From a candidate division FCPU426 bacterium (GTDB taxonomy: Bacteria; Oederibacteriota; Muellerivitia; Muellerivitales; Muellerivitaceae), in assembly GCA_963796105.1 (NCBI GenBank), contig CAWCKJ010000002.1, positions 32,001 to 96,000 of the forward strand: a stretch of 64,000 nucleotides of DNA. Reading direction: 5' to 3'. Positions within the stretch are counted from its first letter, which is position 1. Each line of letters starts with the position of its first letter. Of the stretch, positions 1 through 64,000 are shown in pieces. Position numbers and translations under genes: made by a program. The notes below the pieces were generated by a model, which had not been told where the DNA came from, did not search any database, and saw only the letters and a list, made by a program, of their open reading frames with translations.

Positions 1-11
1 TAAGGCAAGGA

Positions 12-428
12 ATGGAGGCCGATGTGGGACCGCGTGGAAAGGAAAACGAACCACCCTTACTGCTCTTCGACGGCGATTGCGGCTTATGCACCGGATTGGC
101 GGGGATTATTCAGAATGCTGCCAGGGGCCGGAAGATCATTTTTGAGCTGCTGCAATCGGCGAAATCGAAAAAAGCACTCTCGCGTTACGGTCTAGAAACG
201 GGAAAAAGGGATTCCATCGTCCTGATCCGGGAAAACCGGGTTTATCTCAAATCGGACGCGGTTTTGGGTGTTCTGGAGATGATCAGGAGCGTGCTGGGCT
301 TGCTCAGTTTCTTAAGGCTGGTTCCCAGTCCTACCCGAAACTGGGCTTATGGCTGGGTAGCCCGGAACCGTGGTTTATTCCGGAAAAGCCCGACCTGCCG
401 GGCGCCTTTTTCCAAAACTGCGGGATAA
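12..428 (+). CDS. DCC1-like (DUF393) thiol-disulfide oxidoreductase family protein
   Basis: N-terminal LLFDGDCGLC (DxxCxxC) motif; DSIVLI...KSDAVL and C-terminal Y-x-WVARNR, typical of the family; RBS-like AAGGA upstream. Confidence 0.85.
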   Translation: MEADVGPRGKENEPPLLLFDGDCGLCTGLAGIIQNAARGRKIIFELLQSAKSKKALSRYGLETGKRDSIVLIRENRVYLKSDAVLGVLEMIRSVLGLLSFLRLVPSPTRNWAYGWVARNRGLFRKSPTCRAPFSKTAG

Positions 429-429
429 G

Positions 430-1032
430 CTATTCGCATGGCCGGATCTTGCGCCGGGTCGAGGCAAACTCCGCCTTGATCCTTTTCATTTCATCGGTCA
501 GCTGTTTGACGCGTTTGGAGTCGGTGTTGCTCTTTTCGATCTCGCTCTCCAGTTCGACCCTTTTGATATGCAGGGGATAGGACTTGTGGAGGGAATTGAA
601 GAATTTTAATAATTCAGGGTCGCAATGGTCGGGTTGCAGGGTCATCAGGTTCAAGGCGTTCGCCAGGGCCACCTCCATGAAATCCTGCTTGAGGCCGGGA
701 TTCATCCCGATGTAGCGGTTGAACTCCCGGATGCCGGTCAGGTACATTTCCTTGGCCCGGTCATCCCGCTTGCGCTGGTAGAAGCGCCCCATCAGGTAGA
801 AGAACTCGGGGTCAAAAATTTCCGAAAAGCCGTTCTTCTCGAACCATTCGACCGCCTCCAGGGTTTCGGCGCTCGTTTCCTTCGTGAAATGCCGGCGCAG
901 GCAGATCTTGGTGAACTTCACCCTGAGGCCGATGTCATCCGGGATTTTATTGAGAGTTTCCCGGTATTGAAGTTCCTCAGCCGTTTGGGGGTTTTTTTTG
1001 AATTTATTGATAAGAGAAGTAAAGAAACCCAC
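430..1032 (-). CDS. hypothetical helical (TPR-like) protein
   Basis: 200-aa ORF with helical, TPR-like segment FYLMGRFYQ...AKEMYLTGI; convergent with the DCC1 gene. Confidence 0.6.
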   Translation of the reverse strand: MGFFTSLINKFKKNPQTAEELQYRETLNKIPDDIGLRVKFTKICLRRHFTKETSAETLEAVEWFEKNGFSEIFDPEFFYLMGRFYQRKRDDRAKEMYLTGIREFNRYIGMNPGLKQDFMEVALANALNLMTLQPDHCDPELLKFFNSLHKSYPLHIKRVELESEIEKSNTDSKRVKQLTDEMKRIKAEFASTRRKIRPCE

Positions 1033-1225
1033 GTTCGAAGCCTCCGATCCTGCCCAAGCAGTGTAGCAGGGTTTTGAGGAGACTTATTATAGGGCCATAC
1101 GGGTAATTAGTATTTTAAAAGTGGGATTGGCCCTTTAAATGTGAAAAAGCTTTGTATTCTCGGCTGTTTTTCCCCGCATTTTGGCCGTTAAAATGGGCAG
1201 GAAGGGATTCCAAGCCGCGGGTATA

Positions 1226-2221
1226 TCAATAAGTGTTAGGCCCGAAAATTTGGATGTTGTCCCTGTCGTAGTCGCCCACGTAAATATTGCCGTTGAACAG
1301 GAGCAGGGCGTTCGGCCCCGAGAAGGGTGTGGCGGACCCGAAATTCCCGTTCATCTCGCTGATAAGCGCCCCGCCGTTGGTATAGACATCCACCACGCCC
1401 CGGTCGTAGTCGGCGACATAGATGTTCCCGCTTCCATCCACCGACAGGCTGAAGGAGGGCCAGTTGTCGTTGTTGGAGAAGATATTCCAGCTGGTGGCGG
1501 TCCCGGTGATGGAGGGAAGCTCCCAGACCTTGAAATTGCCCGCGTCAAGCACGTAAAGGTTGTTGGAGGTGTCCAGGGCCACGGCCGCGGGCCAGAAATT
1601 CCGGTTGTTACCGGCGTTCCACACTCCCAAGGTGGCGCCGCCGGAGGCGAATTCCTCCACCTGGTAGTTATCCATATCCGCGACATAGACGTTGCCGTTG
1701 GAATCCAAGGCGATGCCAGCGGGGCTGTTGAAGCTGGTGGATCCGTATCCGGTCCAGGAGGTAATCCCTGTCCCGGAGGAGGATGGACCGAACTCGTAAA
1801 CCGCGGCTCCGGTGGTTCCCTCGTCCCTGGGGTTCCCTGCGTCCAGGACATAGACATTTCCAGTGGTGTTATTCACGGCTACGCCTGAGGGAATGTAAAA
1901 AGGCTTGGTCCCATATCCCGCCCATTGAGCCACGGAGGCGTTGGTTCCCGAGTCGAAAAGCTGGATTTGGCTGACTGAGGCCGCGTCGCCCTCGGCCGCG
2001 TAGATGTAACCGTTGCCCGCGGCCATGCCATTGGGGGCGCTGGCTTGCCAGCTGGAAATGAAGGGAGGGGTGGGCGACTGGGTAGGGGCAATCGTGGGGT
2101 TGGAGACGACGACAGGCCCGCTGCCGCCGTAGTAAGGGTTCAAGGGAATCGTGTTGTTCACGCAGGACCAGGAAAGAATGAGGGAGGCCGCCAGGGCCAG
2201 AAGTGAGAGTGTTTTTTTCAT
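1226..2221 (-). CDS. NHL-repeat (beta-propeller) lipoprotein
   Basis: Signal peptide ending SWS-C; repeated P-x-G-[IV]A[LV]D-x-x-GN[VI]YV[AL]D blades. Confidence 0.85.
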   Translation of the reverse strand: MKKTLSLLALAASLILSWSCVNNTIPLNPYYGGSGPVVVSNPTIAPTQSPTPPFISSWQASAPNGMAAGNGYIYAAEGDAASVSQIQLFDSGTNASVAQWAGYGTKPFYIPSGVAVNNTTGNVYVLDAGNPRDEGTTGAAVYEFGPSSSGTGITSWTGYGSTSFNSPAGIALDSNGNVYVADMDNYQVEEFASGGATLGVWNAGNNRNFWPAAVALDTSNNLYVLDAGNFKVWELPSITGTATSWNIFSNNDNWPSFSLSVDGSGNIYVADYDRGVVDVYTNGGALISEMNGNFGSATPFSGPNALLLFNGNIYVGDYDRDNIQIFGPNTY

Positions 2222-2341
2222 TTTGCGCCTCGAATAGGATGCGGGATTTTCAATCCATTATCTTTTAGACGATGCTGCCGGGTTAAAAGTTACGCTTTTT
2301 GGGTATCCAATTTCAACTGGGTTACCATACCCCGGTCGTAT

Positions 2342-2393
2342 AAAAAAAGAAAGGCGCGGAACCCGGGGGTATTACCGCCGGGTATCGCGCCTT
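2342..2393 (-). terminator. intrinsic terminator
   Basis: Stem AAGGCGCG...CGCGCCTT followed by a U-run on the minus strand, just downstream of the 2413-2865 gene. Confidence 0.65.
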
Positions 2394-2412
2394 AACAAAC
2401 CATCCGGAGGGG

Positions 2413-2865
2413 TTAAAGCAAAGCGTTGATGTTAGACCCCGAGCTCGACCCGAAATTGGCCAGGTCGTTGTTCACCAGCATTTGGGCCTGCAAAGCCAGG
2501 GCGCTATTCATGTTGGTGGCCGATTGGGTGCTGGAGGTTGGCGTGGAAACTATCCCCAACTGCTGTTCCAGCTGGCTCACCTGCGCCGACACCGAGCCCA
2601 GGTCCGAGGCGAGTGAGTTGGTGGAGCTTAAAAGCGAATCAGTTGAATCCGTTCCCGAGACCGCGTCATAAAGGGTGGTCATGTTGTCGTATTCGACCGC
2701 TAAAAAAGCGTCTTCCATCTTCTGGGCGGGTGTCGTGGCCTGGCTCATGGCTTGGCTGAAAATGGAACTGAAAGGGGTGGCCCCCCCCAGCAAGGACCCC
2801 GCCGAGCCGGAAGATAAAAGATCGTTCAACGCGCTGGAGCTGATGTTGTTTAAACCGTTAAGCAT
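2413..2865 (-). CDS. Ser/Ala-rich hypothetical protein (150 aa)
   Basis: ATG at 2865 preceded by a strong AGGAGGT RBS; the longer upstream ORF extension is probably spurious. Confidence 0.65.
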   Translation of the reverse strand: MLNGLNNISSSALNDLLSSGSAGSLLGGATPFSSIFSQAMSQATTPAQKMEDAFLAVEYDNMTTLYDAVSGTDSTDSLLSSTNSLASDLGSVSAQVSQLEQQLGIVSTPTSSTQSATNMNSALALQAQMLVNNDLANFGSSSGSNINALL

Positions 2866-3036
2866 GGGATACCTCCTGATGTTCTTAATATCCCTAACGG
2901 CATTTTTAGGATTTCCTGAAGGGGAAAAACAAATGCGGTTTGTTGCTTTAAATGGTCGAATAACCCTATAACTATGGGCGGGTATTCGGGGTAAAATGGC
3001 GCTTATCCGCTGTACGCGGCCAAAGGGAGGCAGGCT

Positions 3037-3873
3037 ATGTTTTGGGTGGACCACGAGAGAATAGTCCGGTTACTTTGTTTCTTGGTTGTATTCGGCCTAA
3101 TGGCCTATTGGGAGCTCAAGACAACTCTCCGCGCTCCCTCCGCCCCCAGGAAAGTCCGGTGGAACGGCAATTTATGCCTCACGGTATTGAACACCCTGGT
3201 CATCCGGCTTTTGTTCCCTGGCGCGGGCCTCTGGGCCGCCCTCTGGGCCTCCCGCCACGGGTTAGGCCTTTTCAACAAGATCGAGGAACCTGGCGTCTTC
3301 GCGGTCCTCTTCACGCTGGTTTTCCTGGACTGGGTGGTGTATTACCTGCACCGGGCCTACCATGCCTTGCCGTTTTTCTGGAAATTCCACCGCGTGCACC
3401 ACTCGGATACCGAGCTGGATGTCTCCACGGGTGTGAGGTTCCATCCCGTTGAGATGTTGTTTACCATGCTGTTCAAATCCGCCTTCATCATTATTCTCGG
3501 GGCCCCCTTGGAGGGAGTCCTGCTTTACGAGGTTCTCTTTAATATCTCCTCTCTTTTCAGCCATGGGAACGTGGGCGTCAAGCCGGCCCTGGAGAAGTCA
3601 CTGCGCCATGTGTTCGTGACTCCTGAGATGCACTTGGTGCACCATTCTGCTGTTCCCGCTGAAACCAACAGCAATTTCGGGTTCGTTTTTTCCATTTGGG
3701 ATAAGTTCTTGGGGACTTACAAGGCCCAGACGGAGGCCCCGCCGGAGGCGGTGAAAATCGGATTGGAAAATTTCAGGGAGCCGGCGTACCAAAGGATTGG
3801 CCCGCTTTTACTGATGCCTTTTTACGACAAACAGGGGTTCATTTCTTTCAAGAACCTGATCCGCCGCGATTAA
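3037..3873 (+). CDS. sterol desaturase / fatty acid hydroxylase family membrane di-iron enzyme
   Basis: His boxes HRAYH, HRVHHS, HxN and HLVHHS; NSNFG motif; transmembrane helices. Confidence 0.9.
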   Translation: MFWVDHERIVRLLCFLVVFGLMAYWELKTTLRAPSAPRKVRWNGNLCLTVLNTLVIRLLFPGAGLWAALWASRHGLGLFNKIEEPGVFAVLFTLVFLDWVVYYLHRAYHALPFFWKFHRVHHSDTELDVSTGVRFHPVEMLFTMLFKSAFIIILGAPLEGVLLYEVLFNISSLFSHGNVGVKPALEKSLRHVFVTPEMHLVHHSAVPAETNSNFGFVFSIWDKFLGTYKAQTEAPPEAVKIGLENFREPAYQRIGPLLLMPFYDKQGFISFKNLIRRD

Positions 3874-3885
3874 AGGCGGCTGGCC

Positions 3886-4458
3886 TCAGTACCGGCTTCT
3901 TTTTTTGATGAGTGCTTTCATGTTCCCGTTTGTACGGGTTTTACCGGTGAAGCTGAGAAAGCTTACTATCAGGCTGATAACGCAAAGAACGTACAAGGGG
4001 ATCAGTCTCATCGATCCCTTCGAGCCGGTCAGTTCCATCTTTTGTTTCATTTCATCCAGCCGGCCTTGTAATTTCCCCAATTGAGTCCTGAAGTCATTCT
4101 CTTCCCCGGCGCTCATCCGCGCCGAATCCCCGCTGTTTAGCGCCGGGACGGTTGACTTCGGGGCTTTTCCGCCGATCCAAATGACGGTTTTTCTGGAACG
4201 GTCTTTCTCAACCGTGAGTTTCTCCAAAAGATTTTTTGAGTTTTTATCATTCGGGTCCTTCTCCAGGGATTTTGCCGTCAAAAGGATGGCCTGGTCATAT
4301 TTGCCCCCCAAGTAGGCCGCCAAAGCCTGGTGGTACAAAATATTCGCCTCGGAGGAGCGCGCCGGGGAAGGCGCGGGTGTTTGGGCGTTTAGGAAACTAA
4401 AGCCGAATAACGCGATCCCCCCGGCCAAAGTCCATTGGATGAGGGGTGTTTTTCTCAT
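3886..4458 (-). CDS. secreted/membrane TPR-like protein
   Basis: Signal peptide (..FLNA|Q), TPR-like LYHQALAAYLGGKYDQAI, coiled coil and C-terminal TM; 4-bp overlap with the upstream gene. Confidence 0.7.
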   Translation of the reverse strand: MRKTPLIQWTLAGGIALFGFSFLNAQTPAPSPARSSEANILYHQALAAYLGGKYDQAILLTAKSLEKDPNDKNSKNLLEKLTVEKDRSRKTVIWIGGKAPKSTVPALNSGDSARMSAGEENDFRTQLGKLQGRLDEMKQKMELTGSKGSMRLIPLYVLCVISLIVSFLSFTGKTRTNGNMKALIKKRSRY

Positions 4459-5912
4459 GGGATCAGGCCCTCGTGGCGCGCGGATTCCAGCTTGCGCAAA
4501 AGGTCCCTGATCTCGTAATTATTTTGGTCCAATTCCTCGGCTTTCCTGGCCGCTTGAAGCGCTTCCTGGTAATGGTATTGGTTGAAGGATTGGAGGCCGT
4601 CCTCGTAGAAATGCCGGGCCTCCAGGCTCATGGGCCTGGGCGTGGTGGTCCATTCCTCGCAGGAATATTTTTCCTCATCCCCGACCAGGGAGCGCACCAC
4701 CAAGTGGTAACGGACCCCGTTTTTCGCCCCCCTTAAAAGGCAGTAATTGTTTTTTAGCGGGGCTTTTTTCGCCGGGTGGAAATCCTTCTCGCCGTCGGTT
4801 TTTAAATAAACCACATATCCATCCGCGCTGCTTCCCTGGGGTATTTCCCACTTTAAATAGACGCATTGGTCTCCCACATAGGATTCCACGACACGGGGTT
4901 TGGGGGTTGGTTTGGAGCCGGCGTTGTCGAATACCCAGCTGAAGGCGATCCTGTGGCTGTTTCCGAGGTTATCCGCGTGGTCCATGTAGGCGTAATCCAC
5001 CGACCAATGGGCGGAGCGGTAGCTGGCGCCCAGGCTGAAATCCCCCGGCAGGGTCACGAAGCTGGTGAAGCCGGCCCTGATTCCAAGGCGCCCGTCGAGG
5101 AACCAGTGCTCCAGGCCCGCCCGGACCCGGACGTATTGGTTGTTGAGAAGGGGATCGTTCGAGAGGGTCCAGGGCAAATCAAACTCCAGAAGCGTCTCGG
5201 GGTCGAAACAAAACGCGAGGCCGGGGGTCAGGATGGGAGGCACGGTCTGCTCGACGCCGGATTGGTCGAACCGGACCGAGGTGGAGAGGTCGGTTAAAAC
5301 CAGGCCCGCCCGGAACTCCATGCTGTTCTTCAGCGCCCGCCGGTACAGGAAGCCGATGTCGGCCGCCACGCCTTGCGACGTCCCATTGCCGGACCCGAGA
5401 TCGGCGTACAGGTAGCGGATGTTCAAACCGGTAAAAAGCCGGTTCTCCTGGGTGTCCATCAGGGGAATGGCGGCGGAGGCGGTGTACTGGTCCTCATGCG
5501 AGCCGGGAATATCGCTGTAAAACAAGTTGTTCGCGCTGATGCCCAAATGAATATTGTCCTGGAGTGGATACTCGAAGGAGAGGTAGAGATTCTCGTTTTT
5601 GCCGTTGAAAAGCGACCCGTAGTTGCCCTGTAGCTCGGGGCTGTCCAGTTGGGCCAGGCCCGCCGGGTTCCAGTAGGCCGCGCTCGGGTCATCCGCGGCG
5701 GCGGTGAAGGCCCCCGCCATCCCCATCGCGCGGGTCCCGACTCCCAGTTCCCCGCCCCTGTCGAAGAGGGCGTGGAGCGGGGAGATGAGTCCCAGGAAGA
5801 ACACCGCCGCGGCGGAAAATAACAAGAGCCTTTTTATCACGGGAGATCCTTTAAGCAATGTCAGCATATTCACCTTTTTCACCGTTAACGGGAAATCATT
5901 AATTTTATGCAC
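4455..5912 (-). CDS. PorV/PorQ-like (FadL-related) outer-membrane beta-barrel with C-terminal FN3-like and TPR domains; true start may be slightly downstream
   Basis: Signature [31 protein letters not shown]; barrel end VDYAY...[11 protein letters not shown]; then [20 protein letters not shown] (FN3-like) and a TPR. Confidence 0.8.
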
Positions 5913-8900
5913 TTGTTCAGTTTCTCATGAGTAGAGGGCTGAATTCCCTCCAGGACCAGAAGGTACAGGCCGGAAGAGACCCGATTCCCGTTCTTATTCC
6001 TCGAGTCCCAAACCGCGGCGCCGTGGCTCACGCTTAACTCGTTCACCCATTCCCCGGACAAGTCGTAGATTTTGATTGTACTTTGGCTGTCAGCCGGTAT
6101 GCCAGCGAAAGAAACGGTTATTTGAACGGGTTCATAACTCCGGACCAGGTTGGGCCTGGCCGTAAAGACGAGTTCATGGATAAGGCTGGGGCCGATATAG
6201 GCGTCCCTCGCCAGGGTGACCGTATTTCCACCAGGGGCGTGTTCCACCAGGAGGAAATGATAAAAGCCGTTCGGGACGGGGATTCCATTATCCGCGAAGC
6301 CGTTCCACACGGCGGCCGGCTGGCCGTTCAAGTAGATCGTGATCTGCCCGCCTGTTCCGGAGGGGTTAAGGGTGAAAGGCGACAAACTCATGGTGAAGGA
6401 TGTTCCCTCGGAGAACGGGATATTTCCGCAAAGGGAGGCCACTTTTTCCCCGCGCTCATCGAATATCTGGATGGTTTGGTCCCCGCAAACCGTGGCGCTG
6501 GGGGTCGGGGTGTAGGGAGACGTGAAGGTTGGGGTGGGAGTCACTGTCGGCGTCATAGTTTCGGTCGGGGTGTTAGTGACCGTCGGGGTGTAGGTCAATG
6601 TGGGTGTATTCGAGGGTGTATTGGTGATTGTCGGTGTGTTGGTGTCAGTGGGAGTGAGAGTAGGTGTTAGGGTTGCTGTATAGGTAGAGGTCGGCGTGTC
6701 GGTGGAGGTAAAGGTGTTAGTGGGAGTGTTCGTGATCGTCGGGGTATAGGTCAATGTGGGTGTTGGCGTAGCGGTGAGGGACGCAGTAGGGGTCATCGAA
6801 TCCGTTGGAGTGTTGGTAGGCGTTTCTGAGGGTGAATTCGTAGGTGTGTTGGTAGGAGTGTTCGTTGGGGTATTCGTCGGAGTATCGGTCCATGTGGGTG
6901 TATTCGAGGCTGTATTGGTGATTGTCGGGGTGCTGGTGGCTGTGGGGGAAAGAGTAGGTGTAAGGGTTGCTGTATAGGTTGAGGTCGGCGTGTCGGTGGA
7001 GGTTAAGGTATTAGTGGGAGTGTCCGTGATCGTCGGAGTATAGGTCCATGTGGGTGTATCCGAGGGTGTATTGGTGTTGGTCGGGGTGCTGGTGGCTGTG
7101 GGGGTGAGAGTGGGTGTAAGGGTTGCTGTATTGCTCGGGGTATCGGTAGGCGTATCAGTAGGTGTGTTTGTAGGTGTATTGGTGGGAGTTGGAGTGTAAG
7201 TCGGTGTGGTGGTAGGCGTATTTGTGGGAGTGTTAGTGGGTGTGTTTGTAGGCGTATCTGTTGGAGTATTAGTGGGAGTGTCAGTTGGTGTATTCGTCGG
7301 TGTGTCCGTTGGAGTACATGTGGGCGTGCTGGTAGGAGTGTTAGTTGGTGTGTTAGTCGGAGTATTGGTGGGTGTATCGGTAGGCGTATTGGTGGGAGTT
7401 GGAGTGTAGGTAGGTGTGACGGTAGGTGTATTCGAGGGTGTGTCAGTCGGAGTATTAGTGGGTGTATCCGTTGGAGTGTTCGTAGGGGTATCTGTTGGGG
7501 TATTAGTGGACGTGCCTGTGGGCGTGTCCGTTGGAGTAAAGGTCGGGGTGTTGGTGGGCGTATCCGTTGAGGTGTTGGTCGGAGTGTTAGTGGGTGTATC
7601 CGTTGGAGTATTGGTGGGTGTATTCGTTGGGGTATTAGAAGGTGTATTTGTTGGGGTATTGGTCGGAGTGTCAGTCGGCGTATTAGTGGGAGTGTCAGTT
7701 GGTGTATTCGTCGGTGTGTCCGTTGGAGTACTTGTGGCCGTGCTGGTAGGTGTGTCTGTTGGGGTGTTGGTCGGCGTGTCAGTTGGAGTGTTGGTCGGAG
7801 TATTAGTTGGAGTATTTGTAGGTGTGGCGGTAGGCGTATTCGAGGGTGTGTCAGTCGGAGTATTAGTGGGTGTATCCGTTGGAGTGTTCGTAGGGGTATC
7901 TGTTGGGGTATTAGTGGGTGTGTCTGTGGGTGTATTAGTGGGTGTGTTAGTTGGGGTATCAGTAGGTGTGTTTGAAGGTGTATTGGAGGGAGTTGGAGTG
8001 TAGGACGGTGTGTTGGTTGGGGTGTTCGTGGGTGTGTTAGTCGGAGTATCGGTAGGAGTGTCGGTAGGCGTATTAGTGGGTGTATTCGTTTGAGTATTGG
8101 TTGGGGTGTTAGTAGGAGTGTCAGTTGGGGTATCTGTTGGAGTATTGGTCGGCGTGTCAGTCGGAGTGTTCGTGGGTGTATTGGACGGGGTATTTGTAGG
8201 TGTGTCAGTCGGAGTATTAGTGGGTGTATCTGTTGGCGTGTAAGTAGGTGTGTTGGTAGGGGTGTTAGTCGGAGTATCGGTAGGAGTGTCGGTAGGCGTA
8301 TTAGTGGGTGTATTCGTTTGAGTATTGGTTGGGGTGTTAGTAGGAGTGTCAGTTGGGGTATCTGTTGGAGTATTGGTCGGCGTGTCAGTCGGAGTGTTCG
8401 TGGGTGTATTGGACGGGGTATTTGTAGGTGTGTCAGTCGGAGTATTAGTGGGTGTATCTGTTGGCGTGTAAGTAGGTGTGTTGGTAGGGGTGTTAGTCGG
8501 CGTATCGGTTGGAGTGTCAGTCGGCGTATTAGTGGGTGTGTCTGTGGGTGTATTAGTAGGTGTGTTAGTTGGGGTATCAGTAGGTGTGTTTGAAGGTGTA
8601 TTGGTGGGAGTTGGAGTGTTGGTCGGAGTGTCAGTCGGTGTATTGGTTGGCGTATTAGTGGGTGTATCTGTCGGGGTGTTGGTGGGCGTATCCGTTGGCG
8701 TGTAAGTTGGTGTATTCGTCGGAGTATCGGTAGGCGTATTCGTTGGGGTGTTGGTCGGCGTGTCAGTTGGGGTATTAGTCGGGGTATCAGTAGGTGTGTT
8801 GGTTGGAGTATCAGTTGGTGTATTGGTCGGCGTGTCTGTGGGCGTATTTGTAGGTGTGTCTGTTAGGGTGTTTGTGGGAGTGTCAGTTGGAGTATTAGTG

Positions 8901-11900
8901 GGTGTGTTAGTTGGCGTGTTAGTAGGTGTATTGGTTGAAGTGTTCGTGGGTGTATAAGTCGGCGTGTCGGTAGGCGTATCTGTTGGAGTATTAGTGGGAG
9001 TGTCAGTTGGAGTGTTGGTCGGAGTATTGGTTGGAGTGTTCGTAGGTGTATCAGTTGGGGTATTAGTGGGTGTGTCTGTAGGGGTGTCAGTTGGAGTATT
9101 GGTGGGTGTGTCCGTTGGAGTAAAGGTCGGGGTGCTGGTGGGCGTATCCGTTGGGGTGTTGGTCGGAGTGTTAGTGGGCGTATCAGTTGGAGTATTCGTT
9201 GGCGTATCTGTCGGGGTGTTGGTGGGTGTATTTGTTGGGGTATTGGTTGGGGTATTAGTGGGTGTGTTTGTAGGCGTATCTGTTGGTGTATCGGTTGGAG
9301 TGTTTGTAGGTGTGTTAGTTGGTGTGTCCGTCGGCGTATTCGTGGGAGTGTCAGTGGGTGTATCTGTTGGGGTATCTGTCGGTGTGTCCGTTGGGGTTGG
9401 AGTAGGTGTGTTGGTCGGAGTGTTCGTGGGTGTGTCGGTTGGGGTATCGGTAGGCGTGTCAGTGGGAGTATCGGTGGGAGTATTAGTGGGTGTGTTAGTT
9501 AGCGTGTAAGTTGGTGTATTCGTCGGGGTATTGGTAGGTGTATCTGTTGGCGTGTTCGTTGGTGTGCTGGTGGGAGTTGGAGTGTAGGTCGGTGTGTCAG
9601 TCGGAGTATTAGTGGGTGTATCCGTTGGAGTGTTCGTAGGGGTATCTGTTGGGGTATTAGTGGGTGTATCTGTGGGCGTGTTCGTTGGGGTGTTAGTGGG
9701 TGTGTCAGTTGGGGTATCTGTTGGAGTATTGGTCGGAGTATTTGTAGGCGTGTCAGTTGGGGTATTAGTCGGGGTATCAGTAGGTGTGTTGGTTGGAGTA
9801 TCAGTCGGCGTATTTGTGGGAGTGTTAGTGGGTGTATCCGTTGGAGTATTGGTGGGTGTATTTGTAGGTGTGTTTGTGGGTGTATTGGTCGGAGTATTTG
9901 TAGGCGTGTCAGTTGGGGTATTAGTCGGGGTATCAGTAGGTGTGTTGGTTGGAGTATCAGTCGGCGTATTTGTGGGAGTGTTAGTGGGTGTATCCGTTGG
10001 AGTATTGGTGGGTGTATTTGTTGGTGTGTCTGTAGGGGTGTCGGTTGGAGTATTAGTGGGTGTGTTTGTAGGTGTATTAGTGGGTGTGTCTGTGGGCGTG
10101 TCCGTTGGAGTAAAGGTCGGGGTGCTGGTGGGCGTATCAGTTGGAGTATTGGTGAGTGTATCTGTTGGGGTATTAGAAGGTGTATTTGTTGGGGTATTGG
10201 TTGGGGTATTAGTGGGTGTGTTTGTAGGCGTATCTGTTGGTGTATCGGTTGGAGTGTTTGTAGGTGTGTTAGTTGGTGTGTCCGTCGGCGTATTCGTGGG
10301 AGTGTCAGTGGGTGTATCTGTTGGGGTATTGGTTGCTGTGTAAGAAGGTGTATAGGTCGGGGTATCTGTCGGTGTGTCCGTTGGGGTTGGAGTAGGTGTG
10401 TTGGTCGGAGTGTTCGTGGGTGTGTCGGTTGGGGTATCGGTTGGAGTGTCGGTTAGTGTGTTTGTTGGGGTATCGGTAGGCGTGTCAGTGGGAGTATCGG
10501 TGGGAGTATTAGTGGGTGTGTTAGTTAGCGTGTAAGTTGGTGTATTCGTCGGGGTATTGGTAGGTGTATCCGTTGGCGTGTTCGTTGGTGTGCTGGTGGG
10601 AGTGTTAGTAGGCGTGTTTGTTGGAGTGTTCGTGGGTGTATCGGTTGGAGTATTGGTAGGTGTGTTTGTTGGGGTATTCGTAGGTGTATCGGTAGAAGTG
10701 TACGTCGGGGTGTTGGTGGGCGTGTCGGTAGGCGTGTCAGTCGGAGTGTTAGTGGGCGTATCGGTTGGCGTGTTCGTTGGGGTTGGAGTAGTTGTAGGTG
10801 TGTTGGTCGGAGTATCAGTGGGTGTATTAGTTGGGGTGTTAGAAGGCGTGGGCGTTTTGGTAAGGGTATAGGTTGGAGTGAAAGTCAAAGTAATGATGGG
10901 TGTTTTCGTAGGAGTGTTTGTTTTGGTTGGCGTATTCGTGATGGTGGGTGTGTTCGTAAAAGTGTTAACGGGTGTTAATGCGCAGTCATTCATGTTGAAT
11001 TTGTAAACCAGACCGTTGACGTTATCCGCCGCGAACCAGTTGCCGGCGCTGTCCGCGGCAACACCTTCGCTATCAGAGAAGGTGGAGGAAGTGCCCTGCG
11101 TGGTGATCCCGATCACGCTTCCGCTGGTGGTATAAATGCCCACATCATTAGATCCGTCGGACACGTAAACATAGGAAACGCCGCTGTTCGCGCCCAAGGC
11201 AATGAACTCAATTCCTTGCAAACCGTTGCTGGCATCCAATTGGAAAAGCAGGGAAGTGCCCGGGTTGTTCAACTGATAGACCTGCTGGGTGATGTCATCA
11301 CCCGCGTAAATACCGCTGCTGGCGTCAAAGGCCAAACCCGTAGGACTGCTGAAGGTCACGGGACTGCCGTCGGAGGGTCCGCCGAATTCACCTAAGGAGA
11401 CGCCGGAAGCGTTAAACAACGCGACCCTGTCGTTGCCGTTGTCAGCCACGTACACCGTGGTGCCCGCCGAATTGACCGCGATCCCCCAGGGGCTGTTGAG
11501 AACACTGCTCCCCCATTGAACGTTGCTGGAACCCGTCGTATGGCCTGTGCCATAGCCCCAGCAGACATCCACCTGGTTGTTGTTTGAATCCGTCACGTAA
11601 ACTTTTTCCGAGCCGTCAACGGCGATACCGAATGGGGAACTGCCGCCGTTTGATCCTCCCGGAACCGTCCAGCTGGCCACAGCGGCCCCGGTGGAAACGT
11701 TGAATACGTCGACACTGCTGTTGGCCCCATCCGCCACATAAAGGAGGGTGGCCGCCGAATCCAGGGCGGCGCCCCATGGGTCGGTGTCGTTGGACTGCCA
11801 CAGGCTGAGGCAATCCCACGCGGGCGGAAGGGTGGGGGTCAAAGTAGGGGTGCTGGTGAAGGTTTCAGTGACCGTATCGGTCGGTGTTGAAGTGGAGGTG

Positions 11901-13042
11901 GGGGTGTTAGAAGGCGTGTTCGTGGAAGTGAAGGTGTTTGTGGGGGTGTCAGTATCCGTGGAGGTGAATGTCAGTGTGGGGGTTCCAGTGTTCGTGGGGG
12001 TATTTGAGGGTGATTGAGTTCCGGTTGGGGTATTGGTCGGCGAGAGGGTGATGGTCGGCGTGGGTGTCGAGGTAAGAGTGGGCGTAAGGGTTGGGGTGGG
12101 GGTAAAGGTGGGAGTCAAGGTTTTGGTAGGCGTCAGGGTTGGCGTGGAAGTAAGGGTGGGAGTGGGTGTTCTGGTCGGGGTGGGGGTACAGCCTCCCGGC
12201 AGGATTTCAACCGCCTGGAGGTCCGCCTTCTCGGACCTGCCGAAGGTATATGTCATGTTGTTGGCGCCGAGGGTTGTGGTGAGCTTATCGTCTCCAGCTG
12301 TTGTTTTGTTGTTCTGCTCCTTCCATCTTTGGATTTGGCCGGTCCCGCTGGAGGTGATATTCCTTGAACCGGTGCTGTTGGCCACCATGACCATGCCCGC
12401 GATAATGCTTTGGCTGGTGGTAGTGGTCAAGGTGATGGTATGGGAGGTGCTGGAGGCCTGGTTTACGACTGCGCCGGTGGCGCTGATGGGGCCGTTGGCG
12501 CCGTTTTGCAGGACGTTCTGGTAGCAGACAGCACCAACGTGCAGGACTCGCGCGGTGGCGGGGGTCAGAGTCACTACTACGGAATGGGTGCCTGTGGGTG
12601 GGTTGATCAGGTACCAGGTTTCCAATGAGGTGGCGTTTGTCGCGTCCGCGTCCCTCCGGATTTTGATCAAGGCCGTCCCATTGAAGGTGATGGTGCTTAC
12701 CGAGGAGGTCGCGTTTGCGATGGAGATCTGGACCAGCAGGAGGTTCTCGGCGCCGGTAGTGGGAACAGTGGCGTTGAAGGTCGCGGTGGCAACGGTTCCC
12801 GTATAGGTTGCGGCGGCGCCGAACGCGATGGGGCATTGGGCTGAGGCTGAACGGGGAGATGTTAAACTCAAGAAAACGAAGAATGAATGAAGAATGAACA
12901 ATAAGGTTAACCGGCGGAAAAGGATGGGAAATGGGCGGAAACGGGATAAAGATAATGAACAATTAAAAAATCGGATTGGGACATGAAATACAGCCCCAGT
13001 ATCGAGTGCGGTTTTTTTGAAGTTCGTTGCTAAAAAAATCAT
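5885..13042 (-). CDS. giant secreted surface protein (2385 aa): N-terminal beta-rich domain, NHL propeller, very long Thr-Pro stalk, tandem FlgD-Ig/T9SS-like C-terminal domains
   Basis: Single open frame; signal ending SASA|Q; NHL blades; (TPT[N/D])n; C-terminal [11 protein letters not shown]...[18 protein letters not shown]. Confidence 0.9.
6495..10975 (-). repeat. 12-bp-period coding tandem repeat (TPTN/TPTD) about 4.5 kb long, with internal longer duplications
   Basis: Directly visible G/T-rich 12-nt periodicity; near-perfect 228-bp duplication at about 8034-8500. Confidence 0.95.
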
Positions 13043-13229
13043 CCAGTGACTCCCAAAAGAGACCCTTGTGGCGGTGAATGGGTTAAAAAATTAAATGTAA
13101 TTCTTCCTGGCGCCATGAAAGTGAGGCCCTGATGGCGCTTAGGAATCAGGTGGAACACGGGAAGTTTGTTTAGGATTGGACTGCTTTGGAGGGGGACTAA
13201 CGGACAGGCTAGACCCAACTACAATTAAG

Positions 13230-13258
13230 ATTTTAGGCCTAAAAAGCCCTAAAATCAA
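13230..13258 (-). promoter_or_regulatory. sigma70-type promoter for the giant surface protein/PorV operon
   Basis: Minus strand TTGATT-17 bp-TAAAAT; flanking motifs shared with the promoter at 36407-36435. Confidence 0.6.
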
Positions 13259-13590
13259 CGAGTTAAACGGGAAACCAAATAGAACCATTCGGCCCATCTA
13301 TAAGTGACAAAGAGGCTCTTTTAAGGCTGAATTCAAGGGGTTTGCAAGGGTGCGAAACAGAATGCTTTCCAGGGAGTAACGTAAAAAGTTGGGAGTGAAT
13401 AAAAAAGCGGCTGGAAGTTTGATTCACAGCCGCTTCAATAAACCAAAATTTGGAATTCAACCTTCAAAACCCGCCCTGAGTAAAATCGAAGGGTTTGCAT
13501 TCTTTCGCTTTTTCGCGTCAGTGGATGGTTTAGTTTTGATTTTTTTAGTCTTTAACTCCTAATTCCTAACTTCGAATTTCTAATTTTCTC

Positions 13591-16500
13591 TCAGTGTATG
13601 ATCGCTACTTTTCCGCTAAAAACTTTGTTACTTGTTTGAACACTATAAATATAAAGTCCTGCCGCCACAGGCGAGCCTGAAAGATTCTGTAACCCCCATT
13701 TCAGCGTGTTCAAGCCGGGATTGCCTGAGGTCTCGACCGAATAGACTTTCTCGCCCGTAATAGAGAAAAGGGACAACTTGATGGGGGAGGCGTCGGACAG
13801 GGTGATCCGGAATTGGATGGGCGACCCATTCTTGGAAATATTCGGCCAAGCGGCGGCGGAATTAGAAATGGGAAGCGAGGAATTTGGAGTTGAAGAAGCG
13901 GTAGGCGTGCAAAGTCCACGGACAGAGCGCGATTTTGCGTTGCTGATCAGGCTGGTAGTAACCGTATATTCATCCACAATCCAATTACCGCAATCCACCA
14001 CGAACAAATCACCGGCTGGGTCCAGGGTCAGGCAACTCGGGTTACTGAAGCCGTCGATCTCGCCCAGGAATACGCCCTGGTTGGAGGCGTAAACCACTCG
14101 GTTGTTGTCCCAATCGGAGATGTAAAGGTTATTCAGCGGGTCCACCCCGATACTCGCGCTGTACCCGCCCAGCGGCAGATTCCAGCCGTTGCCCGTCCCG
14201 TTGAAAGAATTCACGAGAGCGTAGGAGGGGTTGTACTCGCGAATGGATATGCCGGAATCATTGACGTAAACATCGACATAAAAGTTTCCTCCCGAATCCA
14301 GGGCCACATCCTCCGGGTAATCCGTCGCTCCGGCAGGGATAATCAGGCTGGGGGTGTCATCGGGCCAGGTAATGCGGAAAATCCCCGTGTCATCCGCTAC
14401 CAGGAGGTCCCCCTGGGGATCGATTTTGACACCATTGCACAAATAACAGGTCCCCTGACCGCTCCAGGTATAGTCCGGGGCGGGCGGGACAGAGCCGGAT
14501 ACCAACTGGTAACCCACCACGCCGGTCCCGTACTCTGGCACGTAAAGCTCGCCGTTGGAATCAATGGCCATGCTTCCCACGTAGCCGCCAGAGGTTTGGA
14601 TGTTGTAGAGCCAATTGCCCGAGGCGTCGTACACCGCGATCAGCCCTGCCTGGTTTCCGTCGTTCACCGCGAGGAAACCCCCGCCCGCCGCCGCGCTCCA
14701 GGGGTTCGTGTCCAGGTGGGTCGGGATGAAAGAGCCGGTCAGGCTCCAGTAGCCGGAAGGCGTCTCAAGAACTGTCGGAGTGGATGTGGGAGTGACCGTT
14801 GGGGTTAAAGACAAAGTCGGGGAATAGGTAATGGTATTGGTCAGGGTAGCCGTTGGGTCCAAAGTTGGGGAATTGGTTAAAGTCGGAGTCAGAGTGGGCG
14901 TTGGGTCAGGGGTGGCTGAGTTCGTCGAGGTGTAAGTCAGGATCGGCGTTGGGTCCAAAGTGGGGGTATTGGTTGACGTTGGCGTCAGAGTCGGCGTGGG
15001 GTCAGGGGTGGGGCTGTTAGTCGAGGTGTAAGTCAGCGTCGGCGTCGGGTCCAAGGTCGGAGTATTGGTGGATGTAGGGGTAATCGTCGGCGTCGCTGTG
15101 CTGGTACTGGTATTGGTGTTCGTCGGGGTGCGGGTGGCGGTCGGCAAGGTTCCAGTGGCGGTGGCGGTTGCGGTGGGTGTCCTGGTTGGGGTTCGCGTGC
15201 GGGTCGGGGTCCTTGTGGCCGTGGGTGTCCTGGTTGGTGTTGCGGTGGAAGTCGGCGTTCTCGTGTTGGTAGGTGTGGGCGTCGGGGAATAAGTCGCGGT
15301 CGGCAAAGTGCCGGTGGCGGTGGCTGTCGCGGTGGGAGTGGCGGTGAAAGTCGGGGCCGCGGCGGCCAGGGCGCTCACGAGCGCCGGCTTGGGGCTTCCC
15401 AGGCCCGTGGCCAGGTCATATCCGGCGACAGCCTGGTAAAGGGCGGGATTCGTCGCCCAGTAGTTGTTGGTGCTTCCGTCGGCCACGTCCCGGAAATTGT
15501 TGTAATAGGGCGTAGGGCTGGCGGCCAGTGTGTAAAGGTAGGGGTTGGCGAAACCCACGTTGCCCTTGCCCGCGGAAGCGGACTGCTGGTTGGCCAGGGC
15601 CATCACGCCCGCCCAAAGGGGCGCCGCGGCGCTGGTGCCCCCGGTGCAGTAATCCCCGGCGTGGCTGGTCCCGCCGTAGAAATATCCGGAGAGATTGTCC
15701 GCCACCATGGAAACATCGGGAAGGTTACGGTAGCTGGTGGAGCCGTGGTTCTGGGCGTTGATGAAAGGCACTTGGTAGGTGGGGATCGTCAGGGGAGTCG
15801 GGCCGGAACAGACGCCACCGCCTCCGACCAGGTTGGCCGCTGGCGTACGGGTGGCGGAGGGATGGTCGTTCCAGGTCGTCTCGCTCACGTAGGTGCCCAC
15901 GGGCGTGGGATTTCCACCCGTGCCGGTCCCGGAGGTGGTGAGGGCCGTCCCGCCCACGACCGTCATGAGGGAAGTCTCGTAGATGGGCTGGGGTACGGCG
16001 GTAGCGGGTCCTCCCGCGACATAGGCCCCCAGGTCGCCCACAGCCTGGAAGAAGGCTTGCCCCTGGGCCGCGTATTGGGCGAACACGTTGGCGATGTTGG
16101 TGTCGGTGGCGCCGGTCCAGGTCCAGGAGGAGCTGATCTGCATGGCCTTGTCGTCAGTCGCGATATGGGTGAGTATCTGGACCGGTTGGACCAGGAGCCC
16201 GAAGTTGGCGCAGTTCCTCGGCTGGCTGTTGGGTCCCTCGTAAACCAGGATGGCGGCCTGGGGTGACATGCTCATGACCATGTCGATGTCCAGCACGACC
16301 TCGTCCTCGGCGCAGGTGGTGGGGGTCTGGGCGGTGTAACCGGGCTCCGTCACCGCCGTGATGGAGGGGACGGCGATGCCAGTCTCAGTCGAGTAGCTCG
16401 TGATATCCGAGAGGGTGTAGTTGTCGAACTCGAAAAGAGCGACGGTTTGTCCAGCGCCGGTCTGGGTCACGCCCGGCAGGTAGGCGTTGCGGAAGTCGTT

Positions 16501-17217
16501 GCCGATATAGGTGTTGGAAGTGCCGATACATCCGCTGGGCCCTGTGCCGTTCTGGGGGGCGGCGGTCCCGCCCGAGGGCCTGGGGCCGGACGAGGGGATC
16601 TTGCCGGTGAAGTCGTTATGCCGGTAAACCTCGTCGTTATCCAACCCGCTGATGTGGAGGATCGGTACCCCCAAGTCCACCGAGGGCTCAGTGTCGGGGG
16701 CGTAGAACCGGCCCCCGTCCGGGCGGATGTATTGGTTCAAGCGCACATGGAAGGCCGCCTCGATTTCCTGCGCGGTCCCGCTGAAGGCCACCAGCAGGCG
16801 GTTGGAGTAAGTCTGGGTGATATCAAGGCCATGAGCCTGGAGGAAGGTGAGGATCGCCTGGTAATCTTCCTCGGTTGCGCCGAAACTAACGGCGAACTGG
16901 GCTGGGGTGAGGAATTTCCGGAACTGGGGGCTGGAGGGATCGTACAACTCATTCAGGAGGGTTTGGAGCGCGTCGGCGTTCCGGAGGGGAAGACCGACAG
17001 CCAGGTTCAAGCGCTGGTTTCTTGGCAGGGAACCGGACGGCTTCAAGCTGGACCAGGAGGACTGGAGATGGCCGCTCAAGCGCTGTTGGCCGAGGGATTG
17101 GGCGAACAATGAAGAAGAAAGGAAAATGAACAATGTACAATGAACAATTAACAATGGGCGGAAACGGAGGAAAGAAAGTGGGGGAGGGTTCAATTTTTTA
17201 AGATTCGAGAAACTCAT
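13591..17217 (-). CDS. secreted S53 (sedolisin/kumamolisin-like) peptidase with propeptide, Thr-Pro linker, NHL propeller and C-terminal sorting-like domain
   Basis: Pro-kumamolisin-like propeptide (LPLRN..LYDPSSPQFRKFLT); catalytic E-x3-D (EVVLD), GD oxyanion (AVGDLG), GGTSAAAP Ser, GYDLATGLGSP; start taken at ATG 17217. Confidence 0.92.
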   Translation of the reverse strand: MSFSNLKKLNPPPLSFLRFRPLLIVHCTLFIFLSSSLFAQSLGQQRLSGHLQSSWSSLKPSGSLPRNQRLNLAVGLPLRNADALQTLLNELYDPSSPQFRKFLTPAQFAVSFGATEEDYQAILTFLQAHGLDITQTYSNRLLVAFSGTAQEIEAAFHVRLNQYIRPDGGRFYAPDTEPSVDLGVPILHISGLDNDEVYRHNDFTGKIPSSGPRPSGGTAAPQNGTGPSGCIGTSNTYIGNDFRNAYLPGVTQTGAGQTVALFEFDNYTLSDITSYSTETGIAVPSITAVTEPGYTAQTPTTCAEDEVVLDIDMVMSMSPQAAILVYEGPNSQPRNCANFGLLVQPVQILTHIATDDKAMQISSSWTWTGATDTNIANVFAQYAAQGQAFFQAVGDLGAYVAGGPATAVPQPIYETSLMTVVGGTALTTSGTGTGGNPTPVGTYVSETTWNDHPSATRTPAANLVGGGGVCSGPTPLTIPTYQVPFINAQNHGSTSYRNLPDVSMVADNLSGYFYGGTSHAGDYCTGGTSAAAPLWAGVMALANQQSASAGKGNVGFANPYLYTLAASPTPYYNNFRDVADGSTNNYWATNPALYQAVAGYDLATGLGSPKPALVSALAAAAPTFTATPTATATATGTLPTATYSPTPTPTNTRTPTSTATPTRTPTATRTPTRTRTPTRTPTATATATGTLPTATRTPTNTNTSTSTATPTITPTSTNTPTLDPTPTLTYTSTNSPTPDPTPTLTPTSTNTPTLDPTPILTYTSTNSATPDPTPTLTPTLTNSPTLDPTATLTNTITYSPTLSLTPTVTPTSTPTVLETPSGYWSLTGSFIPTHLDTNPWSAAAGGGFLAVNDGNQAGLIAVYDASGNWLYNIQTSGGYVGSMAIDSNGELYVPEYGTGVVGYQLVSGSVPPAPDYTWSGQGTCYLCNGVKIDPQGDLLVADDTGIFRITWPDDTPSLIIPAGATDYPEDVALDSGGNFYVDVYVNDSGISIREYNPSYALVNSFNGTGNGWNLPLGGYSASIGVDPLNNLYISDWDNNRVVYASNQGVFLGEIDGFSNPSCLTLDPAGDLFVVDCGNWIVDEYTVTTSLISNAKSRSVRGLCTPTASSTPNSSLPISNSAAAWPNISKNGSPIQFRITLSDASPIKLSLFSITGEKVYSVETSGNPGLNTLKWGLQNLSGSPVAAGLYIYSVQTSNKVFSGKVAIIH

Positions 17218-17456
17218 ATAACCTTTTTCGTTAAGCCGAAACAACGATTGCTCAAATGGCGGGGCTGCGTGTCAGCGCGCCCCTAAACCGGGTACTTTAT
17301 AAAGATAAATGAAATAACAATCAAGACCAAAAAGGCGGAAATTTGGCGGTTTTTCAATGGATATAACAACGAAAACAACGTTGAGTACAGGCCCGAGGAA
17401 CTGGAACAATATTTGAAGTCAGTAACCCATTATGAAATGCCCGCAACCTAGTATTT

Positions 17457-17686
17457 GTTCCTGGAGTCCCGGTTCTCGTGGTTCCAGGCCAGTTCCAGGA
17501 GTTCCAGAGTTCCAGATTCCCGGGTTCCAAGGTTCCAGGCCGGTTCCAGAAGTTCCAGAGTTCCAGGATTCCCGGTTCTCGTGGTTCCAAGCAAGTTCCA
17601 AAGTTCCAAGGTTCCAAGATTCCAGGGTTCCCGTGGTTCCAAGCCAGTTCCAAAGTTCCAAGGTTCCAAGATTCCAGGGTTCCCGT
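17457..17686. repeat. degenerate tandem array of GTTCCA-core 8-10-mers
   Basis: More than 20 copies of (G/A)TTCC(A/C) at 8-10 nt spacing, with a higher-order duplication. Confidence 0.9.
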
Positions 17687-17694
17687 CGGCAGGG

Positions 17695-17830
17695 AGGATA
17701 AACCGCCCACATTCCTGCCCGCATGGCCGTTAACCTGCCCTCATGAGGAGATAAACTGCCCACATTTCCGTCGGCACGGTCGTTAACCTGCCCTCATTAG
17801 GAGATAACCCGCCCACATTCCTGCCCGCAG
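17695..17830. repeat. about 55-60-bp direct repeats with core GATAAACCGCCCACATT
   Basis: Three copies here; further copies near 18065 and 18575. Confidence 0.85.
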
Positions 17831-17849
17831 GTTTTGGGATTTGACGGTT

Positions 17850-18047
17850 TGGCACAATCGCTCCTAAGTGGCACAATCCCCGAAAAGTGGCACAATCGGT
17901 CAGATAAGCCGGTGTCAGATAAAACTGTGGTTTTATTGGTGTTTTTAAGAACCGTATTTGATTGTGCCACCCGATTGTGCCATTGTGCCACTCGGTGACA
18001 TGCCGATTTTTAGCGGTTTGGCACAATCGCCCCGAAATGGCACAATC
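17850..18047. repeat. array of TGGCACAATC motifs, direct and inverted
   Basis: Forward copies at 17850, 17869, 17888, 18019, 18038 (19-bp spacing); inverted copies at about 17960, 17973, 17981. Confidence 0.85.
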
Positions 18048-18078
18048 CGGCTCCGGGAGCATGAGGATAAACCGCCCA

Positions 18079-18505
18079 CATTTTCGCCGGTAACCCGGGA
18101 TAACCTGGTGACACCTGCTGGCATTTTCGTCGGTAAGCCGGGATAACCTGGTGACACCTGCTGGCATTTTCGTCAGTAAGCCAGGATAACCTGGTGACAC
18201 CTGCTGGCATTTTCGTCGGTAAGCCGGGATAACCTGGTGACACCTGCTGGCATTTTCGTCAGTAAGCCAGGATAACCTGGTGACACCTACCGGTATTTCC
18301 GCCGATAACCCGGGATAACCTGGTGACACCTACCGGCATTTTCGCCGATAACCCGGGATAACCTGGTGACACCTGCTGGCATTTTCACCGGTAACCCAGG
18401 ATAACCTGGTGACACCTGCCGGTATTTCCGCCGATAACCCGGGATAACCTGGTGACACCTACCGGCATTTTCGCCGATAACCCGGGATAACCTGGTGACA
18501 CCTGC
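18079..18505. repeat. 43-bp tandem repeat, about 10 copies
   Basis: Invariant core GGATAACCTGGTGACACCT starts at 18098, 18141, 18184 ... 18485 (exact 43-bp period); the remaining 24 bp vary at a few positions. Confidence 0.97.
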
Positions 18506-18869
18506 GCCCCAAAATAATCAAGTCTCTAAATGCCGATAAGCCGAGAACAGTGGGACTTAAGCCAGGAACCGGGAGGATAACCTGCCCACATTGCTGGTGG
18601 CCTGTCCTGAGTGTCACTGGCCAGCCACTTTAACCCCCCTGGCCGCCTACTTTGCCCCCCCTCTTTTGGGCACTTCGAGGGGTGCCTGTTTCGGGGACTT
18701 CGACCCCTGCCTTGCGGGGCCTCTTTTTTAGATTAATTTAGACCCATCAAACTCCTTTCACAAGATGCGTTTTGCTTCCCCAACATTGGATGATACGAAG
18801 TCCCGCGCAAATCCCGTAACCAATAGGCGCAAGATTGCACGAATAAGACAGCATCGAACGATGGGTTTC

Positions 18870-19649
18870 TCATAGTTTTGCCTCTTTTTCCCTGCTGTGT
18901 TCTTTTTTCATTTCTTCGCGCATGGAACGGGTCCGAAAGGAAGGGCCCTGAATGACGACGGCAGTGGCATGGTGGACCAGGCGGTCCATGGCAGCCGAGG
19001 CTAGGAGGGCGTCGCCGAAAAGCTCCGGCCACTCCCGCAGACTGCGGTTGGTGGTAAAAATCAAGGAGCCCTTTTCATAACGCTCACAGATGATGTCGTA
19101 AAAATCCTCGGCGACCTTGGTGTCGAAGGGCTTGAGACCCCAGTCGTCCAGGATCAAGAGGTCGGGTTTCAGGAAGGATGCGAATCGGTTTTCCCAGGTA
19201 CCGTCCCCGCGCGAGGCCGCTAATCGTTGGGCCGCATGCGAGGTCTTGATAAAGAGTACCTCATAACCCTTGCGGCAGACTTCATGGGCCAAAGCGCAGG
19301 CCAAATGGGTTTTGCCCACACCTGAGGGACCGATGAAAAATAGGTTCTCTTTTCGCTCCACGAAAGAACAAGTACCCAAATCCAGGATTTGTTGCCGGTT
19401 GATGGCCGGGTTGAAGGCGAAATCGAACCCCGTTAGAGTCATATGGGTTGAGAAGCCCGCCTTTTTCAGCCTTCTTTGGAGTTGGCCCACTTGGCGGCGC
19501 TCCAGCTCATCCAACAGCAACTGGCCCAGGAAATCCATATAACCGATCTGGGATTCAATGGCCTGCTGGTTTCGGATTTCCAGCGTCTCCAACATACCTG
19601 CGAGTTTTAACCTTCTCAGGTGCGGCTCCAACTGATGTTTATTTTCCAT
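18870..19649 (-). CDS. istB: IS21 helper AAA+ ATPase
   Basis: Walker A GPSGVGKT, LLILDDWG, TTN..W, A-x-DRLVH. Confidence 0.95.
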   Translation of the reverse strand: MENKHQLEPHLRRLKLAGMLETLEIRNQQAIESQIGYMDFLGQLLLDELERRQVGQLQRRLKKAGFSTHMTLTGFDFAFNPAINRQQILDLGTCSFVERKENLFFIGPSGVGKTHLACALAHEVCRKGYEVLFIKTSHAAQRLAASRGDGTWENRFASFLKPDLLILDDWGLKPFDTKVAEDFYDIICERYEKGSLIFTTNRSLREWPELFGDALLASAAMDRLVHHATAVVIQGPSFRTRSMREEMKKEHSREKEAKL

Positions 19650-19662
19650 ATATGCTTCCTCC

Positions 19663-21219
19663 TCAATTTTTATCCAGAGCCAAGGCACGGAGGAAATCCT
19701 CCGCGGGCCGGGCGAAATCGAAAGACGACTGGGGTTTGAGTGAAGGATCCGACGGCGGGTCCAACGGGTTTTGATCGAGGTTCTTTTGAAGGATGTTTTT
19801 GATGGATTGGTACGTGTAGTTTCCGAAATGGAGGGCCCTTAGACAGGCTGCCTCCAGACGGGAAGGCAGGTACTTTTCCCTCAAGCGCAGAATGCCCTGG
19901 GCTTTGCGCAGATGGTCCAGGGGGTGGGAGTGTTCCAGCAGGAGTTGGATTAATTGATGGGTATTAGGTCCAATGGCCTGGGCCTGTTTGAGGCACCATT
20001 GTGGGGTTCGTTCCAAGAAGACCGCTTTTTCAGGGGGATAGTGGCCCGGGTTGGTGCGCCAGGTTCCCTTGCGTGTGGCCTTGGCGTGGGAAGCCACGCA
20101 TTCGTGTTTGAGAAATATATCAACGGTGGTGTCGGTTAATTGGGCCAGTAGTTTTTGGCCCCGAAGACGGTAGGGAGCCGAGTAATAGGAACCTTCCACG
20201 ACTACGTGGCAATCGGGGTGCAGAGTGGCTTCTTTGAAGAAAGTTGGATGGTAAGCCGCGGTAGGCAGGGGCAAAAGGGCCTTCTGTTCCACGCTCTGGA
20301 AGACGGCCAAGGGTTGAAGCCGGGTGGTGCCATGATCCCGTAAACCTGCCTTGTTCATCACCCAATCGCGGAGTTGATGGTTGGCATCGGTGCGGCCCTG
20401 GAAGGAACGACCCTTGAAGAAGGAATTACGGACATAGGGCACGCCGCGTTCAACTTTACCCTTGTGGCGTGGAGTGGCGACGCGGCAAGGGGAGATGATG
20501 AAGCCGTAATGGTTGGCGCATTCCACGTAGGTACGGTTGGCCAAGGGATCATAGAGGGCCGCCTTGACGATGGCGCTTTTCAGGTTATCGATTACGATTT
20601 TTTTAGGGACTGAATTGAAGAACTCGAAAGCCCGGCGGTGGCAGGCGATCCAGGTTCTCACGTCCTGTGCGAATACAATCTCGGCGTACATATGCCGGGA
20701 ATGGGAAAGGGTCATCACGAAAACCCAGGCCTTGGCTTGCTTGCCACGCGTCTCGTCCCACAAGCGGCCCAAAAGCCCGAAATCCACTTGGGCCTCCTCG
20801 CCGGGCGCAACCTCCAGCCTCACGTAGGCGGGTTTCTCATTGCGAAAAGGCTCCGTATACCTCTTCAGGGTCGAGTAACTCCCCTTCCACCCGTGCCGCT
20901 CTTGAAGCATCTCCTGGATGCGAATCAAGGTGAAATCTTCCTTCAACCATTCTTGGATGATTCCCTTGAGGGCCTCCAAGGCATGAGCGGGAACGGGCGT
21001 GGATTTTTCGCCGTCTTCCCAAGCCTTCGCCAAATCCTTTTCCAGGGGAAGTTCCCCTTGGAGAAAGCCATGTTCTTTCGCCCAACGCACGTATTGCTTG
21101 ACCGTGTGCTTATTGCATCCCAGGGCCCGGGCAGTGGGTTTGAACCCGCCCAAGGCCTGGTAAGTCCTCAAAATCTCACGAATAGTCGCCATGTCGCTCT
21201 GCCTCCCTTGTCGGGTCAT
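19663..21219 (-). CDS. istA: IS21 DDE transposase
   Basis: PGEEAQVDFG, VIDNLK, KGKVER catalytic motifs; N-terminal HTH. Confidence 0.95.
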   Translation of the reverse strand: MTRQGRQSDMATIREILRTYQALGGFKPTARALGCNKHTVKQYVRWAKEHGFLQGELPLEKDLAKAWEDGEKSTPVPAHALEALKGIIQEWLKEDFTLIRIQEMLQERHGWKGSYSTLKRYTEPFRNEKPAYVRLEVAPGEEAQVDFGLLGRLWDETRGKQAKAWVFVMTLSHSRHMYAEIVFAQDVRTWIACHRRAFEFFNSVPKKIVIDNLKSAIVKAALYDPLANRTYVECANHYGFIISPCRVATPRHKGKVERGVPYVRNSFFKGRSFQGRTDANHQLRDWVMNKAGLRDHGTTRLQPLAVFQSVEQKALLPLPTAAYHPTFFKEATLHPDCHVVVEGSYYSAPYRLRGQKLLAQLTDTTVDIFLKHECVASHAKATRKGTWRTNPGHYPPEKAVFLERTPQWCLKQAQAIGPNTHQLIQLLLEHSHPLDHLRKAQGILRLREKYLPSRLEAACLRALHFGNYTYQSIKNILQKNLDQNPLDPPSDPSLKPQSSFDFARPAEDFLRALALDKN

Positions 21220-21472
21220 GCCGTTCTCCTCACATGAAGTGAAAAAAGAAAGGAATGACGGTTAGAGAGGCCCTTGGCAAGGGGGTCAAAGTCGGTGGCC
21301 AGACAGGGGGTCAAAGTGACTGGCCAGAGGTGGGGTCAAAGTGCTTGGCCAGCTAGGGGGTTAAAGCTCGCGGCCAATGACACCTGAGCTCTGTCGAAGG
21401 GCATCTGCCCTGGTGACAGCTGGGCCTTCGCCCGGAGGACGTGGCCGCGGCCGTGCGGCAAGTTCGTAAACG

Positions 21473-22119
21473 GTGAAGCGCGTCGTCTTCGATACCAATG
21501 TCTGGGTTTCGGCGTTTGCTTTTCGGGGGCGAGTCCGCCTCCTTTTGGAGCCGCTCCTGCGCGGGGAGGTGGATGTGGCGCTTTCCCCCTTCATTCTTGA
21601 CGAAACGGCCCATGTCCTAAGGGGGCGCAAGTTCAAATATTCAGCCGAAGCGGTTGCGGCCGTCGAGCGTGAGATGAGGGACATGGCCCGCATGGTCCGT
21701 CCGGTTGAGCGTTTGAGGGTTCTGAAAGACGATCCGGACGACGATCGGATCTTGGAATGCGCCGTGGCATCTGGCGCCGAAATCATCGTTTCAGGGGACC
21801 GGCTGAATTCAGGCCCCGGCTTTAGCCGGGGACAAGCCGTGCACTTGGCCGGGGATCTTACTCCGGCCAAGTGGCGACCCGAAGCTCTGACCTCCGCTGC
21901 GGTGAGGAGGGCCGCCCTTGGCCGCATCTTTTATCGCTCGGCTCCTACAGGGGCATACGCATCCTGGATCCCGCGGCGTTCCTCGGGGAACTTGCGGGGG
22001 TATCGGATGCCGGGGTAAATCCGGAAGGCGGTCCTGGCGCGCGGGAGAATCAAGCTGCCTACCGGATGAGTGGGCCAAAAGTGAAGCCCCAGTCCAAGAA
22101 AAAGAAAAGGTCAGCCTGA
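21473..22119 (+). pseudogene. PIN-domain (PIN_3-type) toxin gene frameshifted by a 122-bp insertion at 21801-21922
   Basis: VVFDTNVW...DDPDDDRILECAV...IVSGD; the expected continuation (P)HLLSLGSYRGIRILDP lies in another frame; deleting 21801-21922 restores a 174-aa ORF. Confidence 0.85.
21801..21922 (+). mobile_element. 98-bp multi-hairpin MITE/REPIN-like element carrying a nested 24-bp hairpin
   Basis: Colinear with the reverse complement of 31450-31547; shared CAAGTGGCGACCCGAAG core and GGCTG...CCCTTG(G/A)C ends. Confidence 0.8.
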
Positions 22120-22248
22120 ACCAAAGCTCACGTGAAGTTATATAAAATGACCTCCAAACTTTTAATGCGGGGAACGACAAATTATGGCGCTTTGGGTTAT
22201 AATGACTTTCAAAGAGATAGTTTGTTAACTGATTTTAGGGGCGAAATC

Positions 22249-22539
22249 ATGGGCATCCAAGAAATCCTTCAGAATCAACGGTCTAAAATTCTCGAAATCG
22301 CGCATAAGCACGGGGTCAAAGACATAAGTGTCTTTGGGTCGGTGGCCCGTGGTGACGCCCAGGAAAACAGTGACGTGGATTTTCTCATAACGGCGGGTTC
22401 AAAAGTTAGTCCCTGGTTTCCAGGGGGACTTGTCGCCGACTTGGAAGATCTCTTAGGCCGGAAAGTCGATGTAGTGGAACCTAAGGCCTTACGACCGGAA
22501 ATCCGGCAAAACGTGCTTTACGAAGCCCGTCCGCTTTGA
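22249..22539 (+). CDS. mntA: minimal nucleotidyltransferase antitoxin (MNT)
   Basis: FGSVARGD...SDVD (GSx10DxD); LEDLLGRKVDVV. Confidence 0.9.
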   Translation: MGIQEILQNQRSKILEIAHKHGVKDISVFGSVARGDAQENSDVDFLITAGSKVSPWFPGGLVADLEDLLGRKVDVVEPKALRPEIRQNVLYEARPL

Positions 22540-22865
22540 AAGACGAAAGCTCTTACCTGCGTCATATTTTGGAATGCGCTGCGGCTGTTCAAGGCTATGT
22601 GGCTGAAGGCCGCGAGGCGTTTAATCACGACCGCCGTACCCAGAAGGCGGTCCTTAGGGAACTCCAGGAACTATCGGAATCACTTCAACACATTTCCAAA
22701 GAAACAAAAGAAAAACATCCTGAAATCCCGTGGCGTGACATTTCGGCTTTCCGAAACGTTTTGGTGCATGATTATCTCGGCATTAATTTAGACCGAATTT
22801 GGGAAATCATCCATGAGGATTTGCCGACTCTTGCGGAAACAATTAAGGCCTTGTTTGGGTCGTAA
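22536..22865 (+). CDS. hepT: HEPN (DUF86) ribonuclease toxin
   Basis: PEIPW...FRNVLVHDY (Rx4HxY); 4-bp overlap with the MNT gene. Confidence 0.9.
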   Translation: MKDESSYLRHILECAAAVQGYVAEGREAFNHDRRTQKAVLRELQELSESLQHISKETKEKHPEIPWRDISAFRNVLVHDYLGINLDRIWEIIHEDLPTLAETIKALFGS

Positions 22866-22913
22866 CGCGGGAGAGAGGAACCGACCGAGAAGATAAACCG
22901 CGGGGTTTTAAAT

Positions 22914-22947
22914 AAAAAAAAGCCCGGCGGCTTTTCAGCCCCGGGCT
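22914..22947 (-). terminator. intrinsic terminator after small peptide gene 1
   Basis: AGCCCGG...CCGGGCT stem plus U-run on the minus strand. Confidence 0.7.
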
Positions 22948-23000
22948 ATCAACAATTAAAAATTCAAAATTAAGAATTTAAAATTCGGTGGTTTTCCCGC

Positions 23001-23231
23001 TCAGCGGACCGTAACCGGCGCGCTTGCTGATCCGGCTGGTTTGTGGTTGAGATTGCGGTGGAACCTCGGTCCCACGAATTTCTTCTTGCTGTATTCCTTC
23101 TTGGGGCCGGTATAGGCCGGGCGGGTGTGGACGCGTTTGGGCTTGGCCGTAGAATTATCCTGCGCGAAGCTCATTCCCGCGAACACCGCCAGGAACATCA
23201 TCACCATCCCGATCGTGAATATTTTTTTCAT
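23001..23231 (-). CDS. small secreted cationic peptide, paralog 1 (76 aa)
   Basis: AGGAG RBS; signal MKKIFTIG...MSFA|QDN; K/R/P/H-rich mature part; two paralogs in this window. Confidence 0.8.
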   Translation of the reverse strand: MKKIFTIGMVMMFLAVFAGMSFAQDNSTAKPKRVHTRPAYTGPKKEYSKKKFVGPRFHRNLNHKPAGSASAPVTVR

Positions 23232-23297
23232 TTCAATCTCCTTAATTTAAAATTTAGAATTCAAAATTTAAAATTCGCGTTCTTTCGCTTATTCGCG

Positions 23298-26042
23298 TCA
23301 GTGTATTATTGCCACTTTTCCAGTATAGGTCTTTCCATCTACTTGTATTTTATAGATATACAACCCCGTCGCCACCTGCGATCCGGCTTGGTTCTTTAAG
23401 GTCCATTCCAATAAGTTCGTTCCCGTTGTGCCTGAAATCTTCGTATTGTAAACCAACTCTCCAATAAGGGAATAAAGGTTTAATTTGATAGCGGAAGCGT
23501 TAGTTATGGTGACCCGGAACTGGATCGGCGTGCCGTCCTTGGAAATGCTTGGCGCTGAAACCACAGCAGGTCCCACTCCCGGTGTAGGCGTAGCGGTCTG
23601 ATAAATCGGCGTCGGGGTAGGGGTTGTTTCGGGTTTGACTCCTAAAACCACATTCTTGATTTTGACGGAGCCGGTGTTTGAATATTCATCAATGACATAA
23701 TTCCCGCAATCCACCACGAATAAGTCGCCGGAAGAATCGTATGACAAACAGCTAGGATTATAGAAATCGATGGTCCCGCCATCAACTTCGCCTGAATGAG
23801 ACCCGGTGTTGGAGGTCAAAACAACGCGGTTATTATCCCAATCGCTGATATAAAGGTTGTCATTCGAGTCAATTACCAAGCCAGCGCTATAAGTGCCTAA
23901 AGACGTGCTCCAACCACTACCTGAACCATTAAAGGAAGTTATAAGACTATATGTATTTTTGTTGTACTCGGAGATGGTTATTCCTGGATTTCCATAAGTA
24001 TCAACCCAGTAATTTCCGCTTGAGTCTAGGGCTAAATCTTGTGGGTATTCTGTGGACCCTGCGGGAATGATGTTGGTTCCTGTATCATCGGACCAAGAGA
24101 TGGACCAGACCCCCGTGTCGTCCGCCACCAAGAGGTTTCCGTTTTTATCAATTCTGACACTGTTGCACAAATAGCAGGCGCCTTGTGCGTTCCAGGTTAT
24201 ATCGGGCACATAACCCGTAGCGTTAAGGAAAAAGCCGGCTACCCCATTGCCATATTCAGGGACGTAGAGTTCGTCGTTACTATCAATAGCCATATTTCCA
24301 ATAAAGCCGCCTGTTGTGGGGATGGTATAAAGTAAAGTAGTGCCGGTAATGTCATAAACGTAAATATCTCCAGTCGCGTCGCCATCATTGATCACTAGAA
24401 AATTAGTACTATCCGTCACGACACTCCATGGATTAGTGTCGGAATCCATGCCTGAGGGACTATAAACCGTTGATAAATTCCAGCCGGTTAATTGCTGGGG
24501 CGGGGTAGAGGTAAAGGTGGGCGTATAGGTGGAAGTCCCAGTGGGTATTGGTGTTGGGGTATTAGTAGGCTGGCAGGGAGGTACAATTTCTAAAGCAAAC
24601 AATTCCGCGCCATTTGCTTTTTTAAAGCCACAAGTTACGGCATAAGAACTTAAAGGACCAAAAGGGGGAAGAAAGTTCGTGTCAAGGTCCCCAATACCGC
24701 CACTTATTGGGGATTTGTATTCAGAAGTATGTACTAATGCCGGGGATGAAAAAGTAACTGGCAATAAAGTAGAACCGGCTAGATAACCCTCTATGTCGGT
24801 AAATATTCGACTGTAATATTTGCTAGTGTTTAATGTAATCGCATGTTGGGTATTTGAGTTTAATGTATCGTCAAAAAATGACACTGCTCCGAAAGGAGCG
24901 CTAGTATTAACATTCCAATAACTCGCGACATAAGCATTGAATCTTGTTGCCGAACTACAATTTACAGATACTCCTGAGGAGCCGGTAGGAGGATTGGAAA
25001 GATACCAAAGGGAATGTGTGAAATTGGAACCAATTATGGGTGTGAAAACCGGCGTACAAATTGAACCCCCAATATTAACTTGAGATATGGTTGAGGTTTT
25101 ATCAGCAATGATGACATCAACAAGCGCTATTGGATTAGGGTTACTCCCAATAGCTATAGTTGAAACCTGACGCAAACCCGCCGCGGCCGCTGTTCCATTT
25201 GTTGAATTATCAAATTGAACAAAGCATTGCGGGGTGATGGTTGGCGTAAAAGTAAAGGTAGGTGTGTATGAAGGGGTATAAGTATATGTTGGTGTATAGG
25301 TATAGGTAGGTACGGCACCATTTCCAACAAGTTCCACCCCTTGGAAATCGGCTTTTTGGGCTGAAGATAATGAATAGGTCATTTGTGTCGCGCCGGCGGC
25401 TCCTTTTGTCAAATAATCTCCCTCAGTAGTAAGGCTTATGGGCTCATTCCAAGTTTGTGTATGCCCTGTTCCGGTCGGGTTGATGGAAATGACCGTAGCA
25501 CCAGTAGCCTGCAGGCACATTCCCGCGATCAGGCTTGTATTATATTTTGTGGTAAACGCGAATGACTGGCTAGCCGTCGCTGTAGTGTTGGCTAAATATT
25601 TAGTGTTTCCAAAATACGGGTTTTGATTGACATTTTGGTAACAGACCGCGGCCATATTAATATTCGAGACGGGCGTACTTGTGACAGTAAGAATGACAGG
25701 AATACTTCCAGTACCCGGGTTGAGAAAATAATAAGTATCAAGAGTTAATCCGTTCGTGGCATCCGAACTATGAATGGATCGCGTCATGGCTTTTCCATTG
25801 CAGGTCGCGGATATTGTCGCGGCCGCTATTTGAATAGAAGCTTGAAGAAGCACCACCGAATTTGTGGTGCCAGCGGGAATATTCAAGGTAACAGTTGCGG
25901 GCGAGGTACTGGATTGAGTCGTGGCCATTGAAACATACACAGGCTGGGCCTGGGCCAGATGAGAATTAAAAAGAATGAAAAGCAGGAAAAAGATTTTAAC
26001 CGGATGAAAAAGATTAATATTTTTTGTAGTAAAAAAACGCAT
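23298..26042 (-). CDS. secreted surface protein (914 aa): two copies of the beta-rich passenger domain, NHL propeller, C-terminal sorting-like domain
   Basis: Signal LAQA|Q; shared propeller ([21 protein letters not shown]); C-terminus GLYIYKIQ...GKVAIIH. Confidence 0.88.
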   Translation of the reverse strand: MRFFTTKNINLFHPVKIFFLLFILFNSHLAQAQPVYVSMATTQSSTSPATVTLNIPAGTTNSVVLLQASIQIAAATISATCNGKAMTRSIHSSDATNGLTLDTYYFLNPGTGSIPVILTVTSTPVSNINMAAVCYQNVNQNPYFGNTKYLANTTATASQSFAFTTKYNTSLIAGMCLQATGATVISINPTGTGHTQTWNEPISLTTEGDYLTKGAAGATQMTYSLSSAQKADFQGVELVGNGAVPTYTYTPTYTYTPSYTPTFTFTPTITPQCFVQFDNSTNGTAAAAGLRQVSTIAIGSNPNPIALVDVIIADKTSTISQVNIGGSICTPVFTPIIGSNFTHSLWYLSNPPTGSSGVSVNCSSATRFNAYVASYWNVNTSAPFGAVSFFDDTLNSNTQHAITLNTSKYYSRIFTDIEGYLAGSTLLPVTFSSPALVHTSEYKSPISGGIGDLDTNFLPPFGPLSSYAVTCGFKKANGAELFALEIVPPCQPTNTPTPIPTGTSTYTPTFTSTPPQQLTGWNLSTVYSPSGMDSDTNPWSVVTDSTNFLVINDGDATGDIYVYDITGTTLLYTIPTTGGFIGNMAIDSNDELYVPEYGNGVAGFFLNATGYVPDITWNAQGACYLCNSVRIDKNGNLLVADDTGVWSISWSDDTGTNIIPAGSTEYPQDLALDSSGNYWVDTYGNPGITISEYNKNTYSLITSFNGSGSGWSTSLGTYSAGLVIDSNDNLYISDWDNNRVVLTSNTGSHSGEVDGGTIDFYNPSCLSYDSSGDLFVVDCGNYVIDEYSNTGSVKIKNVVLGVKPETTPTPTPIYQTATPTPGVGPAVVSAPSISKDGTPIQFRVTITNASAIKLNLYSLIGELVYNTKISGTTGTNLLEWTLKNQAGSQVATGLYIYKIQVDGKTYTGKVAIIH

Positions 26043-26295
26043 TGCGGCTTCCGATCCTCCGGGAATAGACCAGCTTAAAACTTAAATAAATTCAGGATTT
26101 TCACTCAGGGGTTTGGGGTTTGACAGCCATTGTGTGTAGTATAGTGGTTGGAACCTTTGGTACCAGCTGTAAATATTGAACCCTGTCCTTAAATTATACA
26201 GTTTATCGGTGGGGATAGATTAAATAACAAATAGTATTAAACGCACAAATATGGGATTTTTATGGATTTAACAATGAAAAGAGGGGGGGTAAAAC

Positions 26296-26325
26296 AAAAA
26301 GCCCGGCGGCTATTCAGCCCCGGGC
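26296..26325 (-). terminator. intrinsic terminator after small peptide gene 2
   Basis: GCCCGG...CCGGGC stem plus U-run; paralogous to 22914-22947. Confidence 0.65.
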
Positions 26326-26378
26326 ATTCAGCAATTTAAAATTAAAAATTGAGAATTTAAAATTCGGTGGTTTTCCGC

Positions 26379-26606
26379 TTAACGGACCGTAACAGGCGCG
26401 CTATTTGATCCGGCTGGTTTGTGTTTTAACCTGCTGGGGGCCAAGAACTTGGGCCTTAACTTGCTGATGTCGCCCCTCTTCACCTGGTGAGGAGGCCGGC
26501 TGTGCCGGGCCTTGTTATAAGGCACTGTATTATCCTGCGCGAAGCTCATTCCAGCGAAAACCGCCAGGAACATCATCGCCATCCCGATCGTGAATATTTT
26601 TTTCAT
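26379..26606 (-). CDS. small secreted cationic peptide, paralog 2 (75 aa)
   Basis: AAGGAG RBS; near-identical signal peptide; tail HKPAGS.SAPVTVR shared with paralog 1. Confidence 0.8.
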   Translation of the reverse strand: MKKIFTIGMAMMFLAVFAGMSFAQDNTVPYNKARHSRPPHQVKRGDISKLRPKFLAPSRLKHKPAGSNSAPVTVR

Positions 26607-28407
26607 TTCAATCTCCTTTAAATTTTTGTTTGTCATTGCGAGCTTCGAACTTAGAAGCGAAGCAACCCCAGTCGGTGGTGGTTTTGATTTGTGTTGTTTT
26701 TGCACTTTCCTTTGTAATTTAAAACTTAAAATTCAAAATTTATAATTCAAGTTTTCAATGAATAATTGCAATTTTTCCAGTGGAAACTTGATTGTCCGCT
26801 TGAATCTTATAGATGTAAAGCCCCGCAGCTACTTTTGATCCCGATTGGTTCTTCAAGGCCCATTCCAACATGTTCACGCCAACGCTTCCAGAGATGGTCT
26901 CTGAATAAACCAAATTGCCCGTAAGGGAATAAAGGTTTAATTTGATCGAGGAAGCATCGGTCAGCGTTATTTTGAATTGAATAGGCGTTCCGTCCTTCGA
27001 AATGCTCGGCTCGGTTATAACGGCCAAGTTTGGTTCCGGTATTGGTGTGGCAATCGCGGCGGTGGGTGATGGAGTAGGTGTCGGCGTCGGCCTTTCGGTG
27101 CCCCAAACCGCGTTCATGATGATGCCGCCCCCATTGCCGGGTGCGTAAACATCCACAAGTTCATTTCCGCAATCAACTACCCAAGTTTGCGTGACGCCGG
27201 AATTGTTGAAAGCCAAGCAACTTGGATTGTTGTATAAAGTGGCTGGTGAACTGGGACCGAGTTGGGTTAAAGCCCCCATGTAATTACCGGTAGGTGAGGC
27301 GTAAACCACCCGGTTATTGTCCCAGTCGCTGATGAAAAGATTATTTTGGGCGTCGATGATGAGGCTGGCGCTATAAGTACCCAATGTTGGGGCAGTGGTG
27401 GAATAGGCTGGACCCGTGGGCCAGCTTGATATCCCATTGCCATTGAAGCCAGATTGGTAAACACCTGAGGAGTTGTACTGACAGATGGATGTCCCGGAAT
27501 TATTGACGTAATAATCGACATAATAATTTCCATTTGTATCCCAAGCCACGTCCTGCGCGGTTAACCCAGTTGGCGGGGAGATTTTTAATGATTGGGTGTC
27601 ATTTAAAACGGAAGTGACATAAACACCAGTATCATCAGCGATTAACAGACTCACAGGTGATGATGGGCTATTGAGCCTGACACCATTACATAAAAGGGCA
27701 TTGCTATCCGAAGTATATTCGTAGTCAATTTTGGAAGGCGTAGAGGTAAGTTGATAAGAAATCACGCCGTAGCCATATATGGGGACATAAAGAATATGGT
27801 TGGTATCAATGGCCATACTGCCAAGAAAGCCATTGGCGGCGGCAGGCGTAATAGTCCCAGGGGTAAAACTATAGTCAAAAGTACCAGTAGGGGAATACAC
27901 ATAAATATTACCATTTGCATCCCCGTCATTGACCGCGATGTAAGCCCCATCCGTCACAGCGCTCCAAGGATTAGTATTGCTGTTAAAAGTTGTTTGGGCT
28001 TCGGGCATGAAAACGGTAACCGCTGAACCTGCCCAAGCACTAATGGGTATGGGGGTGGGCGTGCAACCAGCCGCAGAAGCAATTTCAACTACCTGAATAT
28101 CAGACGATGTAGGTACGGAAAAAGTGTAGGACATAATATATGAATTGGTAGTGGTAGTAGGCATATCATCGCCTTCACTCGTTCTACGTGTAGTTGGTCT
28201 TTCCTGCCATCTTTGTTGTTGAGTACCGCTGGGGGTAATTTTTGGGGTACCTCCACTTGATGCCATACACAGAGCTGCTAAAAGGCTGTAATCGGCATTA
28301 GTTGGTATAGTGAAACTTGGGGTGGTACTAGAAGGGTAAGGAGAATTGGTTACATTAAGAATGGGATTAGTTTGTGCTACATTCTGGTACAAAAGGACTC
28401 CGAAATT

Positions 28408-29393
28408 CATGCTTCTGTATTAAGTGACCCTTGAAATAAAGGAATACATAGGTATACTGTCCGCTACGGGAGGTGGTACATGAGCTACCAGCGGATGAAA
28501 AGCATTAAAATTCTGAGGAAAATCCACACGGAAGAAGAAGCCCGCCAATGGGTGTGGAGATGCCGTTTCGGCGGGAAAGACTTTGTTTGTCCCCAATGTG
28601 AGGGCGAAAGCTTCTGGCAACACCAGGCCAAGCCTGAAGTGAGGGAATGTGACTATTGCCGGAAACGTCTTCGGCTTCGCGCCGGGACGATTTTTGAAAG
28701 CTCCAAGCTGCCTCTTTTAACCTGGGTCAGGGCCATCAGTTTGATGATGCAGGGCAAACGGGGTATTTCGGCCCTGGAACTGAAGCGGCATTTAAATCTT
28801 TCGGATCATTCGGCATGGCTTCTATTGCATAAGATCCGGGAAGGTCTTAGGCAAAAGGACGAAAGCTATACTCTAAAGGGCGTCATTGAGTTGGATGGGG
28901 CGGTTTTTGGGAAAAAGGCCAAGGAAAACCAAGTGGAAGTCTTGGTGGCGGTGGAAAGCAAGGAATGGGTGGATGAGAATGGTTGCAAGAAGGAAAAAGC
29001 GGGTTTTGCCAAGGTGAAGGTAGCTATGGAAACCAAGTGGGAGAGCCAGGAATTCGTGAATCAGACTATGGAAAAAGGCTCTTTCCTCAACACAGATGCT
29101 TCGCCAGCCTTGCGTGAACTCAAAGGAGTGGAGGCAGACTACCGGGTGATGGCCAATGACCCGAAAGAGTTGGAAAGTTGGTTGCCCTGGGTACACCGGT
29201 TCATTTCCAACGCCAAGGCCTGGATCATTGGAACTCATCATGGCGTTGATGCTAAGTATTTAGGCCGGTATCTAAGTGAATATGCCTATCGGTTCAACCG
29301 TCGTCATGATCCCGATTCCTTATTTCACCGTGCTTTGACCGCATGTGCCTTAGCAAAACCCATTACAGCACGGTCACTTTGTGCATAAGCATA
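28408..29393 (+). mobile_element. complete IS1595-family (ISXO2-like) insertion sequence (986 bp)
   Basis: Imperfect IR ATGCTTCTGTATTAAGTGACC / GGTCACTTTGTGCATAAGCAT; 8-bp TSD CCGAAATT at 28400-28407 and 29394-29401. Confidence 0.95.
28480..29388 (+). CDS. IS1595-family transposase
   Basis: Zn ribbon CPQC..CDYC, AGTIF, IELDG, NTD, GTHHGV..YLSEYAYRFNRR. Confidence 0.95.
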   Translation: MSYQRMKSIKILRKIHTEEEARQWVWRCRFGGKDFVCPQCEGESFWQHQAKPEVRECDYCRKRLRLRAGTIFESSKLPLLTWVRAISLMMQGKRGISALELKRHLNLSDHSAWLLLHKIREGLRQKDESYTLKGVIELDGAVFGKKAKENQVEVLVAVESKEWVDENGCKKEKAGFAKVKVAMETKWESQEFVNQTMEKGSFLNTDASPALRELKGVEADYRVMANDPKELESWLPWVHRFISNAKAWIIGTHHGVDAKYLGRYLSEYAYRFNRRHDPDSLFHRALTACALAKPITARSLCA

Positions 29394-30245
29394 CCGAAAT
29401 TAAGTTGACAAGCGTTATTGAGATTAACTGCAATAGTATTTGGACCGCTTGGATTAAGAACATAATAAGTTGCAAGCGCATCATCTGAATCAATATATGG
29501 GGTTGAGGCCGGGATCACACCAGAAGTACTACCATTATCTGTCACTGAATTAATAATTGGGGCGGCAGTACTTTGGAGGGCTATTTGAATGACCAATAAA
29601 GTATTTAGAGGACCTGAGGTAACAGTATATGGGACTGAACCACCCAAAACGGTAACGCCACTACTTGTAAATGTAACACCAGAAACGAATGAAGGAACAC
29701 AACTTTGCCCCTTCGCCTCCTGGGGTATCGACATGATTAAAAATAGCGCGGGGAGGAGCAGGGCTCCCAGGCTCCGGGATAGGTTCTTTTTAGACCTGAA
29801 TAAAGACTTCATAGTCAATCTCCTTTAATTTACCGACCCTGTTTAGTGGTTTCTCGGTTTGTTACTCCCCTGAATAATGACCTTCTTTAATTCAACATTC
29901 AAAATTAAGAATTCAGCATTGTTTTTACAGTCTCTCGGCTGTTTCTGGTGGGTAATGAAGAGGTGTCGTCCATACCAAGCCGCATCAATATTTCACGTAG
30001 TAAAGTCTATCCTTGGATTAGGGTTTCCGCTAGGTTTAAATATGAATAATCTAAATAACAATTAATGTTAAATGAGAAACTTAACGTGCAGTTTACAAAT
30101 GACAATAAAAATGATCACAAAGTGGGGATTTAAAAGAACAAAGAGAATGCGGAATGAAAGTTGAACAATGGAAAAGAATTGGGTTTTAAAAGATCGATAT
30201 GATAATGTAAATATAATATTTATATTATCATGATATAATAAACCT

Positions 30246-31397
30246 ATGTTTGATCGGCTCCAAACCTTTCATAAACGAAAAAACGAAAGCGCCTTTCTTT
30301 GGGGAGCGCGGCAGACCGGGAAAAGCACTCTCTTGAAGGAATTGTTTCCCAAAGCGCCCTATTACGACCTGCTTCTTTCCGATGAGTACGCCCGCCTCTC
30401 CAGGAAACCCTCTCTCTTGAGGGAGGAAGTTCTCGCTTCCGCCCCGCCCGAGGGCGTTCCCATCATCATCGACGAGGTCCAAAAATGCCCGTCCCTGCTG
30501 GACGAGGTCCAATGGTTGATGGTCAACCAGGGGGCCGCTTTTATCCTATGCGGTTCCAGCGCCCGGAAACTCAAACGGGCGGGAGCTAATTTGCTGGGAG
30601 GGAGGGCCCTTCGCTACGAGCTTCATCCCCTGGTCAGCGCTGAAATACCCCGGTTCAACCTGGAAAGGGCGCTCAACCATGGGCTCTTGCCGCGCCATTA
30701 CCTTGTTGAGGACGCCGAAAAACTCCTGGCCGCTTACCTGGGGGATTACTTGAGGGAAGAAATCGCGGCTGAGGCGTTGGTCCGCGACATTCCGCTGTTC
30801 GCGCGTTTCCTGGAAGCGGCGGTTTTCAGCAATGGGGAAATCCTGAATTACGCCAATATCGCGGCTGATTGCGGCGTGAGCGCGCCGACAGCCAAGGAAT
30901 ATTTCCAAATTTTGGAGGATACCCTTTTGGCGCGGACGCTTCCTTCCTACCGTAGGAAGCCAAAGCGCCGGGTTATCCAAGCGCCCAAGTTTTATTTTTT
31001 CGACGTGGGCGTGGCCAACCACCTTTTGAGGAGGGGAAAAATTGTCGAGGGCGGCGAGTCATTCGGAAAAGCCTTTGAGCATTTCATGTTCCAGGAAATT
31101 TGGGCCCATAGCCGTTACAGCGGCCTGGATTATCCGGTGTCTTATTGGCGGACAGCTTCGCAGTTGGAGGTGGATTTTATCCTGGGGGACAACGAGGTCG
31201 CGGTGGAGGTGAAATCCACTTCCTTGGCGGATGACCGCCATTTCAGGGGCCTTCGGGCGTTTCAGGAGGAATACAAGGTTAAGGAAGCCTTGCTAGTCTC
31301 AAGGGATCCGAAACCCCGCAAGGTGGGGAACATTCGTGTTTTGCCCTGGGAAGTTTTTCTGGGAGAGCTTTGGTCCGGAAAGTTGATGACCGGCTGA
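30246..31397 (+). CDS. AAA_14 / DUF4143 family ATPase
   Basis: GARQTGKST, IIDEVQK, LCGSS, KFYFFDVG, C-terminal EVDF..AVEVK. Confidence 0.9.
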   Translation: MFDRLQTFHKRKNESAFLWGARQTGKSTLLKELFPKAPYYDLLLSDEYARLSRKPSLLREEVLASAPPEGVPIIIDEVQKCPSLLDEVQWLMVNQGAAFILCGSSARKLKRAGANLLGGRALRYELHPLVSAEIPRFNLERALNHGLLPRHYLVEDAEKLLAAYLGDYLREEIAAEALVRDIPLFARFLEAAVFSNGEILNYANIAADCGVSAPTAKEYFQILEDTLLARTLPSYRRKPKRRVIQAPKFYFFDVGVANHLLRRGKIVEGGESFGKAFEHFMFQEIWAHSRYSGLDYPVSYWRTASQLEVDFILGDNEVAVEVKSTSLADDRHFRGLRAFQEEYKVKEALLVSRDPKPRKVGNIRVLPWEVFLGELWSGKLMTG

Positions 31398-31449
31398 TTT
31401 CAGGCCCCGGGCATTCAGCAATTTAAAATTGAGAATTTAAAATTCGGTC

Positions 31450-31547
31450 GTCAAGGGACGACCCTTCGGGTCGCCACTTGGGCGGGGTAAGTACCCACGC
31501 CCAAGTACACGGCTAGGCCCTCGGGCATGCCCGTGGCCAAGGCAGCC
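31450..31547 (-). mobile_element. second copy of the 98-bp multi-hairpin element
   Basis: Same length and landmarks as 21801-21922 minus the nested 24-mer; absent from the equivalent position downstream of peptide paralogs 1 and 2. Confidence 0.8.
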
Positions 31548-31558
31548 TGTATTTCCGC

Positions 31559-31768
31559 TCAGCGGATCGTTGCCGACGCGTGCTTAAGATTTCGGTGGAA
31601 CCTGGGGCCGACGAATTTCTTCTTGGTGTATTCCTTCTTGGGGCCGGTATAGGGCGGGCGTGTGTGGACGCGCTTGGGCTTGGCCGTGGAATTGTCCTGA
31701 GCGAAGCTCATTCCCGTGAATGCCGCCAGGAACATCATGATCATTCCGATGTTGAATATTTTTTTCAT
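31559..31768 (-). CDS. small secreted cationic peptide, paralog 3 (69 aa)
   Basis: GGAGG RBS; signal ..MSFA|QDNSTAKPKRVHTRP, nearly identical core to paralog 1. Confidence 0.8.
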   Translation of the reverse strand: MKKIFNIGMIMMFLAAFTGMSFAQDNSTAKPKRVHTRPPYTGPKKEYTKKKFVGPRFHRNLKHASATIR

Positions 31769-32279
31769 GTTTTCCTCCAAAAAATGATGAACCCAGTTTA
31801 ACCACAGGGACTCATGCCGAACCACTATAAGGCTTAAAATGAAAGTTCGGTATAGCACCGATTTCATTAATTTAATTATGGAAAATCGGCGCAGAGACTC
31901 AGCAACAGCAAAACCCAACACCTCAATTAGCTGGGATTCAGGGGATGCAGGGGGATGGCAAAAGAAGTGATAGGCATAATCTTCAGATCATGACAAGAGC
32001 TTTGCTCTTGCGCCCGATGGGCGTTATGGTCAAGTCTGCGGACCGTGGAAAAATCAATTTTTCCATCGGCCGTCAGCTGGACCATAGAACATGATCAAAA
32101 TGCGCTTTAAATCCCATGTACCCATGTATCCGTGCCGAACATCTATAAAAATATCTTGAGATCAGTACTGTACCAGCCTCCTTCAACTTCTTTATGGTGG
32201 GCTGGCACGTGGCAAAATAACTTTTTGAATTTAACTGTGTCTCTGTGTGGTGCGAAGCACCGCTGTGGTGAATACGTTT

Positions 32280-35200
32280 TTAATGAATTACGGCTATCTT
32301 GCCGCTGAAAGTTTGGCTCCCCGCCTGGATCTTGTAAATATAGAGCCCCGCCGCTATTGGCGCCCCGGACTGGTTTCTTAGGTTCCAAGTCAGCGTATTC
32401 AATCCCGGTTGTCCCAGGAAGCTTACGGAATAAACCAGCTCGCCCGTGAGGTTGTAGAGGTTCAATTGGACCGGCGTGGCTCCTGTGAGCGTGAGGCGGA
32501 ATTGGATGGGCGTCCCGTCCTGGGAAATATTCGGCCAAGCGGCGGCGGAGTTAGAAATGAGGAATGAGGAGTTAGGGGTGGGAGACAAGGTATAAGTAGG
32601 AGTTAGGAGTGGGGAGTTAGGAGTTAATGTCAAAGTCGGGGTGGCTGTGTTGTAAGGTGTCGCGGTGTAAGAGGGCGTAGCTGAAGGCGAAGCGGTGAGG
32701 GACGCCGTAGGCGTCATCGAATCCGTCGAGGTGGGCGTGGAAGTGGATGTGCTTGTGGATGTGGGGGTAGGCGTAAAGGTGCAGGTCGAAGTGGGGGGCG
32801 CTGGGGTGCAGGTGGAAGTGGGTGTTGGGGAAGGGGTAGGGGTGGGTTCCAGCCTGACGCCGAAAACCACGTTCATGATCCTGCCGCCCGTGGGGGCGGA
32901 GGTGAACTCGTCCACTTCCTTGTTCCCGCAGTCCACCACGAACAGGTTCCCAGTGGGGTCGTAGGCCAGACAGCTCGGGTTATAGAAATTCGTGACACCC
33001 GCCCCGTCGATCTCGCCCAGGTAGCCTCCCTGGTTCGCGGCGTAAACAACCCGGTTGTTATCCCAGTCGGTGATGAATAGATTTCCCTGCTTGTCCGTCA
33101 CGATCCCGCCGCTGTAGCTACCGAGAGCTTTGGGCCATCCTGTCCCGTTGAAGGAATTAACGAGGGTATAGGATGAGTTGTATTCGGCGATGGAGACGCC
33201 GGAGTTGTTGAGGTAATAGTCCACGAAGTAGTTGCCGTTCCCGTCGAGGGCCACGTCCTCGCAGTAATTGGTGCTCGAGGCGGGGATGATGTTCGATCCG
33301 CTGTCATCCGCCCAGGCCAGGGACCAGATTCCGTTGTCATCGGCCACCAGCAGGTTCCCATTGGGGTCGATCCTGACGCTGTTGTCCAGCACGCAATTTC
33401 CAAGTCCTGTCCAGGTGTAGTCGTAAACCGCCGAGCTGGCGCCGAGTTTGTAGCCCACCACGCCTGTCCCGTACTCGGGGATGTAAAGCTCGTCGCTGGA
33501 ATCAATGGCCAGGCTTCCGGTGTATCCGCCGGTGGTGGGGATGGTATAGAGCAGGGTCTGCCCGGTGATGTCGTACACGTACACGTTGGAGTCCGCGTCG
33601 CCGTCGTCCACCACGAGGAAACTCACCCCGTCGGAGGCCACGCTCCAGGGGTTGGTGGTGCCAGCCGGGCTGAAAACGTTGGGCACGTAACTGGTGGTCA
33701 GGTTCCAAGAGCCGATGGGGATGGTGGTCTGAGTGGAAGTGACGGTGGGCGTGAAGGAGGATTGCGCTATGGCCGTCTGGGTCTCCTGCGCCTGGTAAGT
33801 GGCGGTGGGGGCGGTGGTTCCGGTCATGTTGGGGGTAGGGGTATTTGTTTTGGTGAGAGTGGGCGTGAGCGTGTTCGTGGGTGTGTTGGTCACGGACGGG
33901 GTGTAGGAATAAGTATAGGTATAGGTAAAGGTATTGGTGTAAGTAGGAGTAGCAGTGGGGGTATTGGTGGGTGTGTTCGTCGGTGTCGCGGTTTTGGTGG
34001 GAGACAAAGTAATAGTGGGGGTGCTAGTTGGGGAAGGCGTCGGGGTGGCCGTCGGGTTGCAGTTGGCCGCGTAAAACTCAACCGCCAAAATGTCTGAAAT
34101 GGAAGCGCCGCTTAAAACGCAGGTCACAGGGTAGCTGTTGATTGCCGTTGCGGTACGGTAGTTTCCCTCGGTGGAAAAGCCGGTATTGGAAAACGACCAT
34201 TCCGGGGTTTCCCCGGTTCCGGTCAAGGTAAAGGTCCTGCTGTTATAGACGTTGAATAATCCCACCACGATGGAGTTTTGCTGGCTTGTGGAAAAGGGCA
34301 TGGATGGATTTGCCGTTGAGGCAAGAACCGTCGAGGCGGAGTTGCCGAGGGGAGCGATTGGGTCCATCCCCGTGAAAACCATGGCGCCGATATCCATGGT
34401 TTGGGCGGCGGAAGCCGTGATCACGATGTTCCGGGACGCGCCGAGACCGGTCATTTGGGAACTGGGCAGGTAAAAGATGAAATTCTCGTGGCCGTTTGCG
34501 GTATCCGTGACACCCAAGGCGGGCACCAGGTTGACATTGTTGTAAGTGGCGGTGTTGATGGTGGCGGTAGTGTTTTTTATGGAGACTTGGACCACCAGGA
34601 GGGGGTTGGTTACTGGGGTGGCGATATTCAAGGCGAGAGTGTAGGTGTTGACGCTCCCGGGGAACGCGCTGGTCACGGTGGAGAAAGCGGATTGGCAGGT
34701 GACATAAGCCGTGTCCGTGGGTGTCTGGGTGGGAGTGGATGTATTCGTGGATGTCGGGGTATTGGTAGGCGTGGAAGTTTTCGTCGGGGTTAGGGTGATG
34801 GTGGGCGTGGCTGTTTTGGTGGGGGTAAGAGTGATGGTGGGCGTGGAGGTATTCGTGGAAGTGATAGTCGGCGTCGAGGTTTTGGTCGGCGTGGGAGTGA
34901 TGGTGGGTGTGTTGGTGATCGTGGGCGTCGAGGTCCAGGACGGCACGAAACCCACGCAGGAGTTGGCGTAAACCTGGTAGCTAAGTGTGCTCGCCGCGCC
35001 AGCTGTCCCGTTGGCCGTGAAGGGGTCCTGCATGCCATTATAGGGCCCGCCCGAGATGCCCTCGGAGTAGCTGGTTCCTGATCCGGTGCAGGCGACCGTG
35101 CCCGTGGTGCCGGTCACGTAAAACGCGAGCCAGTAGCTTCCGGCCGGAAGGGCAGTCGCGGGAACCGGCAGGGTATTCAATCCGGCGGTCACGGCAGTCT

Positions 35201-36293
35201 GCTGGGTTTGCACGAGAAGCCTTCCAGGGGTGTTGCCGGTGACGTTGGCGTAGATCCCCAGGATGGCCGAGACCGGTGCGGTCGCGGCGGTCATGCTGAT
35301 GGCCATGGAAGTGACGGTGGCCCCGTTGGAGAAACTGTAAAGGGAGCCAGCCTGCGTGTTGATCCCATTGGCGCTAGGGGTCGTGCCGGGAACAGCCGGA
35401 CCCGTGGTTTGGACCCAGGTGCAGACGGGAGTGGCTGTGGCGGTGGCGCAAGCCCCGGTGTAGGAGATCCACTGCTGGTTGCTCGACCCGCCGGTGGCGG
35501 CGGTGAATCCGTAATAGACCATGGTCTGGTTCTGGAAGACGCTTCCCACGAGGTCTCGGTTGTAAACCATGGTGCGGGCCGTGCCGCCCGCGTCCACGAT
35601 CGTGAAGGACAAAATCTTGTTCACCGCGTCCCAGGTCACGGTGACTGGATCGACCCCGCCGTTCAGGATCGTGGCGGGGAACACGTAGGGACAGCCGGTG
35701 ACTGAGGCGCTGGGTGTGACGTAGGGGCAGACGGCCGCGGTGGTCACGCCGTTCTCGAAAACTTCCAGTTGCCCCGTTTTGAAGGTTGTGTCGTAAGTGT
35801 TGATGGCGAAAGCCACCGAGGGAGAGACGGGGTTGGTGCCGGAGTAGCCCAGGCAGGCCCCGCAGGGTCCGCCGTTTCCGCTGAGGGCCGAGAGCCCGTT
35901 CTGGTCTTTCTGCAGGACGAAAGCGATCCCGTCGGCTCCACCCGCCGCGCCCAGGCTGGCGTTGTAGGTCTGGGTGAAGCCTTGGCTGAGGTCAATCTGC
36001 GTGGAGTTCCAGCAGGCCCCGCTTTGGCTCGCCACGTTTTGGGTGAGATAGACGGTCGTGCCGATGCTGGTGGCGTCCCCAACCAGGTTCCAATTGGGAC
36101 AGACTTGGGCGGAAGAGAAAGAGGAAGAGAACAAAATAATGAAGAATGAATAATGGGCAATGGACAATAAGGACAAACGACGAAGAAGAACGGGGAATGA
36201 AAGGCAACGGCGAAGAAAAGCAGGGCGATGGAAAACGGACAATCGGGACGATTGGTGACGAGAAAGTTTTTTCCTGCCCGGCGACAAAAACAT
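32280..36293 (-). CDS. secreted surface protein (1337 aa): L-type (legume-like) lectin domain, further beta domains, Thr-Pro linkers, NHL propeller, C-terminal sorting-like domain
   Basis: [31 protein letters not shown] lectin signature; signal FSSA|Q; ends GKIAVIH. Confidence 0.9.
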
Positions 36294-36406
36294 GAATTGC
36301 CCCCCTATAACGGCCGAAAAGACATGTACAATGACGAATCATTACTTTGGAAATGGATAGTTTCTCGGTGGGATCAACGGGCAGGTCTAACCCAACAATT
36401 GTGCAA

Positions 36407-36435
36407 ATTATACAGCGCTATAAAGAATAAGTCAA
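36407..36435 (-). promoter_or_regulatory. sigma70-type promoter for the lectin surface protein gene
   Basis: Minus strand TTGACT-17 bp-TATAAT, close to consensus. Confidence 0.75.
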
Positions 36436-36935
36436 CTCAGTAAAACGAGAAACTAAAGGGTTTTTAAGGTTTTCTTACCATTGTGATTATTGATTAAAGA
36501 CTCGTAAATAGGGGTTTTTGTGGGGAGGTAGAATGGGACTGCTTTCCCGTTAGTAACTTAAAAACAGGGTTCATGTACAAATTAAGAATGATGAATGAGT
36601 GACCCGCCAAGCGACTTTGAGGGAAGGCGGGAAGGGTAGTGGAACAAAGGCTCTCGAGTAATAAGTGCCGCCACTGATTTGATGGTTCTTCTTAAAACAT
36701 CAACGACTGAAATGTTAATTGGTGAATGGCCGGGAATTCCCGGACCGGGAAAACATTCCGGAATTTAGAAAGGAGATGCTTCTTAAACTTTCCTTATAAA
36801 TTTAATTGGAAAAATAACGTCTCTATAAGGAAGTGTTTGGCTTTGAATGAACTGATGGACAAACTTTGATTGTTCATGGATTTTTCCCGGGCGCCTGGTT
36901 TTCAGGGGATTAATTTTACGGTGATGGTTTAAGAT

Positions 36936-37547
36936 TCAGGAAAGATCTTCGGACCTTAAATAACGCTCCAAGGTTTTGGGACTCACATCCATAAATGTGG
37001 CGATCTTCCTTTTTTGCAATTTATTTGGACCCAGGAGTTGTTCCAAAAAAGTCCTCGTGAAAATACGTTTAGCTTGATTCAGATTGGTGTTTTGGTAGTA
37101 AGAACGCTCGATCGTTGAATAGGAGACACTGCCAAAGTTATCAACGCTGGACTCCCTAGACGGCGTACCCGCGAGAAATTCCTTGATCTTTTGCTCCAGC
37201 ACGGATGGTTCCCAAGCGACGCAAAGAACGTCTTGAAAACCCGACTTCAAAGCGGTCAACACATTGCTCAAATCCAGGGCTGAAAACAAGGCCATGCGCT
37301 GGGAGGTGGGCTGGATATGTTCAATCTCCGCGAATAAACCAAAGGCCCATTGCTGATTATGGATAAGATGCCAATCAATCAATAAAAAATCATAGGCGCG
37401 GCTGGTTAACTCATGAATGGCGTCCTTGATGTTATCCGCGGCTTTTGCGTCCCCGTATCGGGAACATACGTTCATGAGTACCGGCCGGAAATAAGCGTCA
37501 TCCTCGAGGATAAAAATATTTTGTTTTTTTGGGCTGATTGGAAGCAT
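36936..37547 (-). CDS. atypical response regulator: REC plus Fis-like HTH
   Basis: ILEDD..LLIDW receiver; C-terminal KIATFMDVSPKTLERYL HTH; paralog at 54113-54724. Confidence 0.75.
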   Translation of the reverse strand: MLPISPKKQNIFILEDDAYFRPVLMNVCSRYGDAKAADNIKDAIHELTSRAYDFLLIDWHLIHNQQWAFGLFAEIEHIQPTSQRMALFSALDLSNVLTALKSGFQDVLCVAWEPSVLEQKIKEFLAGTPSRESSVDNFGSVSYSTIERSYYQNTNLNQAKRIFTRTFLEQLLGPNKLQKRKIATFMDVSPKTLERYLRSEDLS

Positions 37548-38218
37548 GAGCTTCTTTCCTATAAGGATGTCTTTAATTTACCATAAGTGACCGCAACCTT
37601 AATACCAACCATTGGTACTTTTAAACATCGAGAGAACGGCCGACACCAAAATCAATCCCGTTTCAGCTTTTGGATTTCCTGATTCTCCATTAGTCATTCT
37701 ATGGTCCGTTAAGCGGGAAAATATACCCCTGCCTATTTCCCGCGTAAAATAAAGAAGATATCCGGATTTTCCAAGGTGACACTAAGCAAGGAGGGCCGCA
37801 CTTTGGAAGGGGTCAATAGCGTAATTTTGGGCCCCGTCATGGAATACAACCGTGTTAATTATGCAAAGAAAATAGGGTCTGGACGACATACTGCACAATA
37901 TTAGGCTTTTATGGATATTCCTCAGGTATTTCATTGAGTTCTAAAATTAAAAACTGCACAAATTCTGATCTATGCAAGCCCATGTCACGAGTTTAACGTT
38001 CATTGCCTGAAATATTAAAATGAAATAGGGAAACAGGAGTTAAAATAAAGCCTCTCGGGATAATGAACCCTTTCAATGAATGTCTTCATTGGAAATAATA
38101 AGCCCATAGTTTCCTTGGCATGGTTGGAAAGAAATATCTTGAATCTTCCTATCTTCGGTGATGAGTTAAACGACAATGGCTAAAATCTCAGTATCAACAT
38201 TTCCGGAAGGTTGAGCGA

Positions 38219-39631
38219 TTGAAACCCACCATATTAATAGTTGATGACGAGGAAAGCGTCAGGGAATCCCTGAAACTGATCCTGGAAGGGGATTACCACC
38301 TGGTATTCGCCGTGGACGCCAAATCCACCTTGGAGACATTAAAATCAAAGGCTTTTGACCTCTGCCTCCTGGATATCCTCCTGCCCGATGGAACCGGTAC
38401 CGACCTGTTGCGCCAGATCAAGCGCCGGGATGATTCATTGGAAGCCATCATGGTGACAGCCTTGCAAAGCGTGGACACTGCTTTGGAGGCCATGAAACTC
38501 GGGGCCTGCGACTATGTCACCAAGCCGTTTCAAGTGAAGGAACTCCTGGAAAAAATCAAGGCTGCCTTGAGTAAGAGGAACCTTAAAAAAGGTTTCCGGT
38601 TTTTAAAGGACGAGAACGAGCGTTTAATCCCGGCCAGTCTCACCGGAAAAAGCAAGGCCATTCAGGGGGTTCACGCGAGAATCAAGGAATTAGCCCAAAC
38701 CGGCGAGGCGGTCCTGATTAGGGGGGAAGCGGGAACAGGAAAAGCGGATGTTGCCTGGGAAATTCACCGCCAAAGCCCCCGCCAAAAGGGTCCTTTCGTC
38801 ACCATCGCCTGCGGAACCTTGTCCAAGAGCCAATTGAGCCTCGAGTTATACGGCCGGGAGGAGAAGGACGAGATCACCAAGCAGGACCAAATAGGGAAGC
38901 TGGAGTTCGCCGAGCATGGAACCCTTTACTTGGAGGATGTGGACAAGCTTTCCCTGGAGACCCAGGATGAACTGGCGAAAATATTTTTGGAGCGAAAAAT
39001 TCAATGGGGCAAAAAGCAAAAAGCCATATCCCTGGATTTCAGGCTCATCGCCTCCAGCGGGAAGGATTTGATCCCTGAGGTGGATAACCGAAAGTTCAGG
39101 GGCGCTTTTTACCAGTTATTAAGCTCCCAGACACTCCTGGTTCCGTCTTTGAGGGACCGCCGCGAGGACATTCCCGGGTTGATCCGGCATTTCCTGGAGG
39201 CCGCCAACCAAAAAGCCAATACGCCCGTCCAGGGCATTCACCAGGATGCCATCCAACTTTTTATGGAATACGGCTGGCCCGGAAACCTATGGGAATTGGA
39301 AAGCAGCGTCGAAACCATGGTGCTTTTCGCCGGCAAGGAGAACCTGGACGTGGAGGATGTGCCGCTGGCCATCCTGTCTAAAAAGATTGAAACGGCGAAG
39401 GCGAAGGCCCAAACGAAGGTCTCTCTCCGGAAACTCCGCCACCAATTTGAGCGCCAATACATCCGCAAGGTCCTGGAGCGCACCAGGGGAAACCAAACCC
39501 GGACCGCCGCCACCTTGGGCCTCCACCGAAATACCCTCATTTGGAAATTGAAAGAATTGGACCTGGAGGAGGATTACAAAAAAATCGTCAAGAAACGGCG
39601 CGAGGGCGGAGTCGGTTTCAGGGATTTGTGA
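38219..39631 (+). CDS. NtrC/AtoC-family response regulator with degenerate sigma54-interaction domain
   Basis: REC (IVDDE, LLDI, TKPF), GEAGTGK, WPGNLWEL, Fis HTH GNQTRTAATLGLHRNTL; GAFTGA absent. Confidence 0.9.
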   Translation: MKPTILIVDDEESVRESLKLILEGDYHLVFAVDAKSTLETLKSKAFDLCLLDILLPDGTGTDLLRQIKRRDDSLEAIMVTALQSVDTALEAMKLGACDYVTKPFQVKELLEKIKAALSKRNLKKGFRFLKDENERLIPASLTGKSKAIQGVHARIKELAQTGEAVLIRGEAGTGKADVAWEIHRQSPRQKGPFVTIACGTLSKSQLSLELYGREEKDEITKQDQIGKLEFAEHGTLYLEDVDKLSLETQDELAKIFLERKIQWGKKQKAISLDFRLIASSGKDLIPEVDNRKFRGAFYQLLSSQTLLVPSLRDRREDIPGLIRHFLEAANQKANTPVQGIHQDAIQLFMEYGWPGNLWELESSVETMVLFAGKENLDVEDVPLAILSKKIETAKAKAQTKVSLRKLRHQFERQYIRKVLERTRGNQTRTAATLGLHRNTLIWKLKELDLEEDYKKIVKKRREGGVGFRDL

Positions 39632-39892
39632 CGGCTCATTTCCGGGAATCGTTCTTTTCCCGGGCAAAGGACAGGCAAAGAATTTTCCAACCTCCAACAC
39701 CGCGCTTGACCCGGAACCATTAGCTTCTTTCAAGGCCTGTTTAGGGCGCGGGATTTTTCATTAGACGCTTAAAAATGATAGAAGACAAAGCCTGTCAACT
39801 AACCTCGCCAGAGCCTTTTATTTCCAGAAGGAATATTTCCTGCGGTAAAATTCTTTTTTCCCCGAAGTTTGGAATCATCAAGGAGTCATTCG

Positions 39893-41113
39893 ATGAAAAA
39901 GGTCGCTGTCACGGGTCTGGGGGTGATATGCCCTTTGGGGGACAACGCGGCTTCCGCCTGGGACGCCATGCTCCAGGGCCAGGTCGGGACCGGGAGCCTC
40001 CAGTTGATGGATCCCTCCCCCTATCGCGTGAAGATCGGCGGCGAGATCAAGAACCGCGCCCGCATCGAGGCCTTTGAGAAGGAAAACTCCGGCCGGTATG
40101 AAAGGGCCTCGGTCCTGGCCATACTCGCCGTGAGGGAGGCCTTGGACAACGCCGGTTTGAGCCAGACCGGGTTGGAGGACTTCCGGATCGGGAGTTTTTT
40201 CGGCACGACCATGGGGGAGGTCCAGCTGGCCGAGCGGTTATCGGAACTGGTTTCCCAAAACCGCTCGGGGGAAATCAAGGCGGAAAGTTTCCACAAGGTC
40301 CAGGGTTCCAGGATCGCCTTTTCAGTGTTGGAGGACTTGGGAATCGGCGGCCAAACCATGGTTTTTTCCAACGCCTGCGCTTCCGGGAATTACGCCATCG
40401 GCTGGGGTTTCGAGCAGATCCGGCAGGGAAACCTGGACTTGGCCCTTTGCGGGGGCGTTGATCCTTTTTCGCGGATCGCGTTCACCGGTTTCAACCGTCT
40501 CCTCTCCCTGACCCCCGACAAGTGCCGGCCTTTCTCGAAAAACCGCAAGGGTTTGGTCGTGAGCGAGGGGGTGGGAGTACTGGTGTTGGAGGATCTGGAC
40601 CGGGCCTTGGCGAGGGGCGTCCATGTTTATTGCGAGGTCGGCGGCTACGGCCTCGGGATGGACGCGCACCATATGACCTCCCCCCATCCGGAAGGAAACG
40701 GAGCTTATGAGAGCATCTTGAGGGCGTTGGACCAGGCAGGACTCTCACCTGGGGAAGTGGATTACATCTCGGCGCATGGCACAGGCACTCCCGCCAACGA
40801 CAAGACGGAATCCATCGCCATCAAGAAGGTGTTCGGCCCGGATCGCGCGATACCCGTCAGCTCCATCAAGTCCATGATCGGCCACACGATGGGGGCCGCC
40901 AGCGCCATCGAAGCGGCAATGACCTGCCTGTCCCTGGACCGCGGGATGCTTCTTCCCACCATGAACTGGGAAGTCACCGACGGGGACTGCGTCCAGGATT
41001 GCGTGCCCAACCGATCCCGTCCCTTCCAGGGTAAAACCGCGCTCTCCAACTCTTTCGCTTTCGGGGGAAACACCTCCTGCCTGGTCCTGGTAAAAAGGGA
41101 GGCGCGCCCGTGA
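39893..41113 (+). CDS. fabF: beta-ketoacyl-ACP synthase (FabF-like)
   Basis: Cys-His-His triad NACASG, SAHGTGT, GHTMGAA; SNSFAFGG. Confidence 0.92.
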   Translation: MKKVAVTGLGVICPLGDNAASAWDAMLQGQVGTGSLQLMDPSPYRVKIGGEIKNRARIEAFEKENSGRYERASVLAILAVREALDNAGLSQTGLEDFRIGSFFGTTMGEVQLAERLSELVSQNRSGEIKAESFHKVQGSRIAFSVLEDLGIGGQTMVFSNACASGNYAIGWGFEQIRQGNLDLALCGGVDPFSRIAFTGFNRLLSLTPDKCRPFSKNRKGLVVSEGVGVLVLEDLDRALARGVHVYCEVGGYGLGMDAHHMTSPHPEGNGAYESILRALDQAGLSPGEVDYISAHGTGTPANDKTESIAIKKVFGPDRAIPVSSIKSMIGHTMGAASAIEAAMTCLSLDRGMLLPTMNWEVTDGDCVQDCVPNRSRPFQGKTALSNSFAFGGNTSCLVLVKREARP

Positions 41114-42012
41114 AGCCGCTTTTCATCCAACGCAAGGGAGAGGCCATCCTGGGCCGGGGAGGGATCTCTTTAGATAACTTGCCGGTGGAATTCCAAAAGT
41201 TTTATCCAAACGAGTCGCCCAAATACATCGACCCTCTGTCCCTGCTGGCCGCCTTGGCCGCGGGACGGGCCCTGGAAGGGGTTGGGTCCTTGGCTGGGGA
41301 GGAATTCCGGGGGAATTTCGCGGTGGTTCTGGGTAATGGTTTCGGCGCCCTCGAAAGCTCATTGGATTTCGACCGGCAGGCCCTGCTCAAGGGCCCCAAT
41401 ACCGTCAATCCCATGGATTTCCCCAATACCGTGGCCAACGCGGCAGGAAGCAGGATCGGGATCTGGCTCCAACTCAAGGGGCCGAATGTGACCCTCACCA
41501 ACGGGGCGACCTCCTTCATCGACGCGGTCGGGTTCGCTTTTGAGGGGTATAACGCCGGGCTTTTTAAGCGGTGCCTGGCCGGTGCGGTGGAAAAGGTTCC
41601 GGCCTTCCTCAAACCCATGACAGGACAACCGGGAACAAAATCAGAATCCAGGGAAGGGGCATGCTTGTTGCTGGCATCCGAGGATCAGGAAAAGGAAAGT
41701 TTATTCGAGGTGGTTGATTTTTTTTCTGTACAATTGAAACCGGATTTAACCCTTCCCGAATTGTCCCCCGGCCGTTGGGAGGGATTGTGGGAGGGATTGT
41801 CCTGGCTGGGTTATCCGGCGGATACGCCCCTAGAGCCTCTTTTTCCCCGGAAAATCTCCCGGACTTTTCCTGATCCGTCCGTAATGGAACTGGGCTTAAG
41901 CGGTTTGGGGTCCTTGAACGCGTTTCTTGCGGCGCCGCAGCCGCTGGGGATGGTTGGCGCGTATTCCGGTGTTGATAAAAAAGTATCAATGATAAAAATA
42001 AAAAAGAAATAA
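41110..42012 (+). CDS. catalytically inactive ketosynthase N-terminal-like protein (chain-length-factor-like)
   Basis: VNPMDFPNTVANAAGSRIGI..LKGPNVT KS N-terminal motif; Cys position reads NGATSF; His motifs absent. Confidence 0.75.
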   Translation: MKPLFIQRKGEAILGRGGISLDNLPVEFQKFYPNESPKYIDPLSLLAALAAGRALEGVGSLAGEEFRGNFAVVLGNGFGALESSLDFDRQALLKGPNTVNPMDFPNTVANAAGSRIGIWLQLKGPNVTLTNGATSFIDAVGFAFEGYNAGLFKRCLAGAVEKVPAFLKPMTGQPGTKSESREGACLLLASEDQEKESLFEVVDFFSVQLKPDLTLPELSPGRWEGLWEGLSWLGYPADTPLEPLFPRKISRTFPDPSVMELGLSGLGSLNAFLAAPQPLGMVGAYSGVDKKVSMIKIKKK

Positions 42013-42025
42013 GGAGCCTTTAAAA

Positions 42026-42271
42026 ATGGAAACCACCGAAATTAAATCGAAAATCAAGGAAATCATCGCGGGCATGTTCGACGTCCAGCCTGGGGACATC
42101 CCCGACGCTAAACCGTTTCCTGAAATCTCGAAATACGATTCCATGAGGGCCTTGGAGTTCCTGGCCAAGTTGGAGACCGAGTTCAATGTCACCATCGATC
42201 CGGACCAACTCTACACAATGACAACGGTGGAAAAGACGGTAGAGGTCATCCGAAGCATGGTCAAGGACTGA
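42026..42271 (+). CDS. acpP: acyl carrier protein
   Basis: 81 aa, acidic; YDSM phosphopantetheine Ser; LETEFNVTI. Confidence 0.88.
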   Translation: METTEIKSKIKEIIAGMFDVQPGDIPDAKPFPEISKYDSMRALEFLAKLETEFNVTIDPDQLYTMTTVEKTVEVIRSMVKD

Positions 42272-42272
42272 A

Positions 42273-42722
42273 ATGGAAACGCCCAACGAGATCCAAGTTC
42301 AAACTTTGCTGAAACAACGCTATCCCTTTGTGATGGTGGATAAGGTCCTTTCCTGGGAGAAGTGGCGGGAACTCAAGGCAGTGAAAAATGTCACATTCAA
42401 CGAGCCCCATTTTCAGGGCCATTTTCCGGGATTCCCGATATTTCCGGGAGTCTTGACGATCGAATGTTTCGCCCAAGCCTCCGCTCTCCTGATCGGCCTT
42501 TCCCGGGATGAGCCCTTGGCCCCGGGTTTATTCGACGCCATTGGAACGGTCATGGATTTCCGATTGGAAAAACCCATCTTTCCCGGCGATCGCTTGGAAA
42601 GCAACGTGAAAATCGTCAAGATGGCGGGCTCGAATCGGATTTTGGAGGGGAAAATGTATGTGGATCAAGAGATCGTCGCGACTGGAAAAATGATTTTTGG
42701 GGAAATCAGATTGCCGAAATGA
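42273..42722 (+). CDS. fabZ: 3-hydroxyacyl-ACP dehydratase
   Basis: RYPFVMVD, KNVTFNEPHFQGHFP..PIFPGVLTIECFAQ. Confidence 0.92.
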   Translation: METPNEIQVQTLLKQRYPFVMVDKVLSWEKWRELKAVKNVTFNEPHFQGHFPGFPIFPGVLTIECFAQASALLIGLSRDEPLAPGLFDAIGTVMDFRLEKPIFPGDRLESNVKIVKMAGSNRILEGKMYVDQEIVATGKMIFGEIRLPK

Positions 42723-42757
42723 TTTATGGCGCTGAAAACCGCCGAAAAGGATGAGGG

Positions 42758-43477
42758 ATGAAAAAAATCGTTATCTCCGGCGGCTCTTCGGGAATCGGCA
42801 AGAGCCTGGTGGAAAAATTTTCCGAAAAGGGCTGGAAAGTCCACTTCACCTTTCATTCCAATGAGCCTTCAGCCCGGGAAATGGAACGGCGGTTCGAAGG
42901 CAAAATAAAAGCCCATAAGTTGGATGTCACGAATCGCGAGGCCTGCGACCAATTTTGCAAGAACGTTCTAAAAGAGGAAGGAAGCGTTGACGTATTGGTC
43001 AATAACGCGGGTATCACAAGGGACAAACCGCTTTTTGTCATGAAAGACGAGGATTGGTCGGAAGTCTTGAACACGAACCTTTCCGGGGTTTTTTACCTAA
43101 CACGGGCTTTTGTACTGGACATGTTGAAAAAGAAAAGGGGCCGAGTGGTCAATATCTCATCCGTCTCCGGCCTTCACGGACTCCCGGGGCAAACCAACTA
43201 TTCCGCCTCGAAAGCCGGGATCATTGGGTTCACCAAGGCCCTGGCCAAGGAAGCGGGCCCCTACGGCGTGACGGCCAATGTGGTGGCTCCCGGAGGCGTT
43301 ACAACGCCCATGATCGAGAAAATGACTCCGCAGGCCAAGGAAGCCATTCTCCAGGCGGTGCCGCTCAAAAGGTTTTGCGAGCCGGAGGAAGTCGCGCGGG
43401 TGGTATTTTTCTTGGCTGAGGAAGCCCCGAATTATATGAACGGCAGTGTCCTGGTCCTGGATGGCGGGGCGGGGTGA
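42758..43477 (+). CDS. fabG: 3-oxoacyl-ACP reductase
   Basis: SGGSSGIG, NNAGITRD, GQTNYSASK. Confidence 0.92.
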   Translation: MKKIVISGGSSGIGKSLVEKFSEKGWKVHFTFHSNEPSAREMERRFEGKIKAHKLDVTNREACDQFCKNVLKEEGSVDVLVNNAGITRDKPLFVMKDEDWSEVLNTNLSGVFYLTRAFVLDMLKKKRGRVVNISSVSGLHGLPGQTNYSASKAGIIGFTKALAKEAGPYGVTANVVAPGGVTTPMIEKMTPQAKEAILQAVPLKRFCEPEEVARVVFFLAEEAPNYMNGSVLVLDGGAG

Positions 43478-43484
43478 AAGGAAT

Positions 43485-44270
43485 ATGAAAGACAAGTTTC
43501 CGGATATAAAGGCCGATGAAATCCATATCCACCTTCTCTGGACAGAGCCAATAGGATTCCTGAATAACATGATTGAATTCCTGCCCCTTTTGCCCCCAGA
43601 CGAACAAGAAAAATACAAGCATTTCGGATCGGAAAGGCGGCGGCGGGAGTTCTTATCGTCCCGTTTACTGGTGCGCCATCTCCTAGCTGGATATTTGAAC
43701 AAGCCAATGGAAAGTATGGAATTCGGCTACTTGGAGCGGGGAAAACCCTTTGTTGAAGGCGCGGAATTACATTTCAATCTTTCTCATACTGACGGCCTCA
43801 TCGCTTGTTCTTTTGGCTGGGATGAGGTTGGGATTGATGTGGAAAAAGCGGATACCCAAGCACGGCCGAATTGGCGCCTCCTGGCAAAGAGATATTTTTT
43901 ATTGGAAGAACAAAATTTCCTGAATGGGCTATCGGAGGTGGATCAACCCATAACTTTTTTCAGGATATTCACCGCGAAGGAGGCTTTAGGTAAGGCCACG
44001 GGGCGGGGTATCAACTTCCAATTAAATGATTGTAATGTTCCTTTACCGCCCGTGGAACGCGCCCGGATGGGCCAGTGGGAATTTTTCTCAAAAACAATCA
44101 ACCGGGATGTTTATTGCATGGCGCAAGTTACTAACAATCCGACAAGCGTTCCGCTGAGATATCAAATTCGGTACTGGGGTGAGGAAAGTTTAATGGATTT
44201 CCTTCAACAGGATTTTTTCGAACGTCCTGGAAATCAAACCGCGGGCTTGCAAAGGGGGATATCCATATGA
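43485..44270 (+). CDS. Sfp-type 4'-phosphopantetheinyl transferase
   Basis: GKP..FNLSHT, VGIDVE, FTAKEALGKATG. Confidence 0.92.
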   Translation: MKDKFPDIKADEIHIHLLWTEPIGFLNNMIEFLPLLPPDEQEKYKHFGSERRRREFLSSRLLVRHLLAGYLNKPMESMEFGYLERGKPFVEGAELHFNLSHTDGLIACSFGWDEVGIDVEKADTQARPNWRLLAKRYFLLEEQNFLNGLSEVDQPITFFRIFTAKEALGKATGRGINFQLNDCNVPLPPVERARMGQWEFFSKTINRDVYCMAQVTNNPTSVPLRYQIRYWGEESLMDFLQQDFFERPGNQTAGLQRGISI

Positions 44271-45031
44271 AGACGAGTGGGAACACAGTTTTGATTACCG
44301 GGGGAGGGTCGGGGATTGGTTTGGCCTTGGCGAAGGAATTTTTAACCCGCGGGAATACGGTTGTGGTTTGCGACCATAAGGCACAGAGGCTTCGAGAGGC
44401 CAAAAAGGCAAATCCTGAGCTCCAAACAATTCTTTGCGATGTCAGAAGCCCAGCGCAACGCAAAAGGCTGATTGCCGCCGTGATAAAAAAGTTTTCAAAG
44501 CTTAATGTGCTTGTCAATAACGCGGCGGTGTCCATGTGGCATGATTTTGTTGTCCCGGAAAAGGATCAAAGCGTTCGGATTCAACAACAAATCGAGACTA
44601 ACATTTTGGCTCCTATCGAATTGACCAGGCTATTCCTCCCACACATTCTCAAGCAGGATTATTCCGCATTGGTATATATCACTTCAGGCCAGGCCTATGT
44701 TCCGCTTTCAAAAAAGGCCGTTTATGCGGCCACGAAGGCGGCCATTCATTCTTTTTCGCAATCGATCAGGTACCAGCTCAAGGACCGCCCGGTTTTAGTG
44801 ATGGAGGCCTTGCCCTCTTGGGTGGACACGGACATGATCAGGGACCTGGCCATAAAAAAGATGTCCCCTGAAAAGGTCGCCGGGGAAATATTGGCGGGGT
44901 TGGAGGAAAACACGCAAGAGCTCCGGATTGGCTTATCGGGCCTTTTATTTCACCTCAGCCGTTTGATGCCGCGCATGATGTGGAAGAAATTCAACGATTA
45001 CGCGCCAACGCCAAAAATGGATAAATTTTAA
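44267..45031 (+). CDS. short-chain dehydrogenase/reductase (DltE-like)
   Basis: TVLITGGGSGIG, NNAA, YAATK. Confidence 0.9.
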   Translation: MKTSGNTVLITGGGSGIGLALAKEFLTRGNTVVVCDHKAQRLREAKKANPELQTILCDVRSPAQRKRLIAAVIKKFSKLNVLVNNAAVSMWHDFVVPEKDQSVRIQQQIETNILAPIELTRLFLPHILKQDYSALVYITSGQAYVPLSKKAVYAATKAAIHSFSQSIRYQLKDRPVLVMEALPSWVDTDMIRDLAIKKMSPEKVAGEILAGLEENTQELRIGLSGLLFHLSRLMPRMMWKKFNDYAPTPKMDKF

Positions 45032-45056
45032 CCACTACGCACGGAAAAAAAGGCCC

Positions 45057-46598
45057 ATGGAAAAGACCCGACAATTCGACGCGATCGTCATCGGCTCAGG
45101 CATGGGCGGTTTAGCGGCCGCTTCCCTATTGGCCCAGATGAAGCGATACCGGGTTCTTGTTTTGGAAAGACATTTCAAGTTGGGGGGATTCATCCAGTCC
45201 TTTCAACGGCCAGGCGGTTACCATTGGGATGTGGGACTCCATTATGTGGGTGAGTTGGAGTCGAGAAGCCCCTACCGCCAGGCTATGGATTACATCACGG
45301 CAGGCCGGTTGAAATGGGTCAAAATGAAGGACCCTTTTGATGTGTTCCTCTATCCCGACTTGAGATTTGAGGTTTCCTCCGACCGCGCTGATTACCTGCG
45401 GAAACTCCAGGACCTTTTTCCTCAGGAGTCCGGACCCCTCCAGGATTATTTCTTGGATATCATCCGGGTCCGTGAAATCCTGATTGGGCGGTGGCTTCCA
45501 TCCGCTCAAATGCTGAAACGCGAGGAAGCCTACCGCCAAAATTATGATTTGATCCGGCAAACCCTCCAAACCTACCTCGATTCCCATTTCAGGGACAGCC
45601 GGCTCAAGGGTCTTTTGGCTTCGCAATGGGGTAATTACGGTCTGCCCCCGAAATTGGCTAGTTTCGGGACCCATGCCGCCACGGTTCGTCATTATTTGGA
45701 CGGGGGATATTATCCTTCCGGCTCCTCTTCCGCATTGGTGGACGTTCTCGCGGAAATTGTGAGGGAGGCGGGAGGCGAGCTTAAGACACGGCACCGGGTG
45801 GTCCGCATCCTAGTCGAGGACCGGAAAGCCAGGGGAGTGGAGGTGGAGACTTTGGGCGGACGGGTCAGGTTCGATGCCCCGGAAATATACTCGGACGCGG
45901 GCGCGGAGGCGACCTACAATGGGCTTCTTTCGGAAGAAACGCACGCTCCCGAGATCCTTAAGGAACTTTCCAATTCGCCGGTCCATGGGGTCGTTGTCCT
46001 GTACCTCGGCTTGAAATCCACCTGCGGATCTTTAGGCGTTCACGGGCAGAATTTTTGGATCTACGAACATTATGATCATGACGCGATGTGGGAAAATAGA
46101 AATTCCCTCGCGGGGGGGAAAGCCTCTTATTGCTTCCTTTCATTTCCCGGAATCAAGGACCCGGGCGCTAAAGCGCCCACGGCGGAAATTATCGCGGACC
46201 TTGACTACGATGTCTTCCAAACCTGGCGAGACAAGGAGTGGATGAGACGCGGGAGGGATTATTCAGCCTTGAAGACGAAGATCACCGAAACATTATTAAA
46301 TTTTGTAGAATCGAGGTTGCCGGGTTTCCGTAAGGAAGTGGCCTACGCCGAGCTGTCCACGCCCCTTACCGTCAAGCATTTCACTGGTTACCGCGGCGGG
46401 AACATTTACGGATTTCCCGGTGTTTCCAGCCGGTATGAAATGGAATGCTTTAAACCCAATACTCCCATTGAGGGCTTGAAACTCGTCGGCGTGGACGCGG
46501 GATCCTCCGGCATTTCCGGGGCGATGTTTGGCGGCCTTTTAGGCGTCGCGGCCCAGCATGGAAACGCCATTTTTCACGGACTGGCAAAAGGGAATTGA
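45057..46598 (+). CDS. FAD-dependent oxidoreductase, phytoene desaturase / retinol saturase family
   Basis: VIGSGMGGL, LERH..LGG, WDVGLHY, STPLT..GNIYG. Confidence 0.88.
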   Translation: MEKTRQFDAIVIGSGMGGLAAASLLAQMKRYRVLVLERHFKLGGFIQSFQRPGGYHWDVGLHYVGELESRSPYRQAMDYITAGRLKWVKMKDPFDVFLYPDLRFEVSSDRADYLRKLQDLFPQESGPLQDYFLDIIRVREILIGRWLPSAQMLKREEAYRQNYDLIRQTLQTYLDSHFRDSRLKGLLASQWGNYGLPPKLASFGTHAATVRHYLDGGYYPSGSSSALVDVLAEIVREAGGELKTRHRVVRILVEDRKARGVEVETLGGRVRFDAPEIYSDAGAEATYNGLLSEETHAPEILKELSNSPVHGVVVLYLGLKSTCGSLGVHGQNFWIYEHYDHDAMWENRNSLAGGKASYCFLSFPGIKDPGAKAPTAEIIADLDYDVFQTWRDKEWMRRGRDYSALKTKITETLLNFVESRLPGFRKEVAYAELSTPLTVKHFTGYRGGNIYGFPGVSSRYEMECFKPNTPIEGLKLVGVDAGSSGISGAMFGGLLGVAAQHGNAIFHGLAKGN

Positions 46599-46645
46599 AG
46601 GAAAAACAAGCTTCATCGCGCATGAAAATTTAATCAGGGAATCGA

Positions 46646-48064
46646 GTGGCCATGGCCGTGTCAACGAGTAAGGACATGTTTATTGTTTGCCGGAACAGCC
46701 AGGGAACGGAGTTCCGCGCCACGCTGCTGCGGCTGATGCAGTACACGGTCGTTTTCGAGGTCTACAATCCCTATAGCATCATTCAATTGGGGGAGGTCCT
46801 GACCAATTTCAAAATGGTCCTGAATGACCGCGTGGTTTATTCCGGAAAGGCCGTGGTCAGCAATTTGGTGAATACGGGAATCCTTCTGGTTTGCGAATGC
46901 ACCTTGGAAGAGAGCTGGTTGGACGTGAACGCATTCGCCTCCATACACAAGGAGGAAAGGCTCCAGGAGGAGTTCCAGGGATTTTTGAGGGATTGGGAGA
47001 AATTCCACCAAATCGACGATAAGCTCAAGGTGGCGGTGGCTGATTTGCAGACCTTCCTATTGGATGTCAGGCGTTGGCTGGAACAAGTGGAATTGGGCAT
47101 TCGTTCCGACCCCGCCAGGGAGCGAAGCCGGATGGAAATGGATGTTATCCTGAAATTGAGGGGTTCCATGTCCCCCGCCATTGACAAGCTTTTCCAGCGT
47201 TTCGAGAAAACGGCCGCCAGTATTCCCGAGGAATTCCGGGCCATCCATTGGTCCTACAGCAAGCAGCAGCTTCATCCCCTCATGCTATGCTCGCCATTTG
47301 TCTACCGGGTTTACCATAAACCTCTGGGTTACGCGGGTGATTACGAAATGATTAACATGATGTTGAGGGACCCTTACGAGGGCGCGTCTCTTTTCGCCAA
47401 GATATTGAACATTCACTTTCTGGACACGTCGCCTTGCCGGGCGCACCGGAACCGCATCAAGACTTTGACGCGGAATCTCAGGCGGGAGGCGGGGCGTGTA
47501 TTGAGGGAAAAAGGGGAGTTTCGGATCATCAATATGGGATGTGGGCCCGCCAAGGAAATCCAGGACTTTATCGTCGAAGAGGAACTGAGCGACCGCTCGA
47601 GTTTTGTCCTGATGGATTTTAACGATGAGACGTTGGAATATGCCGAAAAAACCTTGGAGGATGTAAAAAGGAAGCACCACCGTAGGGCTCGGATCCAAAT
47701 GGTCAAAAAATCGGTCCACCAAATCCTGAAGGAATCCTTCAAGGCTCCCGGCCCCCAAGAAATGAATTACGATTTCATCTATTGCGCCGGGTTGTTTGAT
47801 TATCTGGAGGACAGGATCTGCAAAAGATTGATGGAATATTTTTACGGCCTGTTGTCACCTGGTGGATTATTGCTTGCCACCAACGTGACCCCCAATAGTC
47901 CCATCCGGAATATCCTGGAAAGCCTGCTGGAGTGGCCGATGGTTTACCGGAACGCTGAACAAATGTCGGCCCTCATCCCCGACTTGGCGGGGAAAGGCTC
48001 CTTTAAAGTTTATACTGAGGAAACCGGTGTCAATATTTTCGCGGAAGTGAGGAAAGCCGGATGA
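46646..48064 (+). CDS. phcB: PhcB-like SAM-dependent methyltransferase (fatty-acid methyl ester signal synthase family)
   Basis: KPLGYAGDYEM, AHRNRI, MGCGPAKEI (SAM motif), YCAGLFDYL; about 470 aa; directly upstream of a membrane kinase and a REC-kinase regulator, as in phcBSR; recognised from memory, not by search. Confidence 0.75.
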   Translation: MAMAVSTSKDMFIVCRNSQGTEFRATLLRLMQYTVVFEVYNPYSIIQLGEVLTNFKMVLNDRVVYSGKAVVSNLVNTGILLVCECTLEESWLDVNAFASIHKEERLQEEFQGFLRDWEKFHQIDDKLKVAVADLQTFLLDVRRWLEQVELGIRSDPARERSRMEMDVILKLRGSMSPAIDKLFQRFEKTAASIPEEFRAIHWSYSKQQLHPLMLCSPFVYRVYHKPLGYAGDYEMINMMLRDPYEGASLFAKILNIHFLDTSPCRAHRNRIKTLTRNLRREAGRVLREKGEFRIINMGCGPAKEIQDFIVEEELSDRSSFVLMDFNDETLEYAEKTLEDVKRKHHRRARIQMVKKSVHQILKESFKAPGPQEMNYDFIYCAGLFDYLEDRICKRLMEYFYGLLSPGGLLLATNVTPNSPIRNILESLLEWPMVYRNAEQMSALIPDLAGKGSFKVYTEETGVNIFAEVRKAG

Positions 48065-50700
48065 ACAGGGATCTGCTCACCCAACCAGCAATGAAGAAGT
48101 TGTTCGCCGAGTATAACAGCCGCGAATGGGTGCGTTTGTTTAAGGTGGCATGTTGGGTTTGCGCTATCGCCATGCCTTCCGCGGTTTTCCTGGACATGAT
48201 CGACTATCCAAACTATGTCGCTTATTTCCTTGAGCTTCGGTTGGTTTGCGTGGCGCTAGCGATGGTTCTTTTGGGGGTGGTTTATACCCCCTGGGGGCCG
48301 CGCCACCAGTACATCTTAACCCTGTTCCTGGCCATCATCCCCCAGGGTTTCGTCTGTTGGATGATCTACATTACCGATGGCGCTGTTTCACCTTATTACC
48401 AAATCCTGAACCTGCCATTACTCATTTACTGCCTATTGTTCCCCTGGACCTACCTGGCAACCTTCAGTCTTTCCATCATCACCATGGTTTTTTACCTTAC
48501 CGCGTGTTTCGCGCATGGTGGGGCATCGGGAAGCGGGTTATTCCTCAGCAACATCATCTTTCTTCTTTACACGGTTTCTTTCGCGGTGATCGGGAGCTAT
48601 TTCACCAATGGCCTCCGCGCCAGGGAATTCATTTCCCAGTTCGAGCTGGACCAGAGCCGGAAACAGCTCGAGGAATCCAACCAAAAACTCGTCGAAATGG
48701 ACTTGGCTAAAAACCGGTTTTTCGCCAACATCAGCCACGAGTTGAGGACGCCCCTGACCCTGCTCCTTTCCCCGCTGGAATCGATCCAGAAGATGAAATC
48801 CCACCTGTTGGATGAGGAAACGAAGGGCGTCCTGAGCCTCATGCATAACAACGCCATGAGGCTGTTGAAGCTCATCAATGATTTGCTGGACCTGGTCAAG
48901 CTGGAGTCCGGCCGCACGGAAGTGAGCAAGGGCCCCCTCAAGGTGGAGGAGTTCATCAAGGGGCTGGCCCTATCCGTCCAACCGGCGGCTAAGGAAAAAA
49001 GGATCGCTCTTTCAACCACGGTGGGTGTCGCTTTGGGGACGATCCTGGCGGATCAGGACAAGCTGGAAAAGATCACCTTGAACCTGCTTTTTAATTCCTT
49101 GAAATTCACCCAGGCGGGGGGGCTGATCGAGCTTTCCGCGAATGCCGAGGGCCCATTCCTAGTGTTGAAAGTGAAGGACACGGGCATGGGAATCTCGGAA
49201 CTGGACCTGCCGCGCATATTCGACCGGTTTTGGCAGGCCGATACCTCCTCCCAACGCAAGTACCAGGGCACGGGCATCGGCTTAGCGCTGGTGAAGGAGC
49301 TCGCCGAGGCCATGGGCGGATCCATTTCAGCCGAAAGCCAGATGCATAAGGGCACGGCCATCTCCGTCAAGATTCCCCTCGAACGGCCTAAAGAAGAAGC
49401 GGCCAGCCTGCCGGATGTTTCTTCCGGGGCCGCCCCAGCCGGGGAAAAGGCTGAGTCCCCGGAATGGCTCTCCAGCCTCTACCGCAGGGCGGAGCTTTTC
49501 CCGGCCATCACCCCAGTCTCGGAAACCATCCGCCGGGACGATTTCAGCTCCGGCAAACCCAAGGTCCTGGTGGCCGACGACGAGCCGGATATGCTGCGCT
49601 ACCTGAGATCCCAATTGGAGGGGAATTTCACGGTCTTGGAGGCCGTGGATGGGAACCAGGCCGTGGAAAAAACGAGGCAGTTTCTTCCCGACCTCGTGCT
49701 CTTGGACATGATGATGCCGGAGAAAGACGGGGTGCAGGCCTGCCGCGAGATCAAATCCTCGGTCTCCACCCAATCCATTCCCGTGATCCTCCTGACCGCG
49801 CGGGCCGACGAGGAGACCCGCATCGCGTCCCTCAACGTGGGCGCGAACGACTTCCTGACCAAGCCTTTTTCCGCGACGGAATTGCACATTCGGGTCCGCA
49901 ACCTGGTCCAATCCCACGGGTATCAAAAAGATTTGGCCCTTGAAAAAAGTGCACTGGAAACGACACTCGAGCAGTTGAAGGAGACGGAGGGACAATTGGT
50001 ACAAAACGAGAAAATGGCTTCCCTCGGCCGCCTGAGTGCCGGTATCATCCATGAGATCAACAATCCCCTGAACTATTCCGTGGCGGCCCTGAGGCTCCTG
50101 CGGCCGCGGGAGGCGCAGCTTCCGGAAGAGGAGCGGGCCAAGTTCAAGGAGACCCTGGCCGACATCGAGGAGGGACTGGGTCGGGTCGCGGGAATCGTCT
50201 CGGATTTGCGGGCCTTCAGCCACCCGAAATCAGGCGGGATGGACCTGATCGACCTGGAGGATGTCGTCTCATTCTCCCTGCGCTTCCTGAACCATGAGCT
50301 GGCGGACAAGGTGAGGGTCGAGGTGGAGGTGCCGGGGGATCAGAAGGTGCTGGCGGACAAGAACAAACTGACCCAGGTTCTCATCAACCTGATCCAGAAT
50401 TCCCTCGACGCCTTCAAACGGAAGGATTTCCAGGGCGAGAAGCCGGTGATCTCGGTCAAAAGCCGGCAGGTGGATGGAAAGGTCCTGGTGGAATTCCGGG
50501 ACAACGGATCGGGAATTGGGGAGAAGGACTTGGACAAGATTTTCGACCCCTTTTACACCACGAAGGACGTGGGGGAGGGGATGGGGCTGGGCTTGAGCAT
50601 TTGCTACAAGGCGATGATGGACCAGGGCGGGAAAATCTCGGCGGCGAGCGAGAGGGGGAAATTCACACTTTTCACCCTGGAACTTCCCTCGGGGACTTAA
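48061..50700 (+). CDS. PhcS-like membrane hybrid histidine kinase (TM-HisKA-HATPase-REC-HisKA-HATPase)
   Basis: About 6 TM helices; SHELRTPL; GTGIGL; REC ADDE..LLDMMMP..TKPF; second IHEINNPL and GMGLGL. Confidence 0.88.
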   Translation: MNRDLLTQPAMKKLFAEYNSREWVRLFKVACWVCAIAMPSAVFLDMIDYPNYVAYFLELRLVCVALAMVLLGVVYTPWGPRHQYILTLFLAIIPQGFVCWMIYITDGAVSPYYQILNLPLLIYCLLFPWTYLATFSLSIITMVFYLTACFAHGGASGSGLFLSNIIFLLYTVSFAVIGSYFTNGLRAREFISQFELDQSRKQLEESNQKLVEMDLAKNRFFANISHELRTPLTLLLSPLESIQKMKSHLLDEETKGVLSLMHNNAMRLLKLINDLLDLVKLESGRTEVSKGPLKVEEFIKGLALSVQPAAKEKRIALSTTVGVALGTILADQDKLEKITLNLLFNSLKFTQAGGLIELSANAEGPFLVLKVKDTGMGISELDLPRIFDRFWQADTSSQRKYQGTGIGLALVKELAEAMGGSISAESQMHKGTAISVKIPLERPKEEAASLPDVSSGAAPAGEKAESPEWLSSLYRRAELFPAITPVSETIRRDDFSSGKPKVLVADDEPDMLRYLRSQLEGNFTVLEAVDGNQAVEKTRQFLPDLVLLDMMMPEKDGVQACREIKSSVSTQSIPVILLTARADEETRIASLNVGANDFLTKPFSATELHIRVRNLVQSHGYQKDLALEKSALETTLEQLKETEGQLVQNEKMASLGRLSAGIIHEINNPLNYSVAALRLLRPREAQLPEEERAKFKETLADIEEGLGRVAGIVSDLRAFSHPKSGGMDLIDLEDVVSFSLRFLNHELADKVRVEVEVPGDQKVLADKNKLTQVLINLIQNSLDAFKRKDFQGEKPVISVKSRQVDGKVLVEFRDNGSGIGEKDLDKIFDPFYTTKDVGEGMGLGLSICYKAMMDQGGKISAASERGKFTLFTLELPSGT

Positions 50701-50728
50701 ACCCGCCCAAAAGAATTCGGAGAGGCTC

Positions 50729-51991
50729 ATGGAAAATTTATACGATTACAAGAAATTTTACGTCCTTTACGTGGACGACGAGCTGAAGTCCCTCAAGTAT
50801 TTCAGGGAGACCTTCGGGGAGAAGTTCGCCATCCTGACCGCCGTCAACGCGGAGGAGGGCTTCCGGATCCTGAAGGAGAACCAGACCACGACCGCGGTGC
50901 TCATGACCGACCAGCGCATGCCGGGGGAGAAGGGCGTCCAGCTTTTGGAGAGGGCCCGGCAGTTGAACCCGCGCGTCCTGCGCATCCTCATCACAGCCTA
51001 CTCGGACCTGGACACGGCCATCGATTCCGTCAACGTGGGGGCCATCTACAAATACGTCACCAAGCCCTGGGACATTCCCCAGTTGGAGGTCACCTTGAAG
51101 AGGGGCATCGAGTTCTTCATCGTCCAATCCGAGAGGGACCAACTTCTCCGCGAGAAAATCTCCACCCTCTACAACGTCATGCTGACCGACCGGATCCTGG
51201 GCCTGGGCCTCCTGGCCACGGGCCTGAGCCACCACATCCGCAATTCCCTGGTGGCGGTCAAGACCTTCCTGGACCTGGCCCCCGTGAAATTGAAGGAGGA
51301 AAACCTGGACCTGGACCAGATGAGGAACGCGGATTTCTGGAAGGAATACTACAAGAAAGTCCAGGGCCAGATGGACAAGGTGGCCGGGCTGTTGAACGAC
51401 CTATGGGAGTCCTCAGAGCGCCCGTACATCGAGTTTCCCGACCAGATGAGGGCGGGCCAGGCGCTGGGGGAGGCCCTCGCGAAGGCCGGGCCTGATTTGG
51501 AAAAGAAGGGGATTGCCGTGGAGAACCGGATACCCGCGGACCTCCCCGACCTGAGGGTGGACAAGAAAAAATTCCTGCGGTTGTTCGAGCTACTTCTCCG
51601 GGAGGAGGCCTCCGCCCTGCCTTCTGGGAGCCGGGTGGGTTTCACCGGCCGGGTGGCCGGGCCCAAGGGCGGGCCGGAGGAAATCCAGATCGAGATGGAG
51701 GACAACGGGCCGGCCTTGAGCGAGTCCGCCTCCAGGTCCCTGTTCGATCCCTTTTTCGTGCGAACCGCCAACCCCCAGGAGTTCGGGCTTTACCTCATGA
51801 CCTGCTTTTTCATCGTCTACCATCACGGCGGAAGGATCGCTGCCAGCCGTGATGAGAAGCGCGGAAACATCCTGACGATCACCCTGCCCTTGAACCCGCC
51901 CGTACAGGTTTCCGGCGCCGACCAGCGGGATTTCATCAGCAAGATCCTCATCAACGAGTCCATGTGGGAGCGGCTTCTTTCGGGAATTTGA
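50729..51991 (+). CDS. PhcR/PhcQ-like response regulator with degenerate kinase-like output domain
   Basis: YVDDE..TDQRMP..TKPW receiver; SHHIRNSL H-box; eroded ATPase boxes (EFGLYL). Confidence 0.82.
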   Translation: MENLYDYKKFYVLYVDDELKSLKYFRETFGEKFAILTAVNAEEGFRILKENQTTTAVLMTDQRMPGEKGVQLLERARQLNPRVLRILITAYSDLDTAIDSVNVGAIYKYVTKPWDIPQLEVTLKRGIEFFIVQSERDQLLREKISTLYNVMLTDRILGLGLLATGLSHHIRNSLVAVKTFLDLAPVKLKEENLDLDQMRNADFWKEYYKKVQGQMDKVAGLLNDLWESSERPYIEFPDQMRAGQALGEALAKAGPDLEKKGIAVENRIPADLPDLRVDKKKFLRLFELLLREEASALPSGSRVGFTGRVAGPKGGPEEIQIEMEDNGPALSESASRSLFDPFFVRTANPQEFGLYLMTCFFIVYHHGGRIAASRDEKRGNILTITLPLNPPVQVSGADQRDFISKILINESMWERLLSGI

Positions 51992-52455
51992 TTGGCGGGA
52001 TCTCAACCGGCTATTGGGTTTTTTAAATATTTTTAGTTATTTTTTTATAATTTGTCGGGCCGGTAAAACTGCTCAATATCTGACCCTTGCTTTCAAGCTC
52101 CTGGATTTTCATTGCCAATATCCTCGGAATAAAATTGCCCGATTCCGGCATCGGTCTGCTGATCGAATTTTTCCGGGTGGATAATTCATGGCAGGCCCCT
52201 TGATTCAGCGGTAAACTATCCCCGTCAATTAATTTTTAACACGCCCTGTGAATTCCTTCACCGGGTTATCATCATCAAAGTTTCCCTCAACGGTTTCCGA
52301 CTCGGGTGAAGCCGCCAACAATAAATATCTCAACCGTCTCTTTTCACTTTTTCAGAAACCGGTATCGGGTCTCCAGGTATTTCTATCTTCAAAAAAGCGG
52401 GTTCGAGCCGTTGGAATGCTTGCGCTTGGATTCGCGGCGTGGAAGGGAGTCGGTC

Positions 52456-52872
52456 ATGGAAAGCTTGTTATTCGTCACGAGGGAAGTTTCCGTCGGGGGT
52501 GAGGCCGTCATCCTAAGGCTGGAGGGGACGCTGGATGTCACCACGGTCGTGCAATTCGAGGCCAAGCTCCAGGAACTCGTTTTGGACCGGAAACTCAAGA
52601 TCATCGTCAACCTGGAGAAGCTATCCTACATTTCCAGCGCCGGCATAGGGGTTCTGGTTTATTTCAACCAGTTCCTGAGGAACAACCGCGGGAGCATCAT
52701 CCTGACCAACGTCAACCGGGAGACCTTCAGGATTTTCGAGTTGCTGGAGCTTCCCGAGCTGTTTCAAATCATGGTCGCGGAGAAGGACGCCTTGAGTGAG
52801 TTCGAGGGGATCAGGAAGGCCCCTTCCCTCAGGCTGAACCCCGTGCGGCTGTTCGAGGAGTCCCATGCTTGA
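52456..52872 (+). CDS. STAS-domain anti-sigma factor antagonist
   Basis: LEGTLD..LSYISSAGIG phosphorylatable Ser motif; ATG at 52456 with GGGAG RBS. Confidence 0.88.
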   Translation: MESLLFVTREVSVGGEAVILRLEGTLDVTTVVQFEAKLQELVLDRKLKIIVNLEKLSYISSAGIGVLVYFNQFLRNNRGSIILTNVNRETFRIFELLELPELFQIMVAEKDALSEFEGIRKAPSLRLNPVRLFEESHA

Positions 52873-53248
52873 GGCCAGGCTTTTTATCGAGAACCGCGCC
52901 TACCCAAGGGTCCTGACGAATATCCAAATCGGGTACCGCGTGATCTTGGAGCAAAAGGAGATGGAGCGAATTTTCCTCAGGAGAAAAAGGGAAACGGCCC
53001 GGACCGGGGACATCAGCCTGGGGGGTCTTTTTATCCTGGTGGAAGACGGATTGGAGGCGGGGCAAATCCTGCGCCTCTATATCACCCTGCCTGAGGGTTC
53101 GAGCGTACTGGCGCCAACCGCCGAGGTGGTCTGGACCAACGGGCAAGGAGGCGGCCTCAGGTTCATCACCCTTCATGAGGAGGAAAAAAACCAGCTCAGG
53201 GAGTACCTTGGGAAGTCTGCCTGTCCACCTGAGCCGACCATTCATTAG
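52865..53248 (+). CDS. PilZ-domain protein
   Basis: RAYPR (RxxxR) and DISLGG (DxSxxG) intact; AEVVW..GLRF. Confidence 0.9.
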   Translation: MLEARLFIENRAYPRVLTNIQIGYRVILEQKEMERIFLRRKRETARTGDISLGGLFILVEDGLEAGQILRLYITLPEGSSVLAPTAEVVWTNGQGGGLRFITLHEEEKNQLREYLGKSACPPEPTIH

Positions 53249-53413
53249 TCGCCACTCGTTATTGCCAAATATATTCATCCCGCCACCCGCGAACTTTTCC
53301 GGCAAATATGCAAATCCGATAAACCGTTTAACGGTTTTCCATCCTTTTTCGATGACCCGAAGTATTCCCCAGGCGTTATCCTTTCTGTAAATATTTCGTA
53401 TCGCGAGGCCCGT

Positions 53414-53656
53414 ATGGAGCAGAGGGAAATCAAGCAGTGCTTCATCGCCCGGAAAAATGTGTTCATGATCCGCGAGCTGGAAATGGCTATTGACGAGGCT
53501 GGATTCATCCAAAGCAGGGTGAGGAAAAAGTGCAGTGAGGCCGGTCTTTGCGACCAGAACAATATCATGTGCAAATGGGTTTCAATGGATTTTCATTCCG
53601 ACGGAATGGACCAAAGGGGCTCCCCACCACTAGAAGCAAATCCCCAGGACAATTAA
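53414..53656 (+). CDS. small hypothetical protein
   Basis: 80-aa ORF with GAGG RBS; no recognisable motif. Confidence 0.3.
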   Translation: MEQREIKQCFIARKNVFMIRELEMAIDEAGFIQSRVRKKCSEAGLCDQNNIMCKWVSMDFHSDGMDQRGSPPLEANPQDN

Positions 53657-53900
53657 AACAGCCTTTGCGCTCCGTTCAATTTGATCCTATGAAAAAATAT
53701 TCACCTGGTCGCCCATGGTTTCATGTATTCATCATGGGTTTTCATTGCCTTTCAAATTAAACATAAACCAAGGAACAAAGATAAATAAAATCAGAAATAT
53801 AAAATTCTAAAAGGCGTTACGTAAAACCAGGCCCTTTGCCACGGATTCAGGGGATGCACTTGGATAGAACATAGAAAAAAGGCTTTAAGCTTATATTTTT

Positions 53901-54011
53901 TAAATCCCACGTATCCCGTGCATGCCGACCTTCCTATAAGTAATAAAAGAGGTCGGTATCGTACCAATCTCCTTTTAAGTTTCATGGAAGATTGGCACAT
54001 CTGTGGCTAAA
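53901..54011. repeat. about 110-bp double-hairpin dispersed repeat, copy A
   Basis: Highly similar to 62469-62578; diverged copy at 32108-32217. Confidence 0.85.
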
Positions 54012-54112
54012 GTTTATTTTGGACCGGTGTGATGGGTTTTAATTAATTTGTGATGATTGAGGGTTTTCAAGGAGGGCCAAGATTATAGGGTGACGGGAAA
54101 TGACCCTATTTG

Positions 54113-54724
54113 TCAGGCGGGATCCTTGGCTTTTAAATAGCGCTCCAGCGATTTATAACTTATTTTCATGAGGGCCGCGACCTGCTTCTTGGTAAATTGA
54201 TTCTCGGCCATCAACCGCTCCAGGAAATACTTCGTGAATTTTTTCTCTGCCTGGAAAAGCGTTTGTTTCTGGTAATAGGCCTTCTCGATCAACGCGTTAT
54301 CGGCCGAAGTGGGGGTGTGATGCGCGGATTTTTTGGGGGTCGAATCAGCCAGGGATTCCCTGATCTTTTTCTCCAGGACCGCCTGGTCCTGGCCCGCGAA
54401 AAGAACGTCCCTGAACCCGGATTTAACCGCGGACACGACATCCCCCAGGTCCTGGGCGGGAAACAAGGCGAGCCTTTCAGCCTTGGATTGGAAATCATCT
54501 ATCTCGGAAAACAAGAATAACGCCCAGTCCTTATCTTTGTTGAACTTCCAGTCCAGGAGCAGGAGATCGTAATTCTGGCGGGTTAAAGTTTGAATGGCTG
54601 ATTCAGCTGTCTCCGCGGCGGTAGTGTCGCCGATCCGGGAGCAGATTACCTCCAGGGTCGAGCGGAAAACCGCGTCCCCTTCGAAAATGAAAATTTTAAT
54701 TTTTTCCGGGACCATTTCCACCAT
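54113..54724 (-). CDS. atypical response regulator: REC plus Fis-like HTH (paralog of 36936-37547)
   Basis: Same length (203 aa); shared LLDW, KSGF.DVL, LEKKI, YYQ, LERYL. Confidence 0.75.
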   Translation of the reverse strand: MVEMVPEKIKIFIFEGDAVFRSTLEVICSRIGDTTAAETAESAIQTLTRQNYDLLLLDWKFNKDKDWALFLFSEIDDFQSKAERLALFPAQDLGDVVSAVKSGFRDVLFAGQDQAVLEKKIRESLADSTPKKSAHHTPTSADNALIEKAYYQKQTLFQAEKKFTKYFLERLMAENQFTKKQVAALMKISYKSLERYLKAKDPA

Positions 54725-55176
54725 TCTAAAAAATCGATAAACCTAGTTTACATCCAAGAAAGTCCTTTTTAATGCACCCCCCGGAAATGGTTTTGTGCAA
54801 TTTCAAGGATAGGATCAATGACCCGGCAAAAAGAAGTATCAATGGTCGCGTGAACCTATACAGTGGTTTAATTCGGTCATTGCCATCTACTTTTTCCCTA
54901 TATGGGTAAATAAGGTCAGAAATTTTGCATTTTTATTTTTTTTATTTCTATATGTGTTAATACCCAATATTTTGAGGGATAATCAACGGGTATATAGCGG
55001 ATGAGAAACGGGTTAATGCGTTAACTTTAGTATTTTAATTTTAAACCGTATCCAAGCGCCTGGTCATAAACAACAGTTTATCCTGGAAAATAGGGATACA
55101 CGCGACGTATCGGATAGGGCGGCTGAATGATTGGGTTTATCGCTTAAACGCGGATATTCAATCGGAGGCAGGGTGT

Positions 55177-58100
55177 ATGACCATTGAAGCCAGGGCCAAA
55201 TTTATCGCCGAAATTGTGTTCGCGGCTGTGATAGCCATAATCCTGTTCGGCGGAATTTGGTTTTACGTGGTGCAGGAAAGCTACCTGAAGCGGATGGTCG
55301 AGGATGATCTTTCGAACATTTGCCGTTTGAAGATGGAAGGGATCACCGCTTGGAGGGGGGAACGCCTGGGGGATGGCGCGGTGCTCCGGGAAAGCCCTGG
55401 CGTGAACAGGGATTTGCCAGGCGCTTTGGCCCATCATCCCCAGGCCATCCGGAATATCCACGCGCGGTTCCGCTCCCTGGCGGCCCACTATGGTTATGAC
55501 AACATTTACCTCGTTAATTCCTCCGGCGGCATCCTCATCAACCTGAACGGCTGGAAGGCCGAAAGCCCCGAATCCCTTTCCTCCGAGATGGCCCCCGCTT
55601 TCGAATCCGGAAAACCCGTTTTATCGGATTTGACGGCTTCCGCCCTTGACCCCAAACCCCATAATAGCGTCATCGTTCCATTCACCATTGGCGCCGGGAT
55701 GAGGGCCGCGCAAAAATGCGCCGTCATCATGGTGTATCCGGCGGAAAAATTCCTATATAGCTTGATCCAAACCTGGCCGGTTCACAGCCGGAGCGCCGAG
55801 ACATTCCTTGTCCGCAAGGACGGCGATTCGGTCCTATACCTGAGCCCCCTGCGCTTCAATAAGGACGCCGCGCTCAAATTGCGTATCCCCTTTGCCCAGG
55901 ATGAAGAGCCGGCCGTCAAGGCGGTCAAGGGGTATGAGGGTATTGTCCAGGGGCCCGACTACCGGGGCGTCGAGGTCTTGTCCGCGGTAAAAGCCGTCCC
56001 TGAAACCCCCTGGAAAGTTATCGCGAAAGTGGACGCGTCGGAGGCCTTCTCGGCCTGGCGCGCGATGGCCCTTTTCATCATCATCCTGATTCTGCTTCTC
56101 GTGTTGATTTCGGGAGTGGTCTTTTATATCGCCTGGCAGAGAATCACGCGTGAGTATAAACAAACCCTCAGCCGAACCCAAGACGCTTTGTCAGAAAGCG
56201 TCGATCAGTTTCAAATCGCTTTTATGAATATGGTTACGGGGATGTCCATGGTCGATTTGAGCGGCCGTTGGACCCTAGTCAGCCCAGGCTTGTGCGTCAT
56301 TACGGGTTATTCGGAGACTGAGTTGCTGAAGATGAATTTCTTCGACCTTTCCCTGCCGGAAGGCCTTGAGACGGTCCTCTCGAAATTTCGCAAGCTGGCT
56401 TCGGGAGAAATAGACTTTTTCCGAATGGAAAACCGTTACCGCCACAAGGACGGCCACGTACTCTGGATAGAATTGACCGTCACCCCGATCCTGGCCGCGA
56501 ACGGAAAACCGAAATATTACATTTCCCAGATCTTGAATATCAACGAGAGGAAAATGATCGATGAAATCCTGCGCTCCACCGAGGAGAAATACCGGCAAGT
56601 CGTGGAAAACGTCATGGAGGGGATAAGCGTGATCCAGGACGGGCAGATCAAGTTCGTCAACACCTTCGCCGCCCATTCCATGGGTTATGAGCCAGAGGGG
56701 ATGAAGGACCTGCCCTTCGAAAAGATCATCCACCCAGACGACCGGGCCCAGGTGGCCGAGAACCACAGACGCAGGCTGGCTGGCGGGAAATTCGAGAGTA
56801 ATTACCAGTTCCGGATCGTGACGCTTTTGGGCCAAATCCGGTGGGTCGAGATCAACGCGGTCAAGATAGAATGGGAGGGTCGCCCGGCCACCTTGAATTT
56901 CACCAGCGACGTTACCGAGAAAAGGAAAGCCTTGGCCTCCCAGAGCGAAAACGAGAGGCGCTACCGCGCCCTCTTCGACTCGGCCCTGGACGCCATCTTC
57001 ATCAGCGACCAGGTGAGCCAAATGGTCCTGGACGCCAACCCTGCGGCCTGCCTGCTTTACGGCTATACCAGGGGGGAATTCCTCCGGAAAAAAATGGCCG
57101 AAGTTTCCGCGGAGCCCGCCAAGACCATCCGCGCCATTACGGACAATACCGTCCTGGTTTCGGACCGTCTTCACCGGAAAAAAGACGGGACCATCTTTCC
57201 GGTCGAGGTTTCCTCCACCATCATCAACCTGGGGGGCCGGCTCCTGAGGATCGGCATCATCCGGGACATCACCTCCCGGCGGAAGGCCGAGGAGGATTTA
57301 CGGGACAGCGAGGAAAAGCACAGGATCCTTTTCGAGACCTCTACCGACGCCCTCATGACCCTGGAACCCCCGGATTGGCGATTCTCCCTGGGGAATCCGG
57401 CCTGCCTCAGGCTTTTCCTGGCCAAGGACGCGGCCGAGTTCGAGTCGAAGGGCCCCTGGGACCTTTCCCCGGAGTTCCAGCCGGATGGGCAGCCCTCCGA
57501 CGAGAAGGCGGGGGCGATGATCGAGAAGGCCGTCCGGGAAGGCTCCCATTTCTTCGAGTGGACTCACAGGCGCCTCGACGGGGAGTCGTTCCCGGCGACG
57601 GTTCTCCTGACTAGGTTCGAGCGCGGCGGCAAGCTTCTGCTCCAGGCGACGGTGAGGGACATTACGTTCCAGAAGAAGGCGGAAACCTACAGGGAAATGG
57701 GCAGGGAAATCATCCAAATCATGAACCAGCCTGGGGACCTGAGAGAGGTCCTCCAGAGGGTGGCGGCCCATTTGAGGGAAAGGACCGGCTTCGACGCCGT
57801 GGGAATCCGCTTGCGGGAAGGGCAGGATTTTCCCTATGCCGCACATCTGGGTTTCTCCAAGAATTTCCTTTTGACCGAGAATTCCCTGACCAGGGCCGGG
57901 AAGGACGGCCTGGCTTGCCGGGACCAGGATGGAAACGTCCTGCTGGAATGCACCTGCGGTTTGGTCCTGCGGGGAAAAGCGGATCCTTCCAATCCCCTTT
58001 TCACGAAAGGCGGAAGCTTTTGGACGAATGAATCGCGCCCCCTCCTGAACATCCCGCCGGAGGAGGAACTGCGCCTTTACCCGCGGAATAAATGCGTCCA

Positions 58101-60825
58101 CCTGGGTTACGATTCCCTCGCCCTGGTTCCCATCCGCGATAAGGAAAAAATCATTGGACTGGCGCAGTTCAACGACCCCCGGTCCGGGTGTTTCTCCCTT
58201 GAGATTGTTGAGATGCTGGAGGGGATCGCTTCCATCCTCGGGGAGGCCATCACCCGAATCCGGGCGGAGGAGGAGCTGAGGTTCCAGAATCTCCTGCTTT
58301 CCACCGAGCACGAGGCTTCCTTGGACGGCATCCTGGTGGTGGGGGAAAAAGGAAAAATCCTTTCCTTTAATAAAAAATTCATCCAAATGTGGAGGATTCC
58401 TTCCAGTGTCATCGCCACGAAATCGGATGAGAAGAACCTGGAGTACGTGATTGGCCAATTGGCGGAGCCGGAGTCGTTCATGTTGAAGGTCCAATACCTC
58501 TACCAGCACAGGTATGAGACCAGTTTCGACGAGGTCGCCCTGAAAGACGGCAGGGTCTTCGACCGCTATTCCTCCCCCATGATCGGGCCGGATGGAATTT
58601 ACCGGGGAAGGATCTGGTATTTCCGGGACATGACGGAGCAGAAAAAAGCCCAGCAAACCCGGGAAAGGCTGAATTTGATCCTGAAAAGCGCCCCGGAAGC
58701 CATCACGGGAAGCGATCTTCAGGGTGTTTTTACCGATTGGAACAAGGGGGCTGAGATTCTCTACGGCTACAAGGCCTCGGAGGTCCTGGGGAAACCCGTG
58801 TTGCTTTTAGCGCCGGAGGGTATGGAAAAGCAATTCCTTGGGTTGAGGGAAAAAACCTTGAATGGCGAAACCGTTCTAAACCACGAGACGAAGCGCCGCA
58901 GGAAAGATGGAAGTCTGGTAGAGGTGTCACAGACTCTTTTCCCGATGAGGGACAACCAGAACCGGATCATCGGGGTGACCGCGGTGGCCAGGGATATCAC
59001 TGAACTCAAAAATGCTGAAAATGTGCTCAAGGAGAGTGAGATCCGGTTCCGGACCCTCATTGAGAAGGCGCCGATCGCCATGAGCCTTTCCCGCGACGGC
59101 GTCAGTTTGTACGGCAACCAGAAGCTCCGCGAGATTGTGGGCTTGAACAGTCCCAAGGAGACGGTTGGAACCAAGATTGGGGAATATTTCGCGCCGGAAT
59201 ACCGGGAGGCGAGCCAGGAGCGTACCAAGCGGCGCGTCAAGAGTCTTCCGGTTCCCGAGGAGTTTGAGTCGGTCTTTTTGCGCGGGGATGGCTCCTCATT
59301 TCCCGTCCGGATTTCGGTGAAGGAAGTCCAGCTTCCGGATGGACCGGCCCACATGGCCTTCATAACCGACCTCACCGAGCAAAAGCAATCCGAGAAATTG
59401 CTTGTCGCCAAGGGGGCCTCCGACGCCGCCAACCAGGCCAAGAGCGTGTTCCTGGCCAGCATGTCCCACGAGATCCGTACCCCCATGAACGCCATCCTGG
59501 GTTTCGCCCAGCTCCTGGCGAGGGACCCGGACCTCACCGCCCGGCAGGCCAGGCAGTTGGACAACATCGACCGGGCCGGGAACCACCTGCTTTCCCTCAT
59601 CAACGACGTCCTGGAAATGTCGAAGATCGAGGCCGGCCGGATCACGCTTCATCCCAACCATTTCGGATTGGATGCCTTCCTGGGCGACCTGGAGGTCATG
59701 TTCCGTCTTCGCGCCGCCGAGAGGGGGCTGGATTTCATGATCGAGAAGAGCGGGGATTTGCCCAAGTATGTATGCGCGGACGAGGCCAAACTCCGCCAGG
59801 CCCTGATCAACCTGCTGGGGAATTCCCTGAAGTTCACTGAAAAGGGAAGCGTCCGGCTGAGGGCCAGGTCCGAGCGGTCGAAATCAAACGACCTTCGCCT
59901 CGTTATGGAGGTTTCCGATACGGGTCCTGGGATTTCTCGGGAGGAAATGGAATGCCTTTTCGACCCCTTCGAGCAGGGCAAGGCCGGCCAATTGGCCGGT
60001 ACAGGCACGGGTCTGGGCTTGACCATCAGCCGCCGTTTGGCGCGCCTCATGGGGGGCGACCTCACGGCCGAGAGCCAAATAGGAAAGGGAAGCACCTTCA
60101 GGCTGGAAGTCCAGGTCGAGGAGGGTTCCCCCGAGAAAGTGGCCTCCCCGCTCGAGGGGCGCAAGGTGAGGGCCCTGGCCCAGGGACAGCCCCATTACCG
60201 CGTTCTGGTAGTGGACGATCGGGAGGATAACCGCGCGGTCCTGAGCGGAATCCTTTCCCCCCTCGGGTTCGAGATCCAGGAGGCCTCCGACGGCAGGGAA
60301 ACCATCGAGAAGAACCTCGAGTGGAATCCCCAGCTCATCCTGCTGGACATGAACATGCCGGTGATGGACGGCTACGCGGCCCTCCGGCTCCTGAGGGAAA
60401 AGGGCTCGGCGGTCCCCGTCATCGGGATCTCGGCCAGCGCCTTCGAGGAAAACCGCAGGGCGGTCCTGGCGGCGGGAGCGGATGATTTCATCGGAAAACC
60501 CCTTCGGGAGGAGGACCTGCTCGAGAAGATCAAGTACGTCCTGGGGGCCCAATACGAGTATGGGGAAAAATCCCCCCTCCTATCCCCTTCCGCCCCCCCA
60601 CTGGATGAAAAGGCCTTGTCCTCGGCCCTGGCGGAGCTTCCGAGAAAATGGCTGGAGCAATTGGCCGAGGCCGCCTCCAAGGCGCGCCTGGACCGTTTGA
60701 TTCTTCTCATCGGACAGGTGGAACAACAATCGCCCGAGGCGGCGCGTCAGCTCCGCCAGCTGGCGGACGGTTTTAGGTACGCGGACTTGATCCGGTTGCT
60801 TCCCAAGGGGGTCCTGAAATCGTGA
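55177..60825 (+). CDS. large hybrid sensor kinase: 2 TM with periplasmic Cache-like domain, about 7 PAS, Cys-rich GAF, HisKA, HATPase, REC
   Basis: Repeated PAS/PAC ends (RDIT/SDVT); SHEIRTPMN; GTGLGL; VVDD..LLDMNMP..GKP. Confidence 0.92.
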   Translation: MTIEARAKFIAEIVFAAVIAIILFGGIWFYVVQESYLKRMVEDDLSNICRLKMEGITAWRGERLGDGAVLRESPGVNRDLPGALAHHPQAIRNIHARFRSLAAHYGYDNIYLVNSSGGILINLNGWKAESPESLSSEMAPAFESGKPVLSDLTASALDPKPHNSVIVPFTIGAGMRAAQKCAVIMVYPAEKFLYSLIQTWPVHSRSAETFLVRKDGDSVLYLSPLRFNKDAALKLRIPFAQDEEPAVKAVKGYEGIVQGPDYRGVEVLSAVKAVPETPWKVIAKVDASEAFSAWRAMALFIIILILLLVLISGVVFYIAWQRITREYKQTLSRTQDALSESVDQFQIAFMNMVTGMSMVDLSGRWTLVSPGLCVITGYSETELLKMNFFDLSLPEGLETVLSKFRKLASGEIDFFRMENRYRHKDGHVLWIELTVTPILAANGKPKYYISQILNINERKMIDEILRSTEEKYRQVVENVMEGISVIQDGQIKFVNTFAAHSMGYEPEGMKDLPFEKIIHPDDRAQVAENHRRRLAGGKFESNYQFRIVTLLGQIRWVEINAVKIEWEGRPATLNFTSDVTEKRKALASQSENERRYRALFDSALDAIFISDQVSQMVLDANPAACLLYGYTRGEFLRKKMAEVSAEPAKTIRAITDNTVLVSDRLHRKKDGTIFPVEVSSTIINLGGRLLRIGIIRDITSRRKAEEDLRDSEEKHRILFETSTDALMTLEPPDWRFSLGNPACLRLFLAKDAAEFESKGPWDLSPEFQPDGQPSDEKAGAMIEKAVREGSHFFEWTHRRLDGESFPATVLLTRFERGGKLLLQATVRDITFQKKAETYREMGREIIQIMNQPGDLREVLQRVAAHLRERTGFDAVGIRLREGQDFPYAAHLGFSKNFLLTENSLTRAGKDGLACRDQDGNVLLECTCGLVLRGKADPSNPLFTKGGSFWTNESRPLLNIPPEEELRLYPRNKCVHLGYDSLALVPIRDKEKIIGLAQFNDPRSGCFSLEIVEMLEGIASILGEAITRIRAEEELRFQNLLLSTEHEASLDGILVVGEKGKILSFNKKFIQMWRIPSSVIATKSDEKNLEYVIGQLAEPESFMLKVQYLYQHRYETSFDEVALKDGRVFDRYSSPMIGPDGIYRGRIWYFRDMTEQKKAQQTRERLNLILKSAPEAITGSDLQGVFTDWNKGAEILYGYKASEVLGKPVLLLAPEGMEKQFLGLREKTLNGETVLNHETKRRRKDGSLVEVSQTLFPMRDNQNRIIGVTAVARDITELKNAENVLKESEIRFRTLIEKAPIAMSLSRDGVSLYGNQKLREIVGLNSPKETVGTKIGEYFAPEYREASQERTKRRVKSLPVPEEFESVFLRGDGSSFPVRISVKEVQLPDGPAHMAFITDLTEQKQSEKLLVAKGASDAANQAKSVFLASMSHEIRTPMNAILGFAQLLARDPDLTARQARQLDNIDRAGNHLLSLINDVLEMSKIEAGRITLHPNHFGLDAFLGDLEVMFRLRAAERGLDFMIEKSGDLPKYVCADEAKLRQALINLLGNSLKFTEKGSVRLRARSERSKSNDLRLVMEVSDTGPGISREEMECLFDPFEQGKAGQLAGTGTGLGLTISRRLARLMGGDLTAESQIGKGSTFRLEVQVEEGSPEKVASPLEGRKVRALAQGQPHYRVLVVDDREDNRAVLSGILSPLGFEIQEASDGRETIEKNLEWNPQLILLDMNMPVMDGYAALRLLREKGSAVPVIGISASAFEENRRAVLAAGADDFIGKPLREEDLLEKIKYVLGAQYEYGEKSPLLSPSAPPLDEKALSSALAELPRKWLEQLAEAASKARLDRLILLIGQVEQQSPEAARQLRQLADGFRYADLIRLLPKGVLKS

Positions 60826-61052
60826 ATCAAATCTGGCGGGATTGGAAATATTTTTTGATAAAAAAATCGAATTTGGCAATTTTGCGGGACACATTTTGTC
60901 TCCACCTCTGAAAGAGGGACATTTCGGTTTGTGGGTAACATAGGGGGTTTTCCCTATGAGCGCCTTTGGAATAAGGGGGAGTTAGTCTTTTCTTGCCTCT
61001 TTGTCAAAGGCTAATACCCCTATCCCCCTTTTTCAAAGGGGGGAGTTGATGT

Positions 61053-62252
61053 ATGCGACTCGTCTTTAAAGATTCGCAAAAGACGAGTAAGGAGATTATT
61101 TTGAACGAAAAAAAAGAAGTTGTTCCCAATATCTTGATCGTGGACGACCTCCCGGCGAACCTGGAGGTCCTGGCTGGCATGCTGAAAAAGCGCGGCTTCG
61201 AGGTGAGGCCGGTCTTGAGCGGTTCCCAGGCCCTGCAGGCGGCGAAAAGCGACCCGCCGGACCTGGTTTTATTGGACATCAACATGCCGGAAATGGACGG
61301 TTTCGAGGTCTGCGAGAGGCTCAAGGCCGAGCCGAAGCTTTCCGAAATCCCCGTGATCTTCATCAGCGCCTACACCGAGACCGTGGATAAGCTGAAGGCC
61401 TTTCAGGCGGGGGGCGTGGACTTTGTGACCAAGCCCTTCCAGATCGAGGAGGTCCGCGCCAGGGTGGATGTCCACCTCAAGATCCGGAGCCTCCAGAGGG
61501 ACCTGCGATCCAGCAACGAGAGGCTCTCCGCGAGCCTGGCGAGACTGCGCGAGCTGGAGTCCCTCCGCGACAGCCTCGTGCACATGATGGTGCACGACCT
61601 CAAGGCGCCCCTGACGGCCATTGGCAGCGGCCTCCAGATGCTCCAGGCCAAGGCCGGGGACAGCCTGCCGATCAACCTGGTGAAAAGCGTCCATCTTGCC
61701 GAGAGCTCGGTCAAGGCGATGATGAGGATGGTCAATTCCATCCTGGGTATCAACAAGCTGGAGGAGGGAAAGCCCGAGTTGAACCTGGCGGTGACGGACC
61801 TGGGGGCTTTGGCCAGGGAGGCCTTGGGAAGCATGGAATTCTTCCGTGGGGGGAACAGGGTCATCGTCAAATCCACCCCCGCGGGGCTGACGGCACCCCT
61901 GGACGCGGAAATGATCACCAGAGTGATCCAGAACCTTTTGGACAACGCCTATAAATTCTCCCCGCCGGACACCTCCATCCATATCGCCATCCGGCAAGGG
62001 GACGGCGGGGTGGAGCTGTCTGTCTCGGATTCAGGCCCCGGCATCCCCGGGAAGTTCCACAAGAAGATCTTCGATAAATTCACCCAGGTTGAGCCTGGCG
62101 GAGGCGGGCCCATCGGCTCCACCGGACTGGGGCTGGCTTACTGCAAACTGGCCGTCGAGGCCCACGGCGGAAGGATCTGGGTGGAGAACAGGAAGGAAAA
62201 GGGAAGCGTCTTCAAGTTTGTCCTGCCAGCAAGCGCTCAAACTGAAAAATAA
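61053..62252 (+). CDS. hybrid REC-HisKA-HATPase kinase/response regulator (start may be TTG 61101)
   Basis: IVDD..LLDINMP..TKPF; VHDLKAPL; NLLDNAYKF; STGLGL. Confidence 0.92.
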   Translation: MRLVFKDSQKTSKEIILNEKKEVVPNILIVDDLPANLEVLAGMLKKRGFEVRPVLSGSQALQAAKSDPPDLVLLDINMPEMDGFEVCERLKAEPKLSEIPVIFISAYTETVDKLKAFQAGGVDFVTKPFQIEEVRARVDVHLKIRSLQRDLRSSNERLSASLARLRELESLRDSLVHMMVHDLKAPLTAIGSGLQMLQAKAGDSLPINLVKSVHLAESSVKAMMRMVNSILGINKLEEGKPELNLAVTDLGALAREALGSMEFFRGGNRVIVKSTPAGLTAPLDAEMITRVIQNLLDNAYKFSPPDTSIHIAIRQGDGGVELSVSDSGPGIPGKFHKKIFDKFTQVEPGGGGPIGSTGLGLAYCKLAVEAHGGRIWVENRKEKGSVFKFVLPASAQTEK

Positions 62253-62404
62253 ATTTTGAATTTTGAATTCTTAATTATGAATTGCGGTTAGATTTCCCCG
62301 ACTCGGAAATCCTCAAATTGTTTTAGCCTTTTTCTTTTAGAAAATCCTCGTCCCCCTCAATGCAAGGCAATTTTGAATTTTGAATTCTTAATTATGAATT
62401 GCGG
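62253..62404. repeat. two copies of a 36-bp AATT-heptamer tract
   Basis: AATTTTGAATTTTGAATTCTTAATTATGAATTGCGG near 62253 and near 62369. Confidence 0.85.
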
Positions 62405-62468
62405 GTTGTTTTATCTAGTTCGGAAATCTACAACAATTTAATTTTTTAAATTAAGAGTTTTGTTTTAT

Positions 62469-62578
62469 TAAATCCCATGCATCCCATGCATGCCGACCTT
62501 CCTATAAGTAATTAAGGAGGTCGGTATCGTACCAATCTTCGTATAGCTTTATGGAAAATTGGCACATCCGTGGCTAAA
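62469..62578. repeat. about 110-bp double-hairpin dispersed repeat, copy B
   Basis: TGCCGACC..GGTCGGTA and GTACCAAT..ATTGGCAC stems, as at 53901. Confidence 0.85.
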
Positions 62579-62691
62579 ACTTGCTTTTGATGTTTTTAAG
62601 CTGTGCCCAATTTAAGCTGTTGCTACTGCTTTAAGGGTTCAATTCAAAATTTAGAACATGCTCTGAGCCTAGTCGAAGGGTTTAAAATTGC

Positions 62692-63078
62692 TTATTTCGT
62701 CTTCGGCCTTTTCTCCAGTATCTCCCTGATCTTCGCCTTCAGCCCCGCCATGGCGACCGGTTTCGCGAAGAACCCCAGGATGTTGAACCCCTTCAGGTGG
62801 AAATCGTCCTCAAGCCCCTTGAACGCCGAGACCACGATGATGGGGAGGTCCGGGAAATCGGCCCTGACCCTCGGCACCATCTCGAAGGCGTGCATGTCCG
62901 GCATCTTCACGTCGGTCATGAGAAGGTCCACCTTCTGGTCCTCGAGGGTCCCCAGCACCTGCAGGCCGTTCTCGGCCGTGAGGACCTTGTAGCCCTCCTC
63001 GGAGAGCTCCTCCAGGTAAAGGAATAGTGAGGCTTTTTCGTCCTCCGCCACCAAAATCGTATAGTCGCTAGGATTCAT
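62692..63078 (-). CDS. single-domain response regulator
   Basis: VAEDE..MTDVKMP..SA..AKP. Confidence 0.9.
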   Translation of the reverse strand: MNPSDYTILVAEDEKASLFLYLEELSEEGYKVLTAENGLQVLGTLEDQKVDLLMTDVKMPDMHAFEMVPRVRADFPDLPIIVVSAFKGLEDDFHLKGFNILGFFAKPVAMAGLKAKIREILEKRPKTK

Positions 63079-64000
63079 TTTTCGCCCCTTCCTCCAACGG
63101 CAGATAGAAAATAAACTTGCTTCCGGCGCCCACCTGGCTCTCGACCCTCATGAAGCCCCCGTGCGACTCCACGATCTTGTGGCAGATGCTCAGGCCCAGG
63201 CCCGTTCCCGTCGTCTTGGTGGTGAAAAACGGCGTGAAGAGCTTGTGCAGGTTTTCCTTGGTGATTCCGCATCCCGTGTCCTGGACGCAGACGGAGACCA
63301 TCTTTTGCTGGAGGAAGACCTGCTGGAGGAGCGATTGGTCCGGGTTCGTCAACTGCTCCGCGGGAAGCATGCCCTCCTCGACCCTGGCCCCCACCGTGAG
63401 GGTGCCCCCCTCCTCCATCGAGTGGATGGCGTTGAACATCAGGTTCAGGAGTACCTGCTTGATCTTGTCCTTGTCCATCGGTATGAGGGGCAGGTGGTCG
63501 TCTATTTCCTTGACGATCCGGACGTTGGAGGCCTCGGCCTTCTCGGCCACGAAGACCAGGCTGTCCTCCAGGGCCGCGTGGAAGTCCACGAGCTCCGTGG
63601 AGGATTTCTGGTAGCGGCTGTATTCCAGCACGTCGCTGATGGTGGCGGCCATGCGGTTGACTTCCTCGATGATGATCTCGGCGTATTTTTTCTGCTTCGG
63701 GTCCTCCAGCTTGTCCGCGAGGCGCTGGGAGAAGCCCAGGATCGCGTTCAGGGGGTTCTTGATCTCGTGCGCGACGCCCGCCGCCATCTCCCCCAGGGTG
63801 GCCAGGTGCTCGGAGCGCACCAACTGCTGTTCCATCTGCTTGACGAGGGAAATGTCCTTCAGGGTCACGATGACGCCCAGGTTTTCCCCGCCTGGCCCCT
63901 GCAGGGGGGTGGTTTGCAGGGAGAGGGTCACGGGGGTCGATTGGGGCGTCTTCATCTCGACGTTCTCCTGGGAGAAGGGCTTGCCGGTCGTAAGGGTGCG
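63068..64000 (-). CDS. NtrB/AtoS-type PAS histidine kinase, 5'-truncated by the window edge
   Basis: AHEIKNPL, NLMFNA, DTGCG, FFTTK..GTGLGL; frame open to the end of the window. Confidence 0.9.
   Translation of the reverse strand, partial: RTLTTGKPFSQENVEMKTPQSTPVTLSLQTTPLQGPGGENLGVIVTLKDISLVKQMEQQLVRSEHLATLGEMAAGVAHEIKNPLNAILGFSQRLADKLEDPKQKKYAEIIIEEVNRMAATISDVLEYSRYQKSSTELVDFHAALEDSLVFVAEKAEASNVRIVKEIDDHLPLIPMDKDKIKQVLLNLMFNAIHSMEEGGTLTVGARVEEGMLPAEQLTNPDQSLLQQVFLQQKMVSVCVQDTGCGITKENLHKLFTPFFTTKTTGTGLGLSICHKIVESHGGFMRVESQVGAGSKFIFYLPLEEGAKNES

Follow-up and report, generated by a model that had tools for sequence, protein, structure and literature searches.

The five large tailed proteins encoded in the window (the whole 64,000-nucleotide stretch of DNA analysed here) are probably cargo of a motor-less, type IX-like export route with a SprA-type pore and PorV-type carriers, and a neighbouring barrel probably serves the largest of them, a giant of 2385 aa, as dedicated carrier and surface anchor. 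Proteins tagged with a C-terminal domain (CTD) would leave through the pore and PorV-type barrels would act as their carriers, with the known motor absent; the giant, encoded just upstream of the window barrel, is its predicted cargo. Barrel-cargo binding and export are both deduced from sequence.

The giant (5885..13042, minus strand) starts with an N-terminal head (residues ~54-284), a Thr-Pro linker and an NHL-type propeller, followed by a 1500-aa Thr-Pro stalk (686-2192) and a tandem Ig tail. This 200-aa C-terminal module (5888..6487, minus strand) consists of a FlgD-like Ig domain and then the CTD proper (~5888-6178). The AF2 model of this module shows two Ig sandwiches (pLDDT 88.5), the final one being closest to the CTDs of PorZ and PorU (Z 11.7, rmsd 1.9 and 2.5 A, 87-88 residues); the CTDs of NucA and RgpB score Z 9.5 and 9.2. 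The giant passes the FlgD_ig model PF13860 (31.9 bits, cut-off 27) and stays under the cut-offs of TIGR04183 (19.7 bits vs 23) and of the type B model PF13585 CHU_C (20.9 bits, cut-off 27), while type B TIGR04131 is unlisted at E 0.1. An earlier, sequence-only reading of this DNA had given the giant a FlgD/CTD-like end, and model and fold agree with it.

The same reading saw a conserved C-terminal motif in four further proteins, and the motif is present exactly as claimed at all four ends (13594-13863, 23301-23570, 26758-27027 and 32283-32552, all minus strand). In an alignment of these CTDs 35 of 90 columns are invariant, identity to the first CTD is 53-63%, and all four exceed the TIGR04183 cut-off of 23 bits. 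In the proposed check against Por secretion tail and FlgD_ig models, the four pass the first and the giant the second. The four paralogues have a common 400-aa propeller and CTD cassette (44-59% identity) behind different N-termini, and for them the term 'polymorphic' is apt. The 1217-aa paralogue (13591..17244, minus strand) combines a pro-kumamolisin domain (PF09286, 95 bits) and an S53-like peptidase with a Thr-Pro stalk, propeller and type A CTD (TIGR04183 28.7 bits); by eye, we picked residues that may be of the catalytic type in this predicted peptidase. The 914-aa paralogue (23298..26042, minus strand) has two copies of the head domain also found in the giant, a propeller and a type A CTD (25.5 bits). 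Another (26755..29818, minus strand) is split by an IS1595-family element of 986 bp (28408..29393, plus strand; PF12762) into a 5' piece (29363-29818) and a 3' piece (26755-28410) that share one frame by arithmetic; the 3' part is the 551-aa paralogue, with propeller and type A CTD (29.2 bits). Finally, the 1337-aa paralogue (32280..36293, minus strand) carries an L-type lectin domain (PF18483, 91.6 bits, cut-off 78.3), further beta domains, Thr-Pro linkers, a propeller and a type A CTD (31.4 bits). Between the paralogues lie an IS21-family element with istA and istB (18611..21383, minus strand; PF01695, PF00665), a toxin-antitoxin-like pair and an AAA gene. The IS21 element has at least nine other near-identical full-length copies in the host genome; the IS1595 element has about 30 near-identical genome copies (blastn) and an 8-bp flanking duplication.

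This locus holds a small fraction of the CTD proteins of the genome. Besides a single SprA homologue, the host encodes about 110-119 CTD proteins and 18 members of the PorV family. Stricter criteria give 81 and 47 CTD proteins, TIGR04183 being over its cut-off in 47 of 60 host matches, and about 10 of the 119 iterated-HMM matches are doubtful (long-branch or anti-sigma-like proteins); with reversed sequences the CTD profile gave no match. Across the phylum, SprA-like proteins occur in 77 of 81 genomes, PorV-like proteins in 81 of 81 and CTDs in 43 of 43, and none of 14 control genomes has SprA or CTD. A SprA profile built from nine phylum members has F. johnsoniae SprA (6H3I/6H3J, E 5.5e-42) as its only PDB match. 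The host SprA falls short of the TIGR04189 cut-off (117 for its best piece, against 200), as do the phylum homologues in 74 of 81 genomes, and a search of the homologue against plasmids returned no match. A gene 7 kb upstream of sprA is presumably Skp-like (motif judged by eye).

The sequence-only reading had proposed searching the genome for SprA/Sov, PorKLMN and PorU: the SprA homologue was found, and no motor, ring or sortase gene was recognised. GldM over cut-off is absent from all 43 phylum genomes searched, a single-contig one among them (positive control 23/25), and from 31 genomes of another SprA-bearing phylum; GldN is likewise at 0/43 (control 7/7), and GldL and GldK at 0/3 each (controls 2/2), with partial GldK matches of at most 63 bits vs 350. 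Our own Gld HMMs, built from 13-14 sequences of one class and run with --max on the host genome, gave nothing below E 0.09. C25 proteins (PorU sortase, PF01364) were found in none of 15 genomes of the order and in 7 of 43 of the phylum (controls 7/7), and the best host score for PorP/SprF (TIGR03519) is 17 bits vs 90.55 (control 2/2). An unlikely reading, though the one that survives best beside ours, is that the host has a complete type IX system in disguise, with a motor too divergent to detect or a borrowed Tol/Exb-type 5:2 motor. According to one report (PMC10994853), F. johnsoniae requires the motor for release, and cargo stays trapped in SprA when it is missing; a motor-less route therefore needs an energy source. 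None was found: the four non-flagellar TolQ/ExbB loci of the host, which would provide for a borrowed motor, sit apart from the type IX genes and adjoin TonB-dependent receptor-like genes instead. GldL and GldM are fast-evolving, which with the one-class HMMs favours a disguised motor, as does a host genome that is 96.8% complete. But no motor gene was found in either phylum among the genomes searched, and the sprA flanks, examined at nine loci, hold no conserved unknown membrane genes.

Returning to the motor-less route, the giant and the barrel are a conserved pair, like type B cargo with PorP/SprF. The upstream gene carries a terminal CTD of the same tandem kind as the giant's at 17 of 18 orthologous barrel loci, and at one (G015) no cargo lies upstream; 19 loci were examined and 18 counted, L083 being set aside as a flagellar-linked paralogue, and the loci compared are kin rather than independent events. 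The upstream cargo varies in length (1426-2385 aa where complete), and its end shows 27-51% identity to the giant's 200-aa tail. In the host itself 10 of 18 PorV-family genes lie directly behind a same-strand CTD gene, where about 0.5 would be expected (CTD genes are 2.7% overall). Thus a carrier directly 3' of its cargo, as in type B/PorP-SprF pairs, is seen at 17/18 orthologous loci and for 10/18 host paralogues. Three paralogous host barrels are fused to OmpA peptidoglycan-binding domains, as if PorP and PorE (PMC9143113) had been joined in one protein. The barrel gene also overlaps by 4 bp (ATGA, containing the barrel stop) the gene of a 190-aa TPR-TM protein (3886..4458, minus strand), which has a signal-like N-terminus, one TPR (TPR_2 E 4e-4), a C-terminal transmembrane helix at residue 152 and a basic tail. 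Searching with this protein retrieved itself only; its homologues are visible solely through locus comparison, which places one immediately 3' of the barrel at 8 of the 18 orthologous loci. It is likely an inner-membrane-anchored periplasmic partner of the barrel.

The sequence-only reading had taken the five genes and the barrel as one array, and the whole 32-kb stretch could then be one display unit in which the barrel carries all five proteins. Seven genes lie on a single strand within 32 kb, the giant and two paralogues have a head domain in common (36-44% identity), and PMC12618676 reports that orphan type B cargo can use a common shuttle. However, in the CTD tree the four paralogue CTDs join a fifth gene, located 8 kb beyond the window, in a clade with 99% support, and the giant's CTD sits in a separate clade (95%). 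Only the giant's CTD class accompanies this barrel in relatives, a pairing that persists across family and order. The cassette occurs in five full-length copies only in the host genome among 32 searched, the best outside match (46%) being in the same genus on a contig other than the barrel's, and the stretch is interrupted by insertion sequences and unrelated genes. We therefore reject the window as a single array and give little credence to one shared display unit; the remaining four paralogues belong to another CTD class and stem from a recent expansion riddled with IS elements.

The barrel (4455..5912, minus strand; barrel residues ~48-330, FN3 340-423, TPR hairpin 430-481) is modelled by AF2 as a 14-strand barrel with N-terminal plug plus FN3 and TPR (pLDDT 87), in line with the PorV-like gene with FN3 and TPR extensions described before. 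The overlap then reported between it and the giant is a longest-ORF effect: the barrel reaches the giant only from GTG 5912, and because homologues begin about 15-30 residues later, its likely start is 5867 or 5840, which falls 18-45 bp past the giant's stop. Its top Foldseek match is PorV (6h3i_F), but the modelled fold does not separate PorV from FadL (VIA Z 30.4 for PorV, 30.0 for the FadL-family CymD, 26 for BamG). By sequence it probably belongs to the PorV family: it scores 88.1 bits, 90.7 summed, against NF033709 PorV/PorQ (cut-off 90), and in a PDB profile search PorV is matched at E 2.9e-5 while FadL is absent among the 60 matches listed. The PorV equivalog NF033710 gives 28 bits against 250. 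It is just as improbable as the single display unit that the barrel is FadL/BamG-like and does something else, as a channel for hydrophobic solutes, a BAM accessory or a scaffold acting after export, its linkage to the giant being regulatory or historical and a general carrier doing the exporting. The structural tie would suit this, as would the example of BamG (PMC12611786), which shows that barrels of the FadL fold can hold proteins at the surface outside type IX systems, and one conserved barrel pair that stands ahead of flagellar rod genes. However, the FadL model PF03349 reaches only 18.1 bits (cut-off 29.7) over residues 61-97 of the N-terminal plug, vs 88 bits over the whole NF033709 model, and both the steady pairing with one CTD class and the position of 10/18 paralogues behind CTD genes speak against it. 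The barrel thus has the 14 strands, plug and near-equal structural score of FadL and BamG, but differs in failing Pfam FadL, in its periplasmic C-terminal domains and in its tight linkage to CTD cargo.

That the Ig tails are no export signals, the proteins leaving otherwise or staying periplasmic, is most improbable: FlgD-like Ig domains do occur internally (14 of 133 CTD profile matches) and in periplasmic tails of barrels, and the host has two secretins, but in 119 of 133 the match is terminal, the secretins belong by eye to type IV pilus-like and Tad-like clusters, for which reason T2SS-type export was rejected, and CTD, PorV-like and SprA proteins co-occur in nearly all phylum genomes, with SprA and CTD in none of the controls.

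Marker-gene taxonomy, a check suggested by the sequence-only reading, rules out Bacteroidota as the host: the RpoB tree places it outside FCB, in the phylum that contains Ca. Goldbacteria. The reading had also contrasted the promoters and Shine-Dalgarno sites with those of Bacteroidota. Shine-Dalgarno use is confirmed genome-wide, GGAG/AGGA/GAGG peaking at 300 at -10 vs about 10-20 elsewhere (1663 ATG genes), whereas the sigma70 claim was not borne out by a promoter scan over 800 bp, which gave one weak site vs 1.0 expected by chance. In a tree on 698 trimmed columns the phylum's SprA is its own clade, and recent transfer from the motor-bearing class (Bacteroidia) is rejected (AU p 3.4e-7). 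Of the 'T9SS-like or reduced' PorV-dependent route proposed earlier, the first part stands with the CTD models, PorV-family barrel, SprA and non-Bacteroidota host; 'reduced' is doubtful, because an ancient absence of the motor suits the SprA tree better than loss from a Bacteroidia system.

Compared with the SprA-PorV translocon (F. johnsoniae 6H3I, 8GL6; P. gingivalis Sov/PorV), the host likewise has a SprA homologue, a putative carrier of the PorV fold, type A-like 7-strand Ig CTDs (TIGR04183) and Sec-type N-termini. However, it is outside FCB, has no detected GldLM motor, GldKN ring or PorU, its SprA has only about 2000 aa against 2400 and bears an FN3-like region at the N-terminus, and a single PorV is replaced by 18 carriers with FN3, TPR or OmpA tails. 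With type B systems (SprB-SprF, PG1035-PorP-PorE) it shares the carrier directly 3' of the cargo, a C-terminal module of ~200 aa, a giant cargo built of repeats, retention in the absence of PorU and an OmpA-domain tether (here in paralogous barrels); it differs in a type A/FlgD-like CTD rather than TIGR04131/CHU_C over cut-off, a PorV-family carrier rather than PorP (under the TIGR03519 cut-off), and tether domains fused to the barrel. Closest in lacking a recognisable motor are Bacteroidetes 'incertae sedis' sets, for which Sov, PorV, PorU, PorQ and PorZ are present and PorK/L/M/N/P unlisted (PMC7323717); those lie inside FCB and have PorU, whereas the order of our host has no C25 proteins.

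In the literature we found no motor-less type IX system outside FCB. Three papers describe the system as confined to Bacteroidota or missing outside FCB (PMC12618676, PMC11285876, PMC4793230), and it has been inferred to have first evolved within gliding machinery (PMC12635249). A non-FCB phylum that has SprA and numerous carriers and gives up to 9% of a genome to CTD cargo, yet has no motor, ring or sortase, and whose SprA is not derived from Bacteroidia, questions that exclusivity, the need for a motor and the gliding origin; if true, this kind of export operates independently of gliding machinery and may also have originated independently of it. Food for speculation, possible rather than probable in our view, is that the SprA pore, together with PorV-type carriers and the Ig-tail address, is an ancient surface-display system that needs no motor and is shared by many non-FCB phyla, the gliding motor being a later addition in Bacteroidia. 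In the host's phylum up to 18 FN3-, TPR- or OmpA-tailed carriers would read a CTD-class code, and the giant-barrel-TPR unit would be one dedicated channel, its release from the pore driven by an energiser not yet described or simply by tethering. What releases the carrier-cargo complex from SprA in the absence of GldLM, and how the many carriers share out type A-like CTDs, are both testable now, and the giant-barrel pair is a ready cognate/non-cognate test set. For the organisms themselves, the finding suggests that polysaccharide degraders of the Goldbacteria group could place enzymes on their surface by such a route.

The surface genes of the window (3886 to 36293, all on the minus strand) are a real feature that probably works like the outer-membrane module of a type IX secretion system (T9SS), and they fall outside the T9SS proper on motor, ring and sortase. 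Four proteins of 1217, 914, 551 and 1337 aa end in the conserved motif described from sequence alone, with 35 of 90 alignment columns invariant, and all four score 25.5-31.4 bits on TIGR04183, the Por secretion tail model of the T9SS type A sorting domain (cut-off 23). They share a cassette of ~400 aa in which a short Thr-Pro linker joins an NHL-type propeller to the CTD (44-59% identity), preceded by differing N-termini: a pro-kumamolisin/S53-like peptidase, an L-type lectin and an unnamed head domain. One of the genes is split by a 986-bp IS1595 copy, the 551-aa ORF being its 3' part, and the paralogues are interspersed with an IS21 and other unrelated genes. Beside the IS21, a 43-bp unit recurs in ~10 copies (18079-18505, 91% matches); similar arrays occur at several other sites of the genome, some adjoining IS21 copies. 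The stretch also holds an MNT-HEPN toxin-antitoxin-like pair (nucleotidyltransferase and HepT-like RNase, 22132-22865, plus strand), and a lipoprotein-like NHL propeller without CTD, a distant relative of the paralogues' propeller, lies at 1226-2221 (minus strand). Ketosynthases (a pair), a FabA-like protein, reductases, a PPTase, an FAD oxidoreductase, a methyltransferase-domain protein and two hybrid kinases (39869-51991, plus strand) form a small fatty-acid/polyketide-type cluster, whose product may be a signal molecule.

The 2385-aa giant protein (5885..13042, minus strand) has a Thr-Pro stalk of 1500 aa and two C-terminal Ig sandwiches (AF2 model, pLDDT 88.5). Its tail had been called a related FlgD/CTD-like domain, aptly: the first sandwich is FlgD-like by sequence, and the last finds its best matches in the PorZ and PorU CTDs (Foldseek ranks 1-3; VIA Z 11.7, rmsd 1.9/2.5 Å over 87/88 residues; next unrelated 9.9, NucA CTD 9.5, RgpB CTD 9.2). 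The idea of a single five-gene array with the barrel is not supported: in a CTD tree from a short alignment the giant pairs with one other gene of the genome (support 95) and the four paralogues group with a fifth gene 8 kb outside the window (99). The genome carries five full-length copies of the cassette; outside it, a search of 32 genomes of the order gave no match better than 46%. The giant's CTD class recurs in another gene, which stands without a barrel at the purA-rsfS site (G000:C3:552622-555813), where relatives keep a cargo-barrel pair; this orphan cargo may share the window barrel.

The barrel gene (4455..5912, minus strand) follows the giant's. Their reported overlap applies to the longest ORF, but a homologue-based start lies 18-45 bp past the giant's stop. 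Of 17 other genomes sampled from the family, 14 have an orthologue of the barrel, and at 17 of 18 orthologous loci (17 genomes) the upstream Thr-Pro protein ends in the giant's tandem-type CTD (27-51% identity over ~200 aa; one, running into the end of its contig, is visible over 63 aa alone, and the most distant resembles another tandem class of the host genome more closely); the remaining locus lacks such cargo. The TPR-TM gene (3886..4458, minus strand) is next in 8/18. As these loci are kin, they speak for inheritance as a unit, not for independent events. Across the host genome, 10 of the 18 PorV-family genes (19 match rows) have a CTD gene immediately upstream on the same strand, against a background of 2.7% of 4332 genes. 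Pairing conservation, CTD clades and cassette distribution thus describe an old two- or three-gene unit plus a young expansion. The arrangement resembles type B cargo with a cognate PorP/SprF carrier gene downstream, and PorP-PorE tethering (PMC12618676 and PMC9143113), but here the tails are type A-like and the barrels belong to the PorV family. At G000:C4:1230132, C12:82702 and C12:92905, each time beside a cargo-barrel locus, small proteins are encoded whose N-terminus looks anti-sigma-like by eye and whose other end is a CTD-like Ig domain.

The predicted barrel has 14 strands, an N-terminal plug and both unusual extensions noted earlier, FN3 and TPR (pLDDT 87); most PorV-family proteins of the genome carry such periplasmic-type tails (FN3, TPR; OmpA in three). 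Sequence comparison places it in the PorV/PorQ family: against a cut-off of 90, NF033709 gives 88.1 bits (model positions 9-325), the FadL Pfam gives 18 bits on the plug alone, and PorV is the only barrel among the best 60 of 70 PDB profile matches (E 2.9e-5). The fold does not tell PorV from FadL: Foldseek ranks PorV first, but by VIA PorV (Z 30.4) ties with the FadL-family CymD (Z 30.0). By sequence, "PorV-like" is apt for the family but not for strict orthology, to judge by the equivalog score (28 vs 250 bits). A FadL/BamG-like barrel with another job, linked to the giant for regulatory or historical reasons, is a less likely alternative, supported by PMC12611786.

The host genome encodes many more tailed proteins. 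TIGR04183 has 60 matches (47 above cut-off), and a window-derived profile finds 81 CTD proteins, or 119 after iteration (~10 doubtful; 9% of the genome; 0 matches in the reversed control). A tandem PorV-family pair of 726 and 524 aa with FN3 tail (G000:C3:423845-427589, L180), conserved across the phylum, often immediately precedes flagellar rod genes and in some families lies 15-20 kb from sprA; it is a candidate general carrier or flagellum-linked barrel. This 96.8% complete genome has a single SprA homologue (2017 aa, C3:212289-218342); a profile of nine phylum sequences had F. johnsoniae SprA as its sole PDB match (E 5.5e-42). Directly 3' of it, in the same order in several phylum genomes, a CTD gene encodes an FN3-rich protein (G000:C3:218356-223212, L004/L005), a possible structural partner of the pore. 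Phylum-wide, PorV-like proteins occur in 81/81 genomes, SprA-like in 77/81 (7 above cut-off) and CTDs in 43/43. The motor and ring genes were not found: GldM and GldN gave 0/43 (controls 23/25 and 7/7), GldL and GldK none above cut-off in three genomes (controls 2/2 each), the positive controls coming from the class to which a genome labelled Chitinophagaceae belongs, and control-derived HMMs run with --max on all ORFs of the host found no match below E 0.09. C25/PorU appeared in 0/15 genomes of the order and 7/43 of the phylum (controls 7/7), and no host protein qualified as PorP. We call motor, ring, PorU and PorP "not found", short of proven absence.

The host, probably of the FCPU426 lineage, lies outside the FCB clade in a quick RpoB tree built from 28 genomes (SH-aLRT 100) and groups with its GTDB phylum mates (91), two of which cluster with a genome labelled Ca. 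Goldiibacteriota (100); its class is distinct (RpoB identity 66%). It uses clear Shine-Dalgarno sites, as the sequence-only reading had it. The FCPU426 identity fits PMC7031533. SprA homologues also occur in genomes labelled Elusimicrobia, Aerophobetes, Poribacteria, Coatesbacteria, Nitrospirota and several FCB lineages, with matches in 33/33 genomes searched (one in short pieces only), a sample biased by choosing genomes for a PorV-like match. In a SprA tree (30 sequences, 698 trimmed columns, LG+G4), one branch (100) sets the ten phylum SprAs apart, another (100) the 12 FCB SprAs, and the three motor-bearing SprAs lie beside Ignavibacteria-like sequences. Phylum and motor-bearing SprAs as one group were rejected (AU p 3.4e-7). 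The tree agrees in outline with the RpoB tree and fits an old motor-less translocon; because it is unrooted and sparse, repeated motor loss may instead be the explanation.

The T9SS has been described as restricted to Bacteroidota or FCB (PMC11285876, PMC4793230, PMC5445135) and as originating from gliding (PMC12635249), and for Bacteroidetes "incertae sedis" a gene set lacking the motor is already published (PMC7323717). We found no description of a motor-less system outside FCB in the open literature (subscription papers or supplements may hold one), and nothing bearing on it in passages of PMC10434106, PMC8542988 and PMC12204202; databases label such proteins in Elusimicrobia "PorV/PorQ family". 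Most likely, cargo would be exported by Sec, a carrier barrel would capture its CTD within the SprA homologue (binding being predicted), and the complex would be released laterally. The giant's carrier would be the adjacent barrel, and the four paralogues would share one elsewhere. According to PMC10994853, loading in F. johnsoniae needs no energy and release requires the motor. The four TolQ/ExbB loci of the host are unlinked to T9SS genes; candidates for a replacement link are the membrane-anchored TPR protein and the barrels' own periplasmic tails. Uncleaved cargo would then be kept on the barrel, its stalk lifting the head domains.

Follow-up and report, generated by a model that had tools for sequence, protein, structure and literature searches.

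Does a quorum-sensing operon of the Phc type that carries its own acyl-chain-building genes make a signal of its own? Two chain lengths are known for Phc signals, which are drawn from primary fatty acid synthesis. In the window analyzed here, a 64,000-bp stretch of DNA from a candidate division FCPU426 bacterium to which all positions refer, a sequence-only reading had proposed a tightly packed, co-oriented run of genes from a ketosynthase (KS) to a REC-kinase. The run was confirmed: eleven ORFs, all present in the proposed order, occupy 39893-51991 on the plus strand with gaps of -4 to 53 bp (in order: -4, 13, 1, 35, 7, -4, 25, 53, -4, and 28 bp). The gap between FabG and the phosphopantetheinyl transferase (PPTase) is 7 bp from the ATG at 43485 and -32 bp from a GTG, and that between the flavoprotein and the methyltransferase is 53 bp, or 47 bp if the latter starts with the GTG at 46646. 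The NtrC-type gene with which the proposed interval had opened (38219-39631, plus strand) proved to lie outside the tight run, 261 bp before the KS ATG. With this gene counted, all 12 genes are under purifying selection (dN/dS 0.08-0.34 against G051, a genome of the same genus). Scans for sigma-70 and terminator signals stayed at chance level (8 vs. 8.4 expected and 21 vs. 23.8, respectively), and an Rfam search of 36000-55200 gave 0 matches.

The cassette opens with an active KS (39893-41113, plus strand, as are all genes of the run), whose Cys-His-His residues are intact (C170, H303, and H339, numbered from the TTG at 39869); among solved structures it matches amxFabF2 best (9S5H chain B, E = 6.8e-109), then B. 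subtilis FabF and the ishigamide KS. Next to it lies a 300-aa, Cys-less KS homolog (41110-42012) with Ala133 at the site of the catalytic Cys; its F104, T107, and V108 align with the tunnel residues F135, T138, and V139 of amxFabFmut. Both proteins find their best solved match in the heterodimer of the anammox "ladderane cluster I", and by homology to 9S5H the KS and its dead partner are predicted to form a heterodimeric KS/CLF pair, with CLF standing for chain-length factor. Further downstream are a dedicated ACP (42026-42271; Ser39 in a YDSM motif), closest among solved structures to the ishigamide ACP (6KXF chain C), a FabZ-type dehydratase with its His/Glu dyad motifs present (42273-42722), a FabG-type ketoreductase (42758-43477), an Sfp-type PPTase (43485-44270), an SDR oxidoreductase (44267-45031), and a CrtI/RetSat-like flavoprotein of the CrtI superfamily (45057-46598), whose nearest Atlas cluster is named all-trans-retinol 13,14-reductase. 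An acyltransferase is absent from the cassette, the names FabI, FabK, and FabV do not occur among the best 25 NCBIfam hits of any cassette protein, and no FabK scored above cut-off in the genome.

A housekeeping role for the cassette was rejected, since a separate fabH-fabD-fabG-acpP-fabF operon exists on another contig. Ladderane synthesis was also rejected, since the cobalamin-dependent radical SAM enzyme of cluster I is absent, there being none among the eleven genes or in 12 related cassettes. The earlier suggestion of a dedicated, ACP-bound fatty acid synthase stood in part: the set is dedicated and has its own ACP and PPTase, but with its KS/CLF it looks more like a highly reducing type II PKS than a plain fatty acid synthase, judging from sequence. 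Polyene-forming members of that class are described as being made up of KS-CLF, KR, and DH (PMC10698177). Like the ishigamide (Iga) and aryl polyene systems, the present cassette has KS-CLF, KR, DH, and its own ACP without a recognizable enoyl reductase, whereas at its end PhcB and a receptor take the place of an NRPS, a ligase, or an acyltransferase, and an adenylation enzyme for an aryl starter is lacking. With anammox cluster I (amxFabF2/amxFabFmut, amxACP, amxFabZ, a phytoene dehydrogenase homolog, and radical SAM) it shares, besides the best solved match and the conserved tunnel residues, the presence of FabZ and ACP in one cluster and a flavoprotein that is alike at the level of the phytoene-dehydrogenase superfamily. 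It differs in lacking radical SAM, in a CLF of 300 rather than 412 aa that is placed after the KS, and in the presence of FabG, PPTase, and PhcB. Considering that in vitro the closest solved KS/CLF gave acetoacetyl-ACP as its sole product and favored C8 probes (bioRxiv 10.64898/2026.05.19.726425), a long polyene is not assured.

The PhcB-family, SAM-dependent methyltransferase (46652-48064) matches Cupriavidus taiwanensis PhcB (P0255) at 39% over 465 aa (E = 5e-120). The 90% cluster of P0255 includes a member named PhcB, and close homologs of the methyltransferase are named [quoted passage not shown]. Cupriavidus and Paraburkholderia proteins served as references in place of those of Ralstonia solanacearum. 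No solved relative of PhcB was found by sequence (best E = 0.008), and its AlphaFold model has a mean pLDDT of 76, with residues 1-99 below 50. A PhcB-like domain also closes a trans-AT PKS, as KS-ACP-MT (E = 4e-25). Directly after phcB, and overlapping it by 4 bp, is the ORF of a membrane hybrid kinase (48061-50700) with the layout TM-HK-REC-HK and predicted phospho-sites H226, D549, and H664; it consists of a PhcS-like polytopic membrane sensor domain (residues 1-195; 48061-48645) and a cytoplasmic HK1-REC-HK2 part (48646-50700). The P. graminis gene in the PhcS position matches the TM (30%, E = 6e-20) and HK2 (39%, E = 1e-56). Since PhcS thus matches the TM plus the second kinase, with an extra HK-REC inserted between them, a PhcS-PhcR fusion was rejected. 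The proposed PhcB and PhcS identities of methyltransferase and kinase hold, with one amendment: the membrane domain is PhcS-like, but the protein is not a simple PhcS, as two HK modules flank a REC.

The REC-kinase (50729-51991), with a PhcR/PhcQ-like REC and a degenerate kinase tail, is one gene in place of separate phcR and phcQ; its domain layout is as described for PhcR, and its REC is nearer the fourth P. graminis gene (42% vs. 31%). As in the phcBSRQ operon of the Ralstonia solanacearum complex and Cupriavidus, whose known signals are 3-OH-PAME and 3-OH-MAME, a membrane kinase resembling PhcS and then a REC protein come after a full-length PhcB homolog. Unlike that operon, the present one places an acyl-chain cassette before phcB, inserts an extra HK-REC after the membrane domain and ahead of the PhcS-like kinase, comprises three signaling genes instead of four, and has no linked PhcA. 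The best NCBIfam match of the kinase is LvrA/LvrB, at 300 bits against a cut-off of 1200 (REC-kinase, 31 against 500), and Leptospira LvrA/LvrB likewise pairs an HK-REC-HK kinase with a REC-HK protein. The input differs: LvrA is described as taking its input through a cytoplasmic PAS domain and as devoid of membrane helices (PMC5863495), whereas here the input is a PhcS-like membrane domain with a hydrophobic N-terminus.

The sequence-only reading was to fall if the cassette never co-occurred with phcB elsewhere. Results showed a CLF ortholog in 13 of 99 genomes of the phylum, with phcB at the cassette in all 13 (G049, in which the two are split over two contig ends, is counted among them), while 13 other phcB genomes have no cassette. 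Mismatched pairs were found in neither direction (cassette with non-carrier PhcB, 0/13; carrier PhcB without cassette, 0/13). Most often the operon has no cassette (53 of the 55 metagenome loci that were informative), and this cassette-less phcB-kinase form is widespread in uncultured bacteria: of 8000 scored candidates, at least 5622 protein clusters reached E <= 1e-10. In the literature searched, largely non-subscription journals, we found no description of phcB beside a KS/ACP cassette. Within the cassettes, the SDR occurs in 4 of 13 and the flavoprotein in 6 of 13, so both are optional in relatives; in G048, the flavoprotein gene lies between phcB and the kinase. Since Ralstonia PhcB is reported to use its cognate fatty acids (PMC7912708) and a thioesterase is present in only one of the 13 cassettes (G063), chain release is unexplained.

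Phylogenies showed what else sorts with the cassette. Its carriers group together as a single clade in PhcB (13 of 25 rows, 100/99) as well as in the kinase TM (11 of 23 rows, 99/97), the carrier rows being related by kinship and not independent; when the long-branch row of P. graminis is added, the carrier group comes out unresolved in the careful PhcB tree. Label shuffling on the two trees never gave fewer than 4-5 changes, as against 1 observed. A single carrier clade was rejected in GyrB (p = 4.9e-10), the kinase core (3.9e-59), REC-HK2 (1.3e-11), the REC-kinase (6.8e-10), and an upstream PD-(D/E)XK gene (2.4e-6), and the switch from sorting by cassette to sorting by species falls at kinase residue ~190-200. 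Diagnostic columns number 11 in PhcB and 6 in the TM vs. 0 in both the kinase core and the REC-kinase. Amino-acid convergence alone was rejected as the cause of the PhcB clade, since the signal is spread over all five PhcB segments (for two of them, the clade was only "not rejected"); silent sites also count against it, as phcB differs at 63 of 103 between the sisters G066 and G065 and gyrB at 43 of 210. SDR carriers form a nested clade (PhcB, 97/97; TM, 100/100), a grouping spotted only after the trees were seen, whereas the flavoprotein tracks no sensor clade. In addition, in two pairs of sister species, the DNA upstream of the KS in the carrier (G068, G066) matches the DNA upstream of phcB in the partner without a cassette (G069 and G065, respectively; E = 7e-11 and 2e-10; the top 2 of 110 pairs, with 0.009 the best of the reversed control), an element absent from the window's own 261-bp gap (22 vs. 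21.9 expected by chance).

Cassette and phcB, along with the first ~195 codons of the kinase, behave as one specificity block that can be exchanged, and differing blocks would give strains different dialects. The proposal of a signal set by the cassette was strengthened, since PhcB and the sensor domain sort by cassette and the rest of the kinase by species. In staphylococcal agr, the signal-making genes and the sensor N-terminus vary as a block within a conserved locus; the likeness is a mechanistic analogy only, with no sequence homology, a lipid ester here in place of a peptide, and a block that gains or loses a whole cassette. A grouping of synthase and sensor against the species tree is also known from Ralstonia, in which PhcB and PhcS are described as grouping by signal type and PhcR, PhcQ, and PhcA by phylotype (PMC8578825); here, only the membrane domain and not the whole kinase sorts with PhcB.

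Since the kit, the maker, and the membrane part of the sensor co-occur across related species as a matched set, the likely product of the kit is a private fatty-ester signal, probably an unsaturated one. We consider it fairly probable that the locus is a PhcB/PhcS operon whose cassette likely builds an unsaturated chain, to be turned by PhcB into a diffusible methyl ester that is the predicted ligand of the kinase. The locus likely represents a swappable signal-specificity module with a chain made by dedicated enzymes. In such a pathway, the PPTase would prime the private ACP, host FabD would supply malonyl, as the cassette has no acyltransferase, and KS/CLF would start and extend the chain. 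Cycles of FabG and FabZ without an enoyl reductase would leave double bonds, the optional SDR and flavoprotein would adjust the oxidation state, and PhcB would methylate the carboxyl group of the released acid or act at the ACP. The ester would then bind the kinase membrane domain and set off H226-D549-H664-D61 phosphotransfer to the REC-kinase, so that only matching cells would hear it. A more specific version, which we offer tentatively, is that a lineage changes its signaling dialect by placing a polyene-type mini-PKS, related to the anammox ladderane KS/CLF, ahead of phcB and swapping it together with the ligand-binding domain of the receptor, the ester being new and polyunsaturated and the optional genes defining nested sub-dialects.

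It is unlikely, in our estimate, that the cassette feeds PhcB with an ordinary 3-hydroxy or saturated acid of fixed length, giving a chain-length homolog of 3-OH-PAME/MAME and no new chemistry. A host reductase could act on the chain in trans, the SDR or the flavoprotein could take an atypical enoyl-reductase role, FabG and FabZ are normal FAS II parts, and the closest solved KS/CLF is described as chain-length-setting in a fatty-acid pathway; known PhcB enzymes, moreover, are reported to take 3-hydroxy acids (PMC7912708). However, 7 of 13 cassettes do without the flavoprotein and 9 of 13 without the SDR, the best solved match of the ACP belongs to a polyene PKS, and a dedicated set of KS/CLF, ACP, and PPTase would be a high price for a product through which housekeeping synthesis already passes. 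Improbable, too, is a cassette that is a quorum-controlled passenger for an unrelated lipid or pigment, with PhcB drawing on primary fatty acid synthesis. Physical linkage alone can carry neighbors together, most phcB loci have no cassette, the widest gap of the run is often the one ahead of phcB (in most, 37-162 bp), and within the carrier group the trees of KS and CLF track genera more than the PhcB tree. This very difference between trees implies that cassette and phcB were uncoupled, yet the count of mismatched pairs is zero each way; in addition, a tailoring gene interleaves with phcB in G048, and the optional SDR sets apart a clade of its own in both PhcB (7 diagnostic columns) and the sensor (11). 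Nor does the cassette contain a transporter, an acyltransferase, or a glycosyltransferase such as a structural lipid would call for. Very improbable is a reading in which the ester serves as a secondary metabolite or as a lipid of the envelope, with the kinase acting as a product-feedback sensor instead of a cell-density receptor, for although no PhcA-like LysR is near the locus (the genome has one LysR match, on another contig), allele-matched synthase and sensor under exchange is the pattern reported for Ralstonia phc and S. aureus agr, and the FadL or OprB outer-membrane channel genes that precede phcB in 9 of the metagenome proteins scanned suit an exported and re-imported molecule.

If the reading as a private, cassette-built ester signal is true, bacterial signals would include a new class with its own chain-building line, and a lineage would gain a private channel by exchanging synthase and sensor together, as one block. 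In our search, the anammox cluster I pair has its nearest relative in this KS/CLF; a full product of that pair has not been made in vitro, and owing to the relation the product of the present KS/CLF could inform the ladderane precursor question. The kit is compact and has its own PPTase and ACP, and under the more specific version above the ~8-kb cassette would be a tractable model for products of the KS/CLF class. As to output, the NtrC-type regulator (REC-AAA-HTH, without the GAFTGA loop) lies near the phc module in 5 of 25 relatives; it is loosely associated, was rejected as a fixed part of the module, and is a possible candidate for an output regulator. A 203-aa receiver-domain protein (36936-37547, minus strand) is a possible output partner, and its homologs lie near the phc module in L037, L038, L040, and L198.

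The window's locus is a new variant that joins two systems of known kind, Phc signalling and a KS/CLF acyl-chain cassette; in the literature, as far as its text was available, we found no description of phcB accompanied by such a cassette. Searches with Pfam and NCBIfam showed that the co-oriented run proposed in the sequence-only reading is real and coherent. Eleven ORFs at 39893-51991, in one orientation and with intergenic gaps of -4 to 53 bp, encode in order a KS, a KS N-terminal-only protein, an ACP, FabZ, FabG, an Sfp-type PPTase, an SDR, a CrtI-superfamily flavoprotein, a class I methyltransferase, a hybrid kinase, and a REC-kinase. With the same-genus genome G051 as reference, dN/dS was 0.08-0.34 in 12 of 12 genes tested. 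The host's 4.98-Mb genome (contig GC 0.47-0.53) is one of 31 in its family, within a phylum of 99. Since it carries a separate housekeeping fabH-fabD-fabG-acpP-fabF operon (fabH and fabD assigned by reading sequence starts), the cassette is additional. Downstream of the operon, genes for a STAS protein, a PilZ protein, a second REC paralog of 203 aa (54113-54724), and a Cache-multi-PAS-GAF hybrid kinase of 1882 aa occupy 52306-60825; they are not conserved at this position in relatives. At 6001-12000, GC skew is very strong (0.37-0.69) and AT skew negative, probably because the minus strand codes for low-complexity repeats.

The methyltransferase had been proposed to be a PhcB homolog, and this was borne out by its match (39% identity, 465 aa, E 5e-120) to P0255, a Cupriavidus taiwanensis protein used as reference rather than an R. 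solanacearum sequence, whose 90% cluster includes members named PhcB. Its close homologs are named 'extracellular factor (EF) 3-hydroxypalmitic acid methyl ester biosynthesis protein'. Immediately 5' of phcB, several other lineages have genes for outer-membrane channels, either FadL (L082, L113, L115, L093) or OprB (L059, L118, L124, L127, L128). The adjacent membrane kinase proved PhcS-like in part. A Paraburkholderia graminis plasmid carries a four-gene phc-like operon without a cassette, and the product of gene 2 matches the window kinase in the membrane domain (30% identity, E 6e-20) and, at 39% (E 1e-56), in the second kinase module, but much more weakly in the first module (28%, E 1e-13). 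The window kinase is therefore PhcS-like with an extra HK-REC, and the simple PhcS form did not hold. Its layout is that of Leptospira LvrA (PMC5863495), from which it differs by its membrane input. In layout, the final gene is a REC-kinase like that described for PhcR (PMC8578825), but its sequence is closer to the fourth P. graminis gene. Of the 80 metagenome loci surveyed, 74 extend 300 bp or more beyond phcB, and in 73 of these a kinase follows; where the downstream sequence reaches 2.8 kb or more (34 loci), it is always the long form. Close to the module, some relatives again have an NtrC-type regulator that lacks GAFTGA and a REC protein of 203 aa; on contig C12 of the window's own genome, a paralog of the regulator (61%; L195:8150-9559), split into two ORFs, adjoins a homolog of the REC protein. 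At L092, phcB lies between two full-length membrane HK-REC-HK genes. The G063 kinase gene is apparently interrupted by ~1.7 kb (L031:9186-13824), and that of G049 is split over two frames.

Among solved structures, the KS and its Cys-less partner (CLF) best matched chains B (E 6.8e-109; next-best 1.9e-78) and C (E 4.2e-22; next-best 3.6e-11) of 9S5H. Residue matching would identify this entry as the pair amxFabF2/amxFabFmut of Brocadia fulgida: Cys165, Phe203, Ser296, Ala297, and His298 of the published enzyme (bioRxiv 10.64898/2026.05.19.726425) map to chain B at a constant offset of 5, and chain C fits in having the tunnel motif F-x-x-T-V and, at the position of the Cys, Val. That pair is reported as a KS/CLF-like heterodimer with acetoacetyl-ACP as sole product and a preference for a C8 probe (bioRxiv 10.64898/2026.05.19.726425). 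The window CLF retains the tunnel motif (F104, T107, V108), which is invariant among 22 aligned homologs, and its family is small (65 clusters, each at least 50% identical). The ACP best matched the ishigamide ACP among solved structures; polyene-forming HR type II PKSs consist of KS-CLF, KR, and DH (PMC10698177). The Atlas cluster nearest to the flavoprotein bears the name all-trans-retinol 13,14-reductase, and phytoene dehydrogenases come next; reduction, desaturation, or isomerisation of a double bond is therefore a possible activity of this enzyme. The cassette has no radical SAM gene, and ladderanes are therefore not expected. A solitary second cassette-type ACP (73-74% identical, Ser kept, no KS nearby) occurs in the window's own genome (contig C14, L194:8213-8461) and in G051 (C61:8081-8314), the two genomes of this genus and no others, near a TraG/VirB4-like ATPase and a GGDEF-TPR gene.

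We consider it quite probable that the cassette feeds PhcB, whatever the chemistry, and somewhat favor the fuller reading, in which an unsaturated cassette-made chain becomes a PhcB ester signal for the adjacent kinase. Chain release is the weakest step, because PhcB is reviewed as acting on cognate fatty acids (PMC7912708), yet 12 of 13 cassettes lack a thioesterase gene. By analogy, one system offers a lead for PhcB acting at the carrier: a trans-AT PKS that includes a beta-branching set, on Enterobacter ludwigii plasmid NZ_CP134637.1, whose last protein (L199:12727-15864) ends KS-ACP-MT, the MT being a PhcB-like domain (E 4e-25) that shares the motif KPxGYAGDxE. This domain occupies the place where a thioesterase would be expected and is a candidate methylating release domain.

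In the phylum, phcB occurs in 26 of 99 genomes (25 of the 31 in the family and one in a sister family). The cassette-phcB association was found again in 12 further genomes, i.e., 12 of 25 relatives, and the cassette was absent from phcB in 13. CLF orthologs (E < 1e-80) were confined to these 12 and the window's genome; all other matches were FabF-type (E > 1e-11). Core genes are constant, except that a thioesterase replaces FabG in G063 (L031), while SDR (4/13) and flavoprotein (6/13; between phcB and kinase in G048) vary; the G049 cassette is divided between two contig ends. The cassette is present at 2 of the 55 metagenome loci whose sequence extends 1 kb or more upstream of phcB, and PhcB identity is at most 59% in all 53 others. 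Circumstantially, 16 of the 26 CLF clusters on contigs of at least 10 kb have a contig of the same length as that of one of the best 35 of 120 PhcB rows; another five are on contigs seen directly and five are unplaced.

A PD-(D/E)XK gene lies immediately 5' of KS in 4 carriers and of phcB in 7 non-carriers (in 2 others it is more distant by one gene); thus, the cassette is an insertion or deletion at one locus. The flanks of the window's own copy differ from this arrangement. The 300 bp 5' of KS in G068 and G066 matched the 300 bp 5' of phcB in their cassette-less sisters G069 (E 7e-11) and G065 (E 2e-10); of 110 pairs, these two scored best (best reversed control, E 0.009). The cassette therefore separates phcB from the phc upstream region, and G065, on a short contig, is a non-carrier. 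A GACA-A-rich-CAAC element occurs 5' of KS in 6 of 10 and 5' of phcB in 5 of 11; it was not found in the window's own gap 5' of KS.

With the carrier group fixed from gene content ahead of any tree, carriers formed one clade for PhcB (13/25 rows, support 100/99) and for kinase residues 1-195, the membrane domain (11/23 rows, 99/97), with one change observed vs. at least five and four, respectively, in 300 label shuffles. These trees exclude two rows with long branches, P. graminis and G043; a careful tree including P. graminis left the carrier group open. A single carrier clade was rejected by GyrB (24 rows, 6 changes, p 4.9e-10), kinase core (23 rows, p 3.9e-59), REC-HK2 (20 rows, p 1.3e-11), REC-kinase (18 rows, p 6.8e-10), and PD-(D/E)XK (12 rows, p 2.4e-6). 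Through PhcB and the membrane domain, sliding identity placed G068 nearer other carriers than its sister G069, and from about kinase residue 200 this was reversed. PhcB segments recovered the carrier clade in 3 of 5 cases and did not reject it in 2. Fourfold-site differences are consistent with exchange: between G066 and G065 they number 43/210 for gyrB and 63/103 for phcB; between the window's genome and G051, 161/345 for gyrB, 34/165 for phcB, and 17/83 for the membrane domain, although FabZ and ACP are as low as the latter two. The four SDR carriers, a group picked out after the trees were seen, are a nested clade for PhcB (97/97) and membrane domain (100/100) that GyrB rejected (3 rows, p 0.0017); metagenome locus L055, which has an SDR, falls within it in both trees. 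KS and CLF trees track genera more closely, so that within the carrier group the cassette core and phcB have become uncoupled; even so, cassette and allele class were never mismatched among the carriers and non-carriers compared. In Ralstonia, PhcB and PhcS cluster by signal type and PhcR, PhcQ, and PhcA by phylotype (PMC8578825; PMC11960443), and phcB/phcS are under balancing selection, likened to agr (PMC6580516). By this precedent, the carrier clade would mark a different signal. Cassette-less modules have beside them either a cytochrome P450 gene, 3' of the REC-kinase (G072 and G069), or a family 2 glycosyltransferase gene (G070, G056, and G060) (L041:12466-13848, L047:16491-17831, L043:16496-17626, L049:2133-3341, L051:2257-3414); these are possible other tailoring genes.
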